Shown in pieces: positions 1 through 64,000 of a stretch of 64,000 nucleotides of DNA. A program made the translations under genes and the position numbers. The number at the start of each line of letters is the position of its first letter. Within the stretch, counting starts at the first letter, position 1. Source of the stretch: Eubacteriales bacterium (GTDB lineage: Bacteria; Bacillota; Clostridia; Oscillospirales; CAG-272); assembly GCA_045649925.1 (NCBI GenBank), contig JAZRQS010000040.1, positions 1,499 to 65,498 on the forward strand, given 5' to 3'. The notes beneath the pieces are model-generated. The model made no database searches. It had not been told where the DNA came from and saw only the letters and a program-made list of their open reading frames with translations.

Positions 1-2441
1 TCGTGTACCTGCATTACTATTTTTGCATCGAGTCCGTCACTCTTAAGGCGATTTGCCACATTTACTGTCGCTATCTTCATTATATCAGCGGCAGTTCCCT
101 GAATAGGACTGTTCATCGCCACTCTCTTTCCGAATTCCTTGAGCTGTTTTTTCGATGAGGAAAGCTCGGGGATATATCTTCTTCTGCCGAAGATGGTTGT
201 GGTGTAGCCTGTTTCAGTCGCTGCCTCGATACACGAGTCGAGGAATTCCTTGATGCTAGGATATTTTGTAAAGTAGCTTTCTATATACTGCTTTGCCTGC
301 GACATTGTGATTTTAAGGTCGGTGGAAAGCGAGTAAGCGCCCATTCCGTAGACAATTCCAAAGTTGACCGCCTTTGCGCGCTTTCTGTATTCCTCGTTTA
401 TCGCATACTCGGGGATGCCGAAAACGGCTGACGCTGTGCGCGTGTGAATGTCTGCGCCTGAGCGGAAGGCATCTGTCATTACCTCATCTCCCGACATGCA
501 GGCGAGCAGGCGCAATTCTATCTGCGAGTAGTCGGCGTCTACGAGCATATAGCCGTCCTTTGCCTTAAACTGCGCACGTATGCGCTTGCCGAGCGAGGTC
601 TTGATCGGTATATTCTGTAGATTTGGCTCGCTTGAAGAAAGTCTGCCTGTCGCAGTGAGTGTCTGACGGAAGTCGGTGTGTATTCTTCCGTTTTCATCGC
701 ATGCACGCAAAAGTCCTACCGCATAGGTGGAGTGGAGCTTTGTCAAACGGCGATATTCGAGTATCTCGTCAATTATGGGGTGGCAGTATCTGACCTGCTC
801 AAGCGCCTCTACGTCGGTGGAAAAACCACTCTTCGTCTTTTTCTTCAGCTGTATTCCCAGCTCCTCCACCAAAACCTGCGCAAGCTGTTTGGGCGAGTTG
901 ATGTTGAAGGTGCGCCCGGCAAGAGAGTGGACCTTTTCTTCTATTTCCTTTATGCCCTCGGCAAGCTCACATTCAAGCGTGCGCATTCCCTCGACATCGA
1001 TGAGGAAGCCCTCGTGCTCCATTTCTGCGAGAATAAGTGCAAGCGGAAGCTCTACCTTTTCTACAAGCTCAAGGCAGGAGGTCTCAGACGCCTTTTCTCT
1101 CTGCTTTTTGTGTATGGAGAGCATAAAGGGGACTGCGTCTGCATCGCAGGAAATATCGGTGTTTTCGTAAAAAATACACAGATTTTGTAAAGTTTTATTT
1201 GCACTTGTGGAGTTTAGTGTGTATTCGTAGAGGGAAAGGTCTCGTGGGATGCAGTGCATTTCAATGCCGTTTTGCGCAAGTGTGTGCCACAGCGCCTTCG
1301 CATCATAGCATACGACGGTTTTGCCCTCGGCAAAAAGCTCGGACAGGCCTTTTTCAAGTCCGCAATGAGAGTACAAGCCGTCATTTGTACCTATATAGAC
1401 AGCTCCGTCCTTTAAAAGCACTGCAAACTCGTTTCCTGCACGCTCGACAAGAGCTTTTGCATCGGGAATTTGCTCAAAGCTTGTGCTTTCGCATATCTTA
1501 CACGTGGTCTTTTCGGGCTCGTCTGTACTTTTTTTCTCGGCGGCGATAGCAGGAGTGTCGGGTGCACCGGCGCTCGTGCCTGTCAAGGAAAGCTTTTTAA
1601 TCAGCGCATTAAATTCAAGCTCTCTGAACTTTTTGTAAAGTCCGTCATTGTCCATTCCTGTGTAGGCGATGTCCTCGAGTGTGAGGGGGAGGGGCGCATC
1701 AGTCACTATTTTAGCGAGGCTCTGGCACATGTATGCAGAGTCACGACCACAAAGCAGCTTTTCACGCACCTTTGCTGTAATGTCTGAGCTTTCTATGTTT
1801 TCATAAATGCCATCAAGGGAGGAGAATTGAGAAATCAGCTTCAAGGCTGTCTTTTCGCCTATTCCTGCGACACCGGGGATATTGTCGGAGGAGTCGCCCA
1901 TAAGCGCCTTTGCATCTACGAGCATATGAGGCTCTATTCCGTATTTTTCAAAAAATGCATTTCTGTCGAAAAGGAGTGTATCGGTATTCGTTGCGAGAAG
2001 TACGTTTGTCTTTTCGTTAATAAGCTGTAAAAGGTCGCGGTCGCCTGAGAGGATATATGCAAACAGGTCGTCACCTGTCTGCGCCCATCTCGCTACCGTG
2101 CCCTGAATGTCGTCAGCCTCGTAGCCCTCAAGCTCGAGTGTTTTCAAGCCCATGAGGCGAAGACAGACCTTCGCATCGTCAAACTGCTCTAGCAATTCGG
2201 GAGGGGTAGGGTGTCTGCCCTCCTTGTACGCAGGGTACATCTTCTTTCTGAACGTAGGCGCATGCAGGTCAAACGCTACTGCGGCGTAGTCGGGCTTGAC
2301 TGCCTCGAGCTGACGGAAAATGATGTTTATCATTCCGTATATGGCATTAGTCGGCTTTCCCTGTGATGTAGAGAGTGCTCTTATGCCGTAGAATGCTCGG
2401 TTTATTATGCTGTTTCCGTCTATGACGAGTATTTTTTTCAT
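1..2441 (-). CDS. polA: DNA polymerase I (3' end runs off the window)
   Basis: Manual translation from ATG 2441: MKKILVIDGNSIINRAFYGIRALSTSQGKPTNAIYG (5'-nuclease N-terminus); in-frame motif B RAKAVNFGIVYG near 340-380. Missing from the ORF track because no stop lies in the window. Confidence 0.96.
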   Translation of the reverse strand, partial: MKKILVIDGNSIINRAFYGIRALSTSQGKPTNAIYGMINIIFRQLEAVKPDYAAVAFDLHAPTFRKKMYPAYKEGRHPTPPELLEQFDDAKVCLRLMGLKTLELEGYEADDIQGTVARWAQTGDDLFAYILSGDRDLLQLINEKTNVLLATNTDTLLFDRNAFFEKYGIEPHMLVDAKALMGDSSDNIPGVAGIGEKTALKLISQFSSLDGIYENIESSDITAKVREKLLCGRDSAYMCQSLAKIVTDAPLPLTLEDIAYTGMDNDGLYKKFRELEFNALIKKLSLTGTSAGAPDTPAIAAEKKSTDEPEKTTCKICESTSFEQIPDAKALVERAGNEFAVLLKDGAVYIGTNDGLYSHCGLEKGLSELFAEGKTVVCYDAKALWHTLAQNGIEMHCIPRDLSLYEYTLNSTSANKTLQNLCIFYENTDISCDADAVPFMLSIHKKQREKASETSCLELVEKVELPLALILAEMEHEGFLIDVEGMRTLECELAEGIKEIEEKVHSLAGRTFNINSPKQLAQVLVEELGIQLKKKTKSGFSTDVEALEQVRYCHPIIDEILEYRRLTKLHSTYAVGLLRACDENGRIHTDFRQTLTATGRLSSSEPNLQNIPIKTSLGKRIRAQFKAKDGYMLVDADYSQIELRLLACMSGDEVMTDAFRSGADIHTRTASAVFGIPEYAINEEYRKRAKAVNFGIVYGMGAYSLSTDLKITMSQAKQYIESYFTKYPSIKEFLDSCIEAATETGYTTTIFGRRRYIPELSSSKKQLKEFGKRVAMNSPIQGTAADIMKIATVNVANRLKSDGLDAKIVMQVH

Positions 2442-2554
2442 ACGAGAATACACACCTTTGAACTTTTTTCTTCCTTTTTATTATATATAGGAGAATATAT
2501 GCAGATAATCAAATATGCGCGCACAGTATAATAATATGCGCGCATACGTAGGAT

Positions 2555-3484
2555 TTAGTTTTCTTCTTTTTGCTGCTCCTCGCCCTCTATGTTCATATGG
2601 AGCTGCTCGGCGAGGTCCTCTTCGTCATCTGCATGAGCGCGGCGAGAGCTTGCCTCAAATACTGCGAGCAGGCCTCTTGCATCCTTGCAGTTGACAAGGT
2701 AGATAGCTACAAGTCTTGAGAATATATAGAGTGAGAAGGCTAAAATGAGGAAGCAATGTGCGCTTGCCCCGATACCCTCGCTTGATTTTACAGGAATATA
2801 GATGAGGCAGGATACGGCGTCAGACGACGTAATGATGAGTGCAATAAGAGAGACACAAACGTAAAAGCTCCATATCGCACGATTGAGAGCAATTCTTGCT
2901 TCACCGATAAAGAAGAATGCGATCATCATAGCAGACGCTATGTGAAGTATCTTTATGGGGGAGGTTATAAAGAGTGTGTTGTCGGTGTAAAGGAAAAATG
3001 CGAACATACAGCCGAAAAGCACGTTGAGTGTCGCAAATATCGACAGGTTGCTCTCCGATACCTTTGCCCCTGAAAGAGTGCAGATGAAATAAGGACAGCA
3101 GGCGAGGGCGCAAATGGCTGATATAAGCGAGAATGCGAGAGAAAGCCCTGTGTAAGCGCCTGTCGCTACCTGAATGATGGAATATACAGCGTAAACTACG
3201 AGTGCGAGCAAGCAGAATGTCGATGAGAACAAGGAGGGAATATCGTTTCGCAAAACACGCACCTCGTTCATTGAGCGAAGCAGAATAAGCGGAATTATAA
3301 CGAGCAATACGCTGACAGCTATCAGAATGAGATAGGCATTATAGAATGGGGAGGCGTCAAAGTTTGACGTCGCCTCGTCAAAGCTCGTGAGAATTACGTA
3401 CGTGCGAAGGACAATAGCCGCTATAGTCAGAAAAAGAGCGGTGATAAGAGATACGGCGTACGTTGTTTTGACCTTATTTGTCAT
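2555..3484 (-). CDS. Hypothetical polytopic membrane protein (about 8 TM, acidic C-tail)
   Basis: 309-aa ORF with repeated hydrophobic segments and a GAGG RBS; no family recognised. Confidence 0.75.
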   Translation of the reverse strand: MTNKVKTTYAVSLITALFLTIAAIVLRTYVILTSFDEATSNFDASPFYNAYLILIAVSVLLVIIPLILLRSMNEVRVLRNDIPSLFSSTFCLLALVVYAVYSIIQVATGAYTGLSLAFSLISAICALACCPYFICTLSGAKVSESNLSIFATLNVLFGCMFAFFLYTDNTLFITSPIKILHIASAMMIAFFFIGEARIALNRAIWSFYVCVSLIALIITSSDAVSCLIYIPVKSSEGIGASAHCFLILAFSLYIFSRLVAIYLVNCKDARGLLAVFEASSRRAHADDEEDLAEQLHMNIEGEEQQKEEN

Positions 3485-3755
3485 GTTATATACCTCGTGT
3501 TATCTGTTCTGTGGCAGAATTTTGATATTTTTTCTTCCATTTAATTATATATATTATATACAATTCTATTTTACCTCTAAAATGTTAATAAAATGTATAC
3601 ACAAGAGAAGTATGTGAAAAAATAAAGGTAAAAACTCCAAAAACTCACAAAAATTATATGCCAAAACACCCATTTGTGCAATATGCACAAAAAACGCCCA
3701 AAAATTTCTACACAATTTTTACACACAAAAGGTACAACTTTTTTTAGTAAAACTA

Positions 3756-3784
3756 TTGATATTTTTGGAGAAATAGTCTATAAT
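3756..3784 (+). promoter_or_regulatory. SigmaA promoter of the S10 operon
   Basis: TTGATA-17-TATAAT. Confidence 0.75.
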
Positions 3785-3789
3785 GGTTG

Positions 3790-4020
3790 AGTATGATATG
3801 CGATGAAGCGAGAGGTTGCCGTCATTATGGCGGGTAATTTTCGCAGAGTATGTCCGATTAACCGGGCGACAGCAAATTTTGCTTGTGTAAGACAAGCAAT
3901 AACTGTGTCATTTCCCGGATGGCTTGGCGACAAGCGATCCGGTTTTTGCTTGGACGTTGAAGAAACGCCCGACACAGTGTGCACCTTTGGTCCTCGGAAA
4001 TTTTAAAGGAGGAAAACAAA
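3790..4020 (+). ncRNA. Structured 5' leader of rpsJ (probable clostridial S10 r-leader)
   Basis: About 230-nt untranslated region with several hairpins between the promoter and the rpsJ RBS; position typical of r-protein leaders. Confidence 0.5.
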
Positions 4021-4332
4021 ATGGCAGCAAAGCAGAAGATCAGAGTAAGACTCAAGAGCTATGACCACACTCTCGTAGACGGCGCCGCAGAAAAGGTTGT
4101 CGAGGTAGCAAAGAGAAATGGTTGCACCGTTTCAGGTCCCATTCCGCTTCCTACAGAGAAGGAAATAGTTACAATTCTCCGTGCAGTGCACAAGTACAAG
4201 GACAGCCGCGAGCAGTTCGAGATGCGCACACACAAGAGACTGATCGACATTGTCAACCCTTCACAGAAGGCTATCGAGGCTCTTATGACACTCGAGCTTC
4301 CCGCAGGCGTTGATATCGAGATCAAGGCGTAA
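4021..4332 (+). CDS. rpsJ: 30S ribosomal protein S10
   Basis: [11 protein letters not shown]...GPIPLPT...[12 protein letters not shown]; ATG 4021 after AGGAGG. Confidence 0.98.
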
Positions 4333-4427
4333 GCCACCCAAAACAAGTTAACCCAAAACTTTTGGTCAAGTTGGCATCTCCGCTAATACGGAAAATTCAA
4401 AATGTCAACCAATAACTAGGAGGAAAA

Positions 4428-5060
4428 ATGAAAAAAGGAATTATCGGAAGAAAGTTGGGCATGACCCAGATTTTCGACGAAAACGGCAACGTAATCCCTG
4501 TAACACTTATCGAAGCAGGTCCCTGCGCAATAGCACAGAAGAAGACCAACGAGACAGACGGTTACGAGGCAGTTCAGCTCGCTTTTGAGGATGTTAAGGA
4601 AAAGCATCAGACAAAGGCACAGCTTGGCCACTTCAAGAAGGCCGGCATTTCACCCAAGAGACATCTCAAGGAGTTCCGTCTCGATGACATCAGCGCTCTT
4701 AACGTAGGTGACGTTATATCAGCCGATACCTTCGCCGCAGGCGAGAAGGTCGACATCACAGGTATAACCAAGGGCCGTGGTTACACAGGTGCTGTAAAGA
4801 GATGGGGTCATCACATATTGAGAATGACTCATGGTACAGGTCCTATACATCGTCAGGTAGGTTCTATGGGTGCAAACTCTACACCTTCCCGTGTTTACAA
4901 GAACAAGAAGATGGCTGGACAGTACGGTAACGAGCAGGTAACAATTCTCAACCTGAACGTTGTAAAAGTAGACGCAGAGAAGAACCTTATCGCAGTTAAG
5001 GGTGCAGTTCCCGGTGCAAAGGGCGGCAACGTATTCATTCGCGATTCGGTTAAAGCATAA
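4428..5060 (+). CDS. rplC: 50S ribosomal protein L3
   Basis: [14 protein letters not shown]; operon order. Confidence 0.98.
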
Positions 5061-5079
5061 CGGAAGGAGGAACACGTAA

Positions 5080-5706
5080 ATGCCAAATATGAAAGTATTT
5101 GATATGACAGGCAAGGAAGTTGGAGAAATCACTTTGTCCGACAAGGTGTTCGGCGCAGAAGTAAACGGCGCAGTCCTCCATGCCGCAGTAAGAGCATATC
5201 TTATGAATCAGAGACAGGGCACACAGTCCACTCTTACTCGTACCGAAGTATCCGGCGGCGGTAAGAAGCCCTGGAAGCAGAAGGGTACAGGTAGAGCAAG
5301 ACAGGGCTCTACACGTTCTCCCCAGTGGACACACGGCGGTATCGCACTCGGTCCTAAGCCCCGTAGCTACCGCATCGAGCTCAACAAGAAGACAAAGAGA
5401 GTTGCTATGTTCAGCGCATTGTCTTCCAAGGTTGCTGAAGGCAACATGATCGTTGTTGACGCTATCACTGCTACAGAGTACAAGACAAAGGCTATGTCCG
5501 CAATGCTCGCAAACCTTGGCGCTGAGAAGAAGTCACTTATCGTGCTTCCCACAGCTGACAAGTTCGTTGTAAAGAGCTGCGCAAACATTCCCGGAGTTAA
5601 GACTACTGTTTACAATTCTATCAACGTATACGACATTCTTAACTGCGATAAGTTCATCGTAGCTAAGGAAGCAGTAGAGAAGATCGAGGAGGTATATGCG
5701 AAATGA
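5080..5706 (+). CDS. rplD: 50S ribosomal protein L4
   Basis: RQGTQSTLTRTEVSGGGKKPWKQKGTGRARQGS. Confidence 0.98.
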   Translation: MPNMKVFDMTGKEVGEITLSDKVFGAEVNGAVLHAAVRAYLMNQRQGTQSTLTRTEVSGGGKKPWKQKGTGRARQGSTRSPQWTHGGIALGPKPRSYRIELNKKTKRVAMFSALSSKVAEGNMIVVDAITATEYKTKAMSAMLANLGAEKKSLIVLPTADKFVVKSCANIPGVKTTVYNSINVYDILNCDKFIVAKEAVEKIEEVYAK

Positions 5707-5996
5707 AGGCTATCGAAAACATCATTATAAAGCCTATCATTACAGAGAAGAGCATGACCGCCATCGGCGAAAAGTGCTATACCTTCGAGGTAATGAAGAG
5801 CGCGACAAAGGCAGAGATTGCTAAAGCAGTTGAAGCTATGTTCGACGTAGAAGTGCTCACCGTAAATACAATAAACATGAAGAAGAAGCCGAAGAGACTT
5901 GGCGTTCACATGGGCTTCACAGGTGAGTGGAAGAAAGCAATAGTAACACTTAAAGCTGACTCAAAGAGCATTGCGTTCTTTGACAGTATGAATTAA
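5703..5996 (+). CDS. rplW: 50S ribosomal protein L23
   Basis: IIKPIITEKS...WKKAIVTL. Confidence 0.97.
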   Translation: MKAIENIIIKPIITEKSMTAIGEKCYTFEVMKSATKAEIAKAVEAMFDVEVLTVNTINMKKKPKRLGVHMGFTGEWKKAIVTLKADSKSIAFFDSMN

Positions 5997-6015
5997 GTTG
6001 GGAGGATAAAAGAGA

Positions 6016-6846
6016 ATGCCTACCATGAAGTATAAGCCGACTACTCCGTCCCGCAGACACATGTCAGCTCCTTCCTTCGATGAAGTAACAAAGTTTACTC
6101 CCGAGAAGAGCCTTATCGAGACAAAGAAGAAGAATGCTGGACGCAATAGCTACGGTAAGATAACAGTTCGTCACCACGGTGGCGGTAACAAGCAGAAATA
6201 CAGAATCATCGACTTTAAGCGTCAGACAGAGGGCGCAGCTACAGTTGTTGGTGTCGAGTACGACCCTAACAGAACAGCTTACATTGCACTTCTTCAGTAT
6301 GAAGATGGCAAGAAGAGCTACGTAATCGCTCCTGCAGGCCTTACAGACGGTGACATTGTATACTCCGGCGCTGATGCAGACATCAAGCCCGGTAACACAC
6401 TTCCTATCAGCGCTATCCCTGTTGGTACCTTCATTTACAACATCGAGCTTTACCCCGGCAAGGGCGCTCAGCTCGTTCGTTCTGCAGGTACAGCAGCACA
6501 GTTGATGGCAAAGGAAAACGGCTCCGCACAGGTTAGACTTCCTTCCGGAGAAGTTCGTATAATCAGACTTGACTGCAAGGCTACAATCGGACAGGTTGGT
6601 AACATTGAGCACGACACAGTTAAGCTCGGTAAAGCAGGTAAGACACGCCACAAGGGCATCCGCCCTACAGTACGCGGTTCTGTAATGAACCCCTGCGATC
6701 ACCCTCACGGTGGTGGTGAAGGACGTTCACCTATCGGTCGTCCCGGTCCTGTTACTCCTTGGGGTAAGCCTGCTCTCGGCTATAAGACGAGAAACAAGAA
6801 GGCGAGAACCAATAAGTTCATCGTTAAGCGCAGAAACAGCAAGTGA
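6016..6846 (+). CDS. rplB: 50S ribosomal protein L2
   Basis: [21 protein letters not shown]. Confidence 0.98.
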
Positions 6847-6880
6847 TGTCGCTTAGAAATTTGAGAAGGAGGCACATATA

Positions 6881-7162
6881 ATGAGCAGAAGTCAGAAAAA
6901 GGCACCTTTCGTTGGGCAGAAGCTTTTCGACAGAGTAGTTGCCATGAATGAAATGAACGAAAAGAAAGTTCTTAAAACCTGGTCCCGTGCATCCACCATA
7001 TTCCCTGAATTTGTCGGACATACAATTGCTGTTCACGACGGCAGAAAGCATGTTCCGGTATATGTAACCGAGGATATGGTTGGTCACAAGCTTGGCGAGT
7101 TCGCACCTACACGTACCTTCAAGGGTCATGCAGGTTCCAAGACATCGAACAACGGAAAATAA
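6881..7162 (+). CDS. rpsS: 30S ribosomal protein S19
   Basis: [23 protein letters not shown]...[11 protein letters not shown]. Confidence 0.98.
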
Positions 7163-7208
7163 TAAAAATATCGTTAATCGCATAATAGCGAGAGGAGGCA
7201 AAGCCTAA

Positions 7209-7562
7209 ATGGAAGCAAAGGCACATCTTAAATATGTCAGAATTGCTCCGCGCAAGGTAAAGATCGTTCTCGATCTTATCAGAGGCAAGGACACAGAGAC
7301 TGCAATGGCTATTCTTAAGAATACACCTAAGGCAGCATCTGAGCACCTCGTAAAGCTTCTGAAGAGCGCAGTAGCAAATGCAGAACACAATTTCAATATG
7401 GATGTATCTAATCTTTATGTATCCGAGTGCTTTGTATGCCCCGGCCCTACACTCAAGAGAGTTATGCCGAGAGCACAGGGAAGAGCATTCAGAATATTGA
7501 AAAGAACAAGTCATGTTACTCTTGTAGTAAAAGAGAAAGAATCTGAGAAGGAGGTAGGATAA
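7209..7562 (+). CDS. rplV: 50S ribosomal protein L22
   Basis: [17 protein letters not shown]...KRTSHVT. Confidence 0.98.
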
Positions 7563-7566
7563 GTCA

Positions 7567-8352
7567 ATGGGACAGAAGGTAAATCCTCACGGTTTGCGTG
7601 TAGGCGTAATCAAGAACTGGGATTCCAGATGGTTCGAGAGCGATGAGAAGTTTGGCGATACACTCGTATCTGACTATAACATCAGAGAGCATCTCAAAGA
7701 GAAGCTCCAGGGCGCAGGCGTTCCTAAGTTCGAGATTGAGCGTGACAAGTCTCGTGTAAGAGTATTTGTTCATTGCGCAAAGCCCGGTATGGTAATCGGT
7801 CGCGGCGGCGTTGAGATCGAGAAGCTCAGAGAAGAGCTCGAGAAGATGGTCGGCCGTCCCGTAGTAGTAAATGTCGTTGAGATCAAGAATCCTGACCTCA
7901 ACGCTCAGCTCGTAGCAGAGAGCATCGCACAGCAGCTTGAAAAGAGAATCTCTTTCCGCCGTGCAATGAAGCAGGCTATAGGCAGAACAATGCACCTCGG
8001 TGCAAAGGGTATCAAGGTTTCCTGCAGCGGTCGTTTGGCTGGCGCAGAAATTGCGAGAACAGAGCACTATCACGAGGGTACAATTCCGCTTCAGACAATC
8101 AGAGCCGACATTGATTACGGTTTCTGGGAAGCAAATACAACCTACGGCAAAATCGGTATAAAGGTATGGATATACAGAGGCGAGGTTCTTGCAGAGAACG
8201 CAGCCAGAGCCGATAGAAAAACAGAGCGTCAGGACAGACGTCCCCGCCGCAACGGTGACAACCGCCGCGACGGTAACAATTCCGAGCGCAGAGCTCCTCG
8301 CAGCTTCAACAATCGCCGTACGGAGAGAAAAGCAGAGGAGGGCAACAAATAA
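7567..8352 (+). CDS. rpsC: 30S ribosomal protein S3
   Basis: [13 protein letters not shown]...[12 protein letters not shown]. Confidence 0.98.
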
Positions 8353-8780
8353 TGTTAATGCCTAAGAGAGTTAAGTACAGAAGAGTACAGCGCGGTAGAC
8401 TTAAGGGTAAGGCATCTCGCGGCAACGTACTCACAAACGGTTCTTACGGCCTCGTGGCTACAGAACCCGCTTGGATAACAAGCAACCAGATAGAGGCAGC
8501 CCGTATCGCAATGACAAGATATACTCGTCGTGGCGGTCAGGTTTGGATAAAGATATTCCCCGACAAGCCTATCACAGAGAAGCCTGCTGAAACTCGAATG
8601 GGTTCCGGTAAGGGTTCACCTGAGTACTGGGTTGCAGTAGTTAAGCCCGGCAGAATAATGTTCGAAATGGACGGAGTTGCAGAGGACATTGCAAGAGAAG
8701 CTATGCGTCTTGCTATGCATAAGCTTCCTATCAAGTGTAAGTTTATAACCCGTGCAGATCAGGAAGCGAAGGAGGAGTAA
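8352..8780 (+). CDS. rplP: 50S ribosomal protein L16
   Basis: [11 protein letters not shown]...[13 protein letters not shown]. Confidence 0.98.
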
Positions 8781-8783
8781 GCC

Positions 8784-8972
8784 GTGAAAGTTAAGGAAAT
8801 CAGAGAATTGTCCACAGAGCAGCTCGAGAAGAAGCTCTCTGAACTCAAGCGTGAGCTTTTTAATCTTCGTTTTCAGCATGCGATCAATCAGCTTGATAAT
8901 CCTCACAAAATCACAGACGTAAAGCGTGACATTGCTCGTGTAATGACAGTGCTTTGCGAAAAGAACGCTTGA
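8784..8972 (+). CDS. rpmC: 50S ribosomal protein L29
   Basis: ELFNLRFQHAINQLDNP; GTG start. Confidence 0.97.
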   Translation: MKVKEIRELSTEQLEKKLSELKRELFNLRFQHAINQLDNPHKITDVKRDIARVMTVLCEKNA

Positions 8973-8986
8973 GGAGGTAAAGGAAA

Positions 8987-9247
8987 ATGACCGAAACACG
9001 TAATCTTAGAAAAGTAAGAGTAGGTAAGGTTGTAAGCAACAAGATGGACAAGACCATCGTAGTTGCTGTAGAAGATAACGTTCGCCATGCAAAATACGGT
9101 AAGATAATTAAGCGTACCGCTAAGATCCATGCACATGACGCTAACAACGAGTGTGCTATCGGCGACAAGGTAGCTGTAATGGAAACAAGACCTCTTTCCA
9201 GAACAAAGAGATGGCGTCTTGTTGAAATTATCGAAAAGGCTAAATAA
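8987..9247 (+). CDS. rpsQ: 30S ribosomal protein S17
   Basis: [14 protein letters not shown]...[11 protein letters not shown]. Confidence 0.98.
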
Positions 9248-9309
9248 TAGTTTCATTTAATAACAGTAGGTAGGTCAAACGCTTACCGAAACAAGGAGGA
9301 AACGATAAA

Positions 9310-9678
9310 GTGATTCAGCAACAGACATTGATGAAGGTCGCTGACAACACGGGCGCAAAGGAACTTATGTGTATCAGAGTTCTCGGAGGCTCAGGCCGCA
9401 GATATGCAAATATCGGCGACATCGTTGTAGCAGCTGTCAAGAAGGCAGCTCCCGGCGGGGTAGTTAAAAAAGGCGAGGTTGTTAAGGCTGTTGTTGTAAG
9501 AAGCGTTAAAGGCGTTCGCCGCGCTGATGGCTCTTACATCAAGTTTGATGAAAACGCAGCAGTAATAATCAAGGAAGATAAAACACCTAAGGGCACACGT
9601 ATTTTTGGCCCTGTAGCAAGAGAGCTTCGTGATAAGGAATTTACAAAGATCCTTTCACTCGCTCCCGAAGTACTTTAA
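9310..9678 (+). CDS. rplN: 50S ribosomal protein L14
   Basis: [16 protein letters not shown]...SLAPEVL. Confidence 0.98.
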
Positions 9679-9693
9679 TCGGAGGTAAACGAA

Positions 9694-10023
9694 ATGAATA
9701 CGCTTCATATAAAGAAAGATGATATCGTCGTTGTTATCTCCGGTGATGACAAGGGCAAAAAGGGTAAGGTAATCGCAGTTTCTCCCAAGGAAGGCAAGGT
9801 AATTGTCGAGGGCGCTAACATGGTAAAGAAGAATGTTAAGGCTCGCCGTCAGGGAGAAGTAAGCAGCCAGGTTGAGACCGAAGCAGCTATGTACGCTTGC
9901 AAGGTTCAGCTCTTCTGCGAGAAGTGCGGTAAGCCCACACGTTCCAAGGTCGGCTATGAAGACGGCAAGGACGGAAAGAAAACAAAGATTCGCCTCTGCA
10001 CAAAGTGCGGAGCGAAAATATGA
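9694..10023 (+). CDS. rplX: 50S ribosomal protein L24
   Basis: KOW motif IKKDDIVVVISGDDKGKKGKV. Confidence 0.97.
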   Translation: MNTLHIKKDDIVVVISGDDKGKKGKVIAVSPKEGKVIVEGANMVKKNVKARRQGEVSSQVETEAAMYACKVQLFCEKCGKPTRSKVGYEDGKDGKKTKIRLCTKCGAKI

Positions 10024-10038
10024 GGGAGGTAACTTAAA

Positions 10039-10578
10039 ATGTCAAGACTTAGAGAACTTTACAAGAACGAAGTTGCTCCCGCGCTCATGAACAAATATGC
10101 TTACAAGAGCCCTATGCAGATTCCGAAGGTTGATAAGATCGTTATCAACGTCGGCGCAGGCGATGCAAAGGACAACTCCAAGGTTATCGACGAGATAATC
10201 GAAGAGATCACACTTATCTCCGGTCAGAAGGCTGTTCCCACTTTTGCAAAGAAGTCGGTAGCAAACTTCAAGCTCAGAGCAGGCATGAAGATAGGCGTAA
10301 AGGTTACACTCCGTGGCGAGCGTATGTATGAATTTATGGACAGATTCTTCAATTTTGCTCTTCCCAGAGTTCGTGACTTCAAGGGTATCAACCCCAATGC
10401 ATTCGACGGCCGTGGTAACTACTCTGTAGGTATCAAGGAGCAGTTGATATTCCCCGAAATCGAGTACGACAAGGTCAACAAGATTCGTGGTATGGATATC
10501 GTATTTGTTACAACAGCAACAACAGACGAAGAAGCAAAAGAATTGCTCACACTTATGGGCGCTCCTTTTGCTAAATAA
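10039..10578 (+). CDS. rplE: 50S ribosomal protein L5
   Basis: [20 protein letters not shown]. Confidence 0.98.
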
Positions 10579-10592
10579 GGAGGAAGGAAAGA

Positions 10593-10778
10593 ATGGCTAA
10601 GAAGTCAATGATTCTTAAGCAGCAGGCAGAGCCTAAGTTCTCTACCCGTGCTTATAACAGATGCAAGATTTGCGGCAGACCTCACGCCTACCTCCGCAAA
10701 TACGGAATCTGCCGTATCTGCTTCCGTGAGCTCGCATACAAGGGCGAGATTCCCGGAGTAAAGAAGGCAAGCTGGTAA
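10593..10778 (+). CDS. rpsN: 30S ribosomal protein S14, Zn-binding type Z
   Basis: 61 aa, CKIC...CRIC. Confidence 0.97.
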
Positions 10779-10892
10779 TTAAAATTCTCTCATCTATCGG
10801 AAGGAAAGCGAAGCGCTTTTACCACCGATAAGCCACCGCAAATTTCAAGCGGTAGCAAGCATAAATGAACTTGCATACAGGAGGATAATAAA

Positions 10893-11288
10893 ATGCAAAT
10901 GTCAGACGTAATCGCCGATATGCTCACCAGAATCAGAAACGCGAACAATGCGCGCCATGAGACTGTTGACGTTCCGGCATCAAACATGAAAAAGGCAATC
11001 GCCGAAATACTTCTTAACGAGGGCTATATCAAGGGATATCAGATCGTTGAGGACGGCAAGCAGGGAATAATCAGAATTGCTCTCAAGTATGTGGGCAAGC
11101 AGAAGGTTATTCACGGTATCCGCAGAGTTTCCAAGCCCGGTCTTCGTATATACTCCAACTGCGAGGATATTCCGAAGGTTATGAACGGTCTTGGTACGGT
11201 TATCGTATCCACATCTAAAGGTATAATGACAGACAAAAAAGCAAGACGTGAGAACGTCGGCGGCGAGATCCTCGCATTTGTTTGGTAA
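10893..11288 (+). CDS. rpsH: 30S ribosomal protein S8
   Basis: [13 protein letters not shown]...[10 protein letters not shown]. Confidence 0.98.
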
Positions 11289-11303
11289 TCGGAGGTAATT
11301 GAA

Positions 11304-11855
11304 ATGTCAAGAATAGGAAAGAACCCTATCACAATTCCCGCCGGCGTTACTGTAACAATAGGTGCGGAAAATGAAGTAACAGTAAAGGGTCCTCTCGGCA
11401 CTCTTTCTGATAAGTTTAATTCCAACATGATAATCGAGTGCAAGGACGGCGTACTTACAGTTGCCCGCCCCGATGATGAGAAGCAGAATCGTGCATTCCA
11501 CGGTCTTACTCGCGCTCTCCTCAACAACATGGTTGTCGGTGTTACTCAGGGCTACACAAAGACTCTTGAGATCGTTGGTGTAGGTTACAGAGCAGAAATG
11601 CAGGGTAACAAGATAAACATGAACCTCGGTTATTCTCACCCCGTAATCATTGAGCCTGTTGACGGTATCAAGTTTGCAGTAAGCGCAAACCAGGCAGGTA
11701 ACAGCGTGATTACAATAACCGGTATCGACAAGCACCTTGTCGGACAGGTTGCGGCAAACATCCGTGCTAAGAGAGCTCCCGAACCTTACAAGGGCAAGGG
11801 CGTTAAGTACGTTGGTGAAAGAATTCGCCGCAAGGCCGGTAAGACCGGTAAATAA
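11304..11855 (+). CDS. rplF: 50S ribosomal protein L6
   Basis: MSRIGKNPI...PEPYKGKGVKY. Confidence 0.98.
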   Translation: MSRIGKNPITIPAGVTVTIGAENEVTVKGPLGTLSDKFNSNMIIECKDGVLTVARPDDEKQNRAFHGLTRALLNNMVVGVTQGYTKTLEIVGVGYRAEMQGNKINMNLGYSHPVIIEPVDGIKFAVSANQAGNSVITITGIDKHLVGQVAANIRAKRAPEPYKGKGVKYVGERIRRKAGKTGK

Positions 11856-11876
11856 TGAAAGGAGTGGAAAGAAACA

Positions 11877-12236
11877 ATGGTTAAGAGAACTGATAGCAAT
11901 AAGCAGCGTCTTAAGAGACATCTTCGCGTTAGAGCAAAGATTTCCGGAACAGCGCAGAGACCGCGTCTTGCAGTTTACCGCTCAAACGCTAACATCGTAG
12001 CGCAGATCATAGACGACGTTGCAGGTGTAACACTCGTATCTGCTTCCACCCTTGAGAAATCTTTTGAGGGTATAGGCTCTAACAAGGCTGCTGCCAGACA
12101 GATAGGCAACATCATTGCAAAGAGAGCACTTGAAAAGAATATCACCACGGTTATATTTGACCGCGGCGGCTATATCTATCACGGACGTGTATCGGAACTT
12201 GCTGAAGGAGCTCGTGAGGGCGGCCTCCAGTTCTAA
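11877..12236 (+). CDS. rplR: 50S ribosomal protein L18
   Basis: [10 protein letters not shown]...[12 protein letters not shown]. Confidence 0.98.
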
Positions 12237-12296
12237 TTCCGGTTTGTACACTGTTTCAAAAACTAATTTTTGAAAACATCATTAAGGAGAAAAAAC

Positions 12297-12800
12297 ATGG
12301 CAAATAAAATCGACGCAAGAGAGCTCGACCTTCAGGAAAAGCTCGTTGCATTAAACCGTGTTTCCAAGACCGTTAAGGGTGGCCGTATCGCACGTTTCGC
12401 TGCTATCATGGTAGTAGGTGACGGAAATGGTCATGTAGGCTTTGGTCTCGGAAAGGCAGCCGAGGTTCCGGACGCAATCCGTAAGGGAATCGAGGATGCA
12501 AAGAAAAATATGATTACGGTATCTCTCAACGGTTCTACCATTCCTCACGAGGTAATGGGAATCTATGGTGCAGGTAAGGTTCTTCTTAAGCCTGCTGCGC
12601 CTGGTACCGGTATTATCGCAGGTGGCGCAGTTCGTGCCGTTCTTGAGCTTGCTGGTATCAAGAACATCAGAGCTAAGTGCCTCCGTTCCAACAATCCTAT
12701 CAATGTTGTTAAGGCAACATTCGAGGGTCTCCGCGCACTCAGAACTGCGGAGGAAGTAGCAGCTCTTCGTGGAATCAGCGTAGAGAATGTTAAGGGTTAA
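12297..12800 (+). CDS. rpsE: 30S ribosomal protein S5
   Basis: [11 protein letters not shown]...[12 protein letters not shown]; ATG 12297 after AAGGAG. Confidence 0.98.
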
Positions 12801-12815
12801 TAGGAGGACAACGTA

Positions 12816-12995
12816 ATGGAAAAGATTAAAGTTGTGCTCGTAAAGAGCCTTATCGGCGCTAAGCCCAATCAGAAGGCTACAGCCGCTTCTCTCGGCTTGA
12901 AGAAGCTCGGCGATTCCATCGTTTTGACAAACGATGCTGCAACTAATGGCAAGGTTACTGTTCTCAGACATCTTGTTAAGGTTGAAACAATATAA
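12816..12995 (+). CDS. rpmD: 50S ribosomal protein L30 (below the ORF-track cutoff)
   Basis: Manual translation [30 protein letters not shown]...HLVKVETI, 59 aa; AGGAGG RBS; lies between rpsE and rplO. Confidence 0.95.
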
Positions 12996-13021
12996 GCGAA
13001 ATACGAAAAGGAGGATTACCT

Positions 13022-13462
13022 ATGAAGCTCCATGAACTTTCACCTGCAGAAGGCTCCGCTAAGGCGAACTTCCGCAAAGGTAGAGGTCCTGCTTCCGGAA
13101 ACGGAAAGACGGCAGGAAAGGGACATAAGGGTCAGAATGCCCGTTCTGGCGGAGGAGTTAAGCCCGGTTTTGAGGGTGGACAGCTTCCTTTGTACAGAAG
13201 AAGTCCTAAGAGAGGATTTCACAATAAGTTTGGCAAGAGCTACGCTATTGTCAACGTAGATATGCTTAACAATTTTGAAGACGGCGCAGTGGTTGACGCA
13301 GCGGCTCTTATCGACTCCGGTATTATCAAGTCCGTTTGCGACGGAATCAAGATTCTCGGCGAAGGCGAGCTTACTAAAAAACTCACTGTAAAAGCAGCAG
13401 TCTTTTCAGAAACGGCTAAGGAAAAGATAGAAGCATTGGGTGGAAAGACTGAGGTGCTCTAA
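13022..13462 (+). CDS. rplO: 50S ribosomal protein L15
   Basis: [25 protein letters not shown]...FEGGQLPL. Confidence 0.98.
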
Positions 13463-13463
13463 T

Positions 13464-14843
13464 ATGCTTCAGACAATCAGAAATGCTTGGAAATTGCCCG
13501 ATGTAAGAAAGAAGCTCATATTTGTAGCATTCATTCTTCTTTTGTATCGTGTAGGTACAGTAATTCCCGTGCCGTTCATTAACGCATCAAACTTTGATGC
13601 AACATTTGGAAACACCATTTTCTCATACTTGGACACCTTGTCCGGTGGTTCACTTAGCGCAGCTACCCTGTTCGCGCTCGGTATTTCACCCTACATCACT
13701 TCGTCCATCGTTGTTCAGCTGTTGACAGTTGCTATCCCCGCTCTTGAGCGTCTTGCTAAGAACGGTGAGGAGGGCAAGAAGAAGATAAACAACATCACTC
13801 GTTACGTTACTGTAGCGCTTGCAGTTGTTTCAGCTATCGGCTACTACGCTCTTCTTTCAAACAGCGGAATGTTGCTCCCTGCAGCAAGAGTAGGCGGAGG
13901 CAGTACTTGGTTCCTTTACGCTTCCGTAATTGTAATTTGCTTCTGCGCGGGCGCTTCACTCGTTATGTGGCTCGCAGAGAAGATAAACGAAAACGGAATA
14001 GGAAATGGTATTTCGCTCATCCTTTTTGCAAACATCATCAGCGTATTGCCCTCTATGTTCATCAGACTCTTTGAGGTAACAAGAATGGGCTTTGCAGCTG
14101 GCGTTGCAGAAGGCTTGATAGCTATAGCGCTTGCACTCTTGGTAGTTGTTGCGCTTATCGCTGTAACAGTATTCATCGTTTTCGTAACAGGAAGCGAACG
14201 CAGAATACCTGTTCAGTATGCAAAGAGAGTCGTTGGACGTAAGATGTACGGCGGACAGAACACTCATCTGCCGATCCAGTTGAATATGTCAGGCGTTATG
14301 CCCGTCATCTTCGCTTCATCTATCATCTCGTTCCCTGCGACAATAATGGTGCTCTTCGGAGTAAACGACAAGACAGAAGGCTTCTGGGGAGGATTCTACA
14401 GATTCTTCGAGGCAGACGGCTGGTTCTATCCTGTAATGCTCTTCGTGCTCATCATTCTGTTTGCATATTTCTACGCTTCGTTCTCATTCAACCCCGTTGA
14501 GATTTCAAACAATCTCAAGAAGAACGGCGGTATGATACTTGGTGTAAGACCTGGCAGACCGACAGCGGAATTCATTTCAAAGATTCTCTCAAAGGTAGTG
14601 CTTATCGGCGCACTCTTCTTGAGCATAATCGCAATTTTGCCGATAATTGCCAACCCGCTCGTGCTTTCTCCCGCTCTCGACTTCGTCCTTGGCGGTGCAG
14701 ACAAGACCACGATCCAGTCGCTCGCTTCCAGCTTCACATTCGGTGGAACATCACTTCTTATCGTAGTCGGTGTTGCTCTCGAGTTTGCGAAGGAGCTTGA
14801 GGCACAGCTCACAATGCGAAACTACAAGGGATTCCTTTCCTGA
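13464..14843 (+). CDS. secY: Preprotein translocase subunit SecY
   Basis: FALGISPYITSSIVVQLL, GIGNGISL, FGGTSLLIVVGV. Confidence 0.98.
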   Translation: MLQTIRNAWKLPDVRKKLIFVAFILLLYRVGTVIPVPFINASNFDATFGNTIFSYLDTLSGGSLSAATLFALGISPYITSSIVVQLLTVAIPALERLAKNGEEGKKKINNITRYVTVALAVVSAIGYYALLSNSGMLLPAARVGGGSTWFLYASVIVICFCAGASLVMWLAEKINENGIGNGISLILFANIISVLPSMFIRLFEVTRMGFAAGVAEGLIAIALALLVVVALIAVTVFIVFVTGSERRIPVQYAKRVVGRKMYGGQNTHLPIQLNMSGVMPVIFASSIISFPATIMVLFGVNDKTEGFWGGFYRFFEADGWFYPVMLFVLIILFAYFYASFSFNPVEISNNLKKNGGMILGVRPGRPTAEFISKILSKVVLIGALFLSIIAILPIIANPLVLSPALDFVLGGADKTTIQSLASSFTFGGTSLLIVVGVALEFAKELEAQLTMRNYKGFLS

Positions 14844-14863
14844 GTTGCGTAGAGGAGAAAGTT

Positions 14864-15499
14864 ATGAAAATAATATTTCTCGGAGCTCCCGGCGCCGGTA
14901 AGGGCACACAGGCAGAGATAGTTTCCGAGAGACTTGGTATTCCTACCATTTCCACCGGAGCTATCATCAGAGCCGCTATCAAGTCGGGTTCCGACATAGG
15001 CATGGCGGCAAAGAAATATATTGATGCGGGACAGCTCGTTCCCGACGAGGTCGTTATCGGCATCGTCGCAGAGCGTTTGGCTCAGGACGACTGCAGTAAC
15101 GGGTACATCCTTGACGGATTTCCCCGTACGGTTCCGCAGGCAGAGGCGCTCGATGCAATGGGCGTGAAGCTTGATTGTGCGCTCAGCCTTGAGGTAAGCG
15201 ATGAAACGATTATCGAGAGAATGAGTGGCAGACGAGTTTGCGATGCGTGTGGCGCAACATATCACATAAAGCACAATCCCTCGGCGGACGGTGTGAACTG
15301 TGATAAGTGCAAAATTCCGTTGTCGCTTCGTCGTGATGACGCTCCCGAGGTTGTAAAAAGCCGTTTGGAGGTCTATCATAGCACGACCGAGCCGCTCAAG
15401 AGCTATTATGCCGAAAAGGGTATATTGAAGCTCGTTGAAGGTCAGGACGAGGTGGAAAACACTTCGGCATTGACACTCGAAGCCCTCGGAGTTAGATGA
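14864..15499 (+). CDS. adk: Adenylate kinase
   Basis: GAPGAGKGTQ, LDGFPRT, Zn-lid CDAC/CDKC. Confidence 0.98.
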   Translation: MKIIFLGAPGAGKGTQAEIVSERLGIPTISTGAIIRAAIKSGSDIGMAAKKYIDAGQLVPDEVVIGIVAERLAQDDCSNGYILDGFPRTVPQAEALDAMGVKLDCALSLEVSDETIIERMSGRRVCDACGATYHIKHNPSADGVNCDKCKIPLSLRRDDAPEVVKSRLEVYHSTTEPLKSYYAEKGILKLVEGQDEVENTSALTLEALGVR

Positions 15500-15503
15500 C
15501 TAT

Positions 15504-16256
15504 ATGATACGTTTAAAAAATCCGGAACAAATCGAACTGATGAAGGTGGCAGGAAGGATTACAGGCGAGGCACTTCTCGTAGCCGAGGCGGCTATACGCC
15601 CCGGTATCTCCACAAAGGAGATAGACACTAAAATACGAGAGTACATCGAAAAATGTAATGCCCGACCCACGTTTCTCGGTTACGGAGGCTTCCCCGGAAG
15701 CGCATGTATAAGCGTAAACAACGAAGTCATTCACGGAATACCATCAAAGAAGAAAATTCTTTGTGAAGGTGACATTGTAAAGGTAGACGTTGGCGCATGT
15801 TATCGCGGTTACAACGGTGACAGCGCTCGCACCTTTGCGGTGGGACGGATAAGTGAAGAGGCGCAGCGTCTTATAGACGTTACCCGCGAGAGCTTTTTCG
15901 AGGGTATCAAGCACGCCACTCACGAGAGCCGTATCGGTGATATAGGAAGCTCAATTGACGCCTACGTCAGAGGAGCGGGATTTTCGGTGGTGCGCAAGTA
16001 CGTCGGACACGGAGTAGGAGCTGAATTGCACGAGGATCCTGAGGTTCCAAACTTTGGAACGGCAGGACGAGGAGTGCGAATATACAACGGCATGACGCTT
16101 GCCATAGAGCCTATGGTAAATGTGGGAACTGCCGAGGTAAAGGTGCTTGGTGACGGATGGACGGTAGTCACGGCTGACGGTAAGCTGTCTGCTCATTACG
16201 AGCATTCGGTAGCCATTACGCCAGACGGACCTATACTGCTCACCGACGTAAAATAA
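15504..16256 (+). CDS. map: Methionine aminopeptidase type I
   Basis: [28 protein letters not shown]. Confidence 0.97.
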
Positions 16257-16302
16257 AAGAAGATGCGAAAGCATTTCATCTGACAAGATAGGAGTGATTA
16301 TT

Positions 16303-16524
16303 CTGCCAAAGGACGATCTTATAGAATTTGAGGATGGCGAGGTAATCGAAGCATTGCCCAATGCCAACTTTAAGGTAAAGCTCCCGAATGGTCACATAGT
16401 GACAGCACACATTTCGGGCAAGCTGAGAATGAATTATATTAAGATTCTTCCCGGAGATACAGTAACTGTTGAGGTTTCAGTTTACGACCTCACAAAGGGA
16501 CGTATCACCTGGAGAAAAAAGTAA
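16303..16524 (+). CDS. infA: Translation initiation factor IF-1 (probable CTG start)
   Basis: [37 protein letters not shown]; start placed from SD spacing. Confidence 0.95.
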
Positions 16525-16556
16525 AATAGTTCTGATGAAAGGAACGGTATAAAACA

Positions 16557-16670
16557 ATGAAAGTTAAGCCTTCCGTCAAGAAGATTTGCGAAAAGTGCAA
16601 AATCATCAAGAGAAAAGGCCGCGTGATGGTTATCTGCGAGAACCCCAAGCACAAGCAGAAGCAGGGCTAA
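16557..16670 (+). CDS. rpmJ: 50S ribosomal protein L36 (Zn type; below the ORF-track cutoff)
   Basis: Manual translation [37 protein letters not shown]. Confidence 0.97.
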
Positions 16671-16735
16671 TACACGCGCAATAAACAAACAAGCCTAAAA
16701 GGCAAAAAGAAATTTAAAAAGGAGATAATATCCAT

Positions 16736-17104
16736 ATGGCTCGTATAGCTGGTGTTGATATTCCAAACAACAAGCGCGTAGAGATAGCACTTACCTATAT
16801 CTACGGTATCGGCTTGAAGAGTTCTCGTGATATCCTCGCAAAGACAGGCATCAACCCTGACACTCGCGCAAAGGATCTTACAGAACAGGAAATAGCAAAG
16901 CTCCGTGACGAGATAGAAGCTTCCTACCAGGTAGAAGGCGACCTTCGTCGTGAAGTTGCGCTTAACATTAAGAGATTGGTTGAGATTAACTGCTATCGCG
17001 GAATCAGACATAGAAAAGGTGTGCCCGTAAGAGGTCAGAGAACAAAGACCAACGCAAGAACAAGAAAAGGTCCCGCAAAGACCATCGCAAATAAGAAGAA
17101 ATAA
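16736..17104 (+). CDS. rpsM: 30S ribosomal protein S13
   Basis: [10 protein letters not shown]...[14 protein letters not shown]. Confidence 0.98.
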
Positions 17105-17116
17105 GGAGAGAACAAG

Positions 17117-17509
17117 ATGGCTACACCTAAGAAGGTTATCAAGAAGCGCCGCGAGCGCAAGAACATCGAAAAAGGTTCTGCACATATTCGTTCTACTTTC
17201 AACAACACCATTGTTACAATCACTGACACACAGGGTAACGCAGTTTCCTGGGCAAGTGCTGGTGAGCTCGGTTTCAAGGGTTCCAGAAAGTCTACTCCTT
17301 TCGCAGCTCAGTCTGCAGCAGAGCAGGCTGCTAAGCTCGCAATCGAGCATGGAATGAAGACTGTAGAGGTTTACGTAAGAGGTCCTGGAGCAGGTAGAGA
17401 ATCTGCAATCAGAGCTCTTCAGACCGCAGGACTTGACATCACAATGATTAAGGACGTAACACCCATCCCTCACAACGGATGCCGTCCGCCTAAACGCCGT
17501 CGCGTTTAA
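17117..17509 (+). CDS. rpsK: 30S ribosomal protein S11
   Basis: [12 protein letters not shown]...[18 protein letters not shown]. Confidence 0.98.
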
Positions 17510-17530
17510 TTAAAAGGGAGGTAAAAAGAA

Positions 17531-18157
17531 ATGGCTAGATATACAGGACCAAGCTGCAAGCTCTGCCGCAGAGAGGGAACAAAGCTTTTCCTCAAGGGCG
17601 AACGTTGCACATCCGGCAAGTGCGCATTTGAGCACAGAAGCACAGCCCCCGGTCAGCATGGCGCTGCCCGCAAGAAGGTTGAAGAATACGGAAGACAGCT
17701 TCGCGAAAAGCAGAAGACAAGACGCTATTACGGAGTTCTTGAGAAGCAGTTCGTAAGATACTATGAAATGGCAGAAAAGAAGGAAGGCATGACAGGTGAA
17801 AACCTCCTCATTCTTCTTGAGCGCCGCCTTGATAACGTAGTTTACAGAATGGGTATGGCAAAGAGCCACAAGGAAGCTCGTCAGCTCGTACTCCACGGTC
17901 ACTTCACACTCAACGGTAAGAAGGTAAATATTCCTTCCATTCTCGTTAAGGCTGGCGACGTGATCTCAGTTAAGGAGTCAAGCCGTGATTCTGTAAAGAT
18001 TAAGGAACTTGCTGAAGCACTTGAAGGTCAGCTTAAGCCCAAGTGGCTCGACGTTAACTCTGCAAGCTTGACAGCTAAGGTTGTCAATCTCCCTGCAAGA
18101 GAAGACATCGACTTCCCCTTCGAGGAACAGCTCATCGTCGAACTTTACTCCAAGTAA
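17531..18157 (+). CDS. rpsD: 30S ribosomal protein S4
   Basis: [16 protein letters not shown]...[13 protein letters not shown]. Confidence 0.98.
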
Positions 18158-18298
18158 TAGTCGCCTCCGATACGTTGTATATACAGCGGAGCGCGACTGT
18201 TGCAGTCGGACTACGTCGTTGTACAGCTTATCAATTGTGTTATACACTTATCTTTTATGGATAAAGTATCCAAAAATTGAATTTAGGAGGATTACCAG

Positions 18299-19267
18299 AT
18301 GTTTGAGAAACCGAATATTACTGCCACTGTTCTTAATGCAGACGGCAGCGAGGGAGAATTTATCGTAGAGCCCCTTGAAAGAGGCTACGGCACTACTCTC
18401 GGAAACTCTCTTCGCCGTATACTGCTCAGCTCATTGCCCGGATATGCTGCTACCAACATCATGATAGCAGGCGTAAAGCATGAGATCTCTACAGTGGAGG
18501 GTGTAAAAGAAGACGTTCCCGAAATTGTTCTTAACGTAAAGGGAATTATAGCAAAGCTTCATACAGACAGCCCCAAGGCTGTAAGAATAGACGTTGTTGG
18601 ACCTCGCAAGGTTACAGCAGGCGACATTGCGCCTGATGCCGAGATCGAGATCCTCAATCCCGAGCATCACATTGCTACTGTAAGCGATGGTGAGAGATTC
18701 ACTATGGACCTTACCTTCGGCTGTGGCAGAGGTTATGTATCTCAGGACAAGAACAAGCAGAACTATATGTCTACGCTTGGACCCAACGTCAGTGCGCCTA
18801 TCGGCACTATTTTCACCGACTCTATATTCACACCTGTTTACAAGGTTGAATACAAGGTTGAAAACACCCGTGTTGGCAACATCACAGACTATGACAAGCT
18901 TACGCTCAGAGTTCTTACAAACGGAACAATATCGGCAAAAGAAGCAATTTCTCATGGAGCCAAGATTCTCAACGAGCATCTCAACCTCTTTGTAAACATG
19001 TCAGATGATGCAAAGAACGCAGTAATTATGGTTGAGCGTGAAGAAACCAAAAAGGAAAAGGTTCTTGAGATGTCCATTGAGGAACTTGACCTGTCTGTCC
19101 GCAGCTTCAACTGCTTGAAGAGAGCCGGAATAGACACAGTAGAGGACTTGATAAATCGCACCGAGGAAGATATGATAAAGGTCAGAAACCTCGGAAGAAA
19201 ATCGCTTGAAGAAGTTATACAGAAGCTTCATTCATTGGACCTCGATCTTAAGAGATCCGACGACTGA
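18299..19267 (+). CDS. rpoA: RNA polymerase alpha subunit
   Basis: [22 protein letters not shown]; alpha[17 protein letters not shown]. Confidence 0.98.
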
Positions 19268-19290
19268 AATTTAAATAGGAGGTAAAACTA

Positions 19291-19665
19291 ATGCCAGGAA
19301 CAAGAAAGCTCGGCAGACCTACTGCTCATAGAAACCTGATGCTTAGAGGTTTGGTAACATACCTTTTTGAGTACGGCAAGATTGAGACAACTCTCACAAG
19401 AGCAAAAGAGGTTCGTGCCCTTGCAGAAGATATGATCACTCTCGCTAAGAAGAACACACTTGCTTCTTACAGAGAGGCTCTTGGATATATCACAAAGGAA
19501 GATGTAGCAAAGAAGCTCTTCGACCAGATCGCTCCCGCATATGAGAACAGAGCAGGTGGTTACACCCAGATTTTCAAGCTCGGTCCCCGTCGTGGTGACG
19601 CAGCTGAAATGGCTCTTATCAAGCTCGTAGATACTGCTTCCAAAGAGGAAGAAGTAAAAGAGTAA
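19291..19665 (+). CDS. rplQ: 50S ribosomal protein L17
   Basis: [10 protein letters not shown]...RAGGYTQI...RRGDAAEMA. Confidence 0.98.
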
Positions 19666-19670
19666 TAAAT

Positions 19671-19706
19671 AAAGCGCCGTCGAATTATTTCGACGGCGTT
19701 TTTTTG
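19671..19706 (+). terminator. Intrinsic terminator of the ribosomal superoperon
   Basis: GCGCCGTCGAA-TTAT-TTCGACGGCGT followed by a T-run. Confidence 0.9.
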
Positions 19707-19716
19707 CCATAACGTA

Positions 19717-19745
19717 TTGAAAACATAAATAAAATGTGATAAAAT
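19717..19745 (+). promoter_or_regulatory. SigmaA promoter for the HAD-IIA gene
   Basis: TTGAAA-17-TAAAAT with extended -10 TG. Confidence 0.6.
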
Positions 19746-19836
19746 AAATCACATGGAAAGAAAGCAATGCGAAGCAGTTAAAAGCTAAAGCAAAAAGCAA
19801 GCAAGGATAAACAAAAACAAACGAAAGGCGACCGAT

Positions 19837-20631
19837 ATGAACAATTACGAAGCTATCCGTCATAAAAAAGGCTTTATATGCGATATGGACGGAGTTATAT
19901 ATCACGGAAACAAGCTAATTCCTCATGTGAAGGAATTTATAGAATGGCTTGAGAAAAATGACAAGAATTATCTCTTCCTCACAAACGGCTCCGGTCGTTC
20001 TCCGCGTGAGCTCGCACAAAAGCTCGCAAGAATGGGACTTGACGTCGATGAGAGCCATTTCTACACGTCAGCTCAGGCTACAGCCTCCTTCCTTGCAAGT
20101 CAGTGCGAGGGCGGCTCTGCATACGTTATAGGCGAGCCGGGCCTTACCTACGCTATGTATGAGGCAGGCTTCAGCATGAACGATATAAACCCCGATTACG
20201 TTGTTTTCGGTTCAAGCAAATCTCTCAACTACGAGCAGATAGAAAAGGCGTCACGCCTTATAATGAACGGCGCAAAGCTCATCGGTACAAACAGCGACCT
20301 CACAGACCCCTCGGAAAACGGAATAGTCCCTCCCTGCCGAGCTCTTATAGCTCCTATCGAGCTTACCACAGGAAGAAAGGCATACTATATAGGAAAGCCT
20401 AATCCCCTTATGATGCGCCATGCGCTCAAAAAGCTCGGCTGTCACAGAGTGGATTCTATACTCATCGGTGACAGAATGGACACCGACATTATAGCAGGAA
20501 TAGAAACCGAGATAGATACAGTGCTCGTGCTTTCGGGTGTAACAAAGCTTGATGACCTTGAAAAATTCCCCTACAGACCAAAATATATTATGCAGGACGT
20601 CGGTGGAATTGCAGGCATCGAAGAAAAATAA
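19837..20631 (+). CDS. HAD-superfamily subfamily IIA hydrolase (NagD-like)
   Basis: FICDMDGVIY, LTN, IGKP, IGDRMDTDIIAG. Confidence 0.92.
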   Translation: MNNYEAIRHKKGFICDMDGVIYHGNKLIPHVKEFIEWLEKNDKNYLFLTNGSGRSPRELAQKLARMGLDVDESHFYTSAQATASFLASQCEGGSAYVIGEPGLTYAMYEAGFSMNDINPDYVVFGSSKSLNYEQIEKASRLIMNGAKLIGTNSDLTDPSENGIVPPCRALIAPIELTTGRKAYYIGKPNPLMMRHALKKLGCHRVDSILIGDRMDTDIIAGIETEIDTVLVLSGVTKLDDLEKFPYRPKYIMQDVGGIAGIEEK

Positions 20632-20632
20632 A

Positions 20633-20661
20633 TTGACAAATAGCGACAAGTAGAGTATAAT
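20633..20661 (+). promoter_or_regulatory. Consensus sigmaA promoter for xpt
   Basis: TTGACA-17-TATAAT. Confidence 0.85.
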
Positions 20662-20692
20662 AGATTTATTAAAAATAAGGACGGGTGACGAT

Positions 20693-21274
20693 ATGAATTT
20701 CTTGGAAGAACGCATTATGCGAGACGGCTTGGTTAAAGAGGGAAACGTGCTTAAGGTAGACAGCTTCCTCAATCACCAGATGGATGTGGAATTGCTTGAT
20801 AAAATAGGCGAGGAGTTTCACAGGCGCTTTGCAGATAAACAGATAACCAAGGTGCTTACCATTGAGGCATCGGGTATCGCTATTGCATATGCAGTTGCAC
20901 GTAGCTTCGGCGTGCCTATGGTGTTTGCAAAAAAGGCTAAAAGCATAAACATTGACGGCGACGTATATACCGCAGAGGTAGAGTCGTTTACCCACAAGAA
21001 CAAAAATCAGGTTATGGTGTCAAAGAGATTTTTGTCAAGCGATGACAAAATACTTATCGTCGACGACTTTTTGGCAAACGGCTGCGCCCTTCAGGGACTT
21101 ATCTCTATTGCAGAGTCTGCCGGTGCAAGCGTAGAGGGAATAGGCATCGCTATCGAAAAGGGCTTCCAGTTCGGCGGTAGAAGCATCAGAAACCTCGGCT
21201 ATCACCTCGAGTCGCTCGCCATAGTAGATGCGATGGACGCTGAGACAAAGACCATCATCTTCCGCAAGCAGTAA
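20693..21274 (+). CDS. xpt: Xanthine phosphoribosyltransferase
   Basis: [36 protein letters not shown]. Confidence 0.95.
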
Positions 21275-21334
21275 GCGATACATAGACTTGTCGACTTGAG
21301 GCTTTTGTCGGCAGCTACCAGTATAGCTTTTAAC

Positions 21335-21371
21335 AAAAAGGACAGAGAATGAAAAATTCTCTGTCCTTTTT
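21335..21371. terminator. Bidirectional terminator between xpt and the ABC operon
   Basis: Perfect 16-bp inverted repeat AAAAAGGACAGAGAAT/ATTCTCTGTCCTTTTT between convergent genes. Confidence 0.85.
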
Positions 21372-21405
21372 GATTTTGTTGCATGTAAATAAATGTTTAC
21401 AGCGA

Positions 21406-22374
21406 TTATCTTTCCTCGCGGAAGTAGGGGAGACCGAGCGCCGCAGGGGGCTGGTTTTCCTTCTTGTTCTTTATGCCTGTGATGATAAGAACCACGATGG
21501 TTACGAGGAAGGGGAGCATCTTGAATATTTCCTTGCTCGCAAGGGAGATGCCGGGGATATACTCTGCCGCTACATAGAATGCACCGAACACTATTGAGCA
21601 GAATATACCGAAGGTAGGCTTCCAGGTTGTGAATATAACGAGCGCTACACACAGCCAGCCTATAGCGTCTATTACGTATTCCCAGTTTCCGTTGAGGTAG
21701 TCCATGACGAACATAAGACCGCCAAGACCTGAAACGGCACAGCCTATGCAGGTAGCCAAGTATCTGTATCTGTTTACATTGATGCCTGCTGCGTCTGCGG
21801 TAGCAGGGTTTTCACCGACGGCACGAAGGTGAAGTCCGACCTTCGTCTTGTTCAATACAAACGACGTAATCAGCGCCACTATAATGGCGAGGTAAACCAT
21901 TATTCCGTAGGAGAAAAACAGCTTTCCAAACCAGCCCAAGCTCTTTGCGAAGGGGAGAGTAGCATTGAAGAACTTTGCGCCTGCTGTGAACTTGTAGCCC
22001 TCGACTGACGCTATCATAAAGTCGGAAATACCGACTCCGAGCGTAGTCATTGCAAGACCTGTAACGTTCTGGTTAGCGTGAAGCGAGTCGGTGAGGAAGG
22101 AGAAGATAAGTCCCATAAGTGCGCTACCTATGATCGTAGCAAGTATAGGCACGAGGACTGCGAGTACGGATACGCGCTCCATTCCACGTCTGCCACCTAC
22201 GATGTCAAATAGTATAGCCTCTGCCACGCATCCGCAGGCAGTGCCGACACACATAACACCGGGCAAGCCGAGGTTGAGGTGTCCTGATTTCTCGGTAATA
22301 GTCTCGCCCGTTGAACCGAAGAGAAGTACCATACCGAACTTTATCGCGCTTACAAGAAAGGTTATAATTGCCAT
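21406..22374 (-). CDS. Nucleoside/sugar ABC transporter permease (BPD_transp_2)
   Basis: EKSGHLNLGLPG, LRAVGENPATADAAGINV. Confidence 0.9.
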   Translation of the reverse strand: MAIITFLVSAIKFGMVLLFGSTGETITEKSGHLNLGLPGVMCVGTACGCVAEAILFDIVGGRRGMERVSVLAVLVPILATIIGSALMGLIFSFLTDSLHANQNVTGLAMTTLGVGISDFMIASVEGYKFTAGAKFFNATLPFAKSLGWFGKLFFSYGIMVYLAIIVALITSFVLNKTKVGLHLRAVGENPATADAAGINVNRYRYLATCIGCAVSGLGGLMFVMDYLNGNWEYVIDAIGWLCVALVIFTTWKPTFGIFCSIVFGAFYVAAEYIPGISLASKEIFKMLPFLVTIVVLIITGIKNKKENQPPAALGLPYFREER

Positions 22375-23474
22375 TATTTATTTACCTCCTTGCTTCTTTT
22401 TCTGAAGTTGATCTTGTAGTTGATGAAGAACTCGCATCCGATTATGAGCAGGAGCACCGCGCCTATAAATATATCAGCCATTGAGGTGTCAAGGCGGTAT
22501 ATCTCACCCATAAAGCTCGTTCCTCTCTGCAAAAATACTACGAGGAAGGAGGTGAGTATCATATAAAGCGGATTGAATTTAGCGAGCCACGAAACGAGAA
22601 TTGCAGTAAAGCCTCGTCCACCTGCGATAGTGGTCGTGACCGAGCAGCTTCCGTTTGCAACAAGCAAGAATCCGATAAGTCCGCAAAGCGCACCCGAAAG
22701 TATCATTGTGCGAACGATAACGCGGGGAACGTTTATACCGATGTATTTTGCTGTGTTTTCGCTTTCGCCTACGACGGAGATTTCATATCCCTGCTTGCTG
22801 AAGCGAAGATAGATATACATTATTGCGCATATTACCAAGACAAGCACGATGTTGAGGAAGTATGAGCCGTTGAAGATCTTGGGTATAGCAAACTGAGGCA
22901 TAGGCTCAAGATTTCCCTGTGCGTTTCCGAACAGCTTGAGGAAGTAGGTGACAAACTGTATTGCTATGTAGTTCATCATAAGAGTGAAAAGCGTCTCGTT
23001 GATGTTCCACTTTGCCTTGAAGATGGCGGGAATAAGTCCCCATATACCGCCGATTATTGCAGAGAGCACGAGCGACAGACCTATAAGAACAGGGAGGGGG
23101 AGCTTGCTTCCGACGAAAAACATCATCATCGCTGATATGAGCGAGCCGACCATTACCTGACCTTCACCACCACAGTTCCAGAATTTCATCTTGAATGCGG
23201 GGGTAAGAGCAAGTGCAATACCGAGCAGTATCGCCGTATCGCTGAAAAGCACCCACGTGCGAAGCGGAGTTCCGAATGCGCCGTCAAACATTGATTTGAT
23301 GAGGGTTATCGGGTTTTCCTTTGAGAGAATAAGCATTACTATCGACATTATGACGAAGGATGCAACGACTGCAAGGGCTCTTGCAAGAATTGAGCGTGTA
23401 AGGCTTACACTGCTTCTCTTGGTTATATGAAAGAGTGGCTCTGTGTTTTTATGCATATTTGCTTTATTACTCAT
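22374..23474 (-). CDS. Nucleoside/sugar ABC transporter permease (BPD_transp_2)
   Basis: WNCGGEGQ, NETLFTLMMNY, VGESENTAKYIGI, GGRGFTAILV. Confidence 0.9.
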   Translation of the reverse strand: MSNKANMHKNTEPLFHITKRSSVSLTRSILARALAVVASFVIMSIVMLILSKENPITLIKSMFDGAFGTPLRTWVLFSDTAILLGIALALTPAFKMKFWNCGGEGQVMVGSLISAMMMFFVGSKLPLPVLIGLSLVLSAIIGGIWGLIPAIFKAKWNINETLFTLMMNYIAIQFVTYFLKLFGNAQGNLEPMPQFAIPKIFNGSYFLNIVLVLVICAIMYIYLRFSKQGYEISVVGESENTAKYIGINVPRVIVRTMILSGALCGLIGFLLVANGSCSVTTTIAGGRGFTAILVSWLAKFNPLYMILTSFLVVFLQRGTSFMGEIYRLDTSMADIFIGAVLLLIIGCEFFINYKINFRKRSKEVNK

Positions 23475-25011
23475 TAGAGCTTCCTCCTTGTACGTTGTGC
23501 TTGGTCATAAGCAGACCGATTTCTTCCTTGGTCGTGTTACGGGCGTCTACTATGCCTGTGACCTGTCCCGATGCGATGACGAGTATTCTGTCACAAAGCT
23601 CAATAAGAACGTCGAGGTCCTCACCTACGAAGATAACTGCGACGCCGAGCTCCTTCTGCTTGTTCAAAAGGTTGTAGATACAGTAGGAGGCGTTTATGTC
23701 AAGCCCTCGTACGGGATAAGCCGCCATAAATACCGAGGGTGCGGCGGAAATCTCTCGTCCGACAAGCACCTTCTGTATATTACCACCGGAAAGTCTGCGT
23801 ACGGGCGTGTATTCGTCGGGGGTTATAATGTTGAGGTCGTTTATGAGCTCCATTGCGAGATCGTGGGGGTTGTCTCTATCGAGGAATACGGAGCGACCAC
23901 GCTTGTAGCTACGGAGCATAACGTTGTCTACTATGTCCATATTGCCGACAAGTCCCATTCCGAGACGGTCCTCAGGCACGAAAGAAAGTCGTACGCCAAG
24001 CTCGGAAATCTGCAAGGGTGTCTTGTCACGAAGATTTTCCTCTGCGTTTGTGTCGGGGTTGTGATAGATTATGTTACCGGAATCAATGTGGTACAGACCT
24101 GCAATTGACTCGAGGAGCTCTCGCTGGCCGGAGCCTGCAATTCCTGCAATACCGAGTATTTCTCCTGCACGAGCAGTAAAGGAAATGTTGTCAAGTGTGG
24201 TAATTCCGTCGGAGTTCTTGCTGCATATATTTTCAACGACGAGCCTGTCACATACGTTTTTTGGCTCTGTGCGTTCAATGTTCAACTCTATTTTCTCACC
24301 CATCATCATTTCGGTAAGCTCACGCTCGTTGGTGCTTGCGGTCTCTACTGTAGCGATATGCTCGCCCTTGCGCATTACTGCGACTCTGTCAGACAGAGAG
24401 AGCACTTCGTGCATCTTGTGGGTGATGATTATTATGGATTTGCCGTCGTTTCTCATACGGCGGAGTATGTCGAAAAGCTTTTCTATTTCCTGAGGCGTGA
24501 GCACTGCGGTGGGCTCGTCAAGAATGAGAATATCTGCGCCTCTGTAGAGCACCTTTACTATTTCGACAGTCTGCTTTTCGGAGACAGACATTTCGTGTAT
24601 CTTTTTCTCTGGATTTAACTGAAATCCGTATTTCTCACTTATCTCGGCGACACGGCGGTCTACCTCGGAGAGCTTGAATTTGCCAGCTTCCTTTATGCCG
24701 AGAACTATATTTTCACTTGCGGAAAAGACATCAACAAGCTTGAAATGCTGATGTATCATTCCTATTTTGTGCTTGAACGCGTCCTTTGGAGATTTGATAA
24801 CGACGCTCTCGCCGTCTACGAATATCTCTCCCTCGTCAGGGTAGTAGATGCCCGCTATCATATTCACCATAGACGTCTTGCCACTTCCGTTTTCACCGAG
24901 AATTGCGAGTATCTCACCCTTTTCAAGAGTGAGGTCTACATTTTTGTTGGCGTACTTGTCGCCAAATCGCTTGGATATGTTCTTTAATTCAAGAGCAGCA
25001 GTAGTTTTCAC
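23467..25011 (-). CDS. CUT2-type ABC ATPase with tandem NBDs
   Basis: GENGSGKT, ILILDEPT, LSGGNIQK. Confidence 0.93.
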   Translation of the reverse strand: MKTTAALELKNISKRFGDKYANKNVDLTLEKGEILAILGENGSGKTSMVNMIAGIYYPDEGEIFVDGESVVIKSPKDAFKHKIGMIHQHFKLVDVFSASENIVLGIKEAGKFKLSEVDRRVAEISEKYGFQLNPEKKIHEMSVSEKQTVEIVKVLYRGADILILDEPTAVLTPQEIEKLFDILRRMRNDGKSIIIITHKMHEVLSLSDRVAVMRKGEHIATVETASTNERELTEMMMGEKIELNIERTEPKNVCDRLVVENICSKNSDGITTLDNISFTARAGEILGIAGIAGSGQRELLESIAGLYHIDSGNIIYHNPDTNAEENLRDKTPLQISELGVRLSFVPEDRLGMGLVGNMDIVDNVMLRSYKRGRSVFLDRDNPHDLAMELINDLNIITPDEYTPVRRLSGGNIQKVLVGREISAAPSVFMAAYPVRGLDINASYCIYNLLNKQKELGVAVIFVGEDLDVLIELCDRILVIASGQVTGIVDARNTTKEEIGLLMTKHNVQGGSSNE

Positions 25012-25034
25012 TTGTTTCCTCCGCGCAATATTTT

Positions 25035-25073
25035 AAAAAAAGTATCAGGCGGAGCGGTAAGGCTCCGCCTGAC
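25035..25073 (-). terminator. Intra-operonic hairpin plus U-tract after the BMP gene
   Basis: Minus strand GTCAGGCGGAGC...GCTCCGCCTGATACTTTTTTT. Confidence 0.7.
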
Positions 25074-25100
25074 AGGCAACGGGATAAGTCCCGTATGAAA

Positions 25101-26336
25101 TTAATACTTCTCGTTAAGAAGAGTGATTCCGTCGATTCTGAGATCGAAGGAAGGAGCAGAGATAGCCTCAGACTCGTGGAAGTAGCCGTCTGCGATGTTA
25201 GCGTTATCCTCGTTTGTGAGAGTCTTGCCTGCTACTGTAAAGCTATCAGTTGTGAATACGTTGAGTGTGCCAGCCTTGAAATCAGCGATAGCCTTCTCAA
25301 TAGCTTCAACTGTGCCTTCAGCAGCGACGTCGAGGTTGATACCTGTAAGAACTACAGAGCCCTCGTCGATACCACCGCACCAGTTAGCAGCGATGTCCTC
25401 GCCATTAACGTAGCACTCTGTGATGTACATGTAGTAGGGAGCCCAGTTGATAGCGGAAGAAACGATGAATGTCTCGGGACAAGCCTCGTATGTGCTTCCG
25501 TTGTAGGAAACGTTAGGAACGTTTGCAGCCTCGCATGCGCCAGGAGCGCCCATGGAGTCAGCGTGCTGAGAAATAAGTACGCAATCTCTTGCGATAAGAG
25601 CCTCAGCAGCGTTCTTCTCAGATGTTACGTCATACCAAGAACCTGTGAACTGTACGTCCATAGTAACTGTGGGGCAAACAGACTTTGCGCCGAGGTAGAA
25701 GGATGTGTATCCGGAAATAACCTCTGCATATGTGTAAGCACCAACGTAGCCCATCTTAGCCTCGTCAGCTGTGATCTCGCCCGCCTCGATCATCTCGTTG
25801 AGCTTGAGACCTGCAGCGATACCTGCAAGGAATCTACCCTGATAGATGGAAGCGAAAGCATTGTGGAAGTTTGCAAGACCCTTTTCAGCAGCAGTTACGC
25901 CTGTAGCATGGCAGAACTGAACCTCGGGGTAGTCAACAGCAGCCTGTGCAATGTAGGGCTCGTGACCAAAGGAGTTAGCGAAAATGATTTTGCAGCCCTG
26001 GCTTACAAGGTCAACAGCAGCTTCGTAGCACTTCTCGGTCTCTTCAATGTTTCTCTTGATGATAACCTGCTCGTTGGTAAGACCGAGAGCTTCCTGATAT
26101 CTGAGAACAGCATTGATGAAGTTGAGGTCATAGGTGGAGGATTCATCGTGCAAGCAGATGAATCCGATCTTGAAATCTGCGGGAACTTCGAAGTCAGCCT
26201 CGAGTGTGGGGATAGCGAGAGGGGACTCACTCATGCCCTTCAACTCGTCCTGAACGTCACCGCAGGATGCGAAGGAGATAGCGATTGTGCAAAGCAATGT
26301 CGCTACAAGAATAAGGGATAACGCTTTTTTGAACAT
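25101..26336 (-). CDS. BMP-family ABC substrate-binding lipoprotein (probably purine nucleoside)
   Basis: Lipobox FASC, ANSFGH, YQGRFLAGIAAG, FTGSWYD, ISQHADS. Confidence 0.9.
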   Translation of the reverse strand: MFKKALSLILVATLLCTIAISFASCGDVQDELKGMSESPLAIPTLEADFEVPADFKIGFICLHDESSTYDLNFINAVLRYQEALGLTNEQVIIKRNIEETEKCYEAAVDLVSQGCKIIFANSFGHEPYIAQAAVDYPEVQFCHATGVTAAEKGLANFHNAFASIYQGRFLAGIAAGLKLNEMIEAGEITADEAKMGYVGAYTYAEVISGYTSFYLGAKSVCPTVTMDVQFTGSWYDVTSEKNAAEALIARDCVLISQHADSMGAPGACEAANVPNVSYNGSTYEACPETFIVSSAINWAPYYMYITECYVNGEDIAANWCGGIDEGSVVLTGINLDVAAEGTVEAIEKAIADFKAGTLNVFTTDSFTVAGKTLTNEDNANIADGYFHESEAISAPSFDLRIDGITLLNEKY

Positions 26337-26464
26337 TTTAATGTTCCTCCTTAATATTGTTTTGGTCCGTAGAAGTGTCTGCGGATCTTGCTATATCTAT
26401 AAAAGCCGGGGGCTTTTACAAACCATAAATAATTACATTTTACACGCCTTCGATAATATACTCT

Positions 26465-26493
26465 ATGTTAGCACATTTTTTCAAATTTGTCAA
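26465..26493 (-). promoter_or_regulatory. SigmaA promoter for the BMP-ABC operon
   Basis: Minus strand TTGACA-17-TAACAT with extended TG. Confidence 0.7.
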
Positions 26494-26658
26494 CAAAATG
26501 AAACAAATTTAGAGCAATTTTTTACATATTTATAATATATCTTTATATATGTCCTTGCTTTTCACGAGCAAAAGTAATAAAATAATAATGAACTGATAAA
26601 AAAGCGCTGTCCGAATGAGATTTTGGGCACGGCAAGGATAGAAAACGGGGAGGAAAAT

Positions 26659-27183
26659 ATGAAAAGAGCGTTGGTTATAGGATGCCCGGGCAGTGGCAAA
26701 AGCACGTTTTCACGTGAGCTTCATAAAAAAACAGGACTCGCGCTCTATCACCTCGATATGATGTATTGGCGTGAGGACGGAACGACAGTCGAGCGAGAGC
26801 TTTTTCTTCGTCGCTTGCAGGACGCTCTTGAAAAAGACGAGTGGATAATAGACGGAAACTATCAGTCCACGCTCGCCCACCGTCTTGAAAGGTGCGACAC
26901 CGTCTTTTTCCTCGACTACCCTGCCTCCGTCTGCCTCGACGGTATCCGAAGGAGGATAGGTAAAAGGCGCGACGACATTCCGTGGGTTGAAAGGGAGGAG
27001 AGCGAGGAGCTCGTCACCTTTGTCGAGAGCTTTCGTGAGAGAGTGCGTCCGGGGATATTACAGCTCCTTTCACAAAATACTGATAAGCGCGTAGTGATTT
27101 TTACGAGCCGAGAGGAAGCTGACGCATATTTAGCGCATATTCGGAGAGATGCGTATCGTAAGGGGGAAGAAAATCTCTTTTGA
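26659..27183 (+). CDS. FlaR/adenylate-kinase-like P-loop protein
   Basis: VIGCPGSGKSTFS, YHLD..YW, WIIDGNY. Confidence 0.85.
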   Translation: MKRALVIGCPGSGKSTFSRELHKKTGLALYHLDMMYWREDGTTVERELFLRRLQDALEKDEWIIDGNYQSTLAHRLERCDTVFFLDYPASVCLDGIRRRIGKRRDDIPWVEREESEELVTFVESFRERVRPGILQLLSQNTDKRVVIFTSREEADAYLAHIRRDAYRKGEENLF

Positions 27184-27206
27184 TTACTTGCTTTTTTGCT
27201 TTTATA

Positions 27207-27235
27207 TTGACAAATTCATTTATGTAAAGTATAAT
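27207..27235 (+). promoter_or_regulatory. Consensus sigmaA promoter for the MFS gene
   Basis: TTGACA-17-TATAAT. Confidence 0.85.
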
Positions 27236-27241
27236 TATCAG

Positions 27242-27285
27242 TAGCTATAGTACAAGGAAAATCAATAGCTATAGTACAAGGAAAA
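27242..27285 (+). repeat. 20-nt direct repeat, 2 copies, period 24, in the 5' UTR
   Basis: TAGCTATAGTACAAGGAAAA at 27242 and 27266. Confidence 0.9.
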
Positions 27286-27294
27286 AGGAATGTT

Positions 27295-28533
27295 ATGGAA
27301 AACAATATCAGTAATACAGAAATAAATAACAATTCACAATTAAACAAGAGATGGAGCATACTCCTTGCAGGTGTCATAACAATGCTCTTCGCAGGAGTTA
27401 TATATGCGTGGTCGATACTTAAGGTGCCGCTTTCGGAGCAATACGGCTGGAGCGAGACAATGCTCGCTCTCAACTATACCTTTACGGCGATATTCTTCTG
27501 CACTGGCGGATTTGTCGGAAGCAGACTGTCTCGTCTTATGGGGGTTAAAAAATCCATTATGCTCGCCGCACTCTTTTCAAGCGGTGGTATAATCCTTACA
27601 GGTGTCATAAACTCTCCCTCCGTCATCTGCCTTTTCATAACCTACGCCCTGATGGCAGGTGGAGGAATAGGAATAGCGTACAATGTGCTTGTTTCCACTA
27701 TATCCGCTTGGTTTACGGACAAAAAGGGCTTGTGTTCGGGCGCTCTTATGATGAGCTACAGCTTCAGCACCTTTATGCTTGGAAAGGTGGCGAGCAGACT
27801 GTTTGACTTGGACGCTTTCGGCTGGAGAAGGACCTATGTTTTGCTTGGCATCGTGCTAGGCTTGGGGCTCTTGCTTGCCGCATTTACATTGAGACTTCCT
27901 CCGCAGACGCTTTCGCTTCCTCAAAAGAAGAAGCTCGGTGACGAAGGTGAGGCAGAGAGCTCAACGCCTGGAGAAATGCTGAAAAGCTTTACTTTCTGGC
28001 GTGCATTTTTGGGACTTTCCCTCCTCTCCGCTGTGGGAAGCACTGTGATAAGCCTTGCTCGTGATTTAGCGCTCTCGTTTGGCGCATCGGTCTCTCTTGC
28101 GACTACGCTCGTCGGCGTGCTCGCAATATGCAACGGCTTTGGCAGAATTCTGACGGGTATCGTTTTTGACACGCTCGGCAGACGCATTACCATGATAGGC
28201 GCAGGAGTGCTTACCGTGGTTGCGGCGGCAGTCACGCTTGTTGCGCTCCTGAATTCGTCGCTTGTTCTGGGTATTATCGGACTCTGCCTTACGGGTATGT
28301 CATACGGCACATCTCCTACAGTATCGGCAGCGTTTACTGCCTCCTTCTATGGACCGAAGCACTTTGCGACCAACTTCAGTATTATGAACTTCAATCTGGT
28401 GCTGGCATCGTTTGTCGTCACCCTCAGCTCCTCAATAATGACCTCTACAGGTGGATATATTGCGCCCTTCATTTTGCTCGTAGGTCTTGCGCTTTTGTCT
28501 CTTGCGCTCTATATCAGTATAAAGAAAAAATAA
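27295..28533 (+). CDS. MFS transporter, OFA (oxalate:formate antiporter-like) family
   Basis: 12 TM; GVIYAWSILK, WFTDKKGLCSG, NGFGRILTG. Confidence 0.88.
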   Translation: MENNISNTEINNNSQLNKRWSILLAGVITMLFAGVIYAWSILKVPLSEQYGWSETMLALNYTFTAIFFCTGGFVGSRLSRLMGVKKSIMLAALFSSGGIILTGVINSPSVICLFITYALMAGGGIGIAYNVLVSTISAWFTDKKGLCSGALMMSYSFSTFMLGKVASRLFDLDAFGWRRTYVLLGIVLGLGLLLAAFTLRLPPQTLSLPQKKKLGDEGEAESSTPGEMLKSFTFWRAFLGLSLLSAVGSTVISLARDLALSFGASVSLATTLVGVLAICNGFGRILTGIVFDTLGRRITMIGAGVLTVVAAAVTLVALLNSSLVLGIIGLCLTGMSYGTSPTVSAAFTASFYGPKHFATNFSIMNFNLVLASFVVTLSSSIMTSTGGYIAPFILLVGLALLSLALYISIKKK

Positions 28534-28584
28534 CGAAAAATTTATATCAACAGCTATATCAACAGCTTTAGGGGGTATCGTCAG

Positions 28585-31257
28585 ATGCGAATAGATGAGT
28601 TTTTCTACAAACAGCCTGAGCCGAGCTTTATCGAATGGCTCAAAAGCCCCTTGCATACAAAGGCGCCTGATGGCTTCGGCAAAAGAGAAAAGAAGGCCGG
28701 CGAGGCTTGCGCGAATGGCGCATACATAGGAAAGTGCAACCCTGAATGGAAGGAAACACTTGAAAGTGCGACGAGTGATTTTGAGACATTTCTTCGTGTT
28801 TCGGGTGTGTGTGGTGATAAATACCCTGTAAATATTGAGTACAAGGACGGATTTTCAGAGGAGAGCTACTCTATTGTGGTAGAGTGCGACGGCTGTACCA
28901 TCTATTCCTCCGACTCCGAGGGCGCACGACGCGCCATTTACTATATTGAGGAGGAAATGATAAAGCGAGAGGGCCCGTTCTTGCCCTTGGGAGAGCGTGT
29001 GCGCACCTGCGCAATAACGAGACGAATCACGCGTGGATTTTTCTCCCCCACAAATCGTCCTCCCAAGTTTGGCGACGAGCTCCTCGATGAGATAGACTAT
29101 TACCCCGAAAACTACCTCAGCCGACTTGCGCACAACGGCACAAACGGCTTGTGGATATATACGAGCTTTGCCCAGCTTGTAAGCTCGCCCTATATGCCAA
29201 GCGATGAGGAAAGCTGTCAGGCGAGAATGGAAAAGCTCCGTCGTGTAGTCGAAAGATGCAAGAAATACGGAGTAAAGGTCTACATCTTTGCCATTGAGCC
29301 TATCGGCTTGCCAAAGGATAAGCGTGAGCCCTATCGTGATATGCTCGGCCTTGACGACATCAATGGAGAGAGAATGCCACTACGCCCCTTCTGTCCGAGA
29401 GTTGACAAGACAAGAGAGCATGTTATCTATTGCATTGAGTATATTTTCAAGTCCATTCCCGACCTTGCGGGATATATCAGCATAACGGCAGGCGAGCGTC
29501 CTACCACCTGCGCCTCTGTAATGCAATATGCGAACTGCCCCAGATGCTCCAAGTATTCAAGAGGCGAAAATCTCGCCAACAGCGTGAATATGATAAAGGA
29601 AGGACTTCGCAGAGCAGGTACAGGAGCAGAGTTTGTCAGCTGGACCTACAACCACAGATATTGGCCCGACGAGGACATCTGCGAGTACATAGAGAAAACT
29701 CCCGACGACATTGTAATAATGCAGAACTTCGAGGACAGAGGACTCGACGACCAGCTCGGCAGAAAGAGAATTGCGTGGGACTACTGGCTCTCTTATCCCG
29801 GTCCGTCTGACATGTTTGCATTGTCGGCTCGCACCGCAAAGGCGAGCGGAAAGCGCTCGTATGCAAAAATGCAGGTCTGCACCTCGCACGAGATGGCGAC
29901 CGTGCCCTATATCCCTGCCCCCGGTATCCTCTTTGACAAATACAAGGAGGCGAGAGCGCTCGGCGTTTCGGGTATTATGGAGTGCTGGTACTTCGGAAAC
30001 TACCCCTCACTTATGAATCGCGCATCGACCGAGCTTTCCTACCTTGAGGATTTCTCTGACAAGTCGGCATTCGTGCGCGAGCTTGCCTCACGCCTTTACG
30101 GTGAGTCAAAGGCAGACGCCATCGGTCGCGCTTGGGAGGAGTTTGAGAGGGGATACAGAAACTGTCCCACAAACATAATGTTCAGCTACTACGGCCCTAT
30201 GCACGATGGTATTGCGTGGGAGCTTTCTCCTATACCGAAAAACAACGCCCTTTCACGCTCGTGGTTGCTCCTTGATGTGCCCGACGGCGACAGAATAGGC
30301 GAGTGCCTTTTCCAAGGACATACGCTCGACGAGGCTATAACGCTCGCAGACAGAATGAGCGAGTCTTGGTCACGTGGCGTCGAGATGTTGCCTATGTCTG
30401 ACGATGACGAGCACCGGGTTTGCTCGGAGGCGATAGGCCTGCTTATGAAGTCGGGAAGAAACATTCTCGCCTTCTATCGCTTGAGAGAGGCGCTTGGTAC
30501 AGAAAGCGCAGACGCCCTCACAACACTCGCAGAAATGGAAACAATTGTTTACAACGAAATTGAAAGCTCCGAGAAAATGATACGACTTTGCGAGCTTGAT
30601 CCGAGAATAGGCTATCACTCCGAGGCAGAGGGCTTCAAGTTCTTCCCTGAAAAGCTGAAGGCAAGAATAGAAAAGCTCAGACGCCTCTTTGACACCGATT
30701 TCAAGGAGATAAGAGAAAGAATAGAGTCAGGCAAAAAGCCTCTTGGCTACTATTACGCCGAGGGTGAGGATTATTATCCTCTCGCCTTTGATAAGGACAA
30801 GATGAAGATGGTTGACCTTGACGAGCACAGAAGAGTCGGACTCTATGTCGACGGCGATGAGATAAAAATTCCTATCAGCTGTGTAAAGGATGACCCCATT
30901 TTCACTTGCTTTGAGTTTAAGCTTTTCTGCCCCGAAAGTCTTGTAAAGTACTACCCTGAAACAGGCTTGAGACTCGGCGACGGCGTTTTGTCGCATCAGT
31001 CCGTCTACGGTGAGGAAATGATACGAAACGAGCTTTCCAAGTGGAGAATGGAAACGAAGATCGACGGTGACAGAGCAGAGCACCTGCTTTGCGTAAAGAT
31101 TCCGAATGAAAAGTGGAATCGCAAGACGGCGATAAAGTTCTTCATAATAGTGGGAGATGGCATCTGGATTCCCGATACGCCCGACAAAGTCGTTACTCTC
31201 GGCAAGGGCGACATTCCCCCCACGAGATTCGGATTTTTGCTTCCCACAGTGGAATGA
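28585..31257 (+). CDS. Large hypothetical protein with an N-terminal GH20/GH67-type zincin-like domain; possible glycoside hydrolase
   Basis: 890 aa; EESYSIVVECDGCTIYSSDSEGARRAIYYI resembles GH20 domain 2; no signal peptide. Confidence 0.6.
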   Translation: MRIDEFFYKQPEPSFIEWLKSPLHTKAPDGFGKREKKAGEACANGAYIGKCNPEWKETLESATSDFETFLRVSGVCGDKYPVNIEYKDGFSEESYSIVVECDGCTIYSSDSEGARRAIYYIEEEMIKREGPFLPLGERVRTCAITRRITRGFFSPTNRPPKFGDELLDEIDYYPENYLSRLAHNGTNGLWIYTSFAQLVSSPYMPSDEESCQARMEKLRRVVERCKKYGVKVYIFAIEPIGLPKDKREPYRDMLGLDDINGERMPLRPFCPRVDKTREHVIYCIEYIFKSIPDLAGYISITAGERPTTCASVMQYANCPRCSKYSRGENLANSVNMIKEGLRRAGTGAEFVSWTYNHRYWPDEDICEYIEKTPDDIVIMQNFEDRGLDDQLGRKRIAWDYWLSYPGPSDMFALSARTAKASGKRSYAKMQVCTSHEMATVPYIPAPGILFDKYKEARALGVSGIMECWYFGNYPSLMNRASTELSYLEDFSDKSAFVRELASRLYGESKADAIGRAWEEFERGYRNCPTNIMFSYYGPMHDGIAWELSPIPKNNALSRSWLLLDVPDGDRIGECLFQGHTLDEAITLADRMSESWSRGVEMLPMSDDDEHRVCSEAIGLLMKSGRNILAFYRLREALGTESADALTTLAEMETIVYNEIESSEKMIRLCELDPRIGYHSEAEGFKFFPEKLKARIEKLRRLFDTDFKEIRERIESGKKPLGYYYAEGEDYYPLAFDKDKMKMVDLDEHRRVGLYVDGDEIKIPISCVKDDPIFTCFEFKLFCPESLVKYYPETGLRLGDGVLSHQSVYGEEMIRNELSKWRMETKIDGDRAEHLLCVKIPNEKWNRKTAIKFFIIVGDGIWIPDTPDKVVTLGKGDIPPTRFGFLLPTVE

Positions 31258-31320
31258 TTTTCTTGTCCGATATACTTTTGATGTGAGCGATGTCACAGCA
31301 GGGCATCGACACAACATAAA

Positions 31321-31360
31321 AGAAAGCTATTTGCTTTTGGCAAATAGCTTTCTTTTTTTC
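31321..31360. terminator. Terminator between convergent genes
   Basis: 14-bp stem AGAAAGCTATTTGC/GCAAATAGCTTTCT followed by a T-run. Confidence 0.85.
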
Positions 31361-31377
31361 ATCTATCAGCACCACAT

Positions 31378-33513
31378 TCAAGCGAAAATGCCTGGTTTTT
31401 GAACACTAAACTTTACTTTTATGTAGTGCTTGCTTGATTTTTTGGTATTCAGCGTTATGTGGTTCTGGTGTGGCATAGCGAGCTTTTTATACCCGTCTGC
31501 GCCCTCGTAAAGCTCGGTAGTAAATTTGTCGCTCAGGATTATGCTATCTGTCAAGCCCTCTACCGCCTCGACTGTGAGTGTAATTCCCTTGCGATGAATA
31601 AGCACCTTTCCGTCCTTTGTCTCTACATCGCCGAGCGTATGCAGGCAAAAGTCAAGAGTGACATCACCGTCAGAGGTGACTATATCCTCTATAACGAGAG
31701 TTTTTTCGCTTGGGTTCATGGTAAACAGGCGTTTCCACGAGTTAAGCGACTCGTATGCATCGTCAAGATTGAGCTCGGCGGAAAATAAGCTTCCGTCTTG
31801 CTTGCAATACTCGATTTTTCCCACAGGCTTTTCGCTGAAGGTGGGCTGTCCCTCGCCATTTACTACCAGCGTATTGTGAGCGCGCGAGGTGTTTGTCCAT
31901 TCAAAATGATGCTTGCTGCCCCATCCACAGCCGTAATATCCCGACGGGGAAATGAGCGACACGCCCTCGAAAAACAGGGCAAACGAGCCTTGGTCGGAGT
32001 GGGAGTGACTTGCAGAGCCAAATCTGCTTGCCCTCGCCATAACTGTCATACAGTCCTGCTTTTCAAAGGAGGAGCGCATGCTGAAAACTCCTGTTTTTTC
32101 AAACGCGTCTGCAAGACGGGCGCATCTTGTGAGATGGCGCGCGGGCGTTTTCGTTTTCGGCAGGAATATGTCGAGCAGGTGTAGCTTGAAGAATTCGGGC
32201 GTGGGGAGCGCCTGCTCCTTTTCCTTTGCCTCGGCAGGTCCGAATTTATCTGCATAAACTCTGTACGGGTTTTGGGCAAAAAATCCCGGCCACTCCTCGT
32301 CCTCGCTCGAGCACCAGTATCCGTCGCCAAAGGGGTGATTTTCATAGTCGGCATCCGCAAAATGCAAAAGGAAGTTGCTGTAATTCTGGTAAAACGGCCT
32401 GTCAAGATAGCTCTTGCCTGTATATCTTTCCACACACGAAAAGAATGGCAGGAACCACTTCGTGTAGCTTGTGGCGTAGAATACGCCCTCGCCCCAGCCG
32501 CCGTCTGTGCTTCCGTAGTGCGGGAAAAGGCCTCCATATATCTGCATAGCGGTTTCAAGGTATCTGAGTATGGTTTCTTCGTCCTCATAGCCCTTTAGCA
32601 TAACTGCCATAAGCCCAAGATAAGCAGGTATTCTTCCTGTGTGCGAGCTTCCGGGGTGCTGTTCAAACTTGTCCGCTATAATTCGCTCGTAGCAGTAGTG
32701 AGCTGATATAGCGACAGCCTTCAAAACCTCCCTGCGCTCATCTTCGGAAAGCACATCGTAAAGCAGGTCGTATGCGACGGCAAGAGTTCTCGCCACGCTC
32801 AATGCCGCCTCGTCGCCACCGGGGCCGACGACAGTCAGGTAGTGGTGGTGATGGTCCCAGGACGCTATCTCGAGAATGACCTTTTTGCCGTGCATAGCCG
32901 CCTCGCTGTCGCCGAGCAGACGCCAGCCGAGACCGAGCGCTATGAGGTTTGTGTCCATATAGTTGCGTATTACATTTGTGTAATTTCTTATGTGCAAATA
33001 CTTATATTCCGAGTCGTTTACTTCAAAGGATTGGTCGTATGGAGGGAGCGGAATTCCGTCTGAAATCGCCTTTGTTATGTTTCTTTTGAGGACCTTTATG
33101 TCCTTTGCGTGAGAGCAGACAATGTCGGGAATGTCCTCGGCAAAAAACAGCGCACGAGGGTGCACGCTCTCGTCTATGTTGTCGTAAAGCTCGCGCGCAG
33201 TCGGGCGCATGAATATTACTGCCTCGTCACTTATTGTAAACCTTTGTTTACCTTTTTGCTTGCCGTTGGAAGTCACGTTCCATTCGTACTCGCCTGACAC
33301 GAGCACCTCGCTCGGTGTGAAATAGCACTTGTCGGAGTGGTACTCACGGCAAAATCCATTCTTGCCATTCAGCGTGATGGTGTAGCCTGCGCCGTTGTTT
33401 TCCTTGTCGGCTATCCATGAAAGGCAGGGGGGATTTTCGAATACTATCTCGTTTTCTTCAGGGAATGGGAAAATTTCATTCGGTTTTGATCTTTTTTGAG
33501 AAAATTCACTCAT
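31378..33513 (-). CDS. DUF4962 plus heparinase II/III-domain protein (PL15-like oligosaccharide lyase)
   Basis: N-terminal NPPCLSW (DUF4962-like), SSH, DGGWGEGVFY, SHSHSDQGSF. Confidence 0.75.
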   Translation of the reverse strand: MSEFSQKRSKPNEIFPFPEENEIVFENPPCLSWIADKENNGAGYTITLNGKNGFCREYHSDKCYFTPSEVLVSGEYEWNVTSNGKQKGKQRFTISDEAVIFMRPTARELYDNIDESVHPRALFFAEDIPDIVCSHAKDIKVLKRNITKAISDGIPLPPYDQSFEVNDSEYKYLHIRNYTNVIRNYMDTNLIALGLGWRLLGDSEAAMHGKKVILEIASWDHHHHYLTVVGPGGDEAALSVARTLAVAYDLLYDVLSEDERREVLKAVAISAHYCYERIIADKFEQHPGSSHTGRIPAYLGLMAVMLKGYEDEETILRYLETAMQIYGGLFPHYGSTDGGWGEGVFYATSYTKWFLPFFSCVERYTGKSYLDRPFYQNYSNFLLHFADADYENHPFGDGYWCSSEDEEWPGFFAQNPYRVYADKFGPAEAKEKEQALPTPEFFKLHLLDIFLPKTKTPARHLTRCARLADAFEKTGVFSMRSSFEKQDCMTVMARASRFGSASHSHSDQGSFALFFEGVSLISPSGYYGCGWGSKHHFEWTNTSRAHNTLVVNGEGQPTFSEKPVGKIEYCKQDGSLFSAELNLDDAYESLNSWKRLFTMNPSEKTLVIEDIVTSDGDVTLDFCLHTLGDVETKDGKVLIHRKGITLTVEAVEGLTDSIILSDKFTTELYEGADGYKKLAMPHQNHITLNTKKSSKHYIKVKFSVQKPGIFA

Positions 33514-34097
33514 TTCTGCTCCTCGTGCTCCTTTTTAGCCCGACGAGAATACCAAGTGTATTCGCCTGTCTCTGGGTTTATCTCGCCTACCTGACGGGCG
33601 GGAATTCCTGCCATTATGGCAAAGTCTGGGGTGCTCTTGGTAACTACTGCACCGGCGCAGATGAGGTTTCCTCTGCCTATTCTTACGCCGGAGGTAACGC
33701 TGACTGCATGTGCGAGCCAGCTACCCTCACCGATGACGATGCTGACATCGAAATCCTTGTCGTTTCGCAGAGTGTTGAACGCCTTTGTCACAGGATCAAA
33801 CTTGTGGTCGCCTGCCGTCACCGAGCAGTGAGGGCCTATAAGCACGTTGTCGCCTATGGTTACATTGCCGTTTACATAGCAATGGAAAGAAAACAATACA
33901 TTCTTGCCCACATTTTCTATCGGCACAGATACGCAAGCTCCGGGAGCTATCATTGTGTTTTTGTCAAATCCGAAAAGTCGAGCTCTTTTCAAGAGGTAGT
34001 CCTTGTTGTGAGCTTCGTTGCAGAATTTTGTGTACTTTTCAAACTCCTCGTCGCTTATTACGAGATTTCTCATATATTCACGGCTTCCAAGTTTCAT
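33510..34097 (-). CDS. Hexapeptide-repeat (LbH) acyltransferase, sugar O-acetyltransferase-like
   Basis: VTIGDNVLIGP, IVIGEGSWL, IMAGIPARQV; 4-nt overlap with the lyase start. Confidence 0.85.
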   Translation of the reverse strand: MKLGSREYMRNLVISDEEFEKYTKFCNEAHNKDYLLKRARLFGFDKNTMIAPGACVSVPIENVGKNVLFSFHCYVNGNVTIGDNVLIGPHCSVTAGDHKFDPVTKAFNTLRNDKDFDVSIVIGEGSWLAHAVSVTSGVRIGRGNLICAGAVVTKSTPDFAIMAGIPARQVGEINPETGEYTWYSRRAKKEHEEQK

Positions 34098-34256
34098 AGA
34101 GGCGTCTCCTTTAAAAAAGTCGTTTTTCTTGATTTTACCATAAGAAAAGTGGTATTGCAAGTGATAAATCGTTCATTGCCTTAAAATAAAAATACAATTT
34201 CCTCCGTTAATACACAAATAAAGCACGGCAAGAGCCGTATAAAGAGTAATTCCGTA

Positions 34257-34285
34257 TTGACTTTTCTCTGTTCGTGTGATAGAAT
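34257..34285 (+). promoter_or_regulatory. SigmaA promoter for the permease
   Basis: TTGACT-17-TAGAAT with extended TG. Confidence 0.75.
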
Positions 34286-34340
34286 ATTAGATGTTTTAGA
34301 GATTGCGCTGACAGGCGCATACTACGAAAGGACGACTACA

Positions 34341-35597
34341 ATGCTATATCCTATTTTATCATTGGTATTCTTGGCGGTGGCAATTGCCATAGGCTGTGTG
34401 ATGAAAAAGAACACGGGCGTGGTTTCTATCGCTCTCGCTCTCGTGCTTGCCAGAATAGTGGGCGTTTCCGACAAGGAGCTTATCAGCTACTTTGACTCAA
34501 AGCTGTTTATAATGCTTCTCGGAATTATGTTCTTGTTCTGCATAGCGCAAAACAATCGCACACTCGAGCTTCTTGCGAGAAAGGCTATCAAGCTTTGTCG
34601 TGGCAAGGTAAAGCTCATTCCTATAGTTTTGTTTTTGCTCGGCGCTGTGATTTCAGGCGTCGGACCTGGAATTATATCCACCACTGCACTTATGGCAGTG
34701 CTCGGTATGGCGCTCGCCGCAGAACTCTGCATTGAGCCTATCGGTCTTTTGCTCTTTGGCTCGCTTGGCGCATTTGCAGGTGGACTTTCACCCATCACCC
34801 CCTCCGGCATCGTTGCCGTAGAGGTGGCAGAGAAGAGCGGAATTACAGGCGTTGCGCTCCCCATCACCTTGTGGATGGCTGTTATTATGATTTTCTGCGC
34901 GACGGTCCTTTATTTCTTCGTATTCAAGTGGCACAAGTATGAGCAGAGCGAGAGCGCAAATGCATCGCTTGATGACGACAAGTTTGAGCTCCAGCATTAT
35001 GCAACACTGCTCGGCATTATAGTCGTAGCGGCATTCGCCACAATATTTGACATCAATATCGGTCTTATCTCGTTCGCCGTCGCTATTGTATTGCTCTTGT
35101 TCGGCTTTGCCGATGAGGGTGCGGCTATCAAGGCGATTCCGTGGAGCACCCTTATTATGATAACCGGCGTTGGTATGCTCATTTCTCTCGTTACCAAGCT
35201 CGGTGGAATTGACCTCCTCTCTGACGGACTTCGTATGCTTATGGGCGAAAAGACTGCGACTGCTATAATCACAGTGCTCGCAGGAGTTATGTCTTGGGTT
35301 TCTTCTGCATCGGGTGTCGTTATGCCTACCCTTATCCCCACCACCCCTGCTCTTGCAGAGGGACTTGCAGGTGTCAGCCCCGTTGCGCTCGTAATCGGTA
35401 TATGCATCGGCGCAAATGCGGCGGCTTTCAGCCCACTTTCCAGCTGTGGCGGACTTATGCTTGCGGCATACTCCGGCTCAAAGGTTGCTACCACTGAGGG
35501 ACGAAACAAGATGTTCGCTCGTTTGTTCTTCTTCTCATCGGCTTGTATCGGCGTTTCTGCGATATTTGCATTGTTCGGTTGCTTTAACCTGATATGA
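34341..35597 (+). CDS. IT-superfamily (SLC13/CitMHS-like) carboxylate permease
   Basis: About 11 TM; GGLSPITPSG and AAFSPLSSCGG hairpin-loop motifs. Confidence 0.75.
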   Translation: MLYPILSLVFLAVAIAIGCVMKKNTGVVSIALALVLARIVGVSDKELISYFDSKLFIMLLGIMFLFCIAQNNRTLELLARKAIKLCRGKVKLIPIVLFLLGAVISGVGPGIISTTALMAVLGMALAAELCIEPIGLLLFGSLGAFAGGLSPITPSGIVAVEVAEKSGITGVALPITLWMAVIMIFCATVLYFFVFKWHKYEQSESANASLDDDKFELQHYATLLGIIVVAAFATIFDINIGLISFAVAIVLLLFGFADEGAAIKAIPWSTLIMITGVGMLISLVTKLGGIDLLSDGLRMLMGEKTATAIITVLAGVMSWVSSASGVVMPTLIPTTPALAEGLAGVSPVALVIGICIGANAAAFSPLSSCGGLMLAAYSGSKVATTEGRNKMFARLFFFSSACIGVSAIFALFGCFNLI

Positions 35598-35630
35598 TTT
35601 GATAGGCTAACCCTAACCCCTTATATCAAC

Positions 35631-35682
35631 AAAAAGAGAAAACAAATCGGTAAACTGAAATGTTTTCTCTTTTTTCTTTTTT
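35631..35682 (+). terminator. Probable terminator after the permease
   Basis: AAAAAGAGAAAACA/TGTTTTCTCTTTTT 14-bp stem plus T-run. Confidence 0.65.
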
Positions 35683-35687
35683 GTTTA

Positions 35688-35902
35688 ATGAAATCGTTGC
35701 GCGGCAACGATGAAATCCTCGCTCTGCTCAGATGAAGTCCAAGGCAATGCCTTGGATGAAGTCAAATCCGTCTAAATACAACCCTGCGAAGCAGGATTTC
35801 ATCGCGAAAGCGATTTCATCCACCAAAGGTGGATTTCACCCGTCGAATAGGGGTTCCCCGAAAAGCCTATGGCTTTTTGGGGGTTCTCGTAGACGGATTT
35901 GA
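35688..35902. repeat. Composite palindromic element (REP/MITE-like)
   Basis: Four (G)ATGAARTC units separated by hairpins, then three GATTTCAY(C) units separated by hairpins; 13-bp inverted pair 35762-35774/35890-35902. Confidence 0.75.
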
Positions 35903-35917
35903 TTGCGTGATTGTCCG

Positions 35918-36436
35918 TTAGGACATCACGCTAATGGGGTCGCGGAAAATTTCTAATTCGGGTGTTCGGAAAGTGAAAAGCACGAAAAGAAAGGCGATGA
36001 AGAGGAGTATAGCGACAGCTCGCTTTGGGGATTTGCAGGACAGCCTTTCTGAGTTGAACAGGCGTGCTTCGTACACATAAGCGATAGCTCCGGCAATGAA
36101 GAAAATTGCTATATTCAGCCAGTCGGGAGATTTTCCTATCACGCCGTTGTAGGTGTAGAAAAAGACGGGTATCAGGGCAAGACCGAGAAGAACGCCACGT
36201 AGCTTTACACACCAGAAGTCTCGTCTTTCGCGAAAGAAAAAGCTCTCGACGAATGCAAAGGCGAGCATCGGCCAGAACAGTAGCTTCATATGCTCCCAAG
36301 TCGACTCGTTTACTCCCGAAAATGGCGCTACCCACACGCTATCTCCCAGCCATTCGTATAAAAAATGCAACACAGTACCCAAAAGTGAAGTGACTGCAAA
36401 GCCACACAGCTGCCATAGTCCTATTGAACGCTTCAT
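35918..36436 (-). CDS. Small membrane protein (DUF6512-like)
   Basis: GTVLHFLYEW, VNESTWEHMKLLFWP. Confidence 0.75.
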   Translation of the reverse strand: MKRSIGLWQLCGFAVTSLLGTVLHFLYEWLGDSVWVAPFSGVNESTWEHMKLLFWPMLAFAFVESFFFRERRDFWCVKLRGVLLGLALIPVFFYTYNGVIGKSPDWLNIAIFFIAGAIAYVYEARLFNSERLSCKSPKRAVAILLFIAFLFVLFTFRTPELEIFRDPISVMS

Positions 36437-36570
36437 ATCCTACCTCGTGATTTTTATTGTTCAATAAAATTGTATTCAGCTTGTATTCAGAATATGCAAG
36501 GTGCGGAAATGCTCGCACCTCGTTATGTGCCCGACCTGTGCAGATTTTTGTGAATAGCGTGACGGCTTCG

Positions 36571-36599
36571 TTGACTTTTTTTCTGCGATATGATACAAT
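36571..36599 (+). promoter_or_regulatory. SigmaA promoter for the DUF2179-like gene
   Basis: TTGACT-17-TACAAT with extended TG. Confidence 0.7.
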
Positions 36600-36678
36600 A
36601 ATAAAGGCAAACGAAACACCCCGAAAAAAATGCAGGGCGTTTGAAACTGATATAAAAAGTGTAAAAAAGGAGAAAAAT

Positions 36679-37221
36679 ATGTCGGAATTTTTAGCATCTA
36701 TCCACCCCGTTGCGCTATGCCTTATCGTGTGTTGTGCAAAAATAATGGAGATAACGATACAGTCCCTGCGCACCTGTATGATGGTAAGGGGACAGAGATT
36801 AAAGGCGGCAGGGCTCGGCATTCTCGAGTGCATTGTATGGGGACTTGTCATATCGACCATCATAAGCACCCTCGGAGACAAGCTGTTTTTGCTCGCATTC
36901 TATAGCCTCGGCTACGCCGTAGGTCTTTTCCTCGGCTCAACTCTTGAGGGCAAGATAGCGCTCGGCACGTCAAGCATTCAGCTCATCGCAAACGATGAAA
37001 ACACACAAAAGATAATAGCCTACCTCAAGGAAAACTCCCGTGGATACACCATTTTCGAGGGTCACGGCTCTGTCGAAAAAATGAATATGATATTCGTCGT
37101 GTTGCCTCGTCGAGACGTGGTCTCCGTTATAAAAAAGACAAGAAAACTTTGCAAAAACAACGTTTTTGTCGTTGTTGACGACGTAAATAAGTATGCAGGT
37201 GGCTACGGAATGGTTAAATGA
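36679..37221 (+). CDS. UPF0316/DUF2179-like membrane protein
   Basis: TM N-terminus (YSLGYAVGLFLG) plus a soluble C-terminus (RGYTIFEGHG); ATG after AAGGAG. Confidence 0.8.
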   Translation: MSEFLASIHPVALCLIVCCAKIMEITIQSLRTCMMVRGQRLKAAGLGILECIVWGLVISTIISTLGDKLFLLAFYSLGYAVGLFLGSTLEGKIALGTSSIQLIANDENTQKIIAYLKENSRGYTIFEGHGSVEKMNMIFVVLPRRDVVSVIKKTRKLCKNNVFVVVDDVNKYAGGYGMVK

Positions 37222-37270
37222 TGTAAAGTAATATTTACATTAATGGCTTTTGGCGTGATGGAGTGAAAAT

Positions 37271-38020
37271 ATGAACCCGTATCTTAAAAACCTATGCAAA
37301 ATAGAGTTTGTCGTAACCTATGCCTGCACAGGACGATGCAAGCATTGCTCAGAGGGGAGTGCAGAGCATTGTGGCGAGCGCATTGACACGCGTGCAGCGT
37401 CTGATTTTTTGCGCAAGGTCGCAGAAAAATACGACATAAAAACTGTTATGACATTCGGTGGAGAGCCACTTCTGCACCCCGATGCGGTATGCGGGATTAT
37501 GGCGACTGCCAGGTCGCTTGGTGTTCCGCACAGACAGGTGATCACAAACGGATATTTTTCGAGCGACATAGCACAAATCCGAGAGCTTGTCCGTCGCCTC
37601 GCAGACAGTGGAGTAAACGACCTGCTCCTCTCCGTCGACGCATTTCATCAGGAGACGATACCTCTTGATATTGTGAGAGCGTTTGCCACAGAGCTGAAAA
37701 AATTCGGTGTCCCGACACGGCTTCAGCCTGCATGGCTGGTGAGCAAGGCTGACGACAATGAGTACAACCGGAAAACGAGAGAAATCCTCGATAGCCTTGC
37801 CGATTTAGCTCTTGTTGAAGGTGAGGGAAACATCGTTTTCTTTGAAGGAAACGCAAAAAAATACCTATCTGAATACTTTGACGGCAAGGCTGTCGAAAAT
37901 CCGTACATAGAAAACGTGTGTGACGTGAGATGCCTCTCCGTTTCTCCAAACGGCGACGTCTTGGGTGGCAACATGTACAGACAGGACATAATCGAAATTA
38001 TCGACGCCTACCGGCCGTAA
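37271..38020 (+). CDS. Radical SAM protein
   Basis: CTGRCKHC (CxxxCxxC), TFGGEPLL, ITNG, LSVDAFHQE. Confidence 0.9.
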   Translation: MNPYLKNLCKIEFVVTYACTGRCKHCSEGSAEHCGERIDTRAASDFLRKVAEKYDIKTVMTFGGEPLLHPDAVCGIMATARSLGVPHRQVITNGYFSSDIAQIRELVRRLADSGVNDLLLSVDAFHQETIPLDIVRAFATELKKFGVPTRLQPAWLVSKADDNEYNRKTREILDSLADLALVEGEGNIVFFEGNAKKYLSEYFDGKAVENPYIENVCDVRCLSVSPNGDVLGGNMYRQDIIEIIDAYRP

Positions 38021-38206
38021 AGACGGAAAAGGAAAAGGCGCTATCCCGAAAAAGCTTAACACAAATACAGGCTTGCCCGACCCACACACAAGGGAAGGAC
38101 AAGCCGTTTTTTTATCTGGTTTGACTTGCGCGGCGTTGTGACAGCCCGAAATGTTATAAATATTCATGAATTTTCAAAAAAATATGCAAAAATTCCCCAA
38201 AAAGCA

Positions 38207-38235
38207 TTGAAAAACGCTGTGAAAAGATGTACAAT
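38207..38235 (+). promoter_or_regulatory. SigmaA promoter for the diguanylate cyclase
   Basis: TTGAAA-17-TACAAT. Confidence 0.65.
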
Positions 38236-38313
38236 ATATATATTATTATTATATTTATAGTAAAATAATCTCGCGCATGCGAGTAGTATCTTCAATAACA
38301 GGAGGGTATAAAT

Positions 38314-40599
38314 ATGTCAAGAGATCTCTTTAACAAGAAGAAAGGGAGAACAATATTATACACGATATGCACGTTTGTTTTGCTTTGTGTGATGTTTGCT
38401 TCGCTTGCTACATATCTGTATAGAGACGCCGAAAACAGAGCGATGGAAAATCTGCACGTGCAGACAAAGCAGATAAAGGACGACCTCACTCTGCAGATGC
38501 TGTCCGACCGTGAAAATTTGTCGACAATGGCTAGCTTTGCATCAAAGCTCTATCTTGACGGAGAGGACTACAGCCTTTTGTTCGAGTCCTTCAAGCCTAT
38601 TGGTCTTATCGACAATATAGGTATTCTCAATACCGACAATACGTTTGTAACCAAGGTGGGCAGGACAGAGCTCAAGGATATTTCCTTTGAAGACGAGCTT
38701 GCACTTGGTTCATATGTTTCAGGTCGTGTGAGAGATATTACAAACGTCAACTACGAGCGCGTAAGAATTTCCGTCCCGATAGTAGCAAACGGAGAAACTG
38801 TCGGTATCTTGTACGGAATTATCAAGCTCGACAGCATTGAGCAGAGATATATCGGAATAGCGACAGAGCTTGACGCTCAGCTTTTCATTTACGATATGGC
38901 GGGCGACCTTATAGTCGACTCGATACATAAAGAGCCCGGCAACATCTCATTTTTGCGTGATCGTAAATATAACGGCGACTACTCCTACGAGGAGTTTGCG
39001 ACATCGGAAAAGGGCTTTACCTCCTTCCAGTCCGCATACAGAGACGAGGACGTGCTTATGCACTATTCCACCCTTGAGGATCTCGACTGGAAAATCGCCC
39101 TTGTAAGATACGACTCGCAGGTGTATGCCGAAACCCATACCCTTACCTTGATATTCTTCATAGTAATTGCGATAATAGTGCTCGCTATGGGTGTTTTCAC
39201 TACCGCCCTTACACGAGTAGAGCGCAAGGAAAGCAATGTAATTGACTGCGCATCAAATATCCGAAAGATGCTCATTGAGGCATCGGGAAATAATAGCAAC
39301 ATTACCGAGGCGCTGAAGGAGGTTGCCGCATTTACAAGGTCAAGGTCGGCCATCTTCTTTGACACAAACGGAGAGGACTATCACTACAGCTCGAAGGACG
39401 CTGACGGAGTGAATTTGTCAGGTGAGCAGAGCACAGTCTTGAAGGCAGAGCTCTTGCGCTATGTTTCCACCCTTACTGCGCACGACACAGGCACTATCAA
39501 GCCTATCAGTCTGCGACAGGACAGCCGTCTTGAAAAGACCGCACCCTCCGTTTATGCGATGCTGAAGGATTGTGGCATAGACGAGATAATTTTCTTGGCT
39601 ACGATAAACCACTCAAATCACATCACTATTCTTGCCGTAATAAACCCTGAACGCAGAGCAGACGCATCTTACCTTGCCGAAAAGGTTTCTGCCTGCTTCA
39701 CTATCGCACTCGACAATAGCAATATACTCAACAAGACACGACTTGCCGCAACGACGGACTCGCTCACGGGCACTCTGAATCGTGTGGCATATAACAATGA
39801 TCTGCATATCATAAATGAGGAAAGACCATTTGACTTTTCCTGCATTTACGTCGATGTAAACGAGCTCCACAACCATAACAACAAATATGGTCACGCCGAG
39901 GGCGATAAAATGCTTTTGTATATCGCTCACACACTAAAGGACGTGTTCTTCGGTCAGCGAGTTTACCGAATGGGCGGAGACGAGTTTTTGGTATTCTGCC
40001 GTAATCTCGGACAGGAGGATATAAACAAGTCGATAGACATCTTCCTTGCTCAGCTCGACCAGTGTGGCTACCACGTGGCGATAGGTATTTCCTTCAGAAG
40101 CCAGAACACCAACACCGAGGAAATGGTGCGAGAGGCTGAAGTCAGAATGTACGAGATCAAGGCAAAGTATTATCAGGACAAAGAGCAAAGGATAAAGAAC
40201 TCCTCCGAAAACGAATATGTTCAGGTAAAGACGGGTATTCCCGAAATTGACGCTATGCTTTCCATACTCAAGGAGAGCTACAACGGCATATACAGGGTTT
40301 CTCTCGACACCGACAGCGCACATCGAGTGCTTATGCCGGCATATCTGAACTACAATGAAACCGAGGACAACTTCTCACGCCTGTTTGCAAACTATGTGGC
40401 AGACTCGGCGGAGTCGGACTACCACAGAGCTCTGCTCAGCTTCCAGAATTACGAAGCACTCAGACAACAGCTTGCAGACGGCAAGACACCGAGAATAACG
40501 TACAAAAAGCTGAATGGCGAGATGGTGACCTTAAGCGTTCACCGACTCAGCGACACGGATTCCGTATCGGAAACTTTGTGGATTTTTGCAAAAAAATAA
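38314..40599 (+). CDS. Membrane sensor diguanylate cyclase (TM-Cache-like-TM-GAF-like-GGDEF-C-terminal domain)
   Basis: Two TM helices flank an extracytoplasmic domain; TDSLTGTLNR, YVD, NNKYGHAEGD, intact RMGGDEF. Confidence 0.9.
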   Translation: MSRDLFNKKKGRTILYTICTFVLLCVMFASLATYLYRDAENRAMENLHVQTKQIKDDLTLQMLSDRENLSTMASFASKLYLDGEDYSLLFESFKPIGLIDNIGILNTDNTFVTKVGRTELKDISFEDELALGSYVSGRVRDITNVNYERVRISVPIVANGETVGILYGIIKLDSIEQRYIGIATELDAQLFIYDMAGDLIVDSIHKEPGNISFLRDRKYNGDYSYEEFATSEKGFTSFQSAYRDEDVLMHYSTLEDLDWKIALVRYDSQVYAETHTLTLIFFIVIAIIVLAMGVFTTALTRVERKESNVIDCASNIRKMLIEASGNNSNITEALKEVAAFTRSRSAIFFDTNGEDYHYSSKDADGVNLSGEQSTVLKAELLRYVSTLTAHDTGTIKPISLRQDSRLEKTAPSVYAMLKDCGIDEIIFLATINHSNHITILAVINPERRADASYLAEKVSACFTIALDNSNILNKTRLAATTDSLTGTLNRVAYNNDLHIINEERPFDFSCIYVDVNELHNHNNKYGHAEGDKMLLYIAHTLKDVFFGQRVYRMGGDEFLVFCRNLGQEDINKSIDIFLAQLDQCGYHVAIGISFRSQNTNTEEMVREAEVRMYEIKAKYYQDKEQRIKNSSENEYVQVKTGIPEIDAMLSILKESYNGIYRVSLDTDSAHRVLMPAYLNYNETEDNFSRLFANYVADSAESDYHRALLSFQNYEALRQQLADGKTPRITYKKLNGEMVTLSVHRLSDTDSVSETLWIFAKK

Positions 40600-40611
40600 A
40601 GACAAAAGCAC

Positions 40612-40640
40612 TTGACAAGACCGGGTCATTGTGATAGAAT
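40612..40640 (+). promoter_or_regulatory. SigmaA promoter of the polysaccharide operon
   Basis: TTGACA-17-TAGAAT with extended TG. Confidence 0.85.
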
Positions 40641-40654
40641 ACGTACTGTATTTT

Positions 40655-40737
40655 ATATTGAGCAAAATCGGTGAAAGCCGATGACGCAAAGCAAAGAGGC
40701 TAAGGTTTTTTACTATGCCAGTCCAGCTGCAATGATA
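40655..40737 (+). ncRNA. GEMM-I / c-di-GMP-I class riboswitch aptamer (A20 variant)
   Basis: GAGCAAA-ATCGGT-GAAA-GCCGAT-GACGCAAAGC...GCTAA...ATGC...CAGCTGC matches the GEMM-I consensus (GNRA tetraloop, tetraloop receptor, C44/A47/C92 equivalents). Confidence 0.92.
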
Positions 40738-40782
40738 CGAGGTCTTCGTGTGGCCTTTTGTTGTTGCAGCTTTTTGTTTTTT
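40725..40782 (+). terminator. Riboswitch expression-platform terminator
   Basis: AGCTGCAA (40725-32) pairs with TTGCAGCT (40764-71), extended by G-U pairs and an inner hairpin, followed by TTTTGTTTTTT. Confidence 0.8.
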
Positions 40783-40852
40783 GTACAGCTTTTGTGGCTG
40801 CACACGACATTCCCTCCAAACCATACCTACGATTTGAAAGGAACGTACAGAA

Positions 40853-41776
40853 ATGAATTTCAACATATACACATGGATCCTTCTCGCCTGCTGTCTTGCT
40901 TTGGCGACAGCGGTGGTGCTTCTCTCCGTAATGCTGAAGAAGAGCAGGGACAGGGCACGACGAGCACTTGAAGCAGAGGAGCTTTACAATTTACACAACA
41001 GCGATGCTGCATTGCTTGAAGAAATTGAAGCCGGACTTAAAAACGGCGAATTCAAAATGTATCTGCAGTTCATCGTTGACAACAAGACAAAGCGCATTAC
41101 GTCAGCTGAGGCGTTGTCAAGATGGGAAAGGCCCGACGGCGAGCTTATCTTCCCTGGCAAATACATTCCCGCAATGGAAAGAGCAGGCGTCATCACAAAG
41201 CTTGACTATTACATGTTTGAGCGCGCGTGCGAGAAGCTCTCGCAATGGGCGGACACAGAATTCGGAGAGCTCTCCATATCCTGCAACTTCACGAGATGCA
41301 CGATATCGGAGGATGACTTCGTTTCAAAGCTCAACGATATTGCAGACCATTACTCCTTTGACAAGAGCAAGCTCATTGTTGAGATAACCGAGGACTCTAT
41401 TGAAAAGAATCTCGACGTCGCTATCAAGAACATTCTGCGTGCAAAGGAGCTCGGCTTCAGCATTGCCCTCGACGATATAGGTAGCGGATACACCTCGCTT
41501 GTAAATCTTTGCGAGTATCCTATCGACATAGTAAAGCTCGACCGAGAGATACTGCTTATGACAAATGCCGAGCGTGGCAAAAAGCTGTTCTACGGCATAG
41601 TTTCACTTTCTCACTATCTCAACCTCAAGGTCGTCTGCGAGGGCGTGGAAACTGATGAGCAAAACAATCTCGTCAGCGAAAGCGAGTGTGATTTCGTGCA
41701 GGGCTGGTACTACTCAAAGGGACTTCCCGAGGATAAGGCGGAGGACTTTGCAAGGGAATACACGAGAGGGCTTTGA
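40853..41776 (+). CDS. Membrane-anchored EAL phosphodiesterase
   Basis: N-terminal TM; EALSRW, SCNF, VEITE, LDDIGSGY, VKLD, CEGVE, FVQG. Confidence 0.92.
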   Translation: MNFNIYTWILLACCLALATAVVLLSVMLKKSRDRARRALEAEELYNLHNSDAALLEEIEAGLKNGEFKMYLQFIVDNKTKRITSAEALSRWERPDGELIFPGKYIPAMERAGVITKLDYYMFERACEKLSQWADTEFGELSISCNFTRCTISEDDFVSKLNDIADHYSFDKSKLIVEITEDSIEKNLDVAIKNILRAKELGFSIALDDIGSGYTSLVNLCEYPIDIVKLDREILLMTNAERGKKLFYGIVSLSHYLNLKVVCEGVETDEQNNLVSESECDFVQGWYYSKGLPEDKAEDFAREYTRGL

Positions 41777-41803
41777 TTTTCTTCAAAAATCGGGAGATTT
41801 TCT

Positions 41804-42346
41804 ATGAACAAGGTTTTTAAAAAGGATTTATACAGGTTTTACGGCGAGGAGGGCGAGTCACTTGCCAAGAGAATGCTCCGCCCCCCAGAGCTTCGCTACA
41901 TAGCGCTCTTCAGACGAGCAAATGGGTGCAAATTCCTGCCCTTGAAGCTCTACTACACAGTCGCTCTCAAGCTTATGTCCTACAGGACAGCGATACAGAT
42001 ACCTGTCCGCACCGAGATAGGAGAGGGATTTTACATCGGTCATAGTGGCAGAGTTATTATAAATCCCGATGCCAAGCTCGGCAAGAATATGAATATCAGC
42101 ACAGGCGTAGTCATCGGGTGCGAAAACCGAGGAAAGCGCAAGGGCGCTCCCACCTTTGACGGAAACTGCTGGATAGGCGCAAATGCGGTGGTAGTAGGAA
42201 ATATTCATATAGGTGAGGACGTGCTTATCGCCCCCCTGTCATTCGTAAACACCGACGTCCCCCCGCACAGCGTGGTCGTCGGAAATCCCGCAAAAATCAT
42301 ATCAAAGGAAAACGCAACACAGGATTATATCTGCAACAAGGTCTGA
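41804..42346 (+). CDS. Serine-acetyltransferase-like LbH O-acetyltransferase (WcaB-type)
   Basis: EIGEGFYIGH, WIGANAVVVG, VVGNPAK; lacks the CysE N-terminal domain. Confidence 0.85.
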   Translation: MNKVFKKDLYRFYGEEGESLAKRMLRPPELRYIALFRRANGCKFLPLKLYYTVALKLMSYRTAIQIPVRTEIGEGFYIGHSGRVIINPDAKLGKNMNISTGVVIGCENRGKRKGAPTFDGNCWIGANAVVVGNIHIGEDVLIAPLSFVNTDVPPHSVVVGNPAKIISKENATQDYICNKV

Positions 42347-42370
42347 TAGAGCTACAAGGAGGACAGCGAA

Positions 42371-43870
42371 ATGTCAACAAAAGATAACAGAATAAAATAT
42401 AATTTGCTGTCCGGCTTTGCCTATCAGGTCATTCTTATCGCTATAGGCTTCCTTTTGCCCCGACTGTATCTTGAAAACTTCGGCTCGGAGGTAAACGGAG
42501 TTCTTTCCACCATAAAGCAAATATTCGTGTATATGACCTTGCTGGAGGCAGGTATAGGACTTGCCACCATGCAGGCGTTGTATAAGCCTGTCGCAGAGGG
42601 TGATCACGGAAGATCCAGTGCTATCCTCTCGGCGACCAACATTTTTTATATCAAGACGGGTGTCATCTATTCGGCGATCGTAATTTTACTTGCGGTCGTC
42701 TATGCCTTTTTTGTACCCACGAGCATACCCACCCTTGAGCTGTTTACTATCATTATTCTGACGGCTCTGCCTAACCTGTTCAGCTATTTCATTCAGGCGA
42801 AATACCGAGTTCTTCTCGAGGTAGACGGCAGAAAATACATAATTACAAATTCAGAGACTGTGCTCCAGCTTCTTGCCAATGTCGGCAAGATAGTCGTGCT
42901 TTTGCTCACCGACAGTCTCGTGCTTATCCAGCTTGTCTACTGCTTGCTCGCTCTCGCTCAGCTTGGATATGTATATATTCAGGCGAAGCACAGATACAAG
43001 TGGCTGTCGCTCAAGGCTGAGCCCGACTTTGAGGCGATATCTCAGAGAAAGTCGGTGCTCGTGCATCAGATTTCGGGCATGGTGTTCAACAACACAGACA
43101 TTCTGCTCCTTTCCTTCCTGTGCGACTTCAAGGTGGTAAGCGTCTACACTATCTACAACGTCTTTTTCTCGCAGGTGCAGATGTTTATAACGAGCATTAC
43201 CTCGGGCATCAGCTTTGCACTCGGTCAGTTGTTCCACACAAATAGGGAAAAATTTATGAAGGTCTACGATGTCTACGAGACATTTTACATAATGGCGACC
43301 TTCGTTATCTATACACTTATGGCGGTGTTCCTTCTGCCTCTTATTCAGATATACACGCAGGGCATAGATGACGCCAACTACACAAACGTGTATCTTGTGC
43401 TCCTGTTCGTTTTAATGAACCTTTTGTCAAACGGCAAGCTCCCCTCAAACCACGTGCTTGAATATTCCGGCAAGTTTGAGGAAACGCGCTCCCATGCAGT
43501 TATCGAGATGGCTATTAACATAGTAGTTTCCGTTGTGGCAATTCTTTTGTGGGGCATATGCGGAGCAATAGTCGGAACTATCGTTGCGCTTCTGTACAGA
43601 GGCACTATGATGATATATTATGCAAACAAGCGTGTGCTTTCCTGCTCTATGTTCCGTACCTACAAGCTGTGGCTTGTAAACGGCGCAGTCTTCGCTTTGG
43701 TAATGGCTATCTTCTTTGTCGATAGCTTTGCAGGGCTCTCGTTTGGCGCACTCGTCTTGAAGGGAATTGTCCACGCTCTTTGGATAGTGCCCACATATAT
43801 TCTGGTGAACTTCATTTTCTGCCGTCAGGCGTTTAAAAACATTTTCGAGTTAAGGGGGATAAAGAAATGA
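42371..43870 (+). CDS. wzx: Wzx flippase (polysaccharide biosynthesis transporter)
   Basis: About 13-14 TM; LPRLYLENFGSEVNG, LEAGIG, ALYKP. Confidence 0.85.
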   Translation: MSTKDNRIKYNLLSGFAYQVILIAIGFLLPRLYLENFGSEVNGVLSTIKQIFVYMTLLEAGIGLATMQALYKPVAEGDHGRSSAILSATNIFYIKTGVIYSAIVILLAVVYAFFVPTSIPTLELFTIIILTALPNLFSYFIQAKYRVLLEVDGRKYIITNSETVLQLLANVGKIVVLLLTDSLVLIQLVYCLLALAQLGYVYIQAKHRYKWLSLKAEPDFEAISQRKSVLVHQISGMVFNNTDILLLSFLCDFKVVSVYTIYNVFFSQVQMFITSITSGISFALGQLFHTNREKFMKVYDVYETFYIMATFVIYTLMAVFLLPLIQIYTQGIDDANYTNVYLVLLFVLMNLLSNGKLPSNHVLEYSGKFEETRSHAVIEMAINIVVSVVAILLWGICGAIVGTIVALLYRGTMMIYYANKRVLSCSMFRTYKLWLVNGAVFALVMAIFFVDSFAGLSFGALVLKGIVHALWIVPTYILVNFIFCRQAFKNIFELRGIKK

Positions 43871-44601
43871 GCATTCCAAAGGTGATACACTACTGCTGGT
43901 TTGGTCACGGAAAAATGCCCGCAATAGCCGAAAAATGTATAAAGAGCTGGAAGAAATACTGCCCCGACTATGAAATTATCTGCTGGAATGAAGAAAACTT
44001 CGACATTATGCAAAGCCGATACATGAGAGAGGCGTATGAGGCAGGGAAGTGGGCGTTTGTCAGCGATTTCGCAAGACTGAAGATTATATACGACCACGGC
44101 GGAATATATCTCGACACCGACGTTGAGCTTATCAAGTCGCTTGACCCTTTGCTCGACTATGACGGCTTTATGGGCTTTGACGAGAAGGGCATCGTTGCCA
44201 CAGGTCTTGGCTTTGGCGCAGAGGCAGGGAATGAGATAATAGCCTCGCTTCTGGAGGACTACGAGGATTTGCCGTTTGTTTTGGAGGATGGTAGCTTCGA
44301 CACCACCCCTTGTCCCGACAGAAATACGAGCGCATTAAAGCGTATCGGTATGGACACCGAAAACACCGACCAGATATTCAGGGGAATGAAATTCTTGCCA
44401 CAGGATTACCTTTGCCCGATGGATTTTTACACAGGCGTAAAGACGATTACGAAAAACACTTATTCCATTCACCACTACTGCGCATCTTGGACCTCCGATG
44501 TTACAAAGAGGACCACACGTATCAAGCGCATTATAGGAGTGAAGATGTATAATAAGCTTTATGGCAAGTTTTTGCACAAATTTAAGGGGTTGGAGTGGTA
44601 A
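43867..44601 (+). CDS. GT32 (DXD, Och1-like) glycosyltransferase
   Basis: IPKVIHYCWFG, SDFARL, GGIYLDTDVE, HHYCASW. Confidence 0.92.
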   Translation: MSIPKVIHYCWFGHGKMPAIAEKCIKSWKKYCPDYEIICWNEENFDIMQSRYMREAYEAGKWAFVSDFARLKIIYDHGGIYLDTDVELIKSLDPLLDYDGFMGFDEKGIVATGLGFGAEAGNEIIASLLEDYEDLPFVLEDGSFDTTPCPDRNTSALKRIGMDTENTDQIFRGMKFLPQDYLCPMDFYTGVKTITKNTYSIHHYCASWTSDVTKRTTRIKRIIGVKMYNKLYGKFLHKFKGLEW

Positions 44602-44602
44602 T

Positions 44603-46150
44603 ATGCCGGAAACATTGTTCATAAAAATGAAAGAGAATATAAAGCCTCAATGGAAGGTGTGCTTTATCTTTTCATTGATTGTCGGGCTTATCACTCATAT
44701 GTACAAGCTCACAAGCTGGCTACCAAACTGGGATTCGCTCGTCTTCCGTTATGACGGACAGAATATGCTGGCGATAGGCAGATGGTTTTTGCCTGTGGTG
44801 TGCGCCCCCTCGTCGTTTTATGATTTGCCGTGGGTGGCAGGGTTGCTCGCACTTCTGCTTCACGCACTTGGCGCAGTATGTATATGCAGAATGTTTTCAG
44901 TCGAGAAAAGCACGACATCGGCGCTTATCGGTGCGACAGTTATAGCATTCCCGACAGTAACGTCGGTTTTGACATACAACTATGTCGCTGACGGCTATGC
45001 ATTCGCATTTTTGCTCTCCTGCCTTGCAGGTATGCTCCTTGTGGAGAAAAAACCGAGATATATCGCCTCTGCTATCTGTATCACGCTTTCTGCAGGCATC
45101 TATCAGGCATATGTGACTGTCACTGTTATGCTCTTGCTTTGCTACTTGATTACAGAGGGCATCAGGAAGGATACAAGGGTAATTACACTTGTAAAGAAAA
45201 CTTTACAATTTCTTGCGACAGGAATTGTCGGCATGGTGCTTTACTATGTGATAATGAGGCTCGCTCTCAAGCTCACACATACAGAGCTTTTAGAGTATCA
45301 GGGCATAAGCGGAGCGCTTTCGCTTTCGCTTTCGAGCATGAATATTTTCGCCTCGCTTTATACTGTAAAGACCTCCTTTGTGGAGTATTTCTTCGATTTT
45401 TCAAACGGCGCTTCAGTTTTTTCAGTATTGAACTGTGTTATATTGGTGCTTACTGTTGTGTTGTATATTTTCGATATAGTAAAAAACAGGACAAGCCTCC
45501 CCAAGCTTTTGATTATCGCTTTTTGCACGATTATGCTCCCCATAGGTGCGAGCGTGCTTGCATTTATAAACAGCGACGTCGACTATCACAACCTGATGAA
45601 AATGGGATTTGTCGTCTTTTATCTGTTTTTGATATTGCAGTATGAAAAGCAGGACTTCAAGAGCGAGAGGCTGAACGCCATAAAGGCGTGGGGAATACTC
45701 GCAGTCGTTTTTGTGCTTGTGTTCAACTATGTTATAATTGCCAATGTCAGCTACCACAAGCTGAATATGGCGTATGAAAAGTCATACGGAGTGCTTGTGC
45801 GCATTGCAGACCGCATAGAGCAGACAGAGGGCGCATCAGAGTGTGAGAGAATTCTCGTTGTCGGCGCACTCGATAACAGCGAGCCGTATAGTGTAAATCT
45901 TCCCCCCGATATGACGGGCACCACCGACGGCTTTATACTGAGAGCTGACGATGAGGTAGTGGGACAGAGTGTTTTGTGTAGCGCATTGAATGATTACTGT
46001 GGAACTGACTACACGTTTGTATATGGTGACGAAAAGACTGCGCTTGTCGAAAGGGCGGACGAGATGGGCATGGGGCTTTGGCCTGCTTCTGATTCTGTCG
46101 CTGTCATAGACGGAGTTATCGTCATTTATCTCGGAATGGAGGGCCGTTGA
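44603..46150 (+). CDS. GT-C fold membrane glycosyltransferase (GtrII / Glucos_trans_II-like)
   Basis: About 10 TM; NWD...IGRWF loop, IYQAY, C-terminal extracellular domain. Confidence 0.75.
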   Translation: MPETLFIKMKENIKPQWKVCFIFSLIVGLITHMYKLTSWLPNWDSLVFRYDGQNMLAIGRWFLPVVCAPSSFYDLPWVAGLLALLLHALGAVCICRMFSVEKSTTSALIGATVIAFPTVTSVLTYNYVADGYAFAFLLSCLAGMLLVEKKPRYIASAICITLSAGIYQAYVTVTVMLLLCYLITEGIRKDTRVITLVKKTLQFLATGIVGMVLYYVIMRLALKLTHTELLEYQGISGALSLSLSSMNIFASLYTVKTSFVEYFFDFSNGASVFSVLNCVILVLTVVLYIFDIVKNRTSLPKLLIIAFCTIMLPIGASVLAFINSDVDYHNLMKMGFVVFYLFLILQYEKQDFKSERLNAIKAWGILAVVFVLVFNYVIIANVSYHKLNMAYEKSYGVLVRIADRIEQTEGASECERILVVGALDNSEPYSVNLPPDMTGTTDGFILRADDEVVGQSVLCSALNDYCGTDYTFVYGDEKTALVERADEMGMGLWPASDSVAVIDGVIVIYLGMEGR

Positions 46151-47058
46151 TGGTATATTATTGTGCCGATGATTACGGCATTTCCAAGGAATACAACAGA
46201 TGTATAGAGCAATGCCTTAGGGAAGGCATACTCAACAAGGTCAGCGTGTTGCCAAACGGAGAGATAGAGGACTTTGTGGAAAAGCTCAACTGCAAGGAGG
46301 GCGTTATGCTGACCCTGCATCTCAATATAGTGGAGGGCTATCCCTTGTCACCTAAAGAGGATATAGATTTGCTCGTTGACGAAAACGGGTGCTTCAAGTG
46401 TTCGTTTGTGGGACTGTTTTTGAAAGGATTTTCACCCAAGCGCAAGGAGTATGAGAAGCAGATGTATAAAGAAATACGAAATCAGCTTCGCTTCTGGGTG
46501 GAAAAAACGGGCGACAGATGCATTTCCGTCGACTGCCATCAGCACGCCTACGAGATACCATGGATATTCAAGACTTTGATGCAGGTCATTCGTGACGAAA
46601 AGCTTGACGTAAGGTATCTGCGAATCCCCGCGGAGCCTATTCGTGCCTACCTTCGTGTGCCGTCACTCTACAAGGCTTATAGCGTGACAGGGCTGATAAA
46701 GCAATGCCTTTTGAAGACACTCGCATTTATAAATCGCAGATACTTACGCGATATGGATTTCACATCTGCGCACTTTATGGGAGTTATGCTGTCGGGAAAA
46801 TTAAACCGAGAGCGTGTAGATAAGCTTTTGGGATATTACCTCTACCTTTCAGAGAAGAACAAGAGAAACATAGAGGTCGCATTCCACCCCGGCTATGCGC
46901 AACATGACCTTGAGCTTATTTCGGGTAGCAGAGAGGATTTCAAAAAGTTCTATTGCTCACCTTGGCGAAACCTTGAATATGAGGCTCTTATGAACAGCTC
47001 GCCTCAAAACGATATAAAAACGACAGAGAAGAAAGGGAACGAAAATGCCATATCTTGA
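46147..47058 (+). CDS. YdjC/ChbG/HpnK-family deacetylase
   Basis: ADDYG, LHLNI, DCHQH, FHPG. Confidence 0.88.
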   Translation: MMVYYCADDYGISKEYNRCIEQCLREGILNKVSVLPNGEIEDFVEKLNCKEGVMLTLHLNIVEGYPLSPKEDIDLLVDENGCFKCSFVGLFLKGFSPKRKEYEKQMYKEIRNQLRFWVEKTGDRCISVDCHQHAYEIPWIFKTLMQVIRDEKLDVRYLRIPAEPIRAYLRVPSLYKAYSVTGLIKQCLLKTLAFINRRYLRDMDFTSAHFMGVMLSGKLNRERVDKLLGYYLYLSEKNKRNIEVAFHPGYAQHDLELISGSREDFKKFYCSPWRNLEYEALMNSSPQNDIKTTEKKGNENAIS

Positions 47059-47725
47059 AAAAGAAAAAGTCGATGAAAAAACAAGAAAAAAGCTGGAGGC
47101 GCTGATAGAAAAATCATACTCCGGCTACTGGAAGAAAAAGCGCCTTTTCGACATATTTTTTGCTACGATAATTCTGCTCGGATTTCTTCCGCTGATGGCA
47201 ATTATCGCCCTCGTTATCGTCATTGACGATCCGAGCGCAGGCCCGTTTTTCAAGCAAAAGCGTGTCGGTCGTCACGGCAAGGAGTTCTATATGTATAAAT
47301 TCCGTACGATGCGACCGGATGCGGAGCAGCTCCTCGATCAGCTCAAGGATCAGAACGAGATGGAGGGCCCTGTATTCAAGATTAAGCACGATCCGAGAAT
47401 TACGAGAGTGGGAAAAATCCTTCGTAAGCTCTCGCTTGACGAGCTTATGCAGTTCTTCAACGTGTTCAAGGGAGATATGACACTTGTAGGTCCTCGCCCC
47501 CCGCTTCCTCGTGAGGTCGAGTACTACACCGACTACCAGAAGCTCCGTCTGCACGTCACCCCCGGAATTACCTGCACATGGCAGATTTCCAAAAACAGAA
47601 ACGACATTCCCTTCGAGGACTGGGTTGAGATGGACCTCGACTACATACAAAACAGAACCTTCCCCGGCGACATTCTCATCATGCTCAAGACACCCATCGT
47701 AATGCTGAGCGCTACCGGAAGATAA
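47045..47725 (+). CDS. Priming phosphoglycosyltransferase (Bac_transf)
   Basis: KRLFDI, FYMYKFRTM, DPRITRVG, SLDEL, LVGPRP, PGITCTWQ. Confidence 0.95.
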   Translation: MPYLEKEKVDEKTRKKLEALIEKSYSGYWKKKRLFDIFFATIILLGFLPLMAIIALVIVIDDPSAGPFFKQKRVGRHGKEFYMYKFRTMRPDAEQLLDQLKDQNEMEGPVFKIKHDPRITRVGKILRKLSLDELMQFFNVFKGDMTLVGPRPPLPREVEYYTDYQKLRLHVTPGITCTWQISKNRNDIPFEDWVEMDLDYIQNRTFPGDILIMLKTPIVMLSATGR

Positions 47726-47758
47726 ACTTGCCATATTGGATTAGATTGGAGAAAAGAA

Positions 47759-49867
47759 ATGAAAATTGCTATGATAGGACACAAGGTTGTCCCGTCAAGA
47801 CGTGGTGGAATTGAAAATGTTTTGACTACCCTGTGTCCCTTGCTCTCGGAAATGGGTGCAGGTGTTGTCTGCTACAACCGCACCTCCGATGAAATAGAAG
47901 CCGATTATCTCGGAATGGTGGACAACAATCAGTATAAGGGTGTTACCTTGAAAAAGGCGTGGACTATAAAGTCGAGAGGAATTTCGGCTATGATAGCCTC
48001 CTTTACTGCCGCTATCCGTGCCGCATTCGGAAAATACGACGTCGTACATTTTCACGCCGAGGGGCCCTGCGCGGCTATGTGGATACCCAGAATGTTTGGA
48101 AAGAGATGCGTTGCGACTGTTCACGGACTTGACTGGCAGAGAGAAAAGTGGGGCAAGAGCTTCGCCTCCAAATATATCAAGTTTGGCGAGCGTGTGATGG
48201 TAAAGTGCGCAGACGAGATCATCGTATTGAGCGAAAGCGCCCGAGAGTATTTTATGAATACTTATAATCGTGAAACCACACTTATTCACAACGGAATTGA
48301 ACGCCCTGAAAAGAAGTCAGCCGAGGAGATTACCGAGCTCTACGGACTTGAAAAGGACGGATATATCTGCACTGTGTCGCGACTTACTGCAGAAAAGGGC
48401 ATACACTATCTCATCGACGCCTACAACAATATAAAGACGGACAAGAAGCTCGTTATCGCAGGCGACACGAGTGACACCGACGAATATGTAGCCTCCTTGA
48501 AGGAAAAGGCAGGCGACAACCCGAATATAATCTTCACAGGATTTATTTCAGGCGCACCTCTTAGGGAGCTTTACAGCAACGCATATGTGGTTGCCGTACC
48601 CTCCGACATTGAGGGAATGTCGCTCAGTCTGCTGGAGGCGCTCGCATATGGAAACGCTGTGCTCAGCTCTGACATTCCCGAAAACACCTTGGTCACCGAG
48701 GACAGAGCGATGCACTTCGAAAAGGGCAACGTGTCTGACCTCACAGAAAAGCTTCAGCTCCTTTGCGACGACGAGGACCTCGTTAACTCGATGCGTGACG
48801 GCGTTGACGAATTTATTCTCGAAAAGTATAACTGGAATGATGTTGCAGACAGCACCTATCGTCTGTATCACTCATTGATAAAGCGCATAAAGCGTGGACT
48901 CTTTGCAAAGATAAGAGGCACAAAGGCAGAGCAGAGACTGAAGACTGCTTTCCTCTCTGTCGTTACTGCACTCTTTGTCGTTGTCGCCCTGTCAATTGCC
49001 GTTATCGGCTTCAGCCATCTTGGAAACCGAAATTTCACAGAGACGTTTTATAGCGTCAGCAGTCTAAAGGTCAACAACAAGATAAGAGTAATACAAATCT
49101 CCGACCTGCATGGTTGCACCTACGGAGAAGAAAACAGCGACCTTGTCAGCAGAGTAGAAAAGCTCTCGCCCGATATTATTTTGCTCACAGGCGACACTAT
49201 CGGTGACGATGCTTCTATTGACGAGGTAGTCGGGCTCTGCGCTTCTCTTGCGCAAATCGCCCCCTCCTATTACATATACGGAAACAACGAACTGGAAAAG
49301 TATTACCCCACGCTTCTTACACAGGAGGCGCTTGACAGCCATTTCGGCTTCACCGATGAAAACCGAGATGCCACTCAGCTTCTCGCTATGACCGACACCC
49401 TTGAAGAAATGCTTGAGGCAGTCGGCGTTACAGTGCTCAAAAACGAGAGCGCTACCCTGACAGTAGGCAAGACGCCCGTAGATATTTACGGCGTGCTTAC
49501 GTCAAACCCGTCTGCATTCTGGTCGTATGGCGGAGAGAGCTTCAGCGACTTTCTCTATGTAGACGAGACACACCTGAAGATAACTGCTATCCACGAGCCT
49601 CTGGTATTTGAGGAATTCTCACCTGACTTCTGGGGCGACGTTATGCTTGCCGGTCACACCCACGGAGGCGTGGTAAGAGTGCCTGTGCTTGGCGCACTTT
49701 ACACCCACGAGGGCGGGCTCCTTCCCGCACGAGCAGGACACTATGTCTACGGCAGATACGAGGTGGAGGGCAGACCTCTCATAGTTTCCTCAGGTCTTGA
49801 AAACAAAAACATTTTCAGAATCAACAACGAGCCTGAAATAGTCGTTGTTGACATCAACAAATTCTGA
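47759..49867 (+). CDS. GT4 glycosyltransferase fused through a TM helix to a calcineurin-like metallophosphoesterase
   Basis: N-terminal GGIE, PSDIEGMSLSLLEA; TM near aa 400-420; C-terminal SDLH, TGD, GNNE, HEP, GHTHGG. Confidence 0.88.
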   Translation: MKIAMIGHKVVPSRRGGIENVLTTLCPLLSEMGAGVVCYNRTSDEIEADYLGMVDNNQYKGVTLKKAWTIKSRGISAMIASFTAAIRAAFGKYDVVHFHAEGPCAAMWIPRMFGKRCVATVHGLDWQREKWGKSFASKYIKFGERVMVKCADEIIVLSESAREYFMNTYNRETTLIHNGIERPEKKSAEEITELYGLEKDGYICTVSRLTAEKGIHYLIDAYNNIKTDKKLVIAGDTSDTDEYVASLKEKAGDNPNIIFTGFISGAPLRELYSNAYVVAVPSDIEGMSLSLLEALAYGNAVLSSDIPENTLVTEDRAMHFEKGNVSDLTEKLQLLCDDEDLVNSMRDGVDEFILEKYNWNDVADSTYRLYHSLIKRIKRGLFAKIRGTKAEQRLKTAFLSVVTALFVVVALSIAVIGFSHLGNRNFTETFYSVSSLKVNNKIRVIQISDLHGCTYGEENSDLVSRVEKLSPDIILLTGDTIGDDASIDEVVGLCASLAQIAPSYYIYGNNELEKYYPTLLTQEALDSHFGFTDENRDATQLLAMTDTLEEMLEAVGVTVLKNESATLTVGKTPVDIYGVLTSNPSAFWSYGGESFSDFLYVDETHLKITAIHEPLVFEEFSPDFWGDVMLAGHTHGGVVRVPVLGALYTHEGGLLPARAGHYVYGRYEVEGRPLIVSSGLENKNIFRINNEPEIVVVDINKF

Positions 49868-49887
49868 TAGAAAGGAGTGTTCTTCGT

Positions 49888-51246
49888 ATGCTTTCTTCAA
49901 TTTTGCAGAAAATCCCATTGCTCGTTGTCGGCTTGCTTTTGCTTATCGCAGTAATAACGATATACATTCGCTCCAAGCGTGTGACAAAGAGCGAGTCGTT
50001 CAAAATATTCAAGAGCGTAAAGCCACTTACTGTATGGGTATTGGTGTTTACCATAGTGCTTACGGGCGTGTTTGCAGTATTCAACCACGTGAAATCAAAG
50101 CAGTATATGATGGCTGTGGTGGCGCTGAACTATTCCGAGGCGTCCCAAGCGCAGAATACAAACGGCACGAGATTCAATATGACGGAAATCATCTGTGACG
50201 AGGTTATCGAAAGAGCCATCAAGCTCGGCGCATTTGAGGATGTCACAGTAGAGGAGCTTCGTGAGTGTCTTTCTGTCTATCCCTATGTTCAGGGTGATGT
50301 AAACGATGAGTCGAATTATCACATCTCTACTGAATTTGTCGTAGAATACTTCGCATCAAAGGATACAGCCCACCTCGATTCTGAAAATGTCATTATGCTT
50401 ATCACAAGCGCATATAAGGACTATTACATAGAGAAATATACAGACAATTTCAGCCTTACAGGCGACTCGGAAAAGCCCGATTATTCAAAGATGGAGTATA
50501 TGGACGTAGTAGCGTATTTCAGCAAGGAGGCGACCTCCGTGCTCAACTATATGTACGGCATGGCAGAAAAGGCCCCCAGCTTCGTCACCTCGGGCAACAT
50601 TTCCTTCAGCTCCATTGCAGGTAAGATATATCAGTTTAAAGAGACACAGATAGAGCAGAATCTGAGATCCCTTATTTTGCAGTATGGTCTTGTAAGAGAA
50701 GAGCAGACCTACCTTGAAAGACTTAACTACCAGAACCAGAACATAGACTTTACAAAGCAGAAAAATGTCGCTTCGTTTAATATTTGCAACGAGACTGTCG
50801 GTATGTACTCCGACGATATGACTCGTGTAGTTCTCGTCCCCACGAGAGACGCCGAGGGCAAGTATTATATGAGCAGGACAAAGGTCGGCATTGACGAGAT
50901 CTCCGTCTTGGCTACTACATTCAGCGACGCCATCGCAGAGAATGAAAAGGAGCTTATGAGCAACAGCCTCATTATTGAGAAGATACAGAATTCAAGCAAC
51001 ACAGCTCAGTACGCTTTACAGGCAGACGCTCTCATTCTTGCGATAGACAAGACGCTAGACGCCCTGACAGTAGAGGCGATAACGGCAGGTCGAGAGTATT
51101 CTGACTACAAGATGAATCAGTGTATTGCAGTCAGCATTTCTGACGGGTCACTGTTCAACGAGCTGAAAATGATAGTCGCGTTTGCCGTCATTGCCTACGT
51201 TTCGGCGATGGCATACGAGCTGTCAAGAAAATACCCGAAAGTATAA
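49888..51246 (+). CDS. Wzz/CpsC-like polysaccharide co-polymerase (extra N-terminal TM)
   Basis: TM-TM-large helical extracellular domain-TM; NY...NGTRFNMTEI motif shared with the next gene. Confidence 0.6.
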   Translation: MLSSILQKIPLLVVGLLLLIAVITIYIRSKRVTKSESFKIFKSVKPLTVWVLVFTIVLTGVFAVFNHVKSKQYMMAVVALNYSEASQAQNTNGTRFNMTEIICDEVIERAIKLGAFEDVTVEELRECLSVYPYVQGDVNDESNYHISTEFVVEYFASKDTAHLDSENVIMLITSAYKDYYIEKYTDNFSLTGDSEKPDYSKMEYMDVVAYFSKEATSVLNYMYGMAEKAPSFVTSGNISFSSIAGKIYQFKETQIEQNLRSLILQYGLVREEQTYLERLNYQNQNIDFTKQKNVASFNICNETVGMYSDDMTRVVLVPTRDAEGKYYMSRTKVGIDEISVLATTFSDAIAENEKELMSNSLIIEKIQNSSNTAQYALQADALILAIDKTLDALTVEAITAGREYSDYKMNQCIAVSISDGSLFNELKMIVAFAVIAYVSAMAYELSRKYPKV

Positions 51247-51266
51247 CGCGGACATAGGAGGTAAAA

Positions 51267-53162
51267 ATGAAAAGCTTACAATTCATGAGATATCTGAAAA
51301 AGATTCTCCCGTTCATTATCATTGTCTGCGTTTTGGCGACCTTCGTCATCAACTACAAGCTCAAGGGCTCAAATACCTATGTTGCATCTGAGATTATTCA
51401 CTACAATGACACTCAGACAGAGCTTGGAATTACACCTACAGGCGAAAAGTTTGATGTAAATGAGATAAAGTCATCTGCCGTTGTTTCCAAGGTGGTAAAC
51501 AAGCTCGGACTTACAGGCACATATTCGGTGGATAGCCTTATTTCAAGAATTTCGATAACCGCCATTCCCGACGAGGACAAGCTCGCTCAAAAGGAAGCCA
51601 AGCTCAAGGAGGGCGAGTCCTACATATATGAGCCAAGCACGTATGTAGTATCCTTTACTGCTACGAATAGCGAGGGCGCTGTATTTGCGAGGACTATTCT
51701 CGACGAGGTGCTTGACGTCTATTTTGCAGAATACAGTCAGAAATATGTAAATGTAGCTCCTGCGCAGAATATAATCGATAATATCGAAAACGGAAATTAC
51801 GATTATATCGAAATGGTGGAGCTGATAGACACAGGTATAAACGAGACCTTGAACACTCTCTATCAGAGAATGTCGCAAAATCTCTACTACAGAGGAACAA
51901 AGACAGGCGTTTCCTTCAACGACCTTGCAGACGAGTTCAATTACTTGAGACAGGTTACACTCTCAGGACTGTTTGCAAAGATATACAACTATCAGGTCAC
52001 AAAGGATAAGACCGTCCTTATTTCCGACTATAAGACAAGAATTGACAACAATAATATACAAGCGGCGACAGAGGAGAATATCGTAAACAACACACTCGCC
52101 ATCATCGACGCCTACGTCGACAAGATGAGAGAGTCGGGAAATACGAATATTTCCTCCGAGTACATTCTCGACAGCGTGCACGACAGTAGCGTCGATGGCG
52201 CGGGAAATCCCACAAATGCGGGCGACCAGACAGTTACATATGATGCGCTCCTCTATAGCTGGAGAGAGCACAGCGAGGCAAAGGAGTATCTTCTTATAGA
52301 TACCGCATACTCGCAGTATGTTATAGACGTGTTCACAGAGTGCACAGGTGCATGTAATAACGGCGAATGCCGTACCTCACCTCTTACCTGTACAGAGCTC
52401 AGCAATGCTGACTACGCTACAGTCAGGGGCGAGATAGAGGCTGATATAAAGACGCTTGTTGATGACTTGGCAGAGCTCTATGTTTTGACGAGAGCTACAA
52501 ACGATGAGTACAACTACTATCTCGGCGCAAGCTACATTTCGGTGCTTTCCTCTGCTTCTGTCAAGGAGAGCGTAAACGTAAATCTCTACACATTCATTGC
52601 ATTTTTCTTCCTCATATTCGTATGCTGTGGAGGCGCTATTATTCTCGGCAGACTTGGCGATGTAGTTCATTATGTATTCTACACCGACCATATCACCGAG
52701 TTCAACAACCGCGCATTCTTCGACAAGCTCCTCTCGTCTATGGATAAGAAGATACTTGACGACGGAACTGTTTACTGTACTGTCGATATAGCAAATCTGG
52801 CTGGCATAAACGCCACCTGCTCACGTGAGACAGGCGACGGCATTATCAAGATGTTTGCTAAATACTTGAAGGAAACATACGGAAAGTCGAATGCCGAATT
52901 TATCTACAACGGAAACGGTAGCTTCGTAATTCTTTCAAAGCACACAGACTATATTTCTATCGAGGATATACTTCGCCTGTTTGCATTGAAGCTGGAGGAG
53001 AGAGAAGAGTATCGCAACATTGCAATAGAGTTCAGCGTGGGTATTGCCGAGACCTTTGAGGGCAAGCAGACGGCGAGAAGGCTTCTCGCAGAGGCTATAA
53101 AGAGCAAAAAGACATACGTGTCCGGCGCTGATACAGAAAACAAAGAAAACGAAGAAAACTAA
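51267..53162 (+). CDS. Wzz-like co-polymerase with a C-terminal degenerate GGDEF domain
   Basis: TM-extracellular-TM, then TDHITEFNNR, VDIANLAGIN, TGD, YNGNGSF (in place of RxGGDEF), FSVGIA. Confidence 0.75.
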   Translation: MKSLQFMRYLKKILPFIIIVCVLATFVINYKLKGSNTYVASEIIHYNDTQTELGITPTGEKFDVNEIKSSAVVSKVVNKLGLTGTYSVDSLISRISITAIPDEDKLAQKEAKLKEGESYIYEPSTYVVSFTATNSEGAVFARTILDEVLDVYFAEYSQKYVNVAPAQNIIDNIENGNYDYIEMVELIDTGINETLNTLYQRMSQNLYYRGTKTGVSFNDLADEFNYLRQVTLSGLFAKIYNYQVTKDKTVLISDYKTRIDNNNIQAATEENIVNNTLAIIDAYVDKMRESGNTNISSEYILDSVHDSSVDGAGNPTNAGDQTVTYDALLYSWREHSEAKEYLLIDTAYSQYVIDVFTECTGACNNGECRTSPLTCTELSNADYATVRGEIEADIKTLVDDLAELYVLTRATNDEYNYYLGASYISVLSSASVKESVNVNLYTFIAFFFLIFVCCGGAIILGRLGDVVHYVFYTDHITEFNNRAFFDKLLSSMDKKILDDGTVYCTVDIANLAGINATCSRETGDGIIKMFAKYLKETYGKSNAEFIYNGNGSFVILSKHTDYISIEDILRLFALKLEEREEYRNIAIEFSVGIAETFEGKQTARRLLAEAIKSKKTYVSGADTENKENEEN

Positions 53163-53200
53163 AACGAAAAAACAAAGCTAAAGGAAAGGGGGCAAATGAG

Positions 53201-54511
53201 ATGGAAACGGAAAATAAATACGTGCGCATAGTCGGAAAGGCGTACTTTATGGCTGTCGCTGTGCTTATGTACTATTTTCTCACACAGGTAATACAGCTTG
53301 GAATATTCGTCACATATCGACACGCATTTGCCCTCGTCCTGTTTTGCTCGGCGTTTGTAGTCTTTTTATACAAGCCGAACATAGCGCGAGGAGTCGCATC
53401 ACTCAAGGCGACTCTCGTTTACTGCGCTCCACTTATCGTGACGGTGGTTGCATCACTGCTCATATGGTTTGTCGGGCAGGTCGACACATCGGTCATTGCG
53501 AGAGGATTATCAGCAACTTTTGTTTACAATAATATGATTTCCTTCACTCTCGCATCTGTTGCATTCCTTTACATCTTTGGCGAAAAGGGAATGTGGTATA
53601 ACCTTGTCGCTATACTTATTGCGAACATTATGATGATTTTGACTATCATAGCGCAAAACGGAATAGGCGTGTTTCTTTCCGAGCTTGTGACGCTTGTCAT
53701 TACCTTTGCAGGACAGACGGGTGACGTCATTGTACAGGCGGAAATACACGAGCTTGCGTTCTGTCTCGGAGCTTACCTCGTGTATATGCTCCTAAAGCCA
53801 CGGCGTGACGCAGTTTATTTCATATTGCTCGGTCTTACCTCGTTCTGCTTTATAGTAGCGTTCAAGCGTATCGGTATGATAGCCATTGCGCTTGCCTTGG
53901 CGTTTGGCTGGGGGCTCAAGCTTATAGCAAAATTGAAAAAGGATATGGCGTCACGTCTGGTGACCATATTCACTATCCTTCTCGTGCTTGTCCTGATAGG
54001 CTATGTTGCCATTATCAAGATGGACGTATTCACGCTTATAGAAAAGGCGGGAATTGACACGAGCGGACGAGTGGTAATTTACAACGCCGTTGATAAATTT
54101 TATGAATTTTCACCCGAGTTTTTAGGAAATGGTATAGGATTTCTGACATACCAGCTCAGCACCAATATGAATGTCGGCGTAAACTCGGTGCACAACGACT
54201 TTTTACAGTATTTTATCGACCTCGGCTTTTTTGGATATATTTTCTGGCTCCTTTCCATGACAGTTTTGAGGGTTTCCTATTTCGGAGCAAGGGGAAAGAC
54301 GGAAAATGCGATAATCACATTCGCTCTGACTGTGTATCTCGTTATCGTTTCCTCTACCGATAATACTCTTAACTACCCTCTGCTCACGACCGTGCTGGGT
54401 GTAATTATGATAGGTCAGGGCTTTGACGAGCGTGTAAGACATGCTGAGACAAAGCTGTTTGGATATATTTCCGATGCAAACAAAAATACAGGAGGTAACT
54501 CTCTCTTATGA
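53201..54511 (+). CDS. wzy: Wzy polymerase / O-antigen-ligase-family membrane protein
   Basis: About 11 TM; KR..., TSGRV.IY, LGNGIG, VHNDFLQYFIDLGFFG (Wzy_C motif). Confidence 0.8.
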   Translation: METENKYVRIVGKAYFMAVAVLMYYFLTQVIQLGIFVTYRHAFALVLFCSAFVVFLYKPNIARGVASLKATLVYCAPLIVTVVASLLIWFVGQVDTSVIARGLSATFVYNNMISFTLASVAFLYIFGEKGMWYNLVAILIANIMMILTIIAQNGIGVFLSELVTLVITFAGQTGDVIVQAEIHELAFCLGAYLVYMLLKPRRDAVYFILLGLTSFCFIVAFKRIGMIAIALALAFGWGLKLIAKLKKDMASRLVTIFTILLVLVLIGYVAIIKMDVFTLIEKAGIDTSGRVVIYNAVDKFYEFSPEFLGNGIGFLTYQLSTNMNVGVNSVHNDFLQYFIDLGFFGYIFWLLSMTVLRVSYFGARGKTENAIITFALTVYLVIVSSTDNTLNYPLLTTVLGVIMIGQGFDERVRHAETKLFGYISDANKNTGGNSLL

Positions 54512-55719
54512 AAATACTAATGGTAAACAAGTTTTTGTACCCCAGAGGCGGGTGCGAAACCTATATGCTCAATCTTGCCGAGGAATTGAAGGCAAAGGGG
54601 CATGAGGTGGAATACTTCGGTATGTATGACGAAAAGAATACGGTAGGCAACTCGCTCGGCTTATATACCACAAATATGGACTTCCACGATGCAGGTCTTG
54701 AGAAATTTCTTTACCCCTTCAGAATAATCTTCTCGACAGAGGCAAAGAAAAAGCTCGGACGCCTGCTTGATGAATTCAAGCCCGATGTCGTACATATGAA
54801 CAACATCAATTTCCAGCTCACTCCATCCGTTATCTATGCGGTGAAAAAGAGAAATATCCCTCTCGTGCAGACGGTCCACGACTATCAGATGATATGTCCT
54901 AACCATCTTCTTTACAGCTTCGGTGAGGTAAAGCCCTGCGAGAGATGTATAAACGGCTCAAAGCTCAATTGCTTTAAGTACAATTGTATTCACGACTCAA
55001 AGGCAAAGAGCCTTATCGGTGCCATTGAGGCAAAGCTGTATAAAATTCTTAAAACATATAAAAAGGTGGACCTTTATATCTGCCCGAGCAAATTCCTTGA
55101 GGAAAAGCTCCTTTTGGCGTCGGATTTGTATAAGGGCAAGACTGTGGCATTGCACAACTTTATAGAAAAGAAGCCCCTGCCCGAAAAGGTCACACCCGAA
55201 AAGCCCTATGTCGCCTTTGCCAGCAGACTGTCAAAGGAAAAGGGAGTCACGCTTCTCTACGAGGCGGCAAAAATGCTCCCCGACTATTCATTCCTTGTCG
55301 CAGGTAGCGGTCCTGACGGAGACTGCCTCAACGAGGTGCCAAACATTACTATGAAGGGCTTCCTCACAGGCGATGAGCTCACCTCGCTTATGGCAAACGC
55401 TCATGTTATGCTTTTGCCGTCGGTATGGTATGAAAACTGCCCCCTCTCGATACTTGAGACACATTCCTACGGCGTGCCCGTTATAACCATGAACAGTGGC
55501 GGAATGGCAGAGCTCGTAGAGGACGGCAAGACAGGTGCGCTTATAAACGAGCCTACCCCTGAGGCTGTTGCCGACGCTATCAGACGCTGCTTTGAGGACG
55601 AGGAATATTACAACACCCTCAAAGAGAATTGTGAAACCATGAAAGACAAGATTATAGGTGTCAGCGAATACTGCGACATCGTGATTTCAAAATACAAAGA
55701 CCTTATAGAACAGAGGTAA
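54508..55719 (+). CDS. GT4 glycosyltransferase
   Basis: RLSKEKG, PSVWYENCPLSILE. Confidence 0.92.
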   Translation: MKILMVNKFLYPRGGCETYMLNLAEELKAKGHEVEYFGMYDEKNTVGNSLGLYTTNMDFHDAGLEKFLYPFRIIFSTEAKKKLGRLLDEFKPDVVHMNNINFQLTPSVIYAVKKRNIPLVQTVHDYQMICPNHLLYSFGEVKPCERCINGSKLNCFKYNCIHDSKAKSLIGAIEAKLYKILKTYKKVDLYICPSKFLEEKLLLASDLYKGKTVALHNFIEKKPLPEKVTPEKPYVAFASRLSKEKGVTLLYEAAKMLPDYSFLVAGSGPDGDCLNEVPNITMKGFLTGDELTSLMANAHVMLLPSVWYENCPLSILETHSYGVPVITMNSGGMAELVEDGKTGALINEPTPEAVADAIRRCFEDEEYYNTLKENCETMKDKIIGVSEYCDIVISKYKDLIEQR

Positions 55720-55724
55720 ATCTA

Positions 55725-56780
55725 ATGTCTATCCCAAAGGTTAGCATTGTCGTTCCCGTATATAATACGGAGAAATATCTTGAGCAGTGCATAGCTTCTC
55801 TTTTAGCGCAGACGCTTAGTGAAATAGAGATAATTATAGTAGACGACGGCTCAAAGTCGGAGTGCGCCCAGCTTTGCGACACTCTTGCCAAGACAGACTC
55901 TCGTATCAGCGTGATACATAAGCAAAACGGTGGTCTCGGTCTTGCGAGAAATACGGGCATCTCTGCCTCGCTTGGCGAGTACGTAGGCTTTGTCGACTCC
56001 GACGACTACGTAAAGCCGACGATGTTTGAGTCGCTCTACTCGGCGGCAAGTCGCTATGGTGCCGACCTCGCTATTTCGGGCATGTCATTCGTCGGCGGAA
56101 ACACTTTTGCTCAAAGTGGTGACTACGAGGAAAAGCATTATTTCAGCGAGGACACCATCTTTGAAAACGAGGGAGTGCGTGAGCTCCTTCTCGGAGTGGT
56201 AGGTGCGCTCCCGAAAAATGCCGACGACAGCCGATACGGCGTCAGCGTGTGCAAGAATATCTTCAGGCGCGAGCTTTTGCTGAGCGGGAATATAGAGTTT
56301 TTCTCGGAGCGCAAGATAATAAGCGAGGATACACTCTTTATGGTGGATTTTGTCAAGCGCACGAAAAAGGCGGTCGGAATTCACGGCGCATTTTACTGCT
56401 ACAGAAGAAACGACGCTTCCTTGTCAAAGTCCTATAGGAGCGACCGATTTGAAAAGGTCCTTATATTCCTTTCCGAGCTTGAAAAGCACATAAGCGACAC
56501 ATTTGCAACAGAGGAGTACGCCTTGTATTTCGACAGGCTCGTGCAGGGATACGGAAGAATTTTGTGCTCACAGGAAATTCTGTATGCACACGACAACAAG
56601 ATCAAATATCGCGCGCTTAAAGCTCGCCTTGCAGAGATTTGCACGCACGAGGCGATAAAAGGTGCGCTTAAGGATTACCCGTGGTATCAGCTTCCCAAAA
56701 AGCAGGCGGCATTTGCATTTTGTATGAAGCACAGACTGTACCTTTTGCAAAAGGTTATGGTATTACTCAGAGCAAGATAG
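55725..56780 (+). CDS. GT2 glycosyltransferase
   Basis: SIVVPVYN, VDDGS, ARNTG, FVDSDD. Confidence 0.93.
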   Translation: MSIPKVSIVVPVYNTEKYLEQCIASLLAQTLSEIEIIIVDDGSKSECAQLCDTLAKTDSRISVIHKQNGGLGLARNTGISASLGEYVGFVDSDDYVKPTMFESLYSAASRYGADLAISGMSFVGGNTFAQSGDYEEKHYFSEDTIFENEGVRELLLGVVGALPKNADDSRYGVSVCKNIFRRELLLSGNIEFFSERKIISEDTLFMVDFVKRTKKAVGIHGAFYCYRRNDASLSKSYRSDRFEKVLIFLSELEKHISDTFATEEYALYFDRLVQGYGRILCSQEILYAHDNKIKYRALKARLAEICTHEAIKGALKDYPWYQLPKKQAAFAFCMKHRLYLLQKVMVLLRAR

Positions 56781-56791
56781 GAGATAAGAGT

Positions 56792-57817
56792 ATGCTTTTC
56801 TCGGTAATAGTTCCGATTTACAATATTGAAAAATATCTTCGTCGCTGTATTGATAGCGTGCTTTCGCAGTCGTTTACCGACTACGAGCTTATTCTGGTCG
56901 ACGACGGCTCGCCCGACGCCTGCCCTGCAATTTGCGACGAGTATGCAAAAACAGACGAAAGAATAAAGGTTATCCACAAGCAAAACGGAGGTCTCGTCAG
57001 CGCAAGACAGGCAGGCATTCGTGTGGCAAGTGGCGACTATGTTTTTCACCTCGACGGCGATGACGCTATATACGAAAATGCGCTTGAGGAGGCTCACAAG
57101 ATTATAGAGGAAATGCACCCTGACATTGTTTCCTTCTCCTATAGACGCTGTATAAACGGCGAGCCTGAGGAGGTCGTAGACGACCTTGTCGGTGAGGGGC
57201 TTTATAACAAGGCTGATATAGAGAAATATATCTACCCGAAGCTCTTGTCCGATGAAAAAATGCAAAACCTTTTCTACTTCTTGTGGGGCAAGGCGATAAA
57301 GCGTGAGCTCGCCACCAAGCACCAGCTGAATGTAAATCCCATCATCTCTCTTGGTGAGGACGTCAGCTGCAGCACCCCCTGCTATCTTGAGGCAGAGACA
57401 GTCTATATGAGCAGAAAGGTCGTGTATCTCTACACCATCAGATGCGACTCCCTGACTACAAACTTCAAGACCAGCCAGATAACCCAGATTGCCGACGTTA
57501 TAGTCGGACTTCGCGCGCTGGATATGAAAAAGCCTGACGACTTTGAAGAGCAGATTGCCCGCTACTCCTGCTTTTTGTGCTTTGCTATTCTTGCTTCAGC
57601 CGCAGAGGGCGGACACTTCAAGTCACTTTCCGAAATAAAGAGGCTTATACTTACGTCCTTGCATAAGGACGAGATAAAAAAAGCGCACTTTACCGATATT
57701 ACGATAAAATCGCGCATTTCCGTATTTTTGATGAAAAGAGGAATGATACGCTTGGCATTCTGCTTCTTGTTCTTGTGCAAGCAGATAAAGCGTTTGAGAA
57801 AGGGGAAAAATTCATGA
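56792..57817 (+). CDS. GT2 glycosyltransferase
   Basis: SVIVPIYN, VDDGS, SARQAG, LDGDD, GED. Confidence 0.93.
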   Translation: MLFSVIVPIYNIEKYLRRCIDSVLSQSFTDYELILVDDGSPDACPAICDEYAKTDERIKVIHKQNGGLVSARQAGIRVASGDYVFHLDGDDAIYENALEEAHKIIEEMHPDIVSFSYRRCINGEPEEVVDDLVGEGLYNKADIEKYIYPKLLSDEKMQNLFYFLWGKAIKRELATKHQLNVNPIISLGEDVSCSTPCYLEAETVYMSRKVVYLYTIRCDSLTTNFKTSQITQIADVIVGLRALDMKKPDDFEEQIARYSCFLCFAILASAAEGGHFKSLSEIKRLILTSLHKDEIKKAHFTDITIKSRISVFLMKRGMIRLAFCFLFLCKQIKRLRKGKNS

Positions 57818-58893
57818 AAAGCGAAGTAAAGATTTCCGTCATTATGAGTGTTTATAACGGAGAGGACTATCTTGCCGAGGCGATAGACAGCGTGCTCGCA
57901 CAGAGCTTTCGTGACTTTGAGCTTATCGTTATAAACGACTGCTCCACAGATAGCACCAGCGAGATTTTAAAGCGCTATGCAGAGCTTGACTCTCGTGTAA
58001 AGGTGCATACAAACGAGCAAAATCTTCGACTCCCGTCATCGCTTAACCGGGCGATATCCTTGGCAGAGGGTAAGTACATAGCGAGAATGGACGCTGACGA
58101 CATCTGCATGCCCGACAGATTTGAAAAGCAGTATGCATTTATGGAGGCAAACCCCGACATTGCACTTTCCTCCTGCAGATTTATGACCTTGAAAAACGGA
58201 GTTATTTCCTCGGGTGGTTGCGGAGGCAAGCCCGACCATGAGTCTATCAAGGCGTTGCTCTTGGTTACAAACCCGATACTCCACCCCGGCATTATTGCAA
58301 AGGCAGAGATAATCCGCTCGCTCGGCTATGACAAGAGCTTTACCTGTACAGAGGATATGGAGCTTTGGTCGAGATTCGTTATGGCAGGTCACAGGGTGGA
58401 GATACAGTCGGAATACCTGATGATATACCGACTTCACGATAAGCAGATTACCGAGACTACACGTGAGCGTCAGCGTGGCGAGGTCATCGCCATACAAAAG
58501 CGCTACTACGGCGAGCTGCTCGAGTGCATGAGCGAGGAGCAGGAGAAATTCTATATAAACGGAATTTATTTCTGCGACGATACCGACGTAGACAAGCTCT
58601 GCAAATTCCTTCGTTATCTCAAAAAGGCAAATCGCAAGTCGGGCAAGCTCGACAGCTACGCCATCTATTATGCAATGCTCGAGATACTTGCAGAGTACAA
58701 GAGACGTGGCATAGGAAAGTCGAAGATAATCAAGGGTATGCTTTCCTTCAGCCCCTTCTTCCTTATAAAAGAAATCCCCGCGCGCAAAAAGCGTGCCGTA
58801 AATGATGGCAAAAAGTGTATAGCAAGCGCCGAGAAAATCGGACTTGTTCATTCAGGAGGAAGCTTGGAATTCCCCATTTTTTCACAAAAGTGA
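57814..58893 (+). CDS. GT2 glycosyltransferase
   Basis: SVIMSVYNGE, INDCSTD, ARMDADD, TED. Confidence 0.93.
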   Translation: MKSEVKISVIMSVYNGEDYLAEAIDSVLAQSFRDFELIVINDCSTDSTSEILKRYAELDSRVKVHTNEQNLRLPSSLNRAISLAEGKYIARMDADDICMPDRFEKQYAFMEANPDIALSSCRFMTLKNGVISSGGCGGKPDHESIKALLLVTNPILHPGIIAKAEIIRSLGYDKSFTCTEDMELWSRFVMAGHRVEIQSEYLMIYRLHDKQITETTRERQRGEVIAIQKRYYGELLECMSEEQEKFYINGIYFCDDTDVDKLCKFLRYLKKANRKSGKLDSYAIYYAMLEILAEYKRRGIGKSKIIKGMLSFSPFFLIKEIPARKKRAVNDGKKCIASAEKIGLVHSGGSLEFPIFSQK

Positions 58894-58909
58894 TACAGGA
58901 GCATAGAGC

Positions 58910-60289
58910 ATGCGAATTTTTGAATATCCGTATAGTATAATTTTCATTTTGGTCGTCAGCCTTTTCCTTTTGGGTGGCATAATAGTATATTTTGCAGTAA
59001 AGGGATTAAAGACGACGAATTACGAGGAGGAGAACACCTTTGTGAGCATAAGCAAGCTGGAGACGAGCTTTGCCACATCGGGAAAATTCCGTGAGAGGCG
59101 TTGCGTTATGTATATCGATGTCGCCCTCGACAATTATCGTAGCTTGTACTCTGAGGCAAGGACGGAAAAGGTTTATGCCGACATAAAGAGCGTTCTGCTC
59201 AATTCGTTTTCCCCTCTCAAAAACGGCTACATATCAACATATGGCGAGCGCACCTTCGTCGCTTACTCCATCAATGAGCCTGAGGAGATAAGAGAGGTAG
59301 TGGAGGGCTTCAGCTCCTCTTTGACCAAGTGTCTCACCGACGCAGGCGCATTAAACATTATCGAGGTAAAGATAGGAGCTTTCTTTGCATTCGGCTCGGA
59401 CCTTTCCTTTGACGAGGCAATAGGCAGAGCAAAGCAGGCGTGCATTCTCGCAAAGAATGAAAAATTGCCGTATGCCGAGTGGAATGTAAGCAGTGGAAAA
59501 TCACTCGAAAAGAAGATAAAGATAGAGAACAATATTGAGAGCGAGATAGACAACAATCGCTTTTTCCTCGTTTATCAGCCCGTCATTGATGCAAAGACAA
59601 AGGAGATTATCGGAGCAGAGGTCTTGTCACGACTCAACTCCTCAAGCTCAGGCATTCTCCAGCCTGGCAGCTTCTTGTCCGCCGTTGATTCTGTAGGTCT
59701 CAACAACAAGTTTGACTACTACATCTTTGAGAAAAACTGCAAGTGGATATCAAATGACAAAAAACAGCGAGAGGGATATAAGTACACCATCAATTTCTCA
59801 CGCTCTACCTTGTCAGAGCCTGAATTTGTCGAAAAGATAACCAGCATAGCAGAGAAGTACGAGCTCAATTCCTCCTGCCTTGCCGTCGAAATTCTTGAGG
59901 ACAAGAACATTACAGACGAAGAAAAGAATCAGATGATGGAAAATCTGTCGTCACTTAAGGAAAAGGGAATTTCCGTACTGCTCGACGACTTCGGAAGTGG
60001 ATACGCCACCTTCGGCGACCTGCAGAATCTCGATATTTCCATCGTGAAGATAGATAGCGTTATCACGCAGAATTCCGTTACGGAAAACGGATATATAATT
60101 CTTGAAAACATTGTCCGTATGGCGAAGAGCATCGGATTTAAGACGCTCTGTGAGGGCGTAGAAACGGCAGCGCAGGAGGAGGCCGCCATTCGCGCAGGCT
60201 GCGACTTGCTTCAGGGCTACTACTATTACAGGCCTATGCCCGCCGTTATGCTTGAAAACCTGCTTGACAACAGTCGGGAAAATTCATAA
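58910..60289 (+). CDS. TM-degenerate GGDEF-EAL protein (probable phosphodiesterase)
   Basis: TYGERTF replaces GGDEF; EVLSR, INFS, VEILE, LDDFGSGY, VKID, CEGVE, LQGY. Confidence 0.85.
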   Translation: MRIFEYPYSIIFILVVSLFLLGGIIVYFAVKGLKTTNYEEENTFVSISKLETSFATSGKFRERRCVMYIDVALDNYRSLYSEARTEKVYADIKSVLLNSFSPLKNGYISTYGERTFVAYSINEPEEIREVVEGFSSSLTKCLTDAGALNIIEVKIGAFFAFGSDLSFDEAIGRAKQACILAKNEKLPYAEWNVSSGKSLEKKIKIENNIESEIDNNRFFLVYQPVIDAKTKEIIGAEVLSRLNSSSSGILQPGSFLSAVDSVGLNNKFDYYIFEKNCKWISNDKKQREGYKYTINFSRSTLSEPEFVEKITSIAEKYELNSSCLAVEILEDKNITDEEKNQMMENLSSLKEKGISVLLDDFGSGYATFGDLQNLDISIVKIDSVITQNSVTENGYIILENIVRMAKSIGFKTLCEGVETAAQEEAAIRAGCDLLQGYYYYRPMPAVMLENLLDNSRENS

Positions 60290-60317
60290 AAGCGCATAAA
60301 AGCGATAAGGGGGAGAA

Positions 60318-61319
60318 ATGGGACGAAATGTTCTTGTCGACAGACTAAAGGGATACGCCTGCTTTCTGGTGCTCTTCGGGCATGTTATCCGAGGGATTCG
60401 CACAGCGGGTGTTGATATACCATCATTCTTCTTTGGAATGGAGATGTTCATCTGGTCGTTCCATGTCGCCCTCTTTTTGTTCTTGAGTGGCGTTGTGTAT
60501 CGCCTGACAGGTGAGTGGAAAAGGCACAAGACAAAAGGCGCTTTTATACTCAACAAGCTGCTTTCGCTCGGCGTGCCATATATCGTCTTTTCCTCTGTCT
60601 ACATATTCATAAACAGTATAGTAGGTAGTGCAAATACACAGTCCTCGCTTCGGGATATTTTGCTCATCTGGAAGGCTCCCGTCGCACAGTATTGGTACTT
60701 GTATGCGCTGTTCTTTTTGTTCTGCATATGGTGTGCCTTGTCAGGCATTTTAAAGAACTGGCAGATTACCCTGCTTACGCTCGTCGTCGCCTACGGCGTG
60801 CCACTGCTTGGAGGCTCGCTCGGTTGCTTCGATGTGGTTTTCTATTCCGCTCTTGCATTCGGTGTAGGCACTTTTGTAGACTTTGAGCGATTTCCAAATG
60901 CTAAAGCCTGCATCAAGTGGGTGGTGGTAATTATCCACCTTGCGCTCGGTGTTATAACCCTTCGCGCAGGCATTATCGAATCCCCGCTCGTCAAGGAGCT
61001 TATGCTGCTTTTCGGCATCTATTCGAGCATTTTGTTAATTTCCATGCTACAGAAGATAAAGCCGTTTGCCACATTTTTGGATTTTGTCAATAAGTATTCA
61101 TTCCAGATATATCTTTTGCACACCATCTTTACAGCAGGTGTGAGAATCGTTTTGCTCCGTCTCGGCATCACACAGTGGTGGCTCCATGTGCCTGTAGGCA
61201 CTGTATGTGGTCTTGTATTCTCCGTGCTTGCGTCGATAATTGCAAGAAGGACAGGATTTTTAGACCTGTTCTTTTTTCCGACGAAGGCATTCAAAAAAGA
61301 AAGAGTGATACAGAAATGA
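60318..61319 (+). CDS. Acyltransferase family 3 (OafA-like) O-acyltransferase
   Basis: VDRLKG..VLFGH, FHVALFLFLSG, YWYLYALF; about 10 TM. Confidence 0.9.
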   Translation: MGRNVLVDRLKGYACFLVLFGHVIRGIRTAGVDIPSFFFGMEMFIWSFHVALFLFLSGVVYRLTGEWKRHKTKGAFILNKLLSLGVPYIVFSSVYIFINSIVGSANTQSSLRDILLIWKAPVAQYWYLYALFFLFCIWCALSGILKNWQITLLTLVVAYGVPLLGGSLGCFDVVFYSALAFGVGTFVDFERFPNAKACIKWVVVIIHLALGVITLRAGIIESPLVKELMLLFGIYSSILLISMLQKIKPFATFLDFVNKYSFQIYLLHTIFTAGVRIVLLRLGITQWWLHVPVGTVCGLVFSVLASIIARRTGFLDLFFFPTKAFKKERVIQK

Positions 61320-61933
61320 GTAAATTCAAAAGATTGATAGCCGTTTTCAACTATCCGAGGACGTTGCCCGTCTATTTGTGCGCGCTCGCCTCCCATCAGA
61401 AAAAGCTGATAAGGGCAGACGTCGAGCGATGGAATAAAATCGAGGGGATAGAGCTTGGATTTTTCAAATCGCTGAATTGGTATATGACGTATAAAAAGGA
61501 ATTTCGTAACCTCATTCAGCATCGCCTCAAGCATCCGTCAGACACGCCTGCGTCACTTTTGCATTTCATTATTGCGAGAGCGCTCTGGCGACCGATGGAG
61601 AGCCTGTTTATCTACACAAAGGACATAGGTGGCGGACTTTACATTCAGCACGGCTTCGCTACCATCATCAGCGCGAAGAAGATAGGACAAAACTGTCGCG
61701 TATATCAGCAGGTCACCATCGGATATAAGGGCGACGACGCGCCTATCCTTGAGGACAACGTCTCGGTTACGTGTGGTGCAAAGGTGCTCGGCGGCATTGT
61801 ATTGCGTGAAAACAGTCTGGTAGCCGCAGGCGCAGTCGTAGTCAAGGACACGCCCAAAAACGCGATAGTGGCAGGCGTGCCCGCGAAGGTCATCGGCTAC
61901 AAGGACGAGGACGATCTCGACTTTCAGGGCTGA
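61316..61933 (+). CDS. Second SAT-like LbH O-acetyltransferase
   Basis: IGGGLYIQHG, VYQQVTIG, GAKVLG, VAGVPAKVI; ATGA overlap with the upstream gene. Confidence 0.85.
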   Translation: MSKFKRLIAVFNYPRTLPVYLCALASHQKKLIRADVERWNKIEGIELGFFKSLNWYMTYKKEFRNLIQHRLKHPSDTPASLLHFIIARALWRPMESLFIYTKDIGGGLYIQHGFATIISAKKIGQNCRVYQQVTIGYKGDDAPILEDNVSVTCGAKVLGGIVLRENSLVAAGAVVVKDTPKNAIVAGVPAKVIGYKDEDDLDFQG

Positions 61934-62098
61934 TGCGGTTAAGTAGAAAATACAGCAGTCATATAATACAAGGTAGAGGATTTTTTGACCGCCCGACCGA
62001 GACAGACAAAAAATGACAAGTATTGTTTGCAAACGAGATAAAAGCGATGCTGTAAGTAATGAATTTGCTTGATATAACATACATAAGGAGAAAAAACC

Positions 62099-62614
62099 AT
62101 GAGTAAAGTAAAAAATGAACCTAAATACAAAAACGGATTGCTTCAGGCAATACGCGCACAGCTTGAGCATAGAGCATTCTGGCTGTATCTGCTTTGCGAT
62201 GAGGCGAAGAAGAGAGGACTCGACCCAAAGGATTTCGGTAGCGCCGCTATAAAGCGTTGCGGACTTTCACAGGGCGATGGCTTGGTCAAAAAGGGAAAGA
62301 CAGATAGCCTCAAGGGACTTCGCAAGACACTCTTTACAAAGCCTGCTCAGCTTGTGTTTGAGATGGATATACTTGAGTCCACAGACGACAAGCTCTCCAT
62401 AGATTTCCACTACTGTCCGCTTGTAAAGGCATGGCAGAATGCAGGCTGCTCCTATGAGGAGATAGCTATGCTCTGCGACATCGCTATGTGTGGCGACCAC
62501 GGCATCGGCGAATGCTACGGAAGTGTCCTCGACCTGCCCAAGTGCATAGCCAAGGGCGACGATGTCTGCAGTCTCCGTTATCACAAAAAGGACAAGGAAG
62601 ATAAAGAGGATTGA
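62099..62614 (+). CDS. L-2-amino-thiazoline-4-carboxylate hydrolase-like (ATC_hydrolase family) protein
   Basis: DFHYCPLVKAW, LCDIAMCGD, IAKGDDVC. Confidence 0.75.
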   Translation: MSKVKNEPKYKNGLLQAIRAQLEHRAFWLYLLCDEAKKRGLDPKDFGSAAIKRCGLSQGDGLVKKGKTDSLKGLRKTLFTKPAQLVFEMDILESTDDKLSIDFHYCPLVKAWQNAGCSYEEIAMLCDIAMCGDHGIGECYGSVLDLPKCIAKGDDVCSLRYHKKDKEDKED

Positions 62615-63438
62615 CTAAAAAGATGAAGCCGGCTATTCTTGTTACAGGCGCATACGGAGGCATGGGCAAGGCTACTGTAAAAGCATTGCAAGAAAAGGGA
62701 TTTCGCATTTTTGCCTTGGATAAGTCTGTAGGTGATGAGCAGGAGGGTATTATACCCGTCGAAGCCGATATCACCGACGAAAGCAGTATAAAAAAAGCAT
62801 ATGAGCGAGTTGCTACAATGACAGACGAATTGTTTGCCATTGTCCACTTTGCAGGCGTCTATATGCTTGACTCGTTGATTGAGATGAGTAGCGAGGCTTT
62901 TGAGAGGATTTTCAAGATAAATCTCACAGGAGTGTATCTTGTAAATAAGACATTTGCCAGCCTGCTGAAAAACGGCTCTCGAATCGTTATTACCACGAGC
63001 GAGCTTGCGCCCCTTGATCCGCTTCCGTTTACAGGCGTCTATGCCGTAAGCAAGGGTGCGCTTGATAAATACGCCTACTCGCTTGCAATGGAGCTTCAAT
63101 TGAATGGCGTCAAGGTCAGTGTCCTGCGCGCAGGCGCAGTATCTACCGATATGCTCGGCGCCTCCACTGAGGCGTTAGACCGATTTTGCCAAAGCACAAG
63201 GCTATATTCCTGTAACGCCGAGCGTTTCAAGAGAATCGTCGATAGCGTCGAAGCGCGTAGCGTATCCCCCTCTCGCATCGCCAACAAAATATCTCGCATA
63301 CTCAAAAAGCGAAGCCCACGCTTTGCGTATAGCATAAATCGCAATCCACTCCTGCTCCTTCTCAACGCTCTCCCAAAATCCATACAGCTATGGATCATCA
63401 AGCAGGTGCTGAAAAGCAAAAAGGAAAGAAATAAGTAA
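62611..63438 (+). CDS. SDR family oxidoreductase
   Basis: TGAYGGMG, HFAG, YAVSK (YxxxK). Confidence 0.92.
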   Translation: MTKKMKPAILVTGAYGGMGKATVKALQEKGFRIFALDKSVGDEQEGIIPVEADITDESSIKKAYERVATMTDELFAIVHFAGVYMLDSLIEMSSEAFERIFKINLTGVYLVNKTFASLLKNGSRIVITTSELAPLDPLPFTGVYAVSKGALDKYAYSLAMELQLNGVKVSVLRAGAVSTDMLGASTEALDRFCQSTRLYSCNAERFKRIVDSVEARSVSPSRIANKISRILKKRSPRFAYSINRNPLLLLLNALPKSIQLWIIKQVLKSKKERNK

Positions 63439-63471
63439 ATAATAAAGCAAATAATAAAGCAAATAATAAAG
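63437..63471 (+). repeat. 12-nt tandem repeat, about 3 copies
   Basis: AAATAATAAAGC x2 plus AAATAATAAAG. Confidence 0.85.
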
Positions 63472-63473
63472 AC

Positions 63474-63520
63474 AAGACCTATCCGCGCAATTTTACTGCT
63501 CGGATAGGTCTTTTTGTTTT
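63474..63520 (+). terminator. Intrinsic terminator after the SDR gene
   Basis: AAGACCTATCCG/CGGATAGGTCTT stem plus T-run. Confidence 0.85.
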
Positions 63521-63678
63521 GATTTGTTCTTGAGTGGTAAGAGTGTATGTCTTCGTGAAAAGAAAAATTTATACAATATGGAAATTATGCCAGCCAAAGT
63601 CCGTTTTTTTGGACACTTTGTTTGATAGAATGTGTATAGAGGGCGAATACATCCCATAAGTAAATGGAGGAAAAGATA

Positions 63679-64000
63679 ATGCAAAATATGTTTATCACCA
63701 TTACAGGTCAGAACAACTATCTTGGCATGAAGCCGTTTAAGGTCGGTAGAATCGTTAAGATAGTTAAAGAGCCTGAAAATCAGTATGACGAGGACGCTAT
63801 ACGCGTTGAGCTTCCCTTTATAGACACCATCGGATACGTTGCGAATAGCGTGAACACAGTATTCGCCGGAACGTACAGCGCAGGAAGGCTTTATGAAAAG
63901 ATTGGCGATTACGCCTATGCTGAGGTAATGTTTATCACTCATTCGAGCGTCATTGCGCTTGTCGTTATGCCTGATGAAATAGAAAACGCTGACGGCACTA
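63679..64000 (+). CDS. Stand-alone HIRAN-domain protein (runs off the window)
   Basis: Manual translation MQNMFITITG...KEPENQYDEDAI...IGYVANS; GGAGG RBS. Confidence 0.8.
   Translation, partial: MQNMFITITGQNNYLGMKPFKVGRIVKIVKEPENQYDEDAIRVELPFIDTIGYVANSVNTVFAGTYSAGRLYEKIGDYAYAEVMFITHSSVIALVVMPDEIENADGT

Follow-up and report, generated by a model that had tools for sequence, protein, structure and literature searches.

Degenerate-GGDEF receptors such as Bacillus subtilis YdaK, Listeria PssE and Pseudomonas PelD bind c-di-GMP through an intact RxxD motif and act in synthase-dependent exopolysaccharide production. DgcC and PdeK form a local c-di-GMP module at the E. coli cellulose synthase, and the Caulobacter holdfast glycosyltransferase HfsJ, which belongs to a Wzy-type pathway, is activated by c-di-GMP. 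At the RNA level, C. difficile Cd1 is a c-di-GMP-I OFF switch, for which the class II leader of pilA1 is the functional ON analogue. This ON/OFF riboswitch pair has been studied (PMC9262584).

The locus described here lies in a 64,000-nucleotide stretch of DNA (the window) from an uncultured gut Clostridia and appears to place a surface-sugar-polymer operon behind a c-di-GMP-responsive RNA switch (Table 1). In our reading, c-di-GMP probably induces this operon, which would specify a Wzx/Wzy-type surface heteropolysaccharide and carry its own negative feedback. Its leader shares aptamer fold and sequence (60.4 bits) with the Firmicutes c-di-GMP-I transcriptional riboswitches, as well as their mode of control, in which an intrinsic terminator competes with the aptamer closing strand. 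It differs from them in carrying A20, in gating a 21-kb Wzx/Wzy-type glycan operon that includes phosphodiesterases, and in being the sole copy detected by the Rfam profile in the whole 1.55-Mb genome. With the CpsA-D and EpsA-B loci (PCP-2b plus BY-kinase) and E. coli Wzc (PCP-2a, PDB 9r64) the cluster has in common a priming transferase, glycosyltransferases, a flippase candidate, Wzy and bitopic large-ectodomain proteins beside the polymerase. Unlike those loci, it lacks LCP, PHP phosphatase and BY-kinase genes, and one of its two PCP-like proteins ends in a dead GGDEF domain. As in the YdaK, PssE and PelD systems, a membrane-anchored, catalytically dead GGDEF is encoded within an exopolysaccharide operon, but this one has KSNA at the I-site position and belongs to a pathway of the Wzx/Wzy type. 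As with DgcC/PdeK, genes for a dedicated cyclase and phosphodiesterases accompany those of the machine served, and HfsJ provides a precedent for c-di-GMP action on a Wzy-type pathway; in contrast to both, an RNA is the sole effector that can be recognised, and both phosphodiesterases are under its control. The literature searched contained no description of a GEMM-I element ahead of a Wzx/Wzy cluster and no self-limiting riboswitch/EAL circuit of this design. Within that literature, the earlier impression that the architecture is undescribed holds.

Table 1. Features of the locus, with positions numbered along the window
Feature	Position	Strand	Evidence or remark
Sensor diguanylate cyclase, TM-dCache-like-TM-GGDEF	38314-40599	+	Pfam GGDEF 62 bits, dCache_1
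Sigma-70-type promoter, TTGACA-17-(TG)TAGAAT	40612-40640	+	11/12, TG extension; near-consensus
c-di-GMP-I (GEMM-I) aptamer	40651-40734	+	Rfam RF01051, 60.4 bits, E 2.5e-9
Expression platform: intrinsic terminator hairpin 40725-40771, U-tract 40772-40784	40725-40784	+	MFE fold, z = -3.45
EAL1, single-TM-anchored EAL phosphodiesterase	40853-41776	+	Pfam EAL 206 bits
LbH1, hexapeptide-repeat acyltransferase, probable O-acetyltransferase	41804-42346	+	Pfam Hexapep
Candidate Wzx/MOP flippase, 499 aa, ~12 TM	42371-43870	+	Names of homologs
GT32-type glycosyltransferase, DXD motif	43867-44601	+	Pfam Gly_transf_sug 67.5 bits, Caps_synth
GtrII-type GT-C membrane glycosyltransferase	44603-46150	+	Pfam Glucos_trans_II 157 bits
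YdjC-family (ChbG-like), probable sugar deacetylase	46147-47058	+	Pfam YdjC 118 bits
Small monotopic priming phosphoglycosyl transferase	47045-47725	+	Pfam Bac_transf 215 bits; TIGR03025 261 bits
GT4-TM-calcineurin-like metallophosphoesterase fusion	47759-49867	+	Pfam Glycos_transf_1, Glyco_transf_4, Metallophos
PCP1, candidate co-polymerase; two N-terminal TM, ~350-aa ectodomain, C-terminal TM	49888-51246	+	No Pfam match
PCP-GGDEF*, TM-~410-aa ectodomain-TM-cytoplasmic GGDEF-fold	51267-53162	+	Pfam GGDEF 39 bits
Wzy-type polymerase, O-antigen ligase/polymerase superfamily	53201-54511	+	Pfam Wzy_C 37.8 bits (cut-off 31.7)
GT4 glycosyltransferase	54508-55719	+	Profile match
GT2 glycosyltransferase (a)	55725-56780	+	Profile match
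GT2 glycosyltransferase (b), C-terminal TM helix	56792-57817	+	Likely start ATG 56792
GT2 glycosyltransferase (c)	57814-58893	+	Likely start ATG 57814; 4-nt overlap with preceding stop
gEAL2, TM-degenerate GGDEF remnant-EAL	58910-60289	+	Pfam EAL 203.5 bits
OafA-type membrane acyltransferase	60318-61319	+	Pfam Acyl_transf_3 100 bits
LbH2, hexapeptide acyltransferase	61316-61933	+	Weak Pfam Hexapep; likely start ATG 61316

The promoter has the strongest score within 36-44 kb, and a TTGACAA...TGnTAnAnT pattern precedes the aptamer in almost all of 21 orthologous leaders, with a shorter spacer in two of them (L075 and L076). The aptamer matches RF01051 over its full length, 1-87, at a score to be set against a gathering score of 35. 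The terminator 5' arm, AGCUGCAAUGAUA, shares bases with the aptamer 3' strand; this overlap is found in 21/21 leaders (the one here and 20 orthologous), and the terminator arms covary among them, for example GGCCGCAA/UUGCGGCC. From the recurrence, in 21 leaders, of the promoter, the aptamer and a terminator overlapping it, with compensatory changes, we infer that the leader riboswitch is an ON switch for c-di-GMP. Riboswitch gating of operon transcription, as predicted from these features, is strongly supported.

In the proposed circuit, the Cache-domain cyclase upstream would raise c-di-GMP, whose binding would keep the 3' strand within the aptamer and so block the terminator, letting RNA polymerase pass to transcribe 18 genes. 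Judging from family assignments, the priming transferase and six cytoplasmic glycosyltransferases would assemble an acetylated repeat unit on undecaprenyl phosphate, the Wzx candidate would flip it, and Wzy together with the paralogous pair of bitopic membrane proteins would polymerise it. GT-C, YdjC, the acyltransferases and the ecto-metallophosphoesterase would add extracytoplasmic decoration. The membrane-anchored EAL1 and gEAL2, made from the same transcript, would then lower c-di-GMP, so that expression would be limited or pulsed.

The upstream cyclase has an intact RMGGDEF without RxxD, followed in the translation by an unassigned C-terminus of about 130 aa. It sits outside the riboswitch-controlled unit, adjoins the cluster in 25/37 relatives with enough upstream DNA, and is the likely signal source. 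EAL1 keeps all its motifs (EAL, N, ExxE, DDIGSGY, KLD, EGVE, QG) and gEAL2 every catalytic motif (EVL, N, EILE, DDFGSGY, KID, EGVE, QG). These are the only two EAL proteins in the genome inventory, which also includes three GGDEF proteins (two here and a third on contig C29) and no PilZ or SMODS protein. Since the genome's sole two EAL phosphodiesterases would share one transcript, induction should lower c-di-GMP. The predicted phosphodiesterase feedback by co-transcribed EALs is well supported at the sequence level, and the operon looks like a self-limiting circuit. The GGDEF remnant of gEAL2 is strongly degenerate (GERTF, no RxxD), has no Pfam GGDEF match and is visible only via full-length NCBIfam GGDEF-EAL models, which align from residue ~105.

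Every gap between the 18 co-oriented genes downstream of the leader is at most 38 nt or an overlap of 4-14 nt, taking the likeliest starts (44603, 56792, 57814 and 61316), and terminator-like sites within these 21 kb occur at shuffle level (17 against 18.0 expected, both strands), those on the + strand being weak. We infer a single transcription unit of 18 genes, ending variably: the OafA-type acyltransferase is retained downstream in 4/5 relatives checked and LbH2 in 1/5, and no terminator was found 3' of LbH2. It is unlikely that the genes instead form several transcription units, much of the cluster being driven from internal promoters and only the first gene or genes being under riboswitch control. 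Promoter-like hexamers are present within the cluster, but at chance level (33 against 29.3 +/- 6.5). Clusters without the riboswitch must use other expression signals, and in four relatives the riboswitch immediately precedes Wzx, downstream of LbH1, rather than the first EAL gene. Counter to this, the short gaps are joined by seven start/stop overlaps, and no internal terminator stands out.

These results bear out much of the sequence-only reading, which had seen a strong promoter and then a riboswitch, 18 tightly spaced genes with no obvious terminator between them, and an intact cyclase directly upstream. Two of its three proposed levels of control, transcription by the riboswitch and signal turnover by two co-transcribed EALs, likewise stand. 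Its GGDEF*-EAL label is matched by Pfam for the EAL and, for the GGDEF part, depends on the NCBIfam models. Its gene list agrees with the Pfam and NCBIfam searches by which we called families, except that the labels 'Wzx' and 'Wzz-like' find no profile confirmation. The candidate Wzx has no match in Pfam, NCBIfam or PDB; annotations of its homologs, which are 75-85% identical, read COG2244-type exporter or polysaccharide biosynthesis C-terminal domain protein, with PF01943 in one of them. The priming transferase is one of two phosphoglycosyl transferases in the genome, and the metallophosphoesterase part of the GT4 fusion is predicted to lie outside the membrane.

PCP1 and PCP-GGDEF* are paralogous (hhalign of families: 93.9%, E 1.6e-7), and the PCP1 family, with 638 representatives, includes fusions to Metallophos or GT2. 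Foldseek with the AF2 model of PCP1 (pLDDT 76) gave Wzc 9r64_I first (E 8e-3, the top match of the PCP-like proteins, TM 0.2), then WzzB 6rbg (E 0.06); the model of PCP-GGDEF* (pLDDT 72) gave GGDEF matches at E 1e-6. Unlike CpsC and Wzc, the pair has no Pro-rich motif before TM2 and fails the Wzz and GNVR profiles (Pfam Wzz gave nothing at E up to 5, and GNVR likewise went unreported); in hhalign comparisons with Wzz, with Wzc and with the CpsC family of this genome, probabilities are at most 3%. The putative Wzz/PCP identity of the pair rests on topology and weak fold matches. The tail reads GNGSF at the GGDEF signature and retains the guanine-contact equivalents N515 and D524; across its family YNGxGxF and D524 are invariant, and N515 and D507 are retained in at least 90%. 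By its motifs, the GGDEF-fold tail is catalytically dead and without an I-site. The tail may serve as a scaffold, sense guanine nucleotides, or offer the cyclase or phosphodiesterase a place to dock.

We therefore weighed whether the tail is a post-translational receptor that binds c-di-GMP or GTP, gates polymerisation or export and replaces a BY-kinase. The fusion is present in 58/58 homologous loci, the domain adopts a GGDEF fold with family-wide retention of guanine contacts, it follows TM2, where Wzc has its kinase, and the protein is paired with PCP1 and adjoins Wzy in a cluster with no kinase or phosphatase gene among its profile matches. Yet RxxD and GG(D/E)EF are both missing, which leaves no predicted way of binding c-di-GMP among the known modes, and membership of the PCP class is itself putative. 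In addition, contig C41 carries the genes of a canonical CpsC/CpsD BY-kinase pair with Walker motifs and a C-terminal Tyr tract of clustered residues, and CpsD-like matches lie away from the cluster in 20/20 cluster-bearing entries checked (18 distinct genomes; G202 weak only). Given these genes outside the cluster, kinase control may act in trans. We consider the receptor role doubtful, and the remaining proposed level of control, over polymerisation by a Wzz-GGDEF* protein, is not supported by the analysis.

Relatives were collected via the GT4-Metallophos protein (147 genome stretches, of which 80 loci were kept, 66-78% identical). Synteny from LbH1 to gEAL2 extends over at least 80 species-level gut MAGs, with proteins 45-95% identical. 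gEAL2 is present in 54/55 loci extending far enough, EAL1 in 21/47 cluster heads and the riboswitch in 20/47, at two different positions. Thus the expectation that homologous clusters carry the signalling genes and riboswitch was right for the GGDEF* tail, which no locus lacks, and the second EAL, which one locus lacks, but not for the riboswitch and first EAL, absent from more than half. Because it is missing from 27/47 heads and variable in position, the riboswitch is, on this distribution, an accessory layer and not a constant of the cluster. The best c-di-GMP-I riboswitch lies at the cluster in 11/16 relatives' genomes, and is the sole one in 10 of these.

Such constancy of gene content and order (16 genes syntenic in 80 species-level genomes) is unusual for a capsule or exopolysaccharide locus. 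The product might instead be a conserved cell-envelope glycan (a secondary wall polymer, or one anchored to lipid, protein or S-layer) rather than a facultative biofilm exopolysaccharide. The Wzy_C family definition spans WaaL/PglL-type ligases and polymerases, and the Wzy_C protein could be a ligase, giving a ligated glycan and not free exopolysaccharide. Neither an LCP ligase nor nucleotide-sugar genes are among the cluster's profile matches, and a second, conventional Wzx/Wzy locus is present on contig C24. We nevertheless find this quite unlikely: the cluster is patchy, occurring in 6/201 genomes of the same GTDB family, 18/401 of the order and 0/3 other genomes sampled from the same genus, which indicates that it is dispensable, and second-messenger gating with two PCP-like proteins better suits a conditional polymer.

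The preferred ligand, c-di-GMP, has to be reconciled with aptamer position 20. The base 5' of GCAAA, equivalent to Vc2 G20, is A (40661); of 19 orthologous aptamers that share this genomic context, 12 have A and 7 have G, an alternation that favours c-di-GMP. A20 variants bind c-di-GMP via protonated adenine, and a bispecific A20 aptamer known from Clostridium still binds it (PMC6140456). A20 does accompany cGAMP selectivity in Geobacter GEMM-Ib (Kellenberger/Nelson 2015, to the extent cited in PMC6140456), and the third GGDEF enzyme carries N instead of D at the residue equivalent to PleD D344, but a response to 3',3'-cGAMP, or to both dinucleotides, is very improbable given G20 in those seven orthologs, c-di-GMP binding by A20 aptamers, the EAL and canonical GGDEF enzymes of operon and neighbour (GHAEGD in the adjacent cyclase), no SMODS/CD-NTase in the genome and no Ser/Thr Hypr signature seen. 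In a search of sequencing runs, the sequence was present solely in gut-metagenome DNA runs.

In a gut Clostridia bacterium with a small genome (an assembly of 1.55 Mb, 95% complete), the entire c-di-GMP network converges on one Wzx/Wzy-type glycan operon, which brings together one riboswitch, two phosphodiesterases and two of the three GGDEF proteins. The regulatory layout is clear and testable: cyclase, RNA switch and a polymer with phosphodiesterase feedback would form a minimal, self-contained circuit that can be rebuilt. Taken singly, the parts are of known kinds, namely a GEMM-I riboswitch, EAL and GGDEF enzymes and Wzx/Wzy-type genes. Control of exopolysaccharide by c-di-GMP is understood mainly for synthase-type systems and for Proteobacteria transcription factors. 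In the literature searched, we found no description of a GEMM-I ON switch before a Wzx/Wzy-type cluster, of a riboswitch that also drives a cell's only phosphodiesterases, or of an invariant PCP-like/GGDEF* fusion.

The sequence-only reading had described this region as a strong promoter, a riboswitch and 18 tightly spaced, co-oriented genes with a cyclase directly upstream. That description was borne out, and Pfam and NCBIfam profiles matched its gene list almost item by item. The cluster begins with genes for an EAL protein, a hexapeptide acyltransferase, a 12-TM protein, a GT32, a GtrII-type GT-C, YdjC and a Bac_transf priming transferase. Next come a GT4-TM-metallophosphoesterase fusion, two bitopic membrane proteins that have no Pfam match (PCP1 and PCP-GGDEF*, the latter with a C-terminal GGDEF-fold domain) and Wzy_C. 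After them follow a GT4 and three GT2, then a TM-EAL protein that retains a GGDEF remnant; the last two are an Acyl_transf_3 protein and another hexapeptide acyltransferase. With the likeliest start codons no intergenic gap exceeds 38 nt, and seven pairs of genes overlap; within the cluster, sites that resemble terminators or promoters are in no excess over shuffled sequence.

The priming phosphoglycosyl transferase reaches 215 bits against Bac_transf and 261 bits against TIGR03025, under the curated cut-off of 295.55. The polymerase gene scores 37.8 bits (cut-off 31.7) against Wzy_C, a family that takes in ligases too. The candidate for a MOP-family Wzx flippase, with about 12 TM helices, has no match in Pfam, NCBIfam or the PDB, and neither hhalign against E. 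coli WzxC nor a PDB profile search returned anything; its close homologs carry the source annotations COG2244, PF14667 or PF01943. The sequencing runs found to contain the sequence are of gut-metagenome DNA only.

Coordinates of features in the window, in other contigs of the same genome and in orthologous loci (L-numbers)
Feature	Coordinates	Remarks
S10-Clostridia ribosomal protein leader	3794-3869	RF03136, 47.4 bits
Upstream cyclase	38314-40599	Cache-type sensor, intact RMGGDEF
Promoter	40612-40640	TTGACA-17-TAGAAT with TG extension
c-di-GMP-I aptamer	40651-40734	RF01051, 60.4 bits (gathering score 35), E 2.5e-9, full-length model positions 1-87
Vc2 G20 position	40661	A
Terminator hairpin	40725-40771	5' arm AGCUGCAAUGAUA; followed by UUUUUGUUUUUUG; fold of 40645-40860, z = -3.45
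Terminator, whole	40725-40784	
First EAL (EAL1)	40853-41776	
First hexapeptide acyltransferase (LbH1)	41804-42346	
Wzx candidate	42371-43870	
PCP1	49888-51246	
PCP-GGDEF*	51267-53162	
Second EAL (gEAL2)	58910-60289	
OafA-type	60318-61319	
Second hexapeptide acyltransferase (LbH2)	61316-61933	
Third GGDEF protein, contig C29	L081:996-2612	Cache-HAMP-GGDEF
CpsC and CpsD-like pair, contig C41	L088:8077-9605	
Second Wzx/Wzy locus, contig C24	L089:2508-15356	
Strong riboswitch-like element of L055	L055:1332-1428	66 bits by Rfam
Weak riboswitch-like element of L055	L055:4464-4560	33 bits by own model
Pre-Wzx leaders with TTGACAAAA promoter	L056:5167-5395, L070:4425-4664, L072:4449-4664	
Stretches between second EAL and OafA	L083:3212-4170, L084:3149-4117, L085:3026-4019, L087:3342-4312	

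The promoter is the top sigma-70-type site across 36-44 kb, and the aptamer starts eleven bases 3' of it. The 5' arm of the terminator hairpin starts within the aptamer 3' strand, and the two elements have AGCUGC in common, so that the expression platform is coupled to the aptamer. Because of this overlap, ligand-bound aptamer and terminator would be mutually exclusive, and c-di-GMP should give read-through. Among 20 orthologous leaders from related genomes the promoter arrangement is common to almost all, and the terminator 5' arm coincides with the aptamer 3' strand in every one (21 counting the window). The leaders also differ by compensatory changes in the arms, for example GGCCGCAA/UUGCGGCC in loci L040, L075 and L076. 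This comparison supports an ON switch, whose response to ligand we infer. The conserved, covarying overlap of terminator and aptamer is the strongest single result of our analysis.

The base at the Vc2 G20 position raises the question of which ligand is sensed, as the ligand-contact G20 is not present in the window. Depending on the variant, A20 aptamers bind c-di-GMP, cGAMP or both (PMC6140456). The adenine could be read as the mark of a cGAMP riboswitch. However, NMR work shows c-di-GMP binding by A20 aptamers via a protonated adenine, and the A20 aptamer of Clostridium beijerinckii is bispecific (PMC6140456); position 20 also varies among 19 aligned orthologous aptamers of the same genomic context (12 A, 7 G). 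Moreover, the products of the operon and of the gene beside it include EAL and canonical GGDEF enzymes, and a search for a cGAMP synthase found no SMODS domain or SMODS-type cyclase in the genome. We consider cGAMP a very improbable ligand and take c-di-GMP as the physiological one, which several sequence and literature results favour.

The upstream cyclase conforms to GG(D/E)EF, a motif missing from PCP-GGDEF* (GNGSF) and from the second EAL protein (GERTF). Five residues upstream of the GGDEF position, where degenerate-GGDEF receptors such as PelD, PssE and YdaK have an RxxD I-site, no such motif is present: the sequences read GQRV in the cyclase, KSNA in PCP-GGDEF* (family consensus KTxA) and LKNG in the second EAL protein. 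By inspection, both EAL domains have the full catalytic and metal set (EAL/EVL, N, ExxE, DDxGSGY, KxD, EGVE and QG), and they score 206 and 203.5 bits against Pfam EAL. With their catalytic residues complete, both proteins are predicted c-di-GMP phosphodiesterases.

These are the only two EAL proteins in the genome, and its one c-di-GMP-I riboswitch is at this cluster. The GGDEF proteins are the upstream cyclase, the GGDEF* fusion and a Cache-HAMP-GGDEF enzyme encoded on a 4.3-kb contig. A search for a PilZ receptor across the genome found no PilZ domain, leaving the riboswitch as the sole recognisable c-di-GMP effector. Because it controls the genome's only phosphodiesterases, the layout predicts negative feedback. 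The c-di-GMP-I riboswitch occurs in 11 of 16 related cluster-bearing genomes, with its best match at the cluster in all 11, and 10 of these have no second copy. As a separate observation, the gene for the Cache-HAMP-GGDEF enzyme adjoins a serine-recombinase fragment, and the protein combines an intact GGDEF motif with N (GHGVGN) at the PleD D344 position, which settles the GTP/ATP choice in Hypr enzymes.

Relatives of the GT4-metallophosphoesterase fusion were found in 147 genome stretches of a one-genome-per-species collection, and 80 of these loci were kept for comparison (identity 66-78%). Almost all come from gut MAGs, under the labels Clostridia, Oscillospiraceae, Acutalibacteraceae, Eubacteriales, Congzhengia or Ructibacterium, and the hosts are yak, sheep, goat, cattle, buffalo, deer and Hadza people. 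One Congzhengia MAG (L017) has the complete cluster with the riboswitch, and Congzhengia is a named genus in which a species has been described. Well over a hundred uncultured species from the hindgut of ruminants and humans conserve the cluster, and given this wide conservation the polymer likely matters when these bacteria colonise fibre or mucus or attach to it. The run from the first hexapeptide acyltransferase to the second EAL gene is syntenic in each locus long enough to show it. The GGDEF* fusion is present in 58 of 58 loci and the second EAL in 54 of 55; the upstream cyclase adjoins the cluster in 25 of 37. Riboswitches stand at 20 of 47 cluster heads, comprising 16 of 19 in a closer group that has the first EAL and 4 of 28 in a more distant group. 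The sequence-only reading had named, as one ground on which it would be refuted, that homologous clusters might commonly lack the signalling genes and riboswitch. This holds for the riboswitch and first EAL, which are accessory, but not for the GGDEF* protein and second EAL, which are core.

In four loci of the distant group (L040, L055, L075 and L076) the riboswitch is directly before Wzx, downstream of the first hexapeptide acyltransferase. The head of L055 has two riboswitch-like elements: the strong one precedes the EAL gene region, and the weak one stands directly before Wzx. Searches of riboswitch-less relatives found no hidden riboswitches, either with Rfam (gathering threshold at 12 loci, E up to 0.1 at three) or with our own model run with filters off. 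Three pre-Wzx leaders (L056, L070 and L072) retain the promoter as well as a hairpin that resembles a terminator and has a U-run, and align loosely to riboswitch leaders. No aptamer is recognisable in them (Rfam E > 0.1 in all three; for L070, 4 bits or less by our own model with filters off), and they may be either decayed or diverged riboswitches. At the far end of the cluster, the second EAL gene and OafA are about 950 nt apart in four of five relatives examined, a stretch absent from the window and about the size of one putative extra gene; the second hexapeptide acyltransferase was found in one of the five.

The two bitopic membrane proteins are paralogs (hhalign 93.9%, E 1.6e-7, 262 columns). 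Both have PCP topology: an ectodomain of 350-410 aa, mostly helical and with a small alpha/beta base, is preceded by one or more TM helices and followed by another. Their AlphaFold (AF2) models are of moderate confidence (pLDDT 76 for PCP1 and 72 for PCP-GGDEF*). The top Foldseek match of PCP1 is Wzc in a Wza-Wzc complex (9r64_I; E 8e-3, prob 0.90, TM 0.20), and full-length WzzB (6rbg) ranks fourth (E 0.06, TM-score about 0.2). Searched as a whole, the PCP-GGDEF* model had nothing but GGDEF matches in its top 50. Neither protein matches the Pfam Wzz (PF02706) or GNVR profile at E up to 5. Comparisons by hhalign with E. coli WzzB and Wzc and with an alignment of the CpsC family of this genome gave probabilities no higher than 3%; searching PDB profiles likewise found no significant PCP link. 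The canonical CpsC encoded elsewhere in the genome has the Pro-rich motif before a Gly-rich TM2 (NPPTMAINPDN...GGMIG), whereas both proteins of the cluster lack it. The pair is thus PCP-like by topology and position, and its membership of the Wzz/PCP family is unproven.

The PCP1 family has 638 representatives at 50% identity. Three members (P0331, P0356 and P0389) are fused to an N-terminal metallophosphoesterase or to a GT2 domain, mirroring neighbouring genes in the window, which suggests that these proteins work as one complex. The fusions tie the family functionally to the neighbouring genes but do not make PCP1 a Wzz.

The C-terminal domain of PCP-GGDEF* folds as a GGDEF domain in the AF2 model (Foldseek E about 1e-6, TM to target 0.7). 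YNGxGxF and D524 do not vary across 37 orthologs, and at least 90% of these retain D507 and N515; the residues D507, N515 and D524 correspond to PleD D327, N335 and D344. Judged by its motifs, the domain is unable to synthesise c-di-GMP and has none of the known motifs for binding it. From the retained guanine-contact residues we infer only that there would be room for GTP or half-site binding.

The cluster encodes neither the BY-kinase nor the phosphatase that accompany a PCP in the CpsBCD and Wzc-Wzb arrangements. Contig C41 of the same genome carries an orphan canonical CpsC (Pfam Wzz, 39 bits) and then a CpsD-like BY-kinase that has the Walker motifs A (GGSGKS), A' and B as well as a YxxxxYxYxYxY cluster at its C-terminus. 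This pair is not part of a glycan cluster: pgk and tpiA come immediately before it, and a MutS2-like gene follows. Contig C24 has another Wzx/Wzy locus, of conventional type (DegT aminotransferase, Bac_transf, GT2, deacetylase, ATP-grasp, two GT4, Wzy_C and a Polysacc_synt flippase), with no PCP or kinase visible within the 16 kb examined; the orphan pair may serve it. CpsD-like matches away from the c-di-GMP cluster occur in all 20 cluster-bearing genome entries checked (18 distinct genomes); in genome G202 they are weak only (24-31% identity). A kinase acting in trans on the present cluster is thus conceivable as well, which weakens the idea that the GGDEF* tail replaces a kinase.

The proposal of the sequence-only reading that a second messenger controls Wzy-dependent polymerisation is unsupported so far, as the GGDEF* domain has no RxxD, PCP membership is unproven and BY-kinases are present in trans. 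The PCP-like/GGDEF* fusion may reveal a second way to regulate Wzy-dependent assembly, an idea not yet supported. One joint reading, which we hold to be rather unlikely as a whole, is that a widespread monoderm Wzx/Wzy lineage swapped tyrosine-kinase control for a guanine-nucleotide/c-di-GMP module. Under it, a hetero-pair of divergent PCP paralogs would form the co-polymerase ring, one of them with a pseudo-cyclase that keeps guanine-binding residues. Polymerisation would be set by c-di-GMP/GTP occupancy, or by docking of the pseudo-cyclase to the neighbouring cyclase or to the TM-GGDEF*-EAL protein, and the riboswitch would add transcriptional gating and feedback in some lineages.

The distribution of the cluster is patchy: of the genomes sampled, it occurs in 6 of 201 from the GTDB family of the window, in none of three others from its genus and in 18 of 401 from the order. 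For the GGDEF* fusion protein, the closest copies (60-73% identity) belong to other GTDB families, and the best one within the family reaches 59%. This pattern hints that the 20-kb locus may have spread horizontally among families of gut Clostridia. GC content varies little along the window (0.455-0.494), so composition neither shows nor excludes recent horizontal acquisition. An S10-Clostridia ribosomal protein leader upstream in the window places the cluster in a core chromosomal context.

What the first reader, a model, noticed from the sequence alone, without database searches (positions are those of the whole stretch)
40655..40737. GEMM-I riboswitch with A20, the c-AMP-GMP-type specificity base
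Seen: the aptamer aligns without gaps to Vibrio Vc2 across positions 19-51. G21-C22-A23-25 fall at 40662-66, the GAAA loop at 40673-76 and G42ACGCAAAGC follows, so position 20 is 40661 = A, not G. The C92 equivalent (40730) is kept. Known: G20 reads the second guanine of c-di-GMP; A20 with C92 defines the 3',3'-cGAMP-sensing GEMM-Ib riboswitches of Geobacter, and an A20 aptamer from Clostridium beijerinckii is reported to bind both ligands. Inference: this operon may respond to cGAMP or to both dinucleotides, which would be unusual for surface-polysaccharide control in a clostridium.
Basis: partly seen in the sequence, partly recalled or inferred. Interest (0 to 1): 0.85.

Follow-up and report, generated by a model that had tools for sequence, protein, structure and literature searches.

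The report
A20-variant c-di-GMP ON riboswitch
A genuine c-di-GMP-class riboswitch in an uncultured ruminant-gut Clostridia genome does carry the adenine that can allow cGAMP binding, but in 100 orthologous copies that base flips between A and G, so it most likely still reads ordinary c-di-GMP to switch on a phosphodiesterase and a surface-polysaccharide gene cluster.

Summary
Rfam c-di-GMP-I (RF01051) matches window 40651-40734 at 60.4 bits. The unpaired column just 5' of G21-C22 (Vc2 G20) is A at 40661, and the C92 column is C at 40730. Metagenome contigs from two runs support the A.

The cGAMP inference is not supported as physiology. I found 100 orthologues of this riboswitch in gut Clostridia MAGs. 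They share the promoter, the pocket and the terminator. Position 20 is A in 71 and G in 30 (window included), and never a pyrimidine. It needs at least 18 A/G changes on a tree of 84 loci, against 21.3 for shuffled labels. One pair is identical over 140 nt except for this base. G20 aptamers reject cGAMP, and A20 aptamers still bind c-di-GMP (C. beijerinckii Cbe 1-2: 30 nM against 463 nM for cGAMP). The ligand both alleles share is therefore c-di-GMP.

The context agrees. An Asp-type (canonical) GGDEF cyclase lies upstream and an intact EAL phosphodiesterase is the first gene downstream. The genome has no CD-NTase (SMODS) match and no Ser/Thr Hypr GGDEF.

The terminator overlaps the aptamer's 3' strand and C92, which makes this an ON switch. 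It is an ordinary new member of a known variant.

The parts
38314..40599 (+). Upstream sensor diguanylate cyclase (dCache + GGDEF, motif RMGGDEF). It has Asp at the PleD D344 guanine-reading site (GHAEGDKML), so it is canonical and not Hypr.
   Evidence: Pfam GGDEF 62 bits and dCache_1. Motif read. The same gene with Asp lies upstream of 85 of 101 orthologous riboswitches.
40612..40640 (+). Sigma-70-type promoter TTGACA-17-TAGAAT with an extended -10 TG. The implied transcript start is near 40647.
   Evidence: 11 of 12 matches. Conserved in orthologues L004 and L011.
40651..40734 (+). c-di-GMP-I (GEMM-I) aptamer.
   Evidence: RF01051, 60.4 bits, E 2.5e-9. It is the only GEMM-I hit in the 1.55 Mb genome. 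The P1b stem covaries across 96 unique orthologues.
40661..40661 (+). Position 20 (Vc2 numbering) is A. This is the base that reads the alpha purine of the ligand.
   Evidence: CM column 11. Orthologues: 71 A and 30 G, no pyrimidine. Contigs of runs X1 and X2 show A; a strain in X3 shows G.
40673..40676 (+). GAAA tetraloop of P1b. Its 11-nt-type receptor halves are CUAAG (40700-40704) and UAUG (40714-40717) in P2.
   Evidence: Sequence and CM alignment. Assigning the halves as tetraloop and receptor rests on established knowledge of the Vc2 structure.
40688..40688 (+). A47 equivalent, the adenine that intercalates between the two ligand bases.
   Evidence: GACGCAAAGC at 40683-40692 aligned to the model consensus. 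Invariant in the orthologues.
40730..40730 (+). C92 equivalent, which Watson-Crick pairs with the beta guanine of the ligand. It also pairs with G40766 in the terminator.
   Evidence: CM column 83. It pairs with G in the terminator in 94 of 96 orthologues.
40725..40783 (+). Intrinsic terminator. The 5' arm is 40725-40737 (AGCUGCAAUGAUA), the inner hairpin 40739-40757, the 3' arm 40759-40771, and the U-tract 40772-40783. The 5' arm is the aptamer's P2 3' strand plus C92 plus the P1 3' strand, so aptamer and terminator are mutually exclusive.
   Evidence: MFE fold z = -3.6. Conserved in L004 and L011 with compensatory changes in the inner hairpin. Present in 97 of 98 orthologues.
40853..41776 (+). 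First regulated gene: a single-pass membrane EAL phosphodiesterase with all catalytic motifs present (EALxR, N, EITE, DDIG, KLD, EGVE, QG).
   Evidence: Pfam EAL 206 bits. Motifs read from the translation. An EAL gene is also the first gene in 49 of 88 orthologous loci that have a readable downstream gene.
41804..61319 (+). Co-directional Wzx/Wzy-type polysaccharide cluster. In order: hexapeptide acyltransferase, flippase-like protein, DXD glycosyltransferase, GtrII, YdjC, Bac_transf priming transferase, GT4-metallophosphoesterase, membrane protein with a degenerate GGDEF (51267-53162), Wzy_C, GT4, GT2 genes, a second EAL protein (58910-60289), and Acyl_transf_3.
   Evidence: Pfam scans and ORF layout. 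That the whole cluster is one transcript is inferred, not shown.

Best explanation
This is a transcriptional ON riboswitch of the c-di-GMP-I (GEMM-I) class, and its physiological ligand is c-di-GMP. Transcription starts at the TTGACA/TAGAAT promoter. Without ligand, the 3' end of the aptamer (P2 3' strand, C92 and P1 3' strand, 40725-40737) pairs with 40759-40771. That forms a long terminator hairpin followed by a U-tract, and transcription stops before the EAL gene. When c-di-GMP binds, C92 pairs with one guanine, A20 (protonated, as shown for other A20 aptamers) reads the Hoogsteen edge of the other, and A47 intercalates. The 3' strand is then held in the aptamer, the terminator cannot form, and RNA polymerase reads into the EAL phosphodiesterase and the polysaccharide cluster. 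The c-di-GMP is probably made by the adjacent Asp-type dCache-GGDEF cyclase. The result is an output (surface polysaccharide) with built-in negative feedback (the phosphodiesterase).

The A at position 20 is a common purine polymorphism of this riboswitch lineage that is close to neutral or tunes affinity. It is not a switch to cGAMP signalling. The RNA may bind 3',3'-cGAMP in vitro as a side property.

Shown here: family membership, the pocket bases, the overlap of aptamer and terminator, the gene context and the A/G toggling. Inferred: ligand identity in vivo, the ON polarity and the extent of the operon.
For: - RF01051 at 60.4 bits with A at column 11 and C at column 83.
- The terminator shares 40725-40737 with the aptamer. 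It is conserved in 97 of 98 orthologues, and C92 is paired in it in 94 of 96.
- 100 orthologues were recovered from species-representative genomes. Position 20 is 71 A and 30 G (window included), never C or U. At least 18 changes are needed on an 84-locus tree, against 21.3 +/- 1.6 for shuffled labels. L080 and L099 are identical over 140 nt except at position 20. A strain in run X3 has G at 40661.
- Wild-type G20 Vc2 discriminates against cGAMP, whereas G20A and natural A20 aptamers bind c-di-GMP through a protonated adenine. Cbe 1-2 has KD 30 nM for c-di-GMP and 463 nM for cGAMP (PMC6140456).
- The synteny Asp-GGDEF, riboswitch, EAL is kept in both the G20 (L004) and A20 (L011) forms, and an Asp-type GGDEF lies upstream in 85 of 101 loci.
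- The genome has no SMODS match. It has three GGDEF domains: one Asp, one Asn and one degenerate, none Ser/Thr. It has two EAL genes, both in this cluster.
Against: - No binding or expression data exist for this RNA.
- A20 is the necessary pocket change for cGAMP recognition, and A20 aptamers generally gain cGAMP affinity (PMC9481103), so dual response in vivo cannot be excluded.
- The genome is about 95% complete, so a cGAMP synthase could lie in the missing part.
- One GGDEF (contig C29) has Asn at the guanine-reading site, and its product specificity is unknown.
- The toggling argument assumes the orthologues keep one function.
- The P1 3' strand is more constrained in A20 than in G20 forms. 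This hints that the two alleles are not fully equivalent.
Confidence: 0.8

Rival explanations
1. A physiologically bispecific sensor. The A20 allele lets the operon respond both to the cell's own c-di-GMP and to 3',3'-cGAMP, for example from a promiscuous cyclase or a defence-system cyclase. The A/G polymorphism then decides which strains have that second input.
For: Vc2 G20A, Cbe 1-2 and a Desulfobacca A20 aptamer all bind both ligands (PMC6140456; PMC9481103). One GGDEF of the genome has Asn instead of Asp at the base-reading site.
Against: The genome has no SMODS/CD-NTase match and no Ser/Thr Hypr GGDEF. The Asn/Asp GGDEF family is found in only 13 of 98 genomes that carry the riboswitch, and its residue does not track position 20: A/N 6, A/D 3, G/N 4, G/D 0. 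The first regulated gene is an EAL domain; that EAL domains act on c-di-GMP while the described cGAMP phosphodiesterases are HD-GYP enzymes is recalled from the literature, not checked here.
Confidence: 0.12
2. A dedicated cGAMP riboswitch (true GEMM-Ib), as in Geobacter, controlling the polysaccharide cluster through cGAMP alone.
For: A20 together with C92 is the Geobacter GEMM-Ib pocket signature.
Against: In Geobacter a single A20G change flips specificity to c-di-GMP (PMC6456294). Here A and G alternate at least 18 times among orthologues with the same genes on both sides. No cGAMP synthase signature was found. The flanking enzymes are c-di-GMP enzymes. The only measured clostridial A20 aptamer prefers c-di-GMP.
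Confidence: 0.04
3. The A is not position 20. Either it is an assembly error, or it is a 1-nt insertion 3' of a true G20 (G40660).
For: The same-genus orthologue L004 reads UUG-GC where the window reads UUG-A-GC.
Against: Contigs of two runs carry the A. The family norm AAUAUUU[R]GC places 40661 in the R column, and 70 other orthologues have A there. The CM posterior for this column is maximal.
Confidence: 0.02

Closest known systems
Clostridium beijerinckii Cbe 1-2 aptamer (natural A20 GEMM-I; Nelson 2015, measured in Keller 2018, PMC6140456)
   Same: A natural GEMM-I aptamer from the Clostridia with A20 and C92.
   Different: Cbe 1-2 has been measured: KD 30 nM for c-di-GMP, 463 nM for cGAMP. 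This RNA has not. This one is a single aptamer between a cyclase gene and an EAL gene, with an overlapping terminator.
Vibrio cholerae Vc2 c-di-GMP-I riboswitch and its G20A mutant (PDB 3MUM)
   Same: Same fold and pocket: G21-C46, A47, C92, and a GAAA tetraloop with its receptor. The G20A mutant has the same pocket as this RNA and is bispecific.
   Different: Natural Vc2 has G20 and rejects cGAMP. Positions 17-19 and the P1 helix differ (UUG here).
Geobacter GEMM-Ib cGAMP riboswitches (Gm0970, Gs1761/pgcA)
   Same: GEMM-I fold, A20, C92, and a terminator-based ON switch.
   Different: Gm0970 is about 1600-fold selective for cGAMP (PMC8835794). Geobacter has the Hypr (Ser348) cyclase GacA, and A20G flips specificity (PMC6456294). 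Here A20 and G20 interchange among orthologues, no Hypr or CD-NTase enzyme was found, and the neighbours are c-di-GMP enzymes.
Desulfobacca acetoxidans cluster-3 A20 aptamer (Sherlock 2022, PMC9481103)
   Same: An A20 copy among near-identical G20 relatives. The change improved cGAMP binding while c-di-GMP binding was only slightly weakened.
   Different: Those are paralogous copies within one genome. Here the alternation is between orthologous copies across species.

Membership tests
c-di-GMP-I / GEMM-I riboswitch (Rfam RF01051) | Covariance-model score above the curated gathering threshold over the full model | tested here: met
   60.4 bits against 35, model positions 1-87, E 2.5e-9.
c-di-GMP-I / GEMM-I riboswitch (Rfam RF01051) | Pocket nucleotides G21-C46, A47 and C92, and a GNRA tetraloop with its receptor | tested here: met
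   GC at 40662-63 pairs with GC at 40686-87. A47 is 40688 and C92 is 40730. GAAA is at 40673-76, with CUAAG and UAUG receptor halves.
c-di-GMP-I / GEMM-I riboswitch (Rfam RF01051) | G at position 20 (canonical c-di-GMP-selective pocket) | tested here: not met
   A at 40661. A20 is a known minority state inside the family: 7 of 30 hits in related genomes.
c-di-GMP-I / GEMM-I riboswitch (Rfam RF01051) | An expression platform coupled to the aptamer | tested here: met
   The terminator shares 40725-40737 with the aptamer and is conserved in 97 of 98 orthologues.
GEMM-Ib (3',3'-cGAMP riboswitch) | A20 together with C92 in a GEMM-I fold | tested here: met
GEMM-Ib (3',3'-cGAMP riboswitch) | Selective binding of cGAMP over c-di-GMP | not testable with these tools
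   Needs in-line probing or ITC. The nearest measured analogue, Cbe 1-2, prefers c-di-GMP.
GEMM-Ib (3',3'-cGAMP riboswitch) | A20 maintained by selection among orthologues, as expected if it sets ligand identity | tested here: not met
   71 A and 30 G. At least 18 changes on an 84-locus tree, against 21.3 for shuffled labels. One pair differs only at position 20.
GEMM-Ib (3',3'-cGAMP riboswitch) | A cGAMP synthase in the same genome (Hypr GGDEF with Ser/Thr at PleD D344, or a DncV/CD-NTase) | tested here: not met
   No SMODS match at E <= 0.1. Three GGDEF domains: Asp, Asn and degenerate. The genome is 95% complete and the Asn variant is uncharacterised, so this is a soft negative.

The most novel reading that the evidence does not exclude
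The A/G alternation at position 20 may not be neutral. It could act as a natural affinity or threshold dial: A20 alleles bind c-di-GMP more weakly and gain cGAMP cross-reactivity, so closely related gut strains would set different c-di-GMP thresholds for switching on the phosphodiesterase and polysaccharide cluster, or would open it to a second dinucleotide. A hint in this direction is that the P1 3' strand is almost invariant in A20 forms (56 of 58 AAUGAUA) but variable in G20 forms (11 of 24).
Probability: 0.2. Interest if true: 0.45.

Novelty: new member of a known kind. Interest (0 to 1): 0.22.

Why it matters
For annotation, the result is a caution. A20 in a GEMM-I aptamer, at least in gut Clostridia, should not be read as cGAMP signalling, because in this lineage it is the majority allele of a riboswitch embedded between c-di-GMP-making and c-di-GMP-degrading genes.

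The set of 100 near-identical orthologues that differ at the ligand-reading purine is a ready-made natural mutagenesis series. It could be used to measure how G20 and A20 affect affinity and selectivity in one sequence background.

Biologically, the locus is a compact module: a sensor cyclase, an ON riboswitch, a phosphodiesterase and a polysaccharide cluster. It would give c-di-GMP-induced surface polysaccharide with negative feedback in an uncultured ruminant-gut bacterium.

Tried and rejected
1. Insertion reading (G40660 as G20, with A40661 as an extra base). The same-genus orthologue L004 and the P1 register suggested it. I rejected it once 100 orthologues showed the norm AAUAUUU[R]GC.

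2. Matched specificity change: Asn at the D344 site of a second GGDEF family paired with A20. Homologues of that cyclase split 60 Asn to 56 Asp. However, only 13 of 98 riboswitch genomes carry it, and the residue does not track position 20: A/N 6, A/D 3, G/N 4, G/D 0. Rejected.

3. Association of position 20 with the downstream gene class. EAL loci are 35 A to 14 G and VTC loci are 24 A to 11 G. No association.

4. Other aptamer columns covarying with position 20. Only position 96 in the P1 3' strand stood out by raw count (p = 4e-6). Phylogenetically independent pairs give 2.8 to 0, p about 0.25. Not established.

5. The first alignment of related hits used the wrong strand for half the loci and was redone.

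6. The two 2015 PNAS papers and Ren 2015 are not held in the library. What they found is cited only through papers that are held.

7. My first regular expression for the terminator was too strict, matching 64 of 96. I replaced it with a G-U-tolerant test and an alifold consensus.

Full report
**The observation**

Rfam cmscan of the whole window gives one c-di-GMP-I (RF01051) match, at 40651-40734 on the + strand. It scores 60.4 bits against a gathering score of 35, with E 2.5e-9 and the full model aligned.
- Model column 11 is the last unpaired column before the G21-C22 pairs and is G in the consensus. It aligns to A at 40661.
- G21-C22-A23-25 lie at 40662-66, the GAAA loop at 40673-76, and GACGCAAAGC at 40683-92, which puts A47 at 40688.
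- Model column 83, the C92 equivalent, is C at 40730.

It is the only GEMM-I match in the 1.55 Mb, 53-contig, roughly 95%-complete genome. Logan contigs of two gut-metagenome runs carry A at 40661. A third run contains a strain about 93% identical with G at that base.

**Is 40661 really position 20?**

The closest same-genus orthologue, L004, reads UUG-GC where the window reads UUG-A-GC. The A could therefore have been an insertion after a true G20. A scan of species-representative genomes for the invariant core GACGCAAAGCAAAGAGGCTAAGG returned 100 orthologues. Their 5' side is AAUAUUU[A/G]GCAAAA. The window fits that frame with A in the R column and a U-to-G change at position 19. The insertion reading is rejected.

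**Anatomy and mechanism**

- A strong promoter, TTGACA-17-TAGAAT with an extended -10 TG, lies at 40612-40640.
- Downstream of the aptamer, the MFE fold (z = -3.6) contains a long hairpin. Bases 40725-40737 (AGCUGCAAUGAUA) pair with 40759-40771, an inner hairpin lies between them, and the tract UUUUUGUUUUUU follows.
- The 5' arm of this terminator is the 3' strand of the base of P2 (G40726, C40727, U40728), C92 (40730) and the P1 3' strand. Aptamer and terminator are therefore mutually exclusive.
- Across 96 unique orthologues, RNAalifold recovers the same outer stem, with each pair kept in at least 92 of 96, and C92 paired to G in 94 of 96. P1b shows GC, AU, GU and UA covariation.
- A G-U-tolerant search finds the terminator in 97 of 98 orthologues.

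The design is that of an ON switch: ligand binding holds the shared strand in the aptamer and allows read-through. The polarity is inferred, not measured.

**Gene context**

- Upstream, 38314-40599 encodes a dCache-GGDEF protein. Its motif is RMGGDEF, and it has Asp at the PleD D344 guanine-reading site (GHAEGDKML). The mapping of N335 and D344 comes from PMC7288161 and of GacA N339 and S348 from PMC6456294.
- The first gene downstream, 40853-41776, is a single-pass membrane EAL protein (206 bits) with all catalytic motifs present in the translation.
- A co-directional Wzx/Wzy-type polysaccharide cluster follows, to about 61.3 kb. In order it holds a hexapeptide acyltransferase, a flippase-like protein, a DXD glycosyltransferase, GtrII, YdjC, Bac_transf, a GT4-metallophosphoesterase, a membrane protein with a degenerate GGDEF, Wzy_C, GT4, GT2 genes, a second EAL protein and Acyl_transf_3.
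- Both EAL genes of the genome and two of its three GGDEF domains lie in this window.

**The comparative test**

Among the 100 orthologues plus the window:
- Position 20 is A in 71 and G in 30, and never a pyrimidine.
- An Asp-type GGDEF gene lies upstream in 85 of 101 loci. The rest are mostly cut contigs.
- The first downstream gene is EAL in 49 loci, a 230-aa VTC-domain protein in 35, an HD-GYP-like protein in 2 and something else in 2. Both alleles occur in each of the two large classes.
- On a maximum-likelihood tree of the C-terminal 330 residues of the upstream cyclase (84 loci; 60 A, 24 G), the A/G state needs at least 18 changes. Shuffled labels need 21.3 +/- 1.6.
- L080 (G) and L099 (A) are identical over 140 nt of promoter, aptamer and terminator except at position 20. 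Several other pairs are 96-99% identical and differ there.

Position 20 is thus constrained to be a purine, but it flips between A and G almost as fast as the species diverge, while the rest of the pocket is invariant.

**What this means for the ligand**

From the literature held:
- Wild-type G20 Vc2 discriminates against cGAMP, whereas Vc2 G20A binds both ligands.
- In A20 aptamers the adenine is stably protonated and pairs with the guanine of c-di-GMP.
- The natural A20 aptamer Cbe 1-2 of Clostridium beijerinckii binds c-di-GMP at 30 nM and cGAMP at 463 nM (PMC6140456).
- A Desulfobacca A20 aptamer gains cGAMP affinity with only slight loss for c-di-GMP (PMC9481103).
- In Geobacter, by contrast, Gm0970 is about 1600-fold selective for cGAMP (PMC8835794), and A20G flips it to c-di-GMP (PMC6456294).

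If A20 set ligand identity here, as it does in Geobacter, repeated A/G swaps in front of the same genes would repeatedly rewire the operon to a different messenger. The simpler reading is that both alleles respond to the one ligand both can bind, which is c-di-GMP.

**Search for a cGAMP source**

- There is no SMODS (CD-NTase) match in the genome at E <= 0.1.
- Of the three GGDEF domains, one is the canonical Asp enzyme next to the riboswitch. One is degenerate (NGNGSF). One, on contig C29 (538 aa, dCache-HAMP-GGDEF), has Asn at the D344 site (GHGVGNELI) with an intact GGDEF motif.
- None has the Ser/Thr of Hypr enzymes.
- Among 120 close homologues of the Asn protein, 60 have Asn and 56 have Asp.

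I tested whether Asn goes with A20. Only 13 of 98 riboswitch-bearing genomes have an orthologue at all. The combined table, window included, is A/N 6, A/D 3, G/N 4, G/D 0. There is no matched change. It does not hold in this lineage.

**How unusual is A20?**

In 60 related genomes, 7 of 30 GEMM-I hits have A at this column. It is the majority allele of this orthologous group. The scan's own notebook holds 110 such notes from at least 89 genomes. It is a common known variant.

**Residual doubts**

- No binding data exist for this RNA, and in-vitro bispecificity is likely.
- The product of the Asn-type cyclase is unknown.
- The genome is incomplete.
- The P1 3' strand is AAUGAUA in 56 of 58 A20 forms but in only 11 of 24 G20 forms. 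This could mean that the weaker-binding allele tolerates less change in the switching helix. Phylogenetically independent pairs give only 2.8 to 0 (p about 0.25), so this is a hint and not a finding.

**Verdict**

The cGAMP interpretation is only partly supported: in-vitro dual binding is plausible, physiological cGAMP control is unlikely. The element is a c-di-GMP-I ON riboswitch with the known A20 variant, placed between a diguanylate cyclase and a phosphodiesterase at the head of a polysaccharide cluster in an uncultured ruminant-gut member of the Clostridia. The orthologues' record titles read Clostridia, Eubacteriales, Acutalibacteraceae and Oscillospiraceae MAGs. It is a new member of a known kind and of low interest. 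The one useful by-product is a natural A20/G20 series in a single sequence background.

Noticed in passing
G000 contig C29:996-2612 (outside the window): A dCache-HAMP-GGDEF protein (538 aa) has an intact RIGGDEF motif but Asn in place of the guanine-reading Asp (PleD D344 site; GHGVGNELI). Among 120 close homologues, 60 have Asn and 56 have Asp. The product specificity of Asn-type GGDEFs is not described in the papers I could read.
   Followed up: partly
window 51267-53162: A membrane protein inside the polysaccharide cluster ends in a degenerate GGDEF domain (NGNGSF in place of GGDEF; Pfam 39 bits). It may be a c-di-GMP receptor or regulator rather than a cyclase.
   Followed up: no
window 58910-60289: A second EAL-domain protein (459 aa, 203 bits) lies near the end of the same cluster. 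Both EAL genes of the genome therefore lie in this one locus.
   Followed up: no
loci L036, L039, L040, L045 and about 30 others: In 35 of 101 orthologous loci the same riboswitch precedes a 230-aa VTC-domain (CYTH-like, PF09359) protein instead of the EAL gene. In two loci (L054, L108) it precedes an HD-GYP-like protein of about 925 aa. A link between c-di-GMP and a VTC-domain protein is not something I know to be described.
   Followed up: partly
window 40731-40737 and the orthologues: The P1 3' strand, which is also the terminator 5' arm, is AAUGAUA in 56 of 58 A20 forms but in only 11 of 24 G20 forms. Raw Fisher p is 4e-6 for position 96, but phylogenetically independent pairs give 2.8 to 0 (p about 0.25).
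   Followed up: partly
window 40661, run X3: A gut metagenome holds a strain about 93% identical whose contig has G at 40661. It also has a 1-nt deletion near 40739 and other differences. The A/G polymorphism is therefore visible at strain level too.
   Followed up: partly
window 3794-3869: S10-Clostridia ribosomal-protein leader (RF03136, 47.4 bits).
   Followed up: no
window 47759-49867: A single 702-aa ORF fuses a GT4 glycosyltransferase to a calcineurin-like metallophosphoesterase domain.
   Followed up: no

Follow-up and report, generated by a model that had tools for sequence, protein, structure and literature searches.

The polymer of a Gram-positive Wzy pathway has two fates: LCP enzymes ligate it to peptidoglycan or, as a 2025 review puts it, it is 'released as EPS by an unknown mechanism' (PMC12220298). 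Among the metallophosphoesterases (MPEs) of COG1408, UpsH (YpbG) of B. subtilis is the only branch member with a genetically defined role: it frees Und-P from Und-PP-linked polymers at the cytoplasmic face of the membrane as part of a stress response, acts on Und-PP-linked secondary polymers while sparing lipid II, and requires the histidines of its GHxH motif, the H202A and H204A variants behaving as nulls (PMC11898649). YkuE-type MPEs are exported proteins that carry a twin-arginine motif and depend on Tat (PMC5449189). LpxH and LpxG, which are membrane-associated and calcineurin-like, cleave the sugar-pyrophosphate diester of a lipid-linked substrate (PMC5016852).

The window analysed here, a stretch of 64,000 nucleotides from an uncultured gut Clostridia genome, carries a gene in which an MPE of this kind is joined to a glycosyltransferase (Table 1). 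An earlier sequence-only reading had described a single 702-aa frame running from a GT4 through a basic linker and one TM helix to an MPE with the motif GNNE, and the open reading frame, Pfam and direct reading of the motifs uphold that description. Like UpsH, to which it is compared here by description, the protein is a binuclear MPE anchored by one hydrophobic helix that precedes its catalytic domain, keeps the GHxH histidines and would be tied to Und-PP polymers. It differs in that UpsH stands alone, belongs to the SigM stress regulon and is cytoplasmic by protease protection, whereas the MPE of the window lies within, and is here fused into, an EPS operon, is predicted to face outward and has GNNE. 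With YkuE and the polytopic YkuE-like proteins, some of which are tethered by N-terminal helices, it shares the family and a predicted extracytoplasmic domain; unlike YkuE, its linker, IKRIKRGLFAKIRGTKAEQRLKT, has no RR pair, and an RR pair near the anchor occurs in only 3 of 123 helix-anchored representatives. Nor is it a member of the LpxH/LpxG group, the cytoplasmic-face UDP-2,3-diacylglucosamine pyrophosphatases of Gram-negative lipid A (LpxG profile NF033458: E 3.6e-12, 46.2 bits against a cut-off of 350).

Table 1. Features of the fused gene and of its operon; positions are counted from the first letter of the window.
Feature	Position	Strand	Evidence or remark
c-di-GMP-I riboswitch, operon head	40651..40734	+	Rfam RF01051, 60.4 bits (gathering score 35)
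Priming polyprenyl-phosphate hexose-1-phosphate transferase (Bac_transf), directly upstream of the fused gene	47045..47725	+	PF02397, E 8e-64
Shine-Dalgarno GGAG	47748-47751	+	7 nt 5' of the fused-gene ATG; direct sequence reading
Fused GT4-TM-MPE gene	47759-49867	+	single open frame, 702 aa
GT4 domain, residues 1-375	47759..48883	+	GT-B fold, EX7E; predicted cytoplasmic; PF13439 and PF00534
Basic linker, residues 376-392, IKRIKRGLFAKIRGTKA...	48884..48934	+	relic of the old GT4 stop, of the Shine-Dalgarno spacer and of the start codon of the MPE
TM helix, residues 393-423, hydrophobic core TAFLSVVTALFVVVALSIAVIGF	48935..49027	+	Kyte-Doolittle and AlphaFold2
MPE domain, residues 424-702, COG1408 (YaeI/YkuE/UpsH type)	49028..49864	+	PF00149; predicted extracytoplasmic
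MPE motif I, D449-L-H451, metal ligands	49103..49111	+	invariant in alignments A1 and A4
MPE motif III variant, G508-N509-N510-E511	49280..49291	+	direct reading; metal-ligand Asn retained, phosphate-contacting His replaced by Asn
MPE motif V, G632-H633-T-H635	49652..49663	+	invariant in alignments; His pair matching the pair inactivated by Ala in UpsH
u452, 452-aa membrane protein, beside the phosphoesterase	49888..51246	+	TM helices near the two termini, with a large domain outside
Wzz-like co-polymerase with degenerate C-terminal GGDEF	51267..53162	+	GGDEF E 6.5e-10; TM 6-35 and 434-468
Wzy-type polymerase	53201..54511	+	PF04932

The N-terminal half of the fused protein is a complete family-4 glycosyltransferase. 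Pfam places Glyco_transf_4 at residues 16-181 (70.9 bits; cut-off 28.5) and Glycos_transf_1 at residues 198-346 (89.4 bits; cut-off 26.4), the EX7E motif is complete in the translation (E285-GMSLSLL-E293), at least 90% of the sequences in alignment A1 share E285, and the top Foldseek matches for this half are all GT4 enzymes, namely GlgM 6tvp (E 7e-18), MshA, BshA, PimA and PglA, at TM-scores of 0.7-0.8 normalised to the target. The C-terminal half matches PF00149 Metallophos over residues 442-635 (32.6 bits; cut-off 21.5); its metal-ligand motifs, as read and aligned, are complete (D449/H451, G478-D479, N509, H612-E-P and H633/H635) and invariant across the subfamily. The NCBIfam YaeI profile PRK11340 spans both the anchor helix and the catalytic domain (residues 408-699 against profile positions 15-270; E 2.5e-16) at 59.9 bits against an equivalog cut-off of 188, and on these scores the MPE half appears to be a relative rather than an equivalog. 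The fused gene is the only COG1408-type MPE gene in this genome, and 9048 relatives of the MPE turned up at E<=1e-3 among 1.84 billion representative proteins; phmmer returned no match for the domain among PDB sequences at E<=1. The AlphaFold2 model of all 702 residues (mean pLDDT 85) shows two globular domains bridged by a continuous helix, 389-422, and with Foldseek it retrieves GT4 matches only. The phosphoesterase-only predicted model (pLDDT 71, C-terminal third poor) has weak Foldseek matches, at TM ~0.4, to PptH, Mre11/SbcD, TT1561 and Lmo2642, which confirm the fold and yield no functional neighbour.

The conserved unit to which the gene belongs is a Wzx/Wzy operon under the control of a c-di-GMP riboswitch, comprising the priming phosphoglycosyl transferase (PGT), GT4, MPE, u452, Wzz-GGDEF and Wzy; in the window the operon takes up about 40.6-61.3 kb. 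In all 48 loci with full flanks the priming transferase (TIGR03025 EPS_sugtrans, E 1.8e-77) lies upstream, u452 adjoins the phosphoesterase and Wzz-GGDEF is present, with Wzy found in 46; the order GT32-GtrII-YdjC-PGT-GT4-MPE-u452-WzzGGDEF-Wzy is kept in 46-48 of the 48. The GT4 is directly upstream of the MPE in every locus, even though the loci were retrieved with peptide patterns from the phosphoesterase only. Neither Pfam nor NCBIfam, the latter tried to E<=1, has a match for u452, and NCBIfam at E<=1 gave nothing usable for a 499-aa protein that is likewise without a family. There is no LCP ligase in the cluster, the single LCP gene of the genome being on another contig; this speaks for the need of a dedicated release enzyme.

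As a hypothesis for substrate and role, we propose that the MPE is tethered by its single TM helix at the outside face of the membrane, where its likeliest target is the pyrophosphate diester of Und-PP-linked polymer in the outer leaflet. The products would be Und-P and a polymer with a reducing-end phosphate, so that the EPS would be detached and the carrier regenerated. We put the probability of this reading, from hydrolysis through release of the polymer to recovery of the carrier, at roughly 0.45. It is proposed by analogy to B. subtilis UpsH and to LpxH, and of the functions raised in the sequence-only reading, recycling of the carrier and release of polymer are the ones backed by the work on UpsH (PMC11898649). 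A difficulty is that an outward-facing hydrolase of Und-PP-linked glycans would need to leave lipid II and growing chains untouched. The MPE half is a candidate for the enzyme that cuts finished polysaccharide from its lipid carrier, and the locus suggests a pathway-dedicated and probably outward-facing COG1408 branch. This branch is conserved in no fewer than 75 species of Clostridia from gut and rumen and has repeatedly been joined to differing parts of the assembly machine, and the question of EPS release becomes testable through it, with a definite candidate, a product to expect (polymer-1-phosphate and Und-P) and natural GNN/GNH variation in the active site. It is tempting to go further and to see in the subfamily the terminal enzyme still wanting in Gram-positive EPS pathways of the Wzx/Wzy type, an UpsH-like outward hydrolase that cuts the finished chain within a u452/Wzz-GGDEF/Wzy complex; this we regard as a tentative extension, possible rather than probable. 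If it were true, the terminal enzyme would yield polymer with a reducing-end phosphate and return Und-P directly, bypassing UppP, and the recurrent fusions to machine parts, one of them to Wzz-GGDEF, would imply that release is coupled to the control of chain length.

The release model depends on which side of the membrane the MPE occupies. The protein has one hydrophobic segment (393-423; Kyte-Doolittle peak 2.86), which in the AlphaFold2 model provides 23 uncharged residues within a straight helix of 34, and nine K/R occur in the 25 residues preceding the segment against four following it. The same charge bias is found in every independent fusion of the MPE family, whether to another GT4, GT2, Acyl_transf_3, Wzz-GGDEF or SGNH, and a signal-anchor-like bias is seen in 104 of 123 family representatives. 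In the Acyl_transf_3 fusion the MPE follows the final helix of its polytopic partner, and in P0220 it is a Wzz-GGDEF-type protein that is itself fused to the phosphoesterase. Two independent fusions lie in the same type of locus, beside Wzz-GGDEF homologues and beside u452 homologues of 28% (E 9e-48) and 27% (E 2e-28) identity. The charge bias, and the fact that fusion to an obligately cytoplasmic domain has come about five times independently, lead us to infer that the MPE domain is probably outward and the GT4 inside; the export of YkuE-type members points the same way (PMC5449189). This is the orientation that the sequence-only reading had supposed, and it is the only layout that fits the hydrophobic helix, the positive-inside bias and the independent fusions together, although it is a prediction.

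The main caveat on this topology is the cytoplasmic catalytic domain of UpsH. The MPE could face the cytoplasm in the same way, its hydrophobic segment serving as an interfacial or re-entrant anchor, and act in pathway-dedicated quality control by freeing Und-P from stalled Und-PP-linked intermediates of the PGT and the GT4. UpsH, also of COG1408, has just such a single hydrophobic N-terminal segment, is recovered from the soluble fraction as well as from membranes and is protease-protected in protoplasts (PMC11898649), and the gene order PGT-GT4-MPE places the MPE beside the builders of the Und-PP-proximal end. However, the long, uncharged and straight helix with its N-in charge bias is hard to reconcile with such an anchor, as are the recurrence of the single-helix layout after GT4, GT2, GGDEF and the last Acyl_transf_3 helix and the signal-anchor-like bias of most relatives. 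We consider a cytoplasmic MPE unlikely.

The second question concerns the chemistry that the active site would support. The GNNE motif, which the sequence-only reading described as a GNH-to-GNN change, turns out not to be special to this gene but fixed across the subfamily: it is present in every subfamily locus with a readable motif, split or fused. In the top 150 representatives GNNE occurs 37 times and GNHE 89 times, the two forms being interleaved in the subfamily, and one fused family member in the alignment has GNRE. GNNE is a subfamily trait that recurs in the wider family and not a lesion of this gene, and the interleaving of the two forms indicates that the substitution may matter little. 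The further claim, that loss of the GNH histidine moves such enzymes toward diesterase and away from monoesterase activity, is backed by CthPnkp, MJ0936, YfcE and LpxH (PMC2190708, PMC4320098, PMC5016852). The H264N and H264A variants of CthPnkp gain acyclic diesterase activity, the histidine being needed for Mn-monoesterase and cyclic phosphodiesterase (PDE) activity (PMC2190708, PMC4320098); in H264A the cyclic PDE activity falls to 10%, and H264N brings back little of it (PMC2190708). MJ0936 has a natural Asn at this position and is unable to cleave cNMPs (PMC2190708), YfcE has a Cys, and both act as diesterases only, with neither monoesterase nor cyclic-nucleotide activity (PMC2190708, PMC4320098). 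In LpxH, which hydrolyses a pyrophosphate diester, the residue is invariably Arg (PMC5016852). The MPE of the window, with Asn, resembles MJ0936, YfcE and CthPnkp H264N in lacking the phosphate-contacting histidine; MJ0936 and YfcE differ from it as small soluble cytoplasmic proteins of other subfamilies and offer a chemical precedent only. On this precedent, the GNN variant would suit a monoanionic diester or anhydride centre better than a monoester or a cyclic nucleotide.

Preference for acyclic diesters, which the GNN variant favours, would also fit an outward phosphodiesterase that edits the polymer, trimming a phosphodiester substituent or cutting sugar-1-phosphate links of the backbone and leaving the lipid anchor alone. 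PhoD, an exported member of the superfamily, and the YkuE-type proteins function in the wall compartment, and the best of the weak fold matches, PptH and Mre11/SbcD, are phosphodiesterases. But no phosphotransferase that would install such groups, whether of the LicD, TagF/CDP-alcohol or LtaS/EptA type, was detected among the genes scanned between 38.3 and 63.4 kb, two of whose proteins have no family assignment; moreover, the fusions of the family recur to parts of the assembly machine and not to decoration enzymes, save Acyl_transf_3 and SGNH. Polymer editing accordingly strikes us as doubtful.

Release of the polymer by this MPE would also differ from the task of a local Und-PP phosphatase that recycles, in the outer leaflet, carrier already set free by Wzy. 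Such a role would be in keeping with a membrane-anchored, predicted outward enzyme that adjoins Wzy-pathway genes, but the genome has a canonical UppP/BacA elsewhere, the locus is accessory, being carried by 2 of the 37 species of the genus, and loss of the GNH histidine disfavours the dianionic terminal phosphates on which such an enzyme would act. Given the presence of UppP and the accessory nature of the locus, we judged this role improbable. Still less can be said for a phosphodiesterase of c-di-GMP, or of cyclic nucleotides generally, as a regulatory layer of the operon. The riboswitch is accompanied in the operon by two EAL genes and by two proteins with GGDEF domains, and the superfamily members Rv0805 and CpdA are cNMP phosphodiesterases. 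Yet the MPE is predicted to lie outside the cell, the histidine that it has lost is a determinant of cyclic-nucleotide hydrolysis, as CthPnkp and MJ0936 show, and dedicated EAL enzymes are already there; with the location and the lost cyclic-PDE histidine both against it, we set this function aside as very improbable.

The fusion itself is genuine and selectively maintained. A search for the same architecture, as the sequence-only reading had advised, found 26 full-length fused homologues of 698-703 aa at 72-78% identity in NCBI, ENA and Logan assemblies; the fused frame is found in 27 distinct sequence clusters, and 27 of 28 fused rows form a single clade in the tree (SH-aLRT 97). Since these homologues come from independent assemblies and group in one clade, the fusion is not an artefact of a single assembly. 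That a lost stop or a homopolymer indel in this contig created it is barely credible: most relatives are indeed split, a single-base indel in the A-run at their GT4 stop would join the frames and the fragment P0049 resembles exactly such a joined frame, but the fused frame is common to all 27 clusters, a congeneric genome (G006) has it at 78% identity, and the linker in the window has diverged and retains neither a homopolymer run nor a leftover stop or start codon. In the split species a programmed +1 frameshift, an idea prompted by the same A-run, was considered and rejected, there being no stimulatory element.

What did not hold is the view of the fusion as a notable conserved feature. Among 80 GTDB loci (74 split, 1 fused and 5 partial), GT4 and MPE are separate adjoining genes in 74 of the 75 complete loci of other species; the split arrangement is also found in L012 and in three other families belonging to the same taxonomic order, and GT4-only orthologues of up to 78% identity stand as separate genes in other species. 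Thus, of the two objections that the sequence-only reading had foreseen, that relatives would have two genes proved correct (74 of 75 complete species loci) and that the joined frame would be an artefact did not (27 fused clusters). The fused state is rare and derived, the split state being the common one. In split relatives the GT4 ends in ...KKVLKK* and a spacer of 19 nt leads to the MPE; the +1 frame across this spacer reads KNKRKVAYVMKG and aligns without gaps to the linker of the window, in which direct reading finds no in-frame ATG. The linker is thus what is left of the former Shine-Dalgarno sequence, spacer and start codon: once the stop codon of the GT4 had been lost, translation ran on through the spacer and the fusion was made. 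As a 'Rosetta stone' whose mutational origin is legible in the sequence, the fusion ties GT4 and MPE together functionally; its main effect may be to set a 1:1 stoichiometry and to hold the hydrolase within the assembly machine.

The cytoplasmic GT4 would act straight after the priming phosphoglycosyl transferase and probably adds the second sugar to Und-PP-sugar. The sequence-only reading had placed it at this step, and the adjacency of PGT and GT4 in all related loci is consistent with the assignment without proving it. GT4s of the WchF/Cps2T type, which contain DUF1972, attach the second sugar to Und-PP-sugar; for the GT4 of the window the match to DUF1972 is weak, at 38 bits, and Cps2T is matched at E 8.8e-24, but the score of 84 bits lies far below the equivalog cut-off of 500. 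Like these enzymes it sits directly after the priming transferase, as does its orthologue in Clostridium perfringens, where a capsule locus has the same PGT-GT4 adjacency and no phosphoesterase, so that the GT4 does not need the MPE to work.

The window encodes, in a single ORF of 702 aa read from an ATG with a GGAG Shine-Dalgarno sequence 7 nt upstream, a full N-terminal GT4 glycosyltransferase (Pfam Glyco_transf_4 at residues 16–181 and Glycos_transf_1 at residues 198–346) and a calcineurin-like Metallophos domain (residues 442–635, above the Pfam gathering score). The sole membrane-type segment in a hydropathy scan is residues 393–423, flanked by nine K/R on its N-terminal and four on its C-terminal side, and an AlphaFold2 model (143-row alignment, mean pLDDT 85) links the two globular domains by one unbroken helix, residues 389–422. 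The GT4 half retains its EX7E motif (E285...E293), and its Foldseek matches, GlgM, MshA, BshA, PimA and PglA, all belong to GT4. In the phosphoesterase D449-x-H451, G-D479, N509, H612 and G-H633-x-H635 are present, and G508-N-N-E511 stands where GNH(D/E) is usual; the transferase, linker, TM helix, phosphoesterase and GNNE variant described in the sequence-only reading were each found again. No solved structure near the phosphoesterase was returned by phmmer, and its top fold matches (PptH, Mre11/SbcD, TT1561 and Lmo2642) are weak. The top NCBIfam model is YaeI (PRK11340; residues 408–699, E 2.5e-16, well under the equivalog cut-off), so the phosphoesterase is firmly assigned to its superfamily and probably to the YaeI-type branch; the architecture, origin and conservation of the fusion are firm.

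Features of the operon and related loci with their coordinates
Feature	Location	Strand	Description
c-di-GMP-I riboswitch	window 40651-40734	+	RF01051, 60.4 bits; operon head, 5' of EAL gene
GtrII-YdjC pair	window 44561-47058	+	GT-C enzyme and deacetylase
Priming transferase	window 47045-47725		Bac_transf
Fused gene	window 47759-49867	+	GT4-TM-phosphoesterase
GNNE codons	window 49280-49291		G508-N-N-E511
u452	window 49888-51246	+	452 aa; TM helices at both ends, large outside domain
Wzz-like co-polymerase	window 51267-53162	+	TM 6-35 and 434-468; degenerate GGDEF (NGNGSF) at end
Congener priming transferase	L013:3295-3975
GT4 stop in A-run, split relatives	L033:1585-1775; L056:5066-5256; L034:5066-5256		AAA AAA TAA AAG AAA GG
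P0220	L095:7001-9754		Wzz-GGDEF-phosphoesterase
Split phosphoesterase with N-terminal extension	L057:5125-6384

A search of 5.8 billion proteins gave 26 full-length fused homologues (698–703 aa, 72–78% identity), which come from NCBI, ENA and Logan assemblies, and one of 36 other species in the genus carries the same fused frame without a stop. When the phosphoesterase domain is placed in a tree, a single clade (SH-aLRT 97) takes in 27 of the 28 fused rows; the fusion is therefore maintained, and old enough for ~25% divergence. We also scanned GTDB, one genome per species, with two peptide patterns, both within the phosphoesterase domain. In the best 80 of the 150 related stretches, all from uncultured Clostridia of the gut and rumen that bear the label Acutalibacteraceae, Oscillospiraceae or 'Clostridia bacterium', the GT4 and the TM-phosphoesterase are two adjoining genes in 74, fused in one (the congener) and truncated in five; many split pairs overlap by 4 nt or lie less than 25 nt apart. 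The same split arrangement occurs in a syntenic contig (L012) and in three further families of the order. The sequence-only reading would have given up the fusion if close relatives had two genes and the join were an artefact: the first part is borne out, the second is contradicted by the fused clade. The fused form is thus the rare, derived state, in which two genes of a conserved pair have merged in a particular lineage, and the pair and its locus are of more interest than the merger.

The linker records how the merger came about. The GT4 of the closest relatives with separate genes ends ...KKVLKK* within TTG AAA AAA TAA AAG AAA GG, and the phosphoesterase starts 19 nt further 3' in the +1 frame, which is open across the spacer and translates as KNKRKVAYVMKG. 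The window linker IKRIKRGLFAKIRGT aligns without a gap to LKNKRKVAYVMKGYT, and is therefore a translated relic of Shine-Dalgarno sequence, spacer and start codon, the former Met being now K386. In the split relatives the +1 frame is open from just past an overlapping TGA, and loss of one base at the A-run of the GT4 stop would yield fused genes; no stimulatory element for +1 frameshifting was seen there. A metagenomic fragment outside the fused clade, P0049, reads exactly so (...KKVLKNKRKVAYVMKG...) and is a second fusion, by a one-base indel, or possibly a contig error.

The fused gene lies within one long same-strand operon that runs from an EAL protein through a hexapeptide acyltransferase, a ~12-TM protein (probably Wzx), GT32, GtrII, YdjC, the priming transferase, the fusion, the membrane protein u452, the Wzz-like protein, Wzy, GT4, three GT2 genes and a second EAL protein to Acyl_transf_3. 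The order from GT32 to Wzy is retained in 46–48 of 48 related loci with full flanks. In all 48, u452 directly follows the phosphoesterase; it matches no family in Pfam or NCBIfam and probably works with the phosphoesterase and Wzz-GGDEF as a core partner. The degenerate GGDEF domain of the latter stands in the place that a BY-kinase partner normally takes in Gram-positive loci. The GtrII-YdjC pair is present in most loci, but in three (L012, L042 and L077) GT32 and the priming transferase do not have it between them, so it behaves as an optional cassette. The priming transferase is 99% identical to that of the congener, against 68–84% for flanking operon genes, which suggests recent recombination or unusually strong constraint. 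In a Clostridium perfringens capsule locus with a classical Wzz and BY-kinase, an orthologous GT4 (61% identity) directly follows the priming transferase, which supports its acting next after priming; that locus has no phosphoesterase, which shows that the GT4 can do without one.

In other lineages the phosphoesterase is fused to non-orthologous GT4 domains (P0188, P0153), a GT2 (P0167, 639 aa), an Acyl_transf_3 O-acyltransferase (P0174, 680 aa), a Wzz-GGDEF protein, joined through a third TM helix (P0220), and an SGNH/GDSL hydrolase that follows a TM-phosphoesterase (P0239, 676 aa). P0188 aligns with the window protein only from residue 198 on (30% identity), with a longer linker and GNHE. 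Its locus encodes the fusion, a u452 homologue (28%, E 9e-48), Wzz-GGDEF, Wzy, an Acyl_transf_3 protein and GT2; that of P0220 encodes Wzy, GT4, a u452 homologue (27%, E 2e-28) and the fusion. Because both share these genes, the phosphoesterase is co-inherited with u452, Wzz-GGDEF and Wzy rather than with one particular transferase. Wherever the phosphoesterase is C-terminal, it is preceded either by an obligately cytoplasmic domain (GT4, GT2, or the GGDEF that follows Wzz TM2) or by the last helix of the polytopic acyltransferase, with exactly one hydrophobic segment in between. In the independent fusions this segment has 4–7 K/R on its N-terminal side against 1–2 on the other, a bias shared by 104 of the 123 family representatives that have an anchor helix. 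A transferase inside and a phosphoesterase outside would be the consistent reading. In about one third of the split phosphoesterases the anchor helix is preceded by an additional N-terminal cytoplasmic stretch of ~100 aa without a Pfam match (for example P0098, P0117 and P0121, 417 aa).

Every split or fused subfamily member with a readable motif has GNNE, save one fused member with GNRE. An exhaustive HMMER search with the phosphoesterase domain (1.84 billion representative proteins) gave 9048 relatives at E<=1e-3; the best 150 comprise 89 GNHE, 37 GNNE and 3 GNHD, with sporadic GNDE, GNRE, GNTE and GNKE, and GNHE and GNNE members interleave at 44–46% identity. Common to the subfamily and interleaved in this way, GNNE is a trait of repeated origin and not a lesion of the window gene. 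The equivalent His264 of CthPnkp is needed for Mn-dependent monoesterase and 2',3'-cyclic phosphodiesterase activity, and H264N and H264A are more active towards phosphonates and acyclic diesters; MJ0936, with a natural Asn there, is a diesterase only and does not cleave cNMP, and YfcE has Cys (PMC2190708, PMC4320098). The mutants and MJ0936 back the earlier suggestion that loss of this His shifts such enzymes from monoesterase to diesterase activity. LpxH, whose reaction is cleavage of the UDP-2,3-diacylglucosamine pyrophosphate diester, invariably has an Arg here, and this Arg binds the beta-phosphate (PMC5016852).

The most likely mechanism, proposed by analogy and with a probability of roughly 0.45, is that the phosphoesterase attacks the pyrophosphate diester of undecaprenyl pyrophosphate (Und-PP)-linked polymer at the outer leaflet, which would yield Und-P and polymer-1-phosphate and so both free the exopolysaccharide and give back the carrier. 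This would fit the chemistry of UpsH and LpxH, the diester-type active-site variant, a cluster that lacks an LCP ligase (the genome has one LCP gene, on another contig) and the repeated fusions to components of the machinery for polymerisation and chain length. Speculatively, the enzyme might recognise the Und-PP-proximal sugars installed by the priming transferase and GT4, explaining its linkage to both. The B. subtilis COG1408 enzyme UpsH (YpbG), with one hydrophobic N-terminal segment, becomes essential once precursors of teichuronic or teichoic acid linked to Und-PP are trapped, and it restores the Und-P pool; lipid II is not a substrate, and the GHxH histidines are required (PMC11898649). 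Its catalytic domain is cytoplasmic by protease protection (PMC11898649), as a cytoplasm-facing quality-control enzyme would require; the K/R bias of the window protein points outward, and we consider this alternative, the best placed of those that follow, unlikely. The wall protein YkuE is exported by Tat, and for polytopic YkuE-like proteins the domain is predicted to lie outside (PMC5449189), so the family includes both orientations; unlike YkuE, the window linker has no twin-arginine motif. A polymer-editing phosphodiesterase, in keeping with outward topology and GNNE, is marginally less likely still. The phosphoesterase is the only YaeI-type gene in a genome search. An Und-PP phosphatase is improbable: canonical UppP is present and GNNE is of diesterase type. 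A cyclic-nucleotide phosphodiesterase might suit an operon with a c-di-GMP riboswitch and EAL genes but is very improbable beside MJ0936, and an artefactual fusion is the least credible of all.

Our literature search found no paper on a GT4-metallophosphoesterase fusion or on any phosphoesterase that is devoted to an EPS locus of Wzy type, and a 2025 review lists Gram-positive EPS release as an unknown mechanism (PMC12220298). In nine relatives at 33–41% identity (P0147, P0148, P0152, P0155, P0158, P0178, P0180, P0200 and P0245) several residues that would bind metal have been lost, with motifs such as SDLNG, GDSE and GGRLGG; these are probable pseudo-phosphoesterases that retain the fold and length class.
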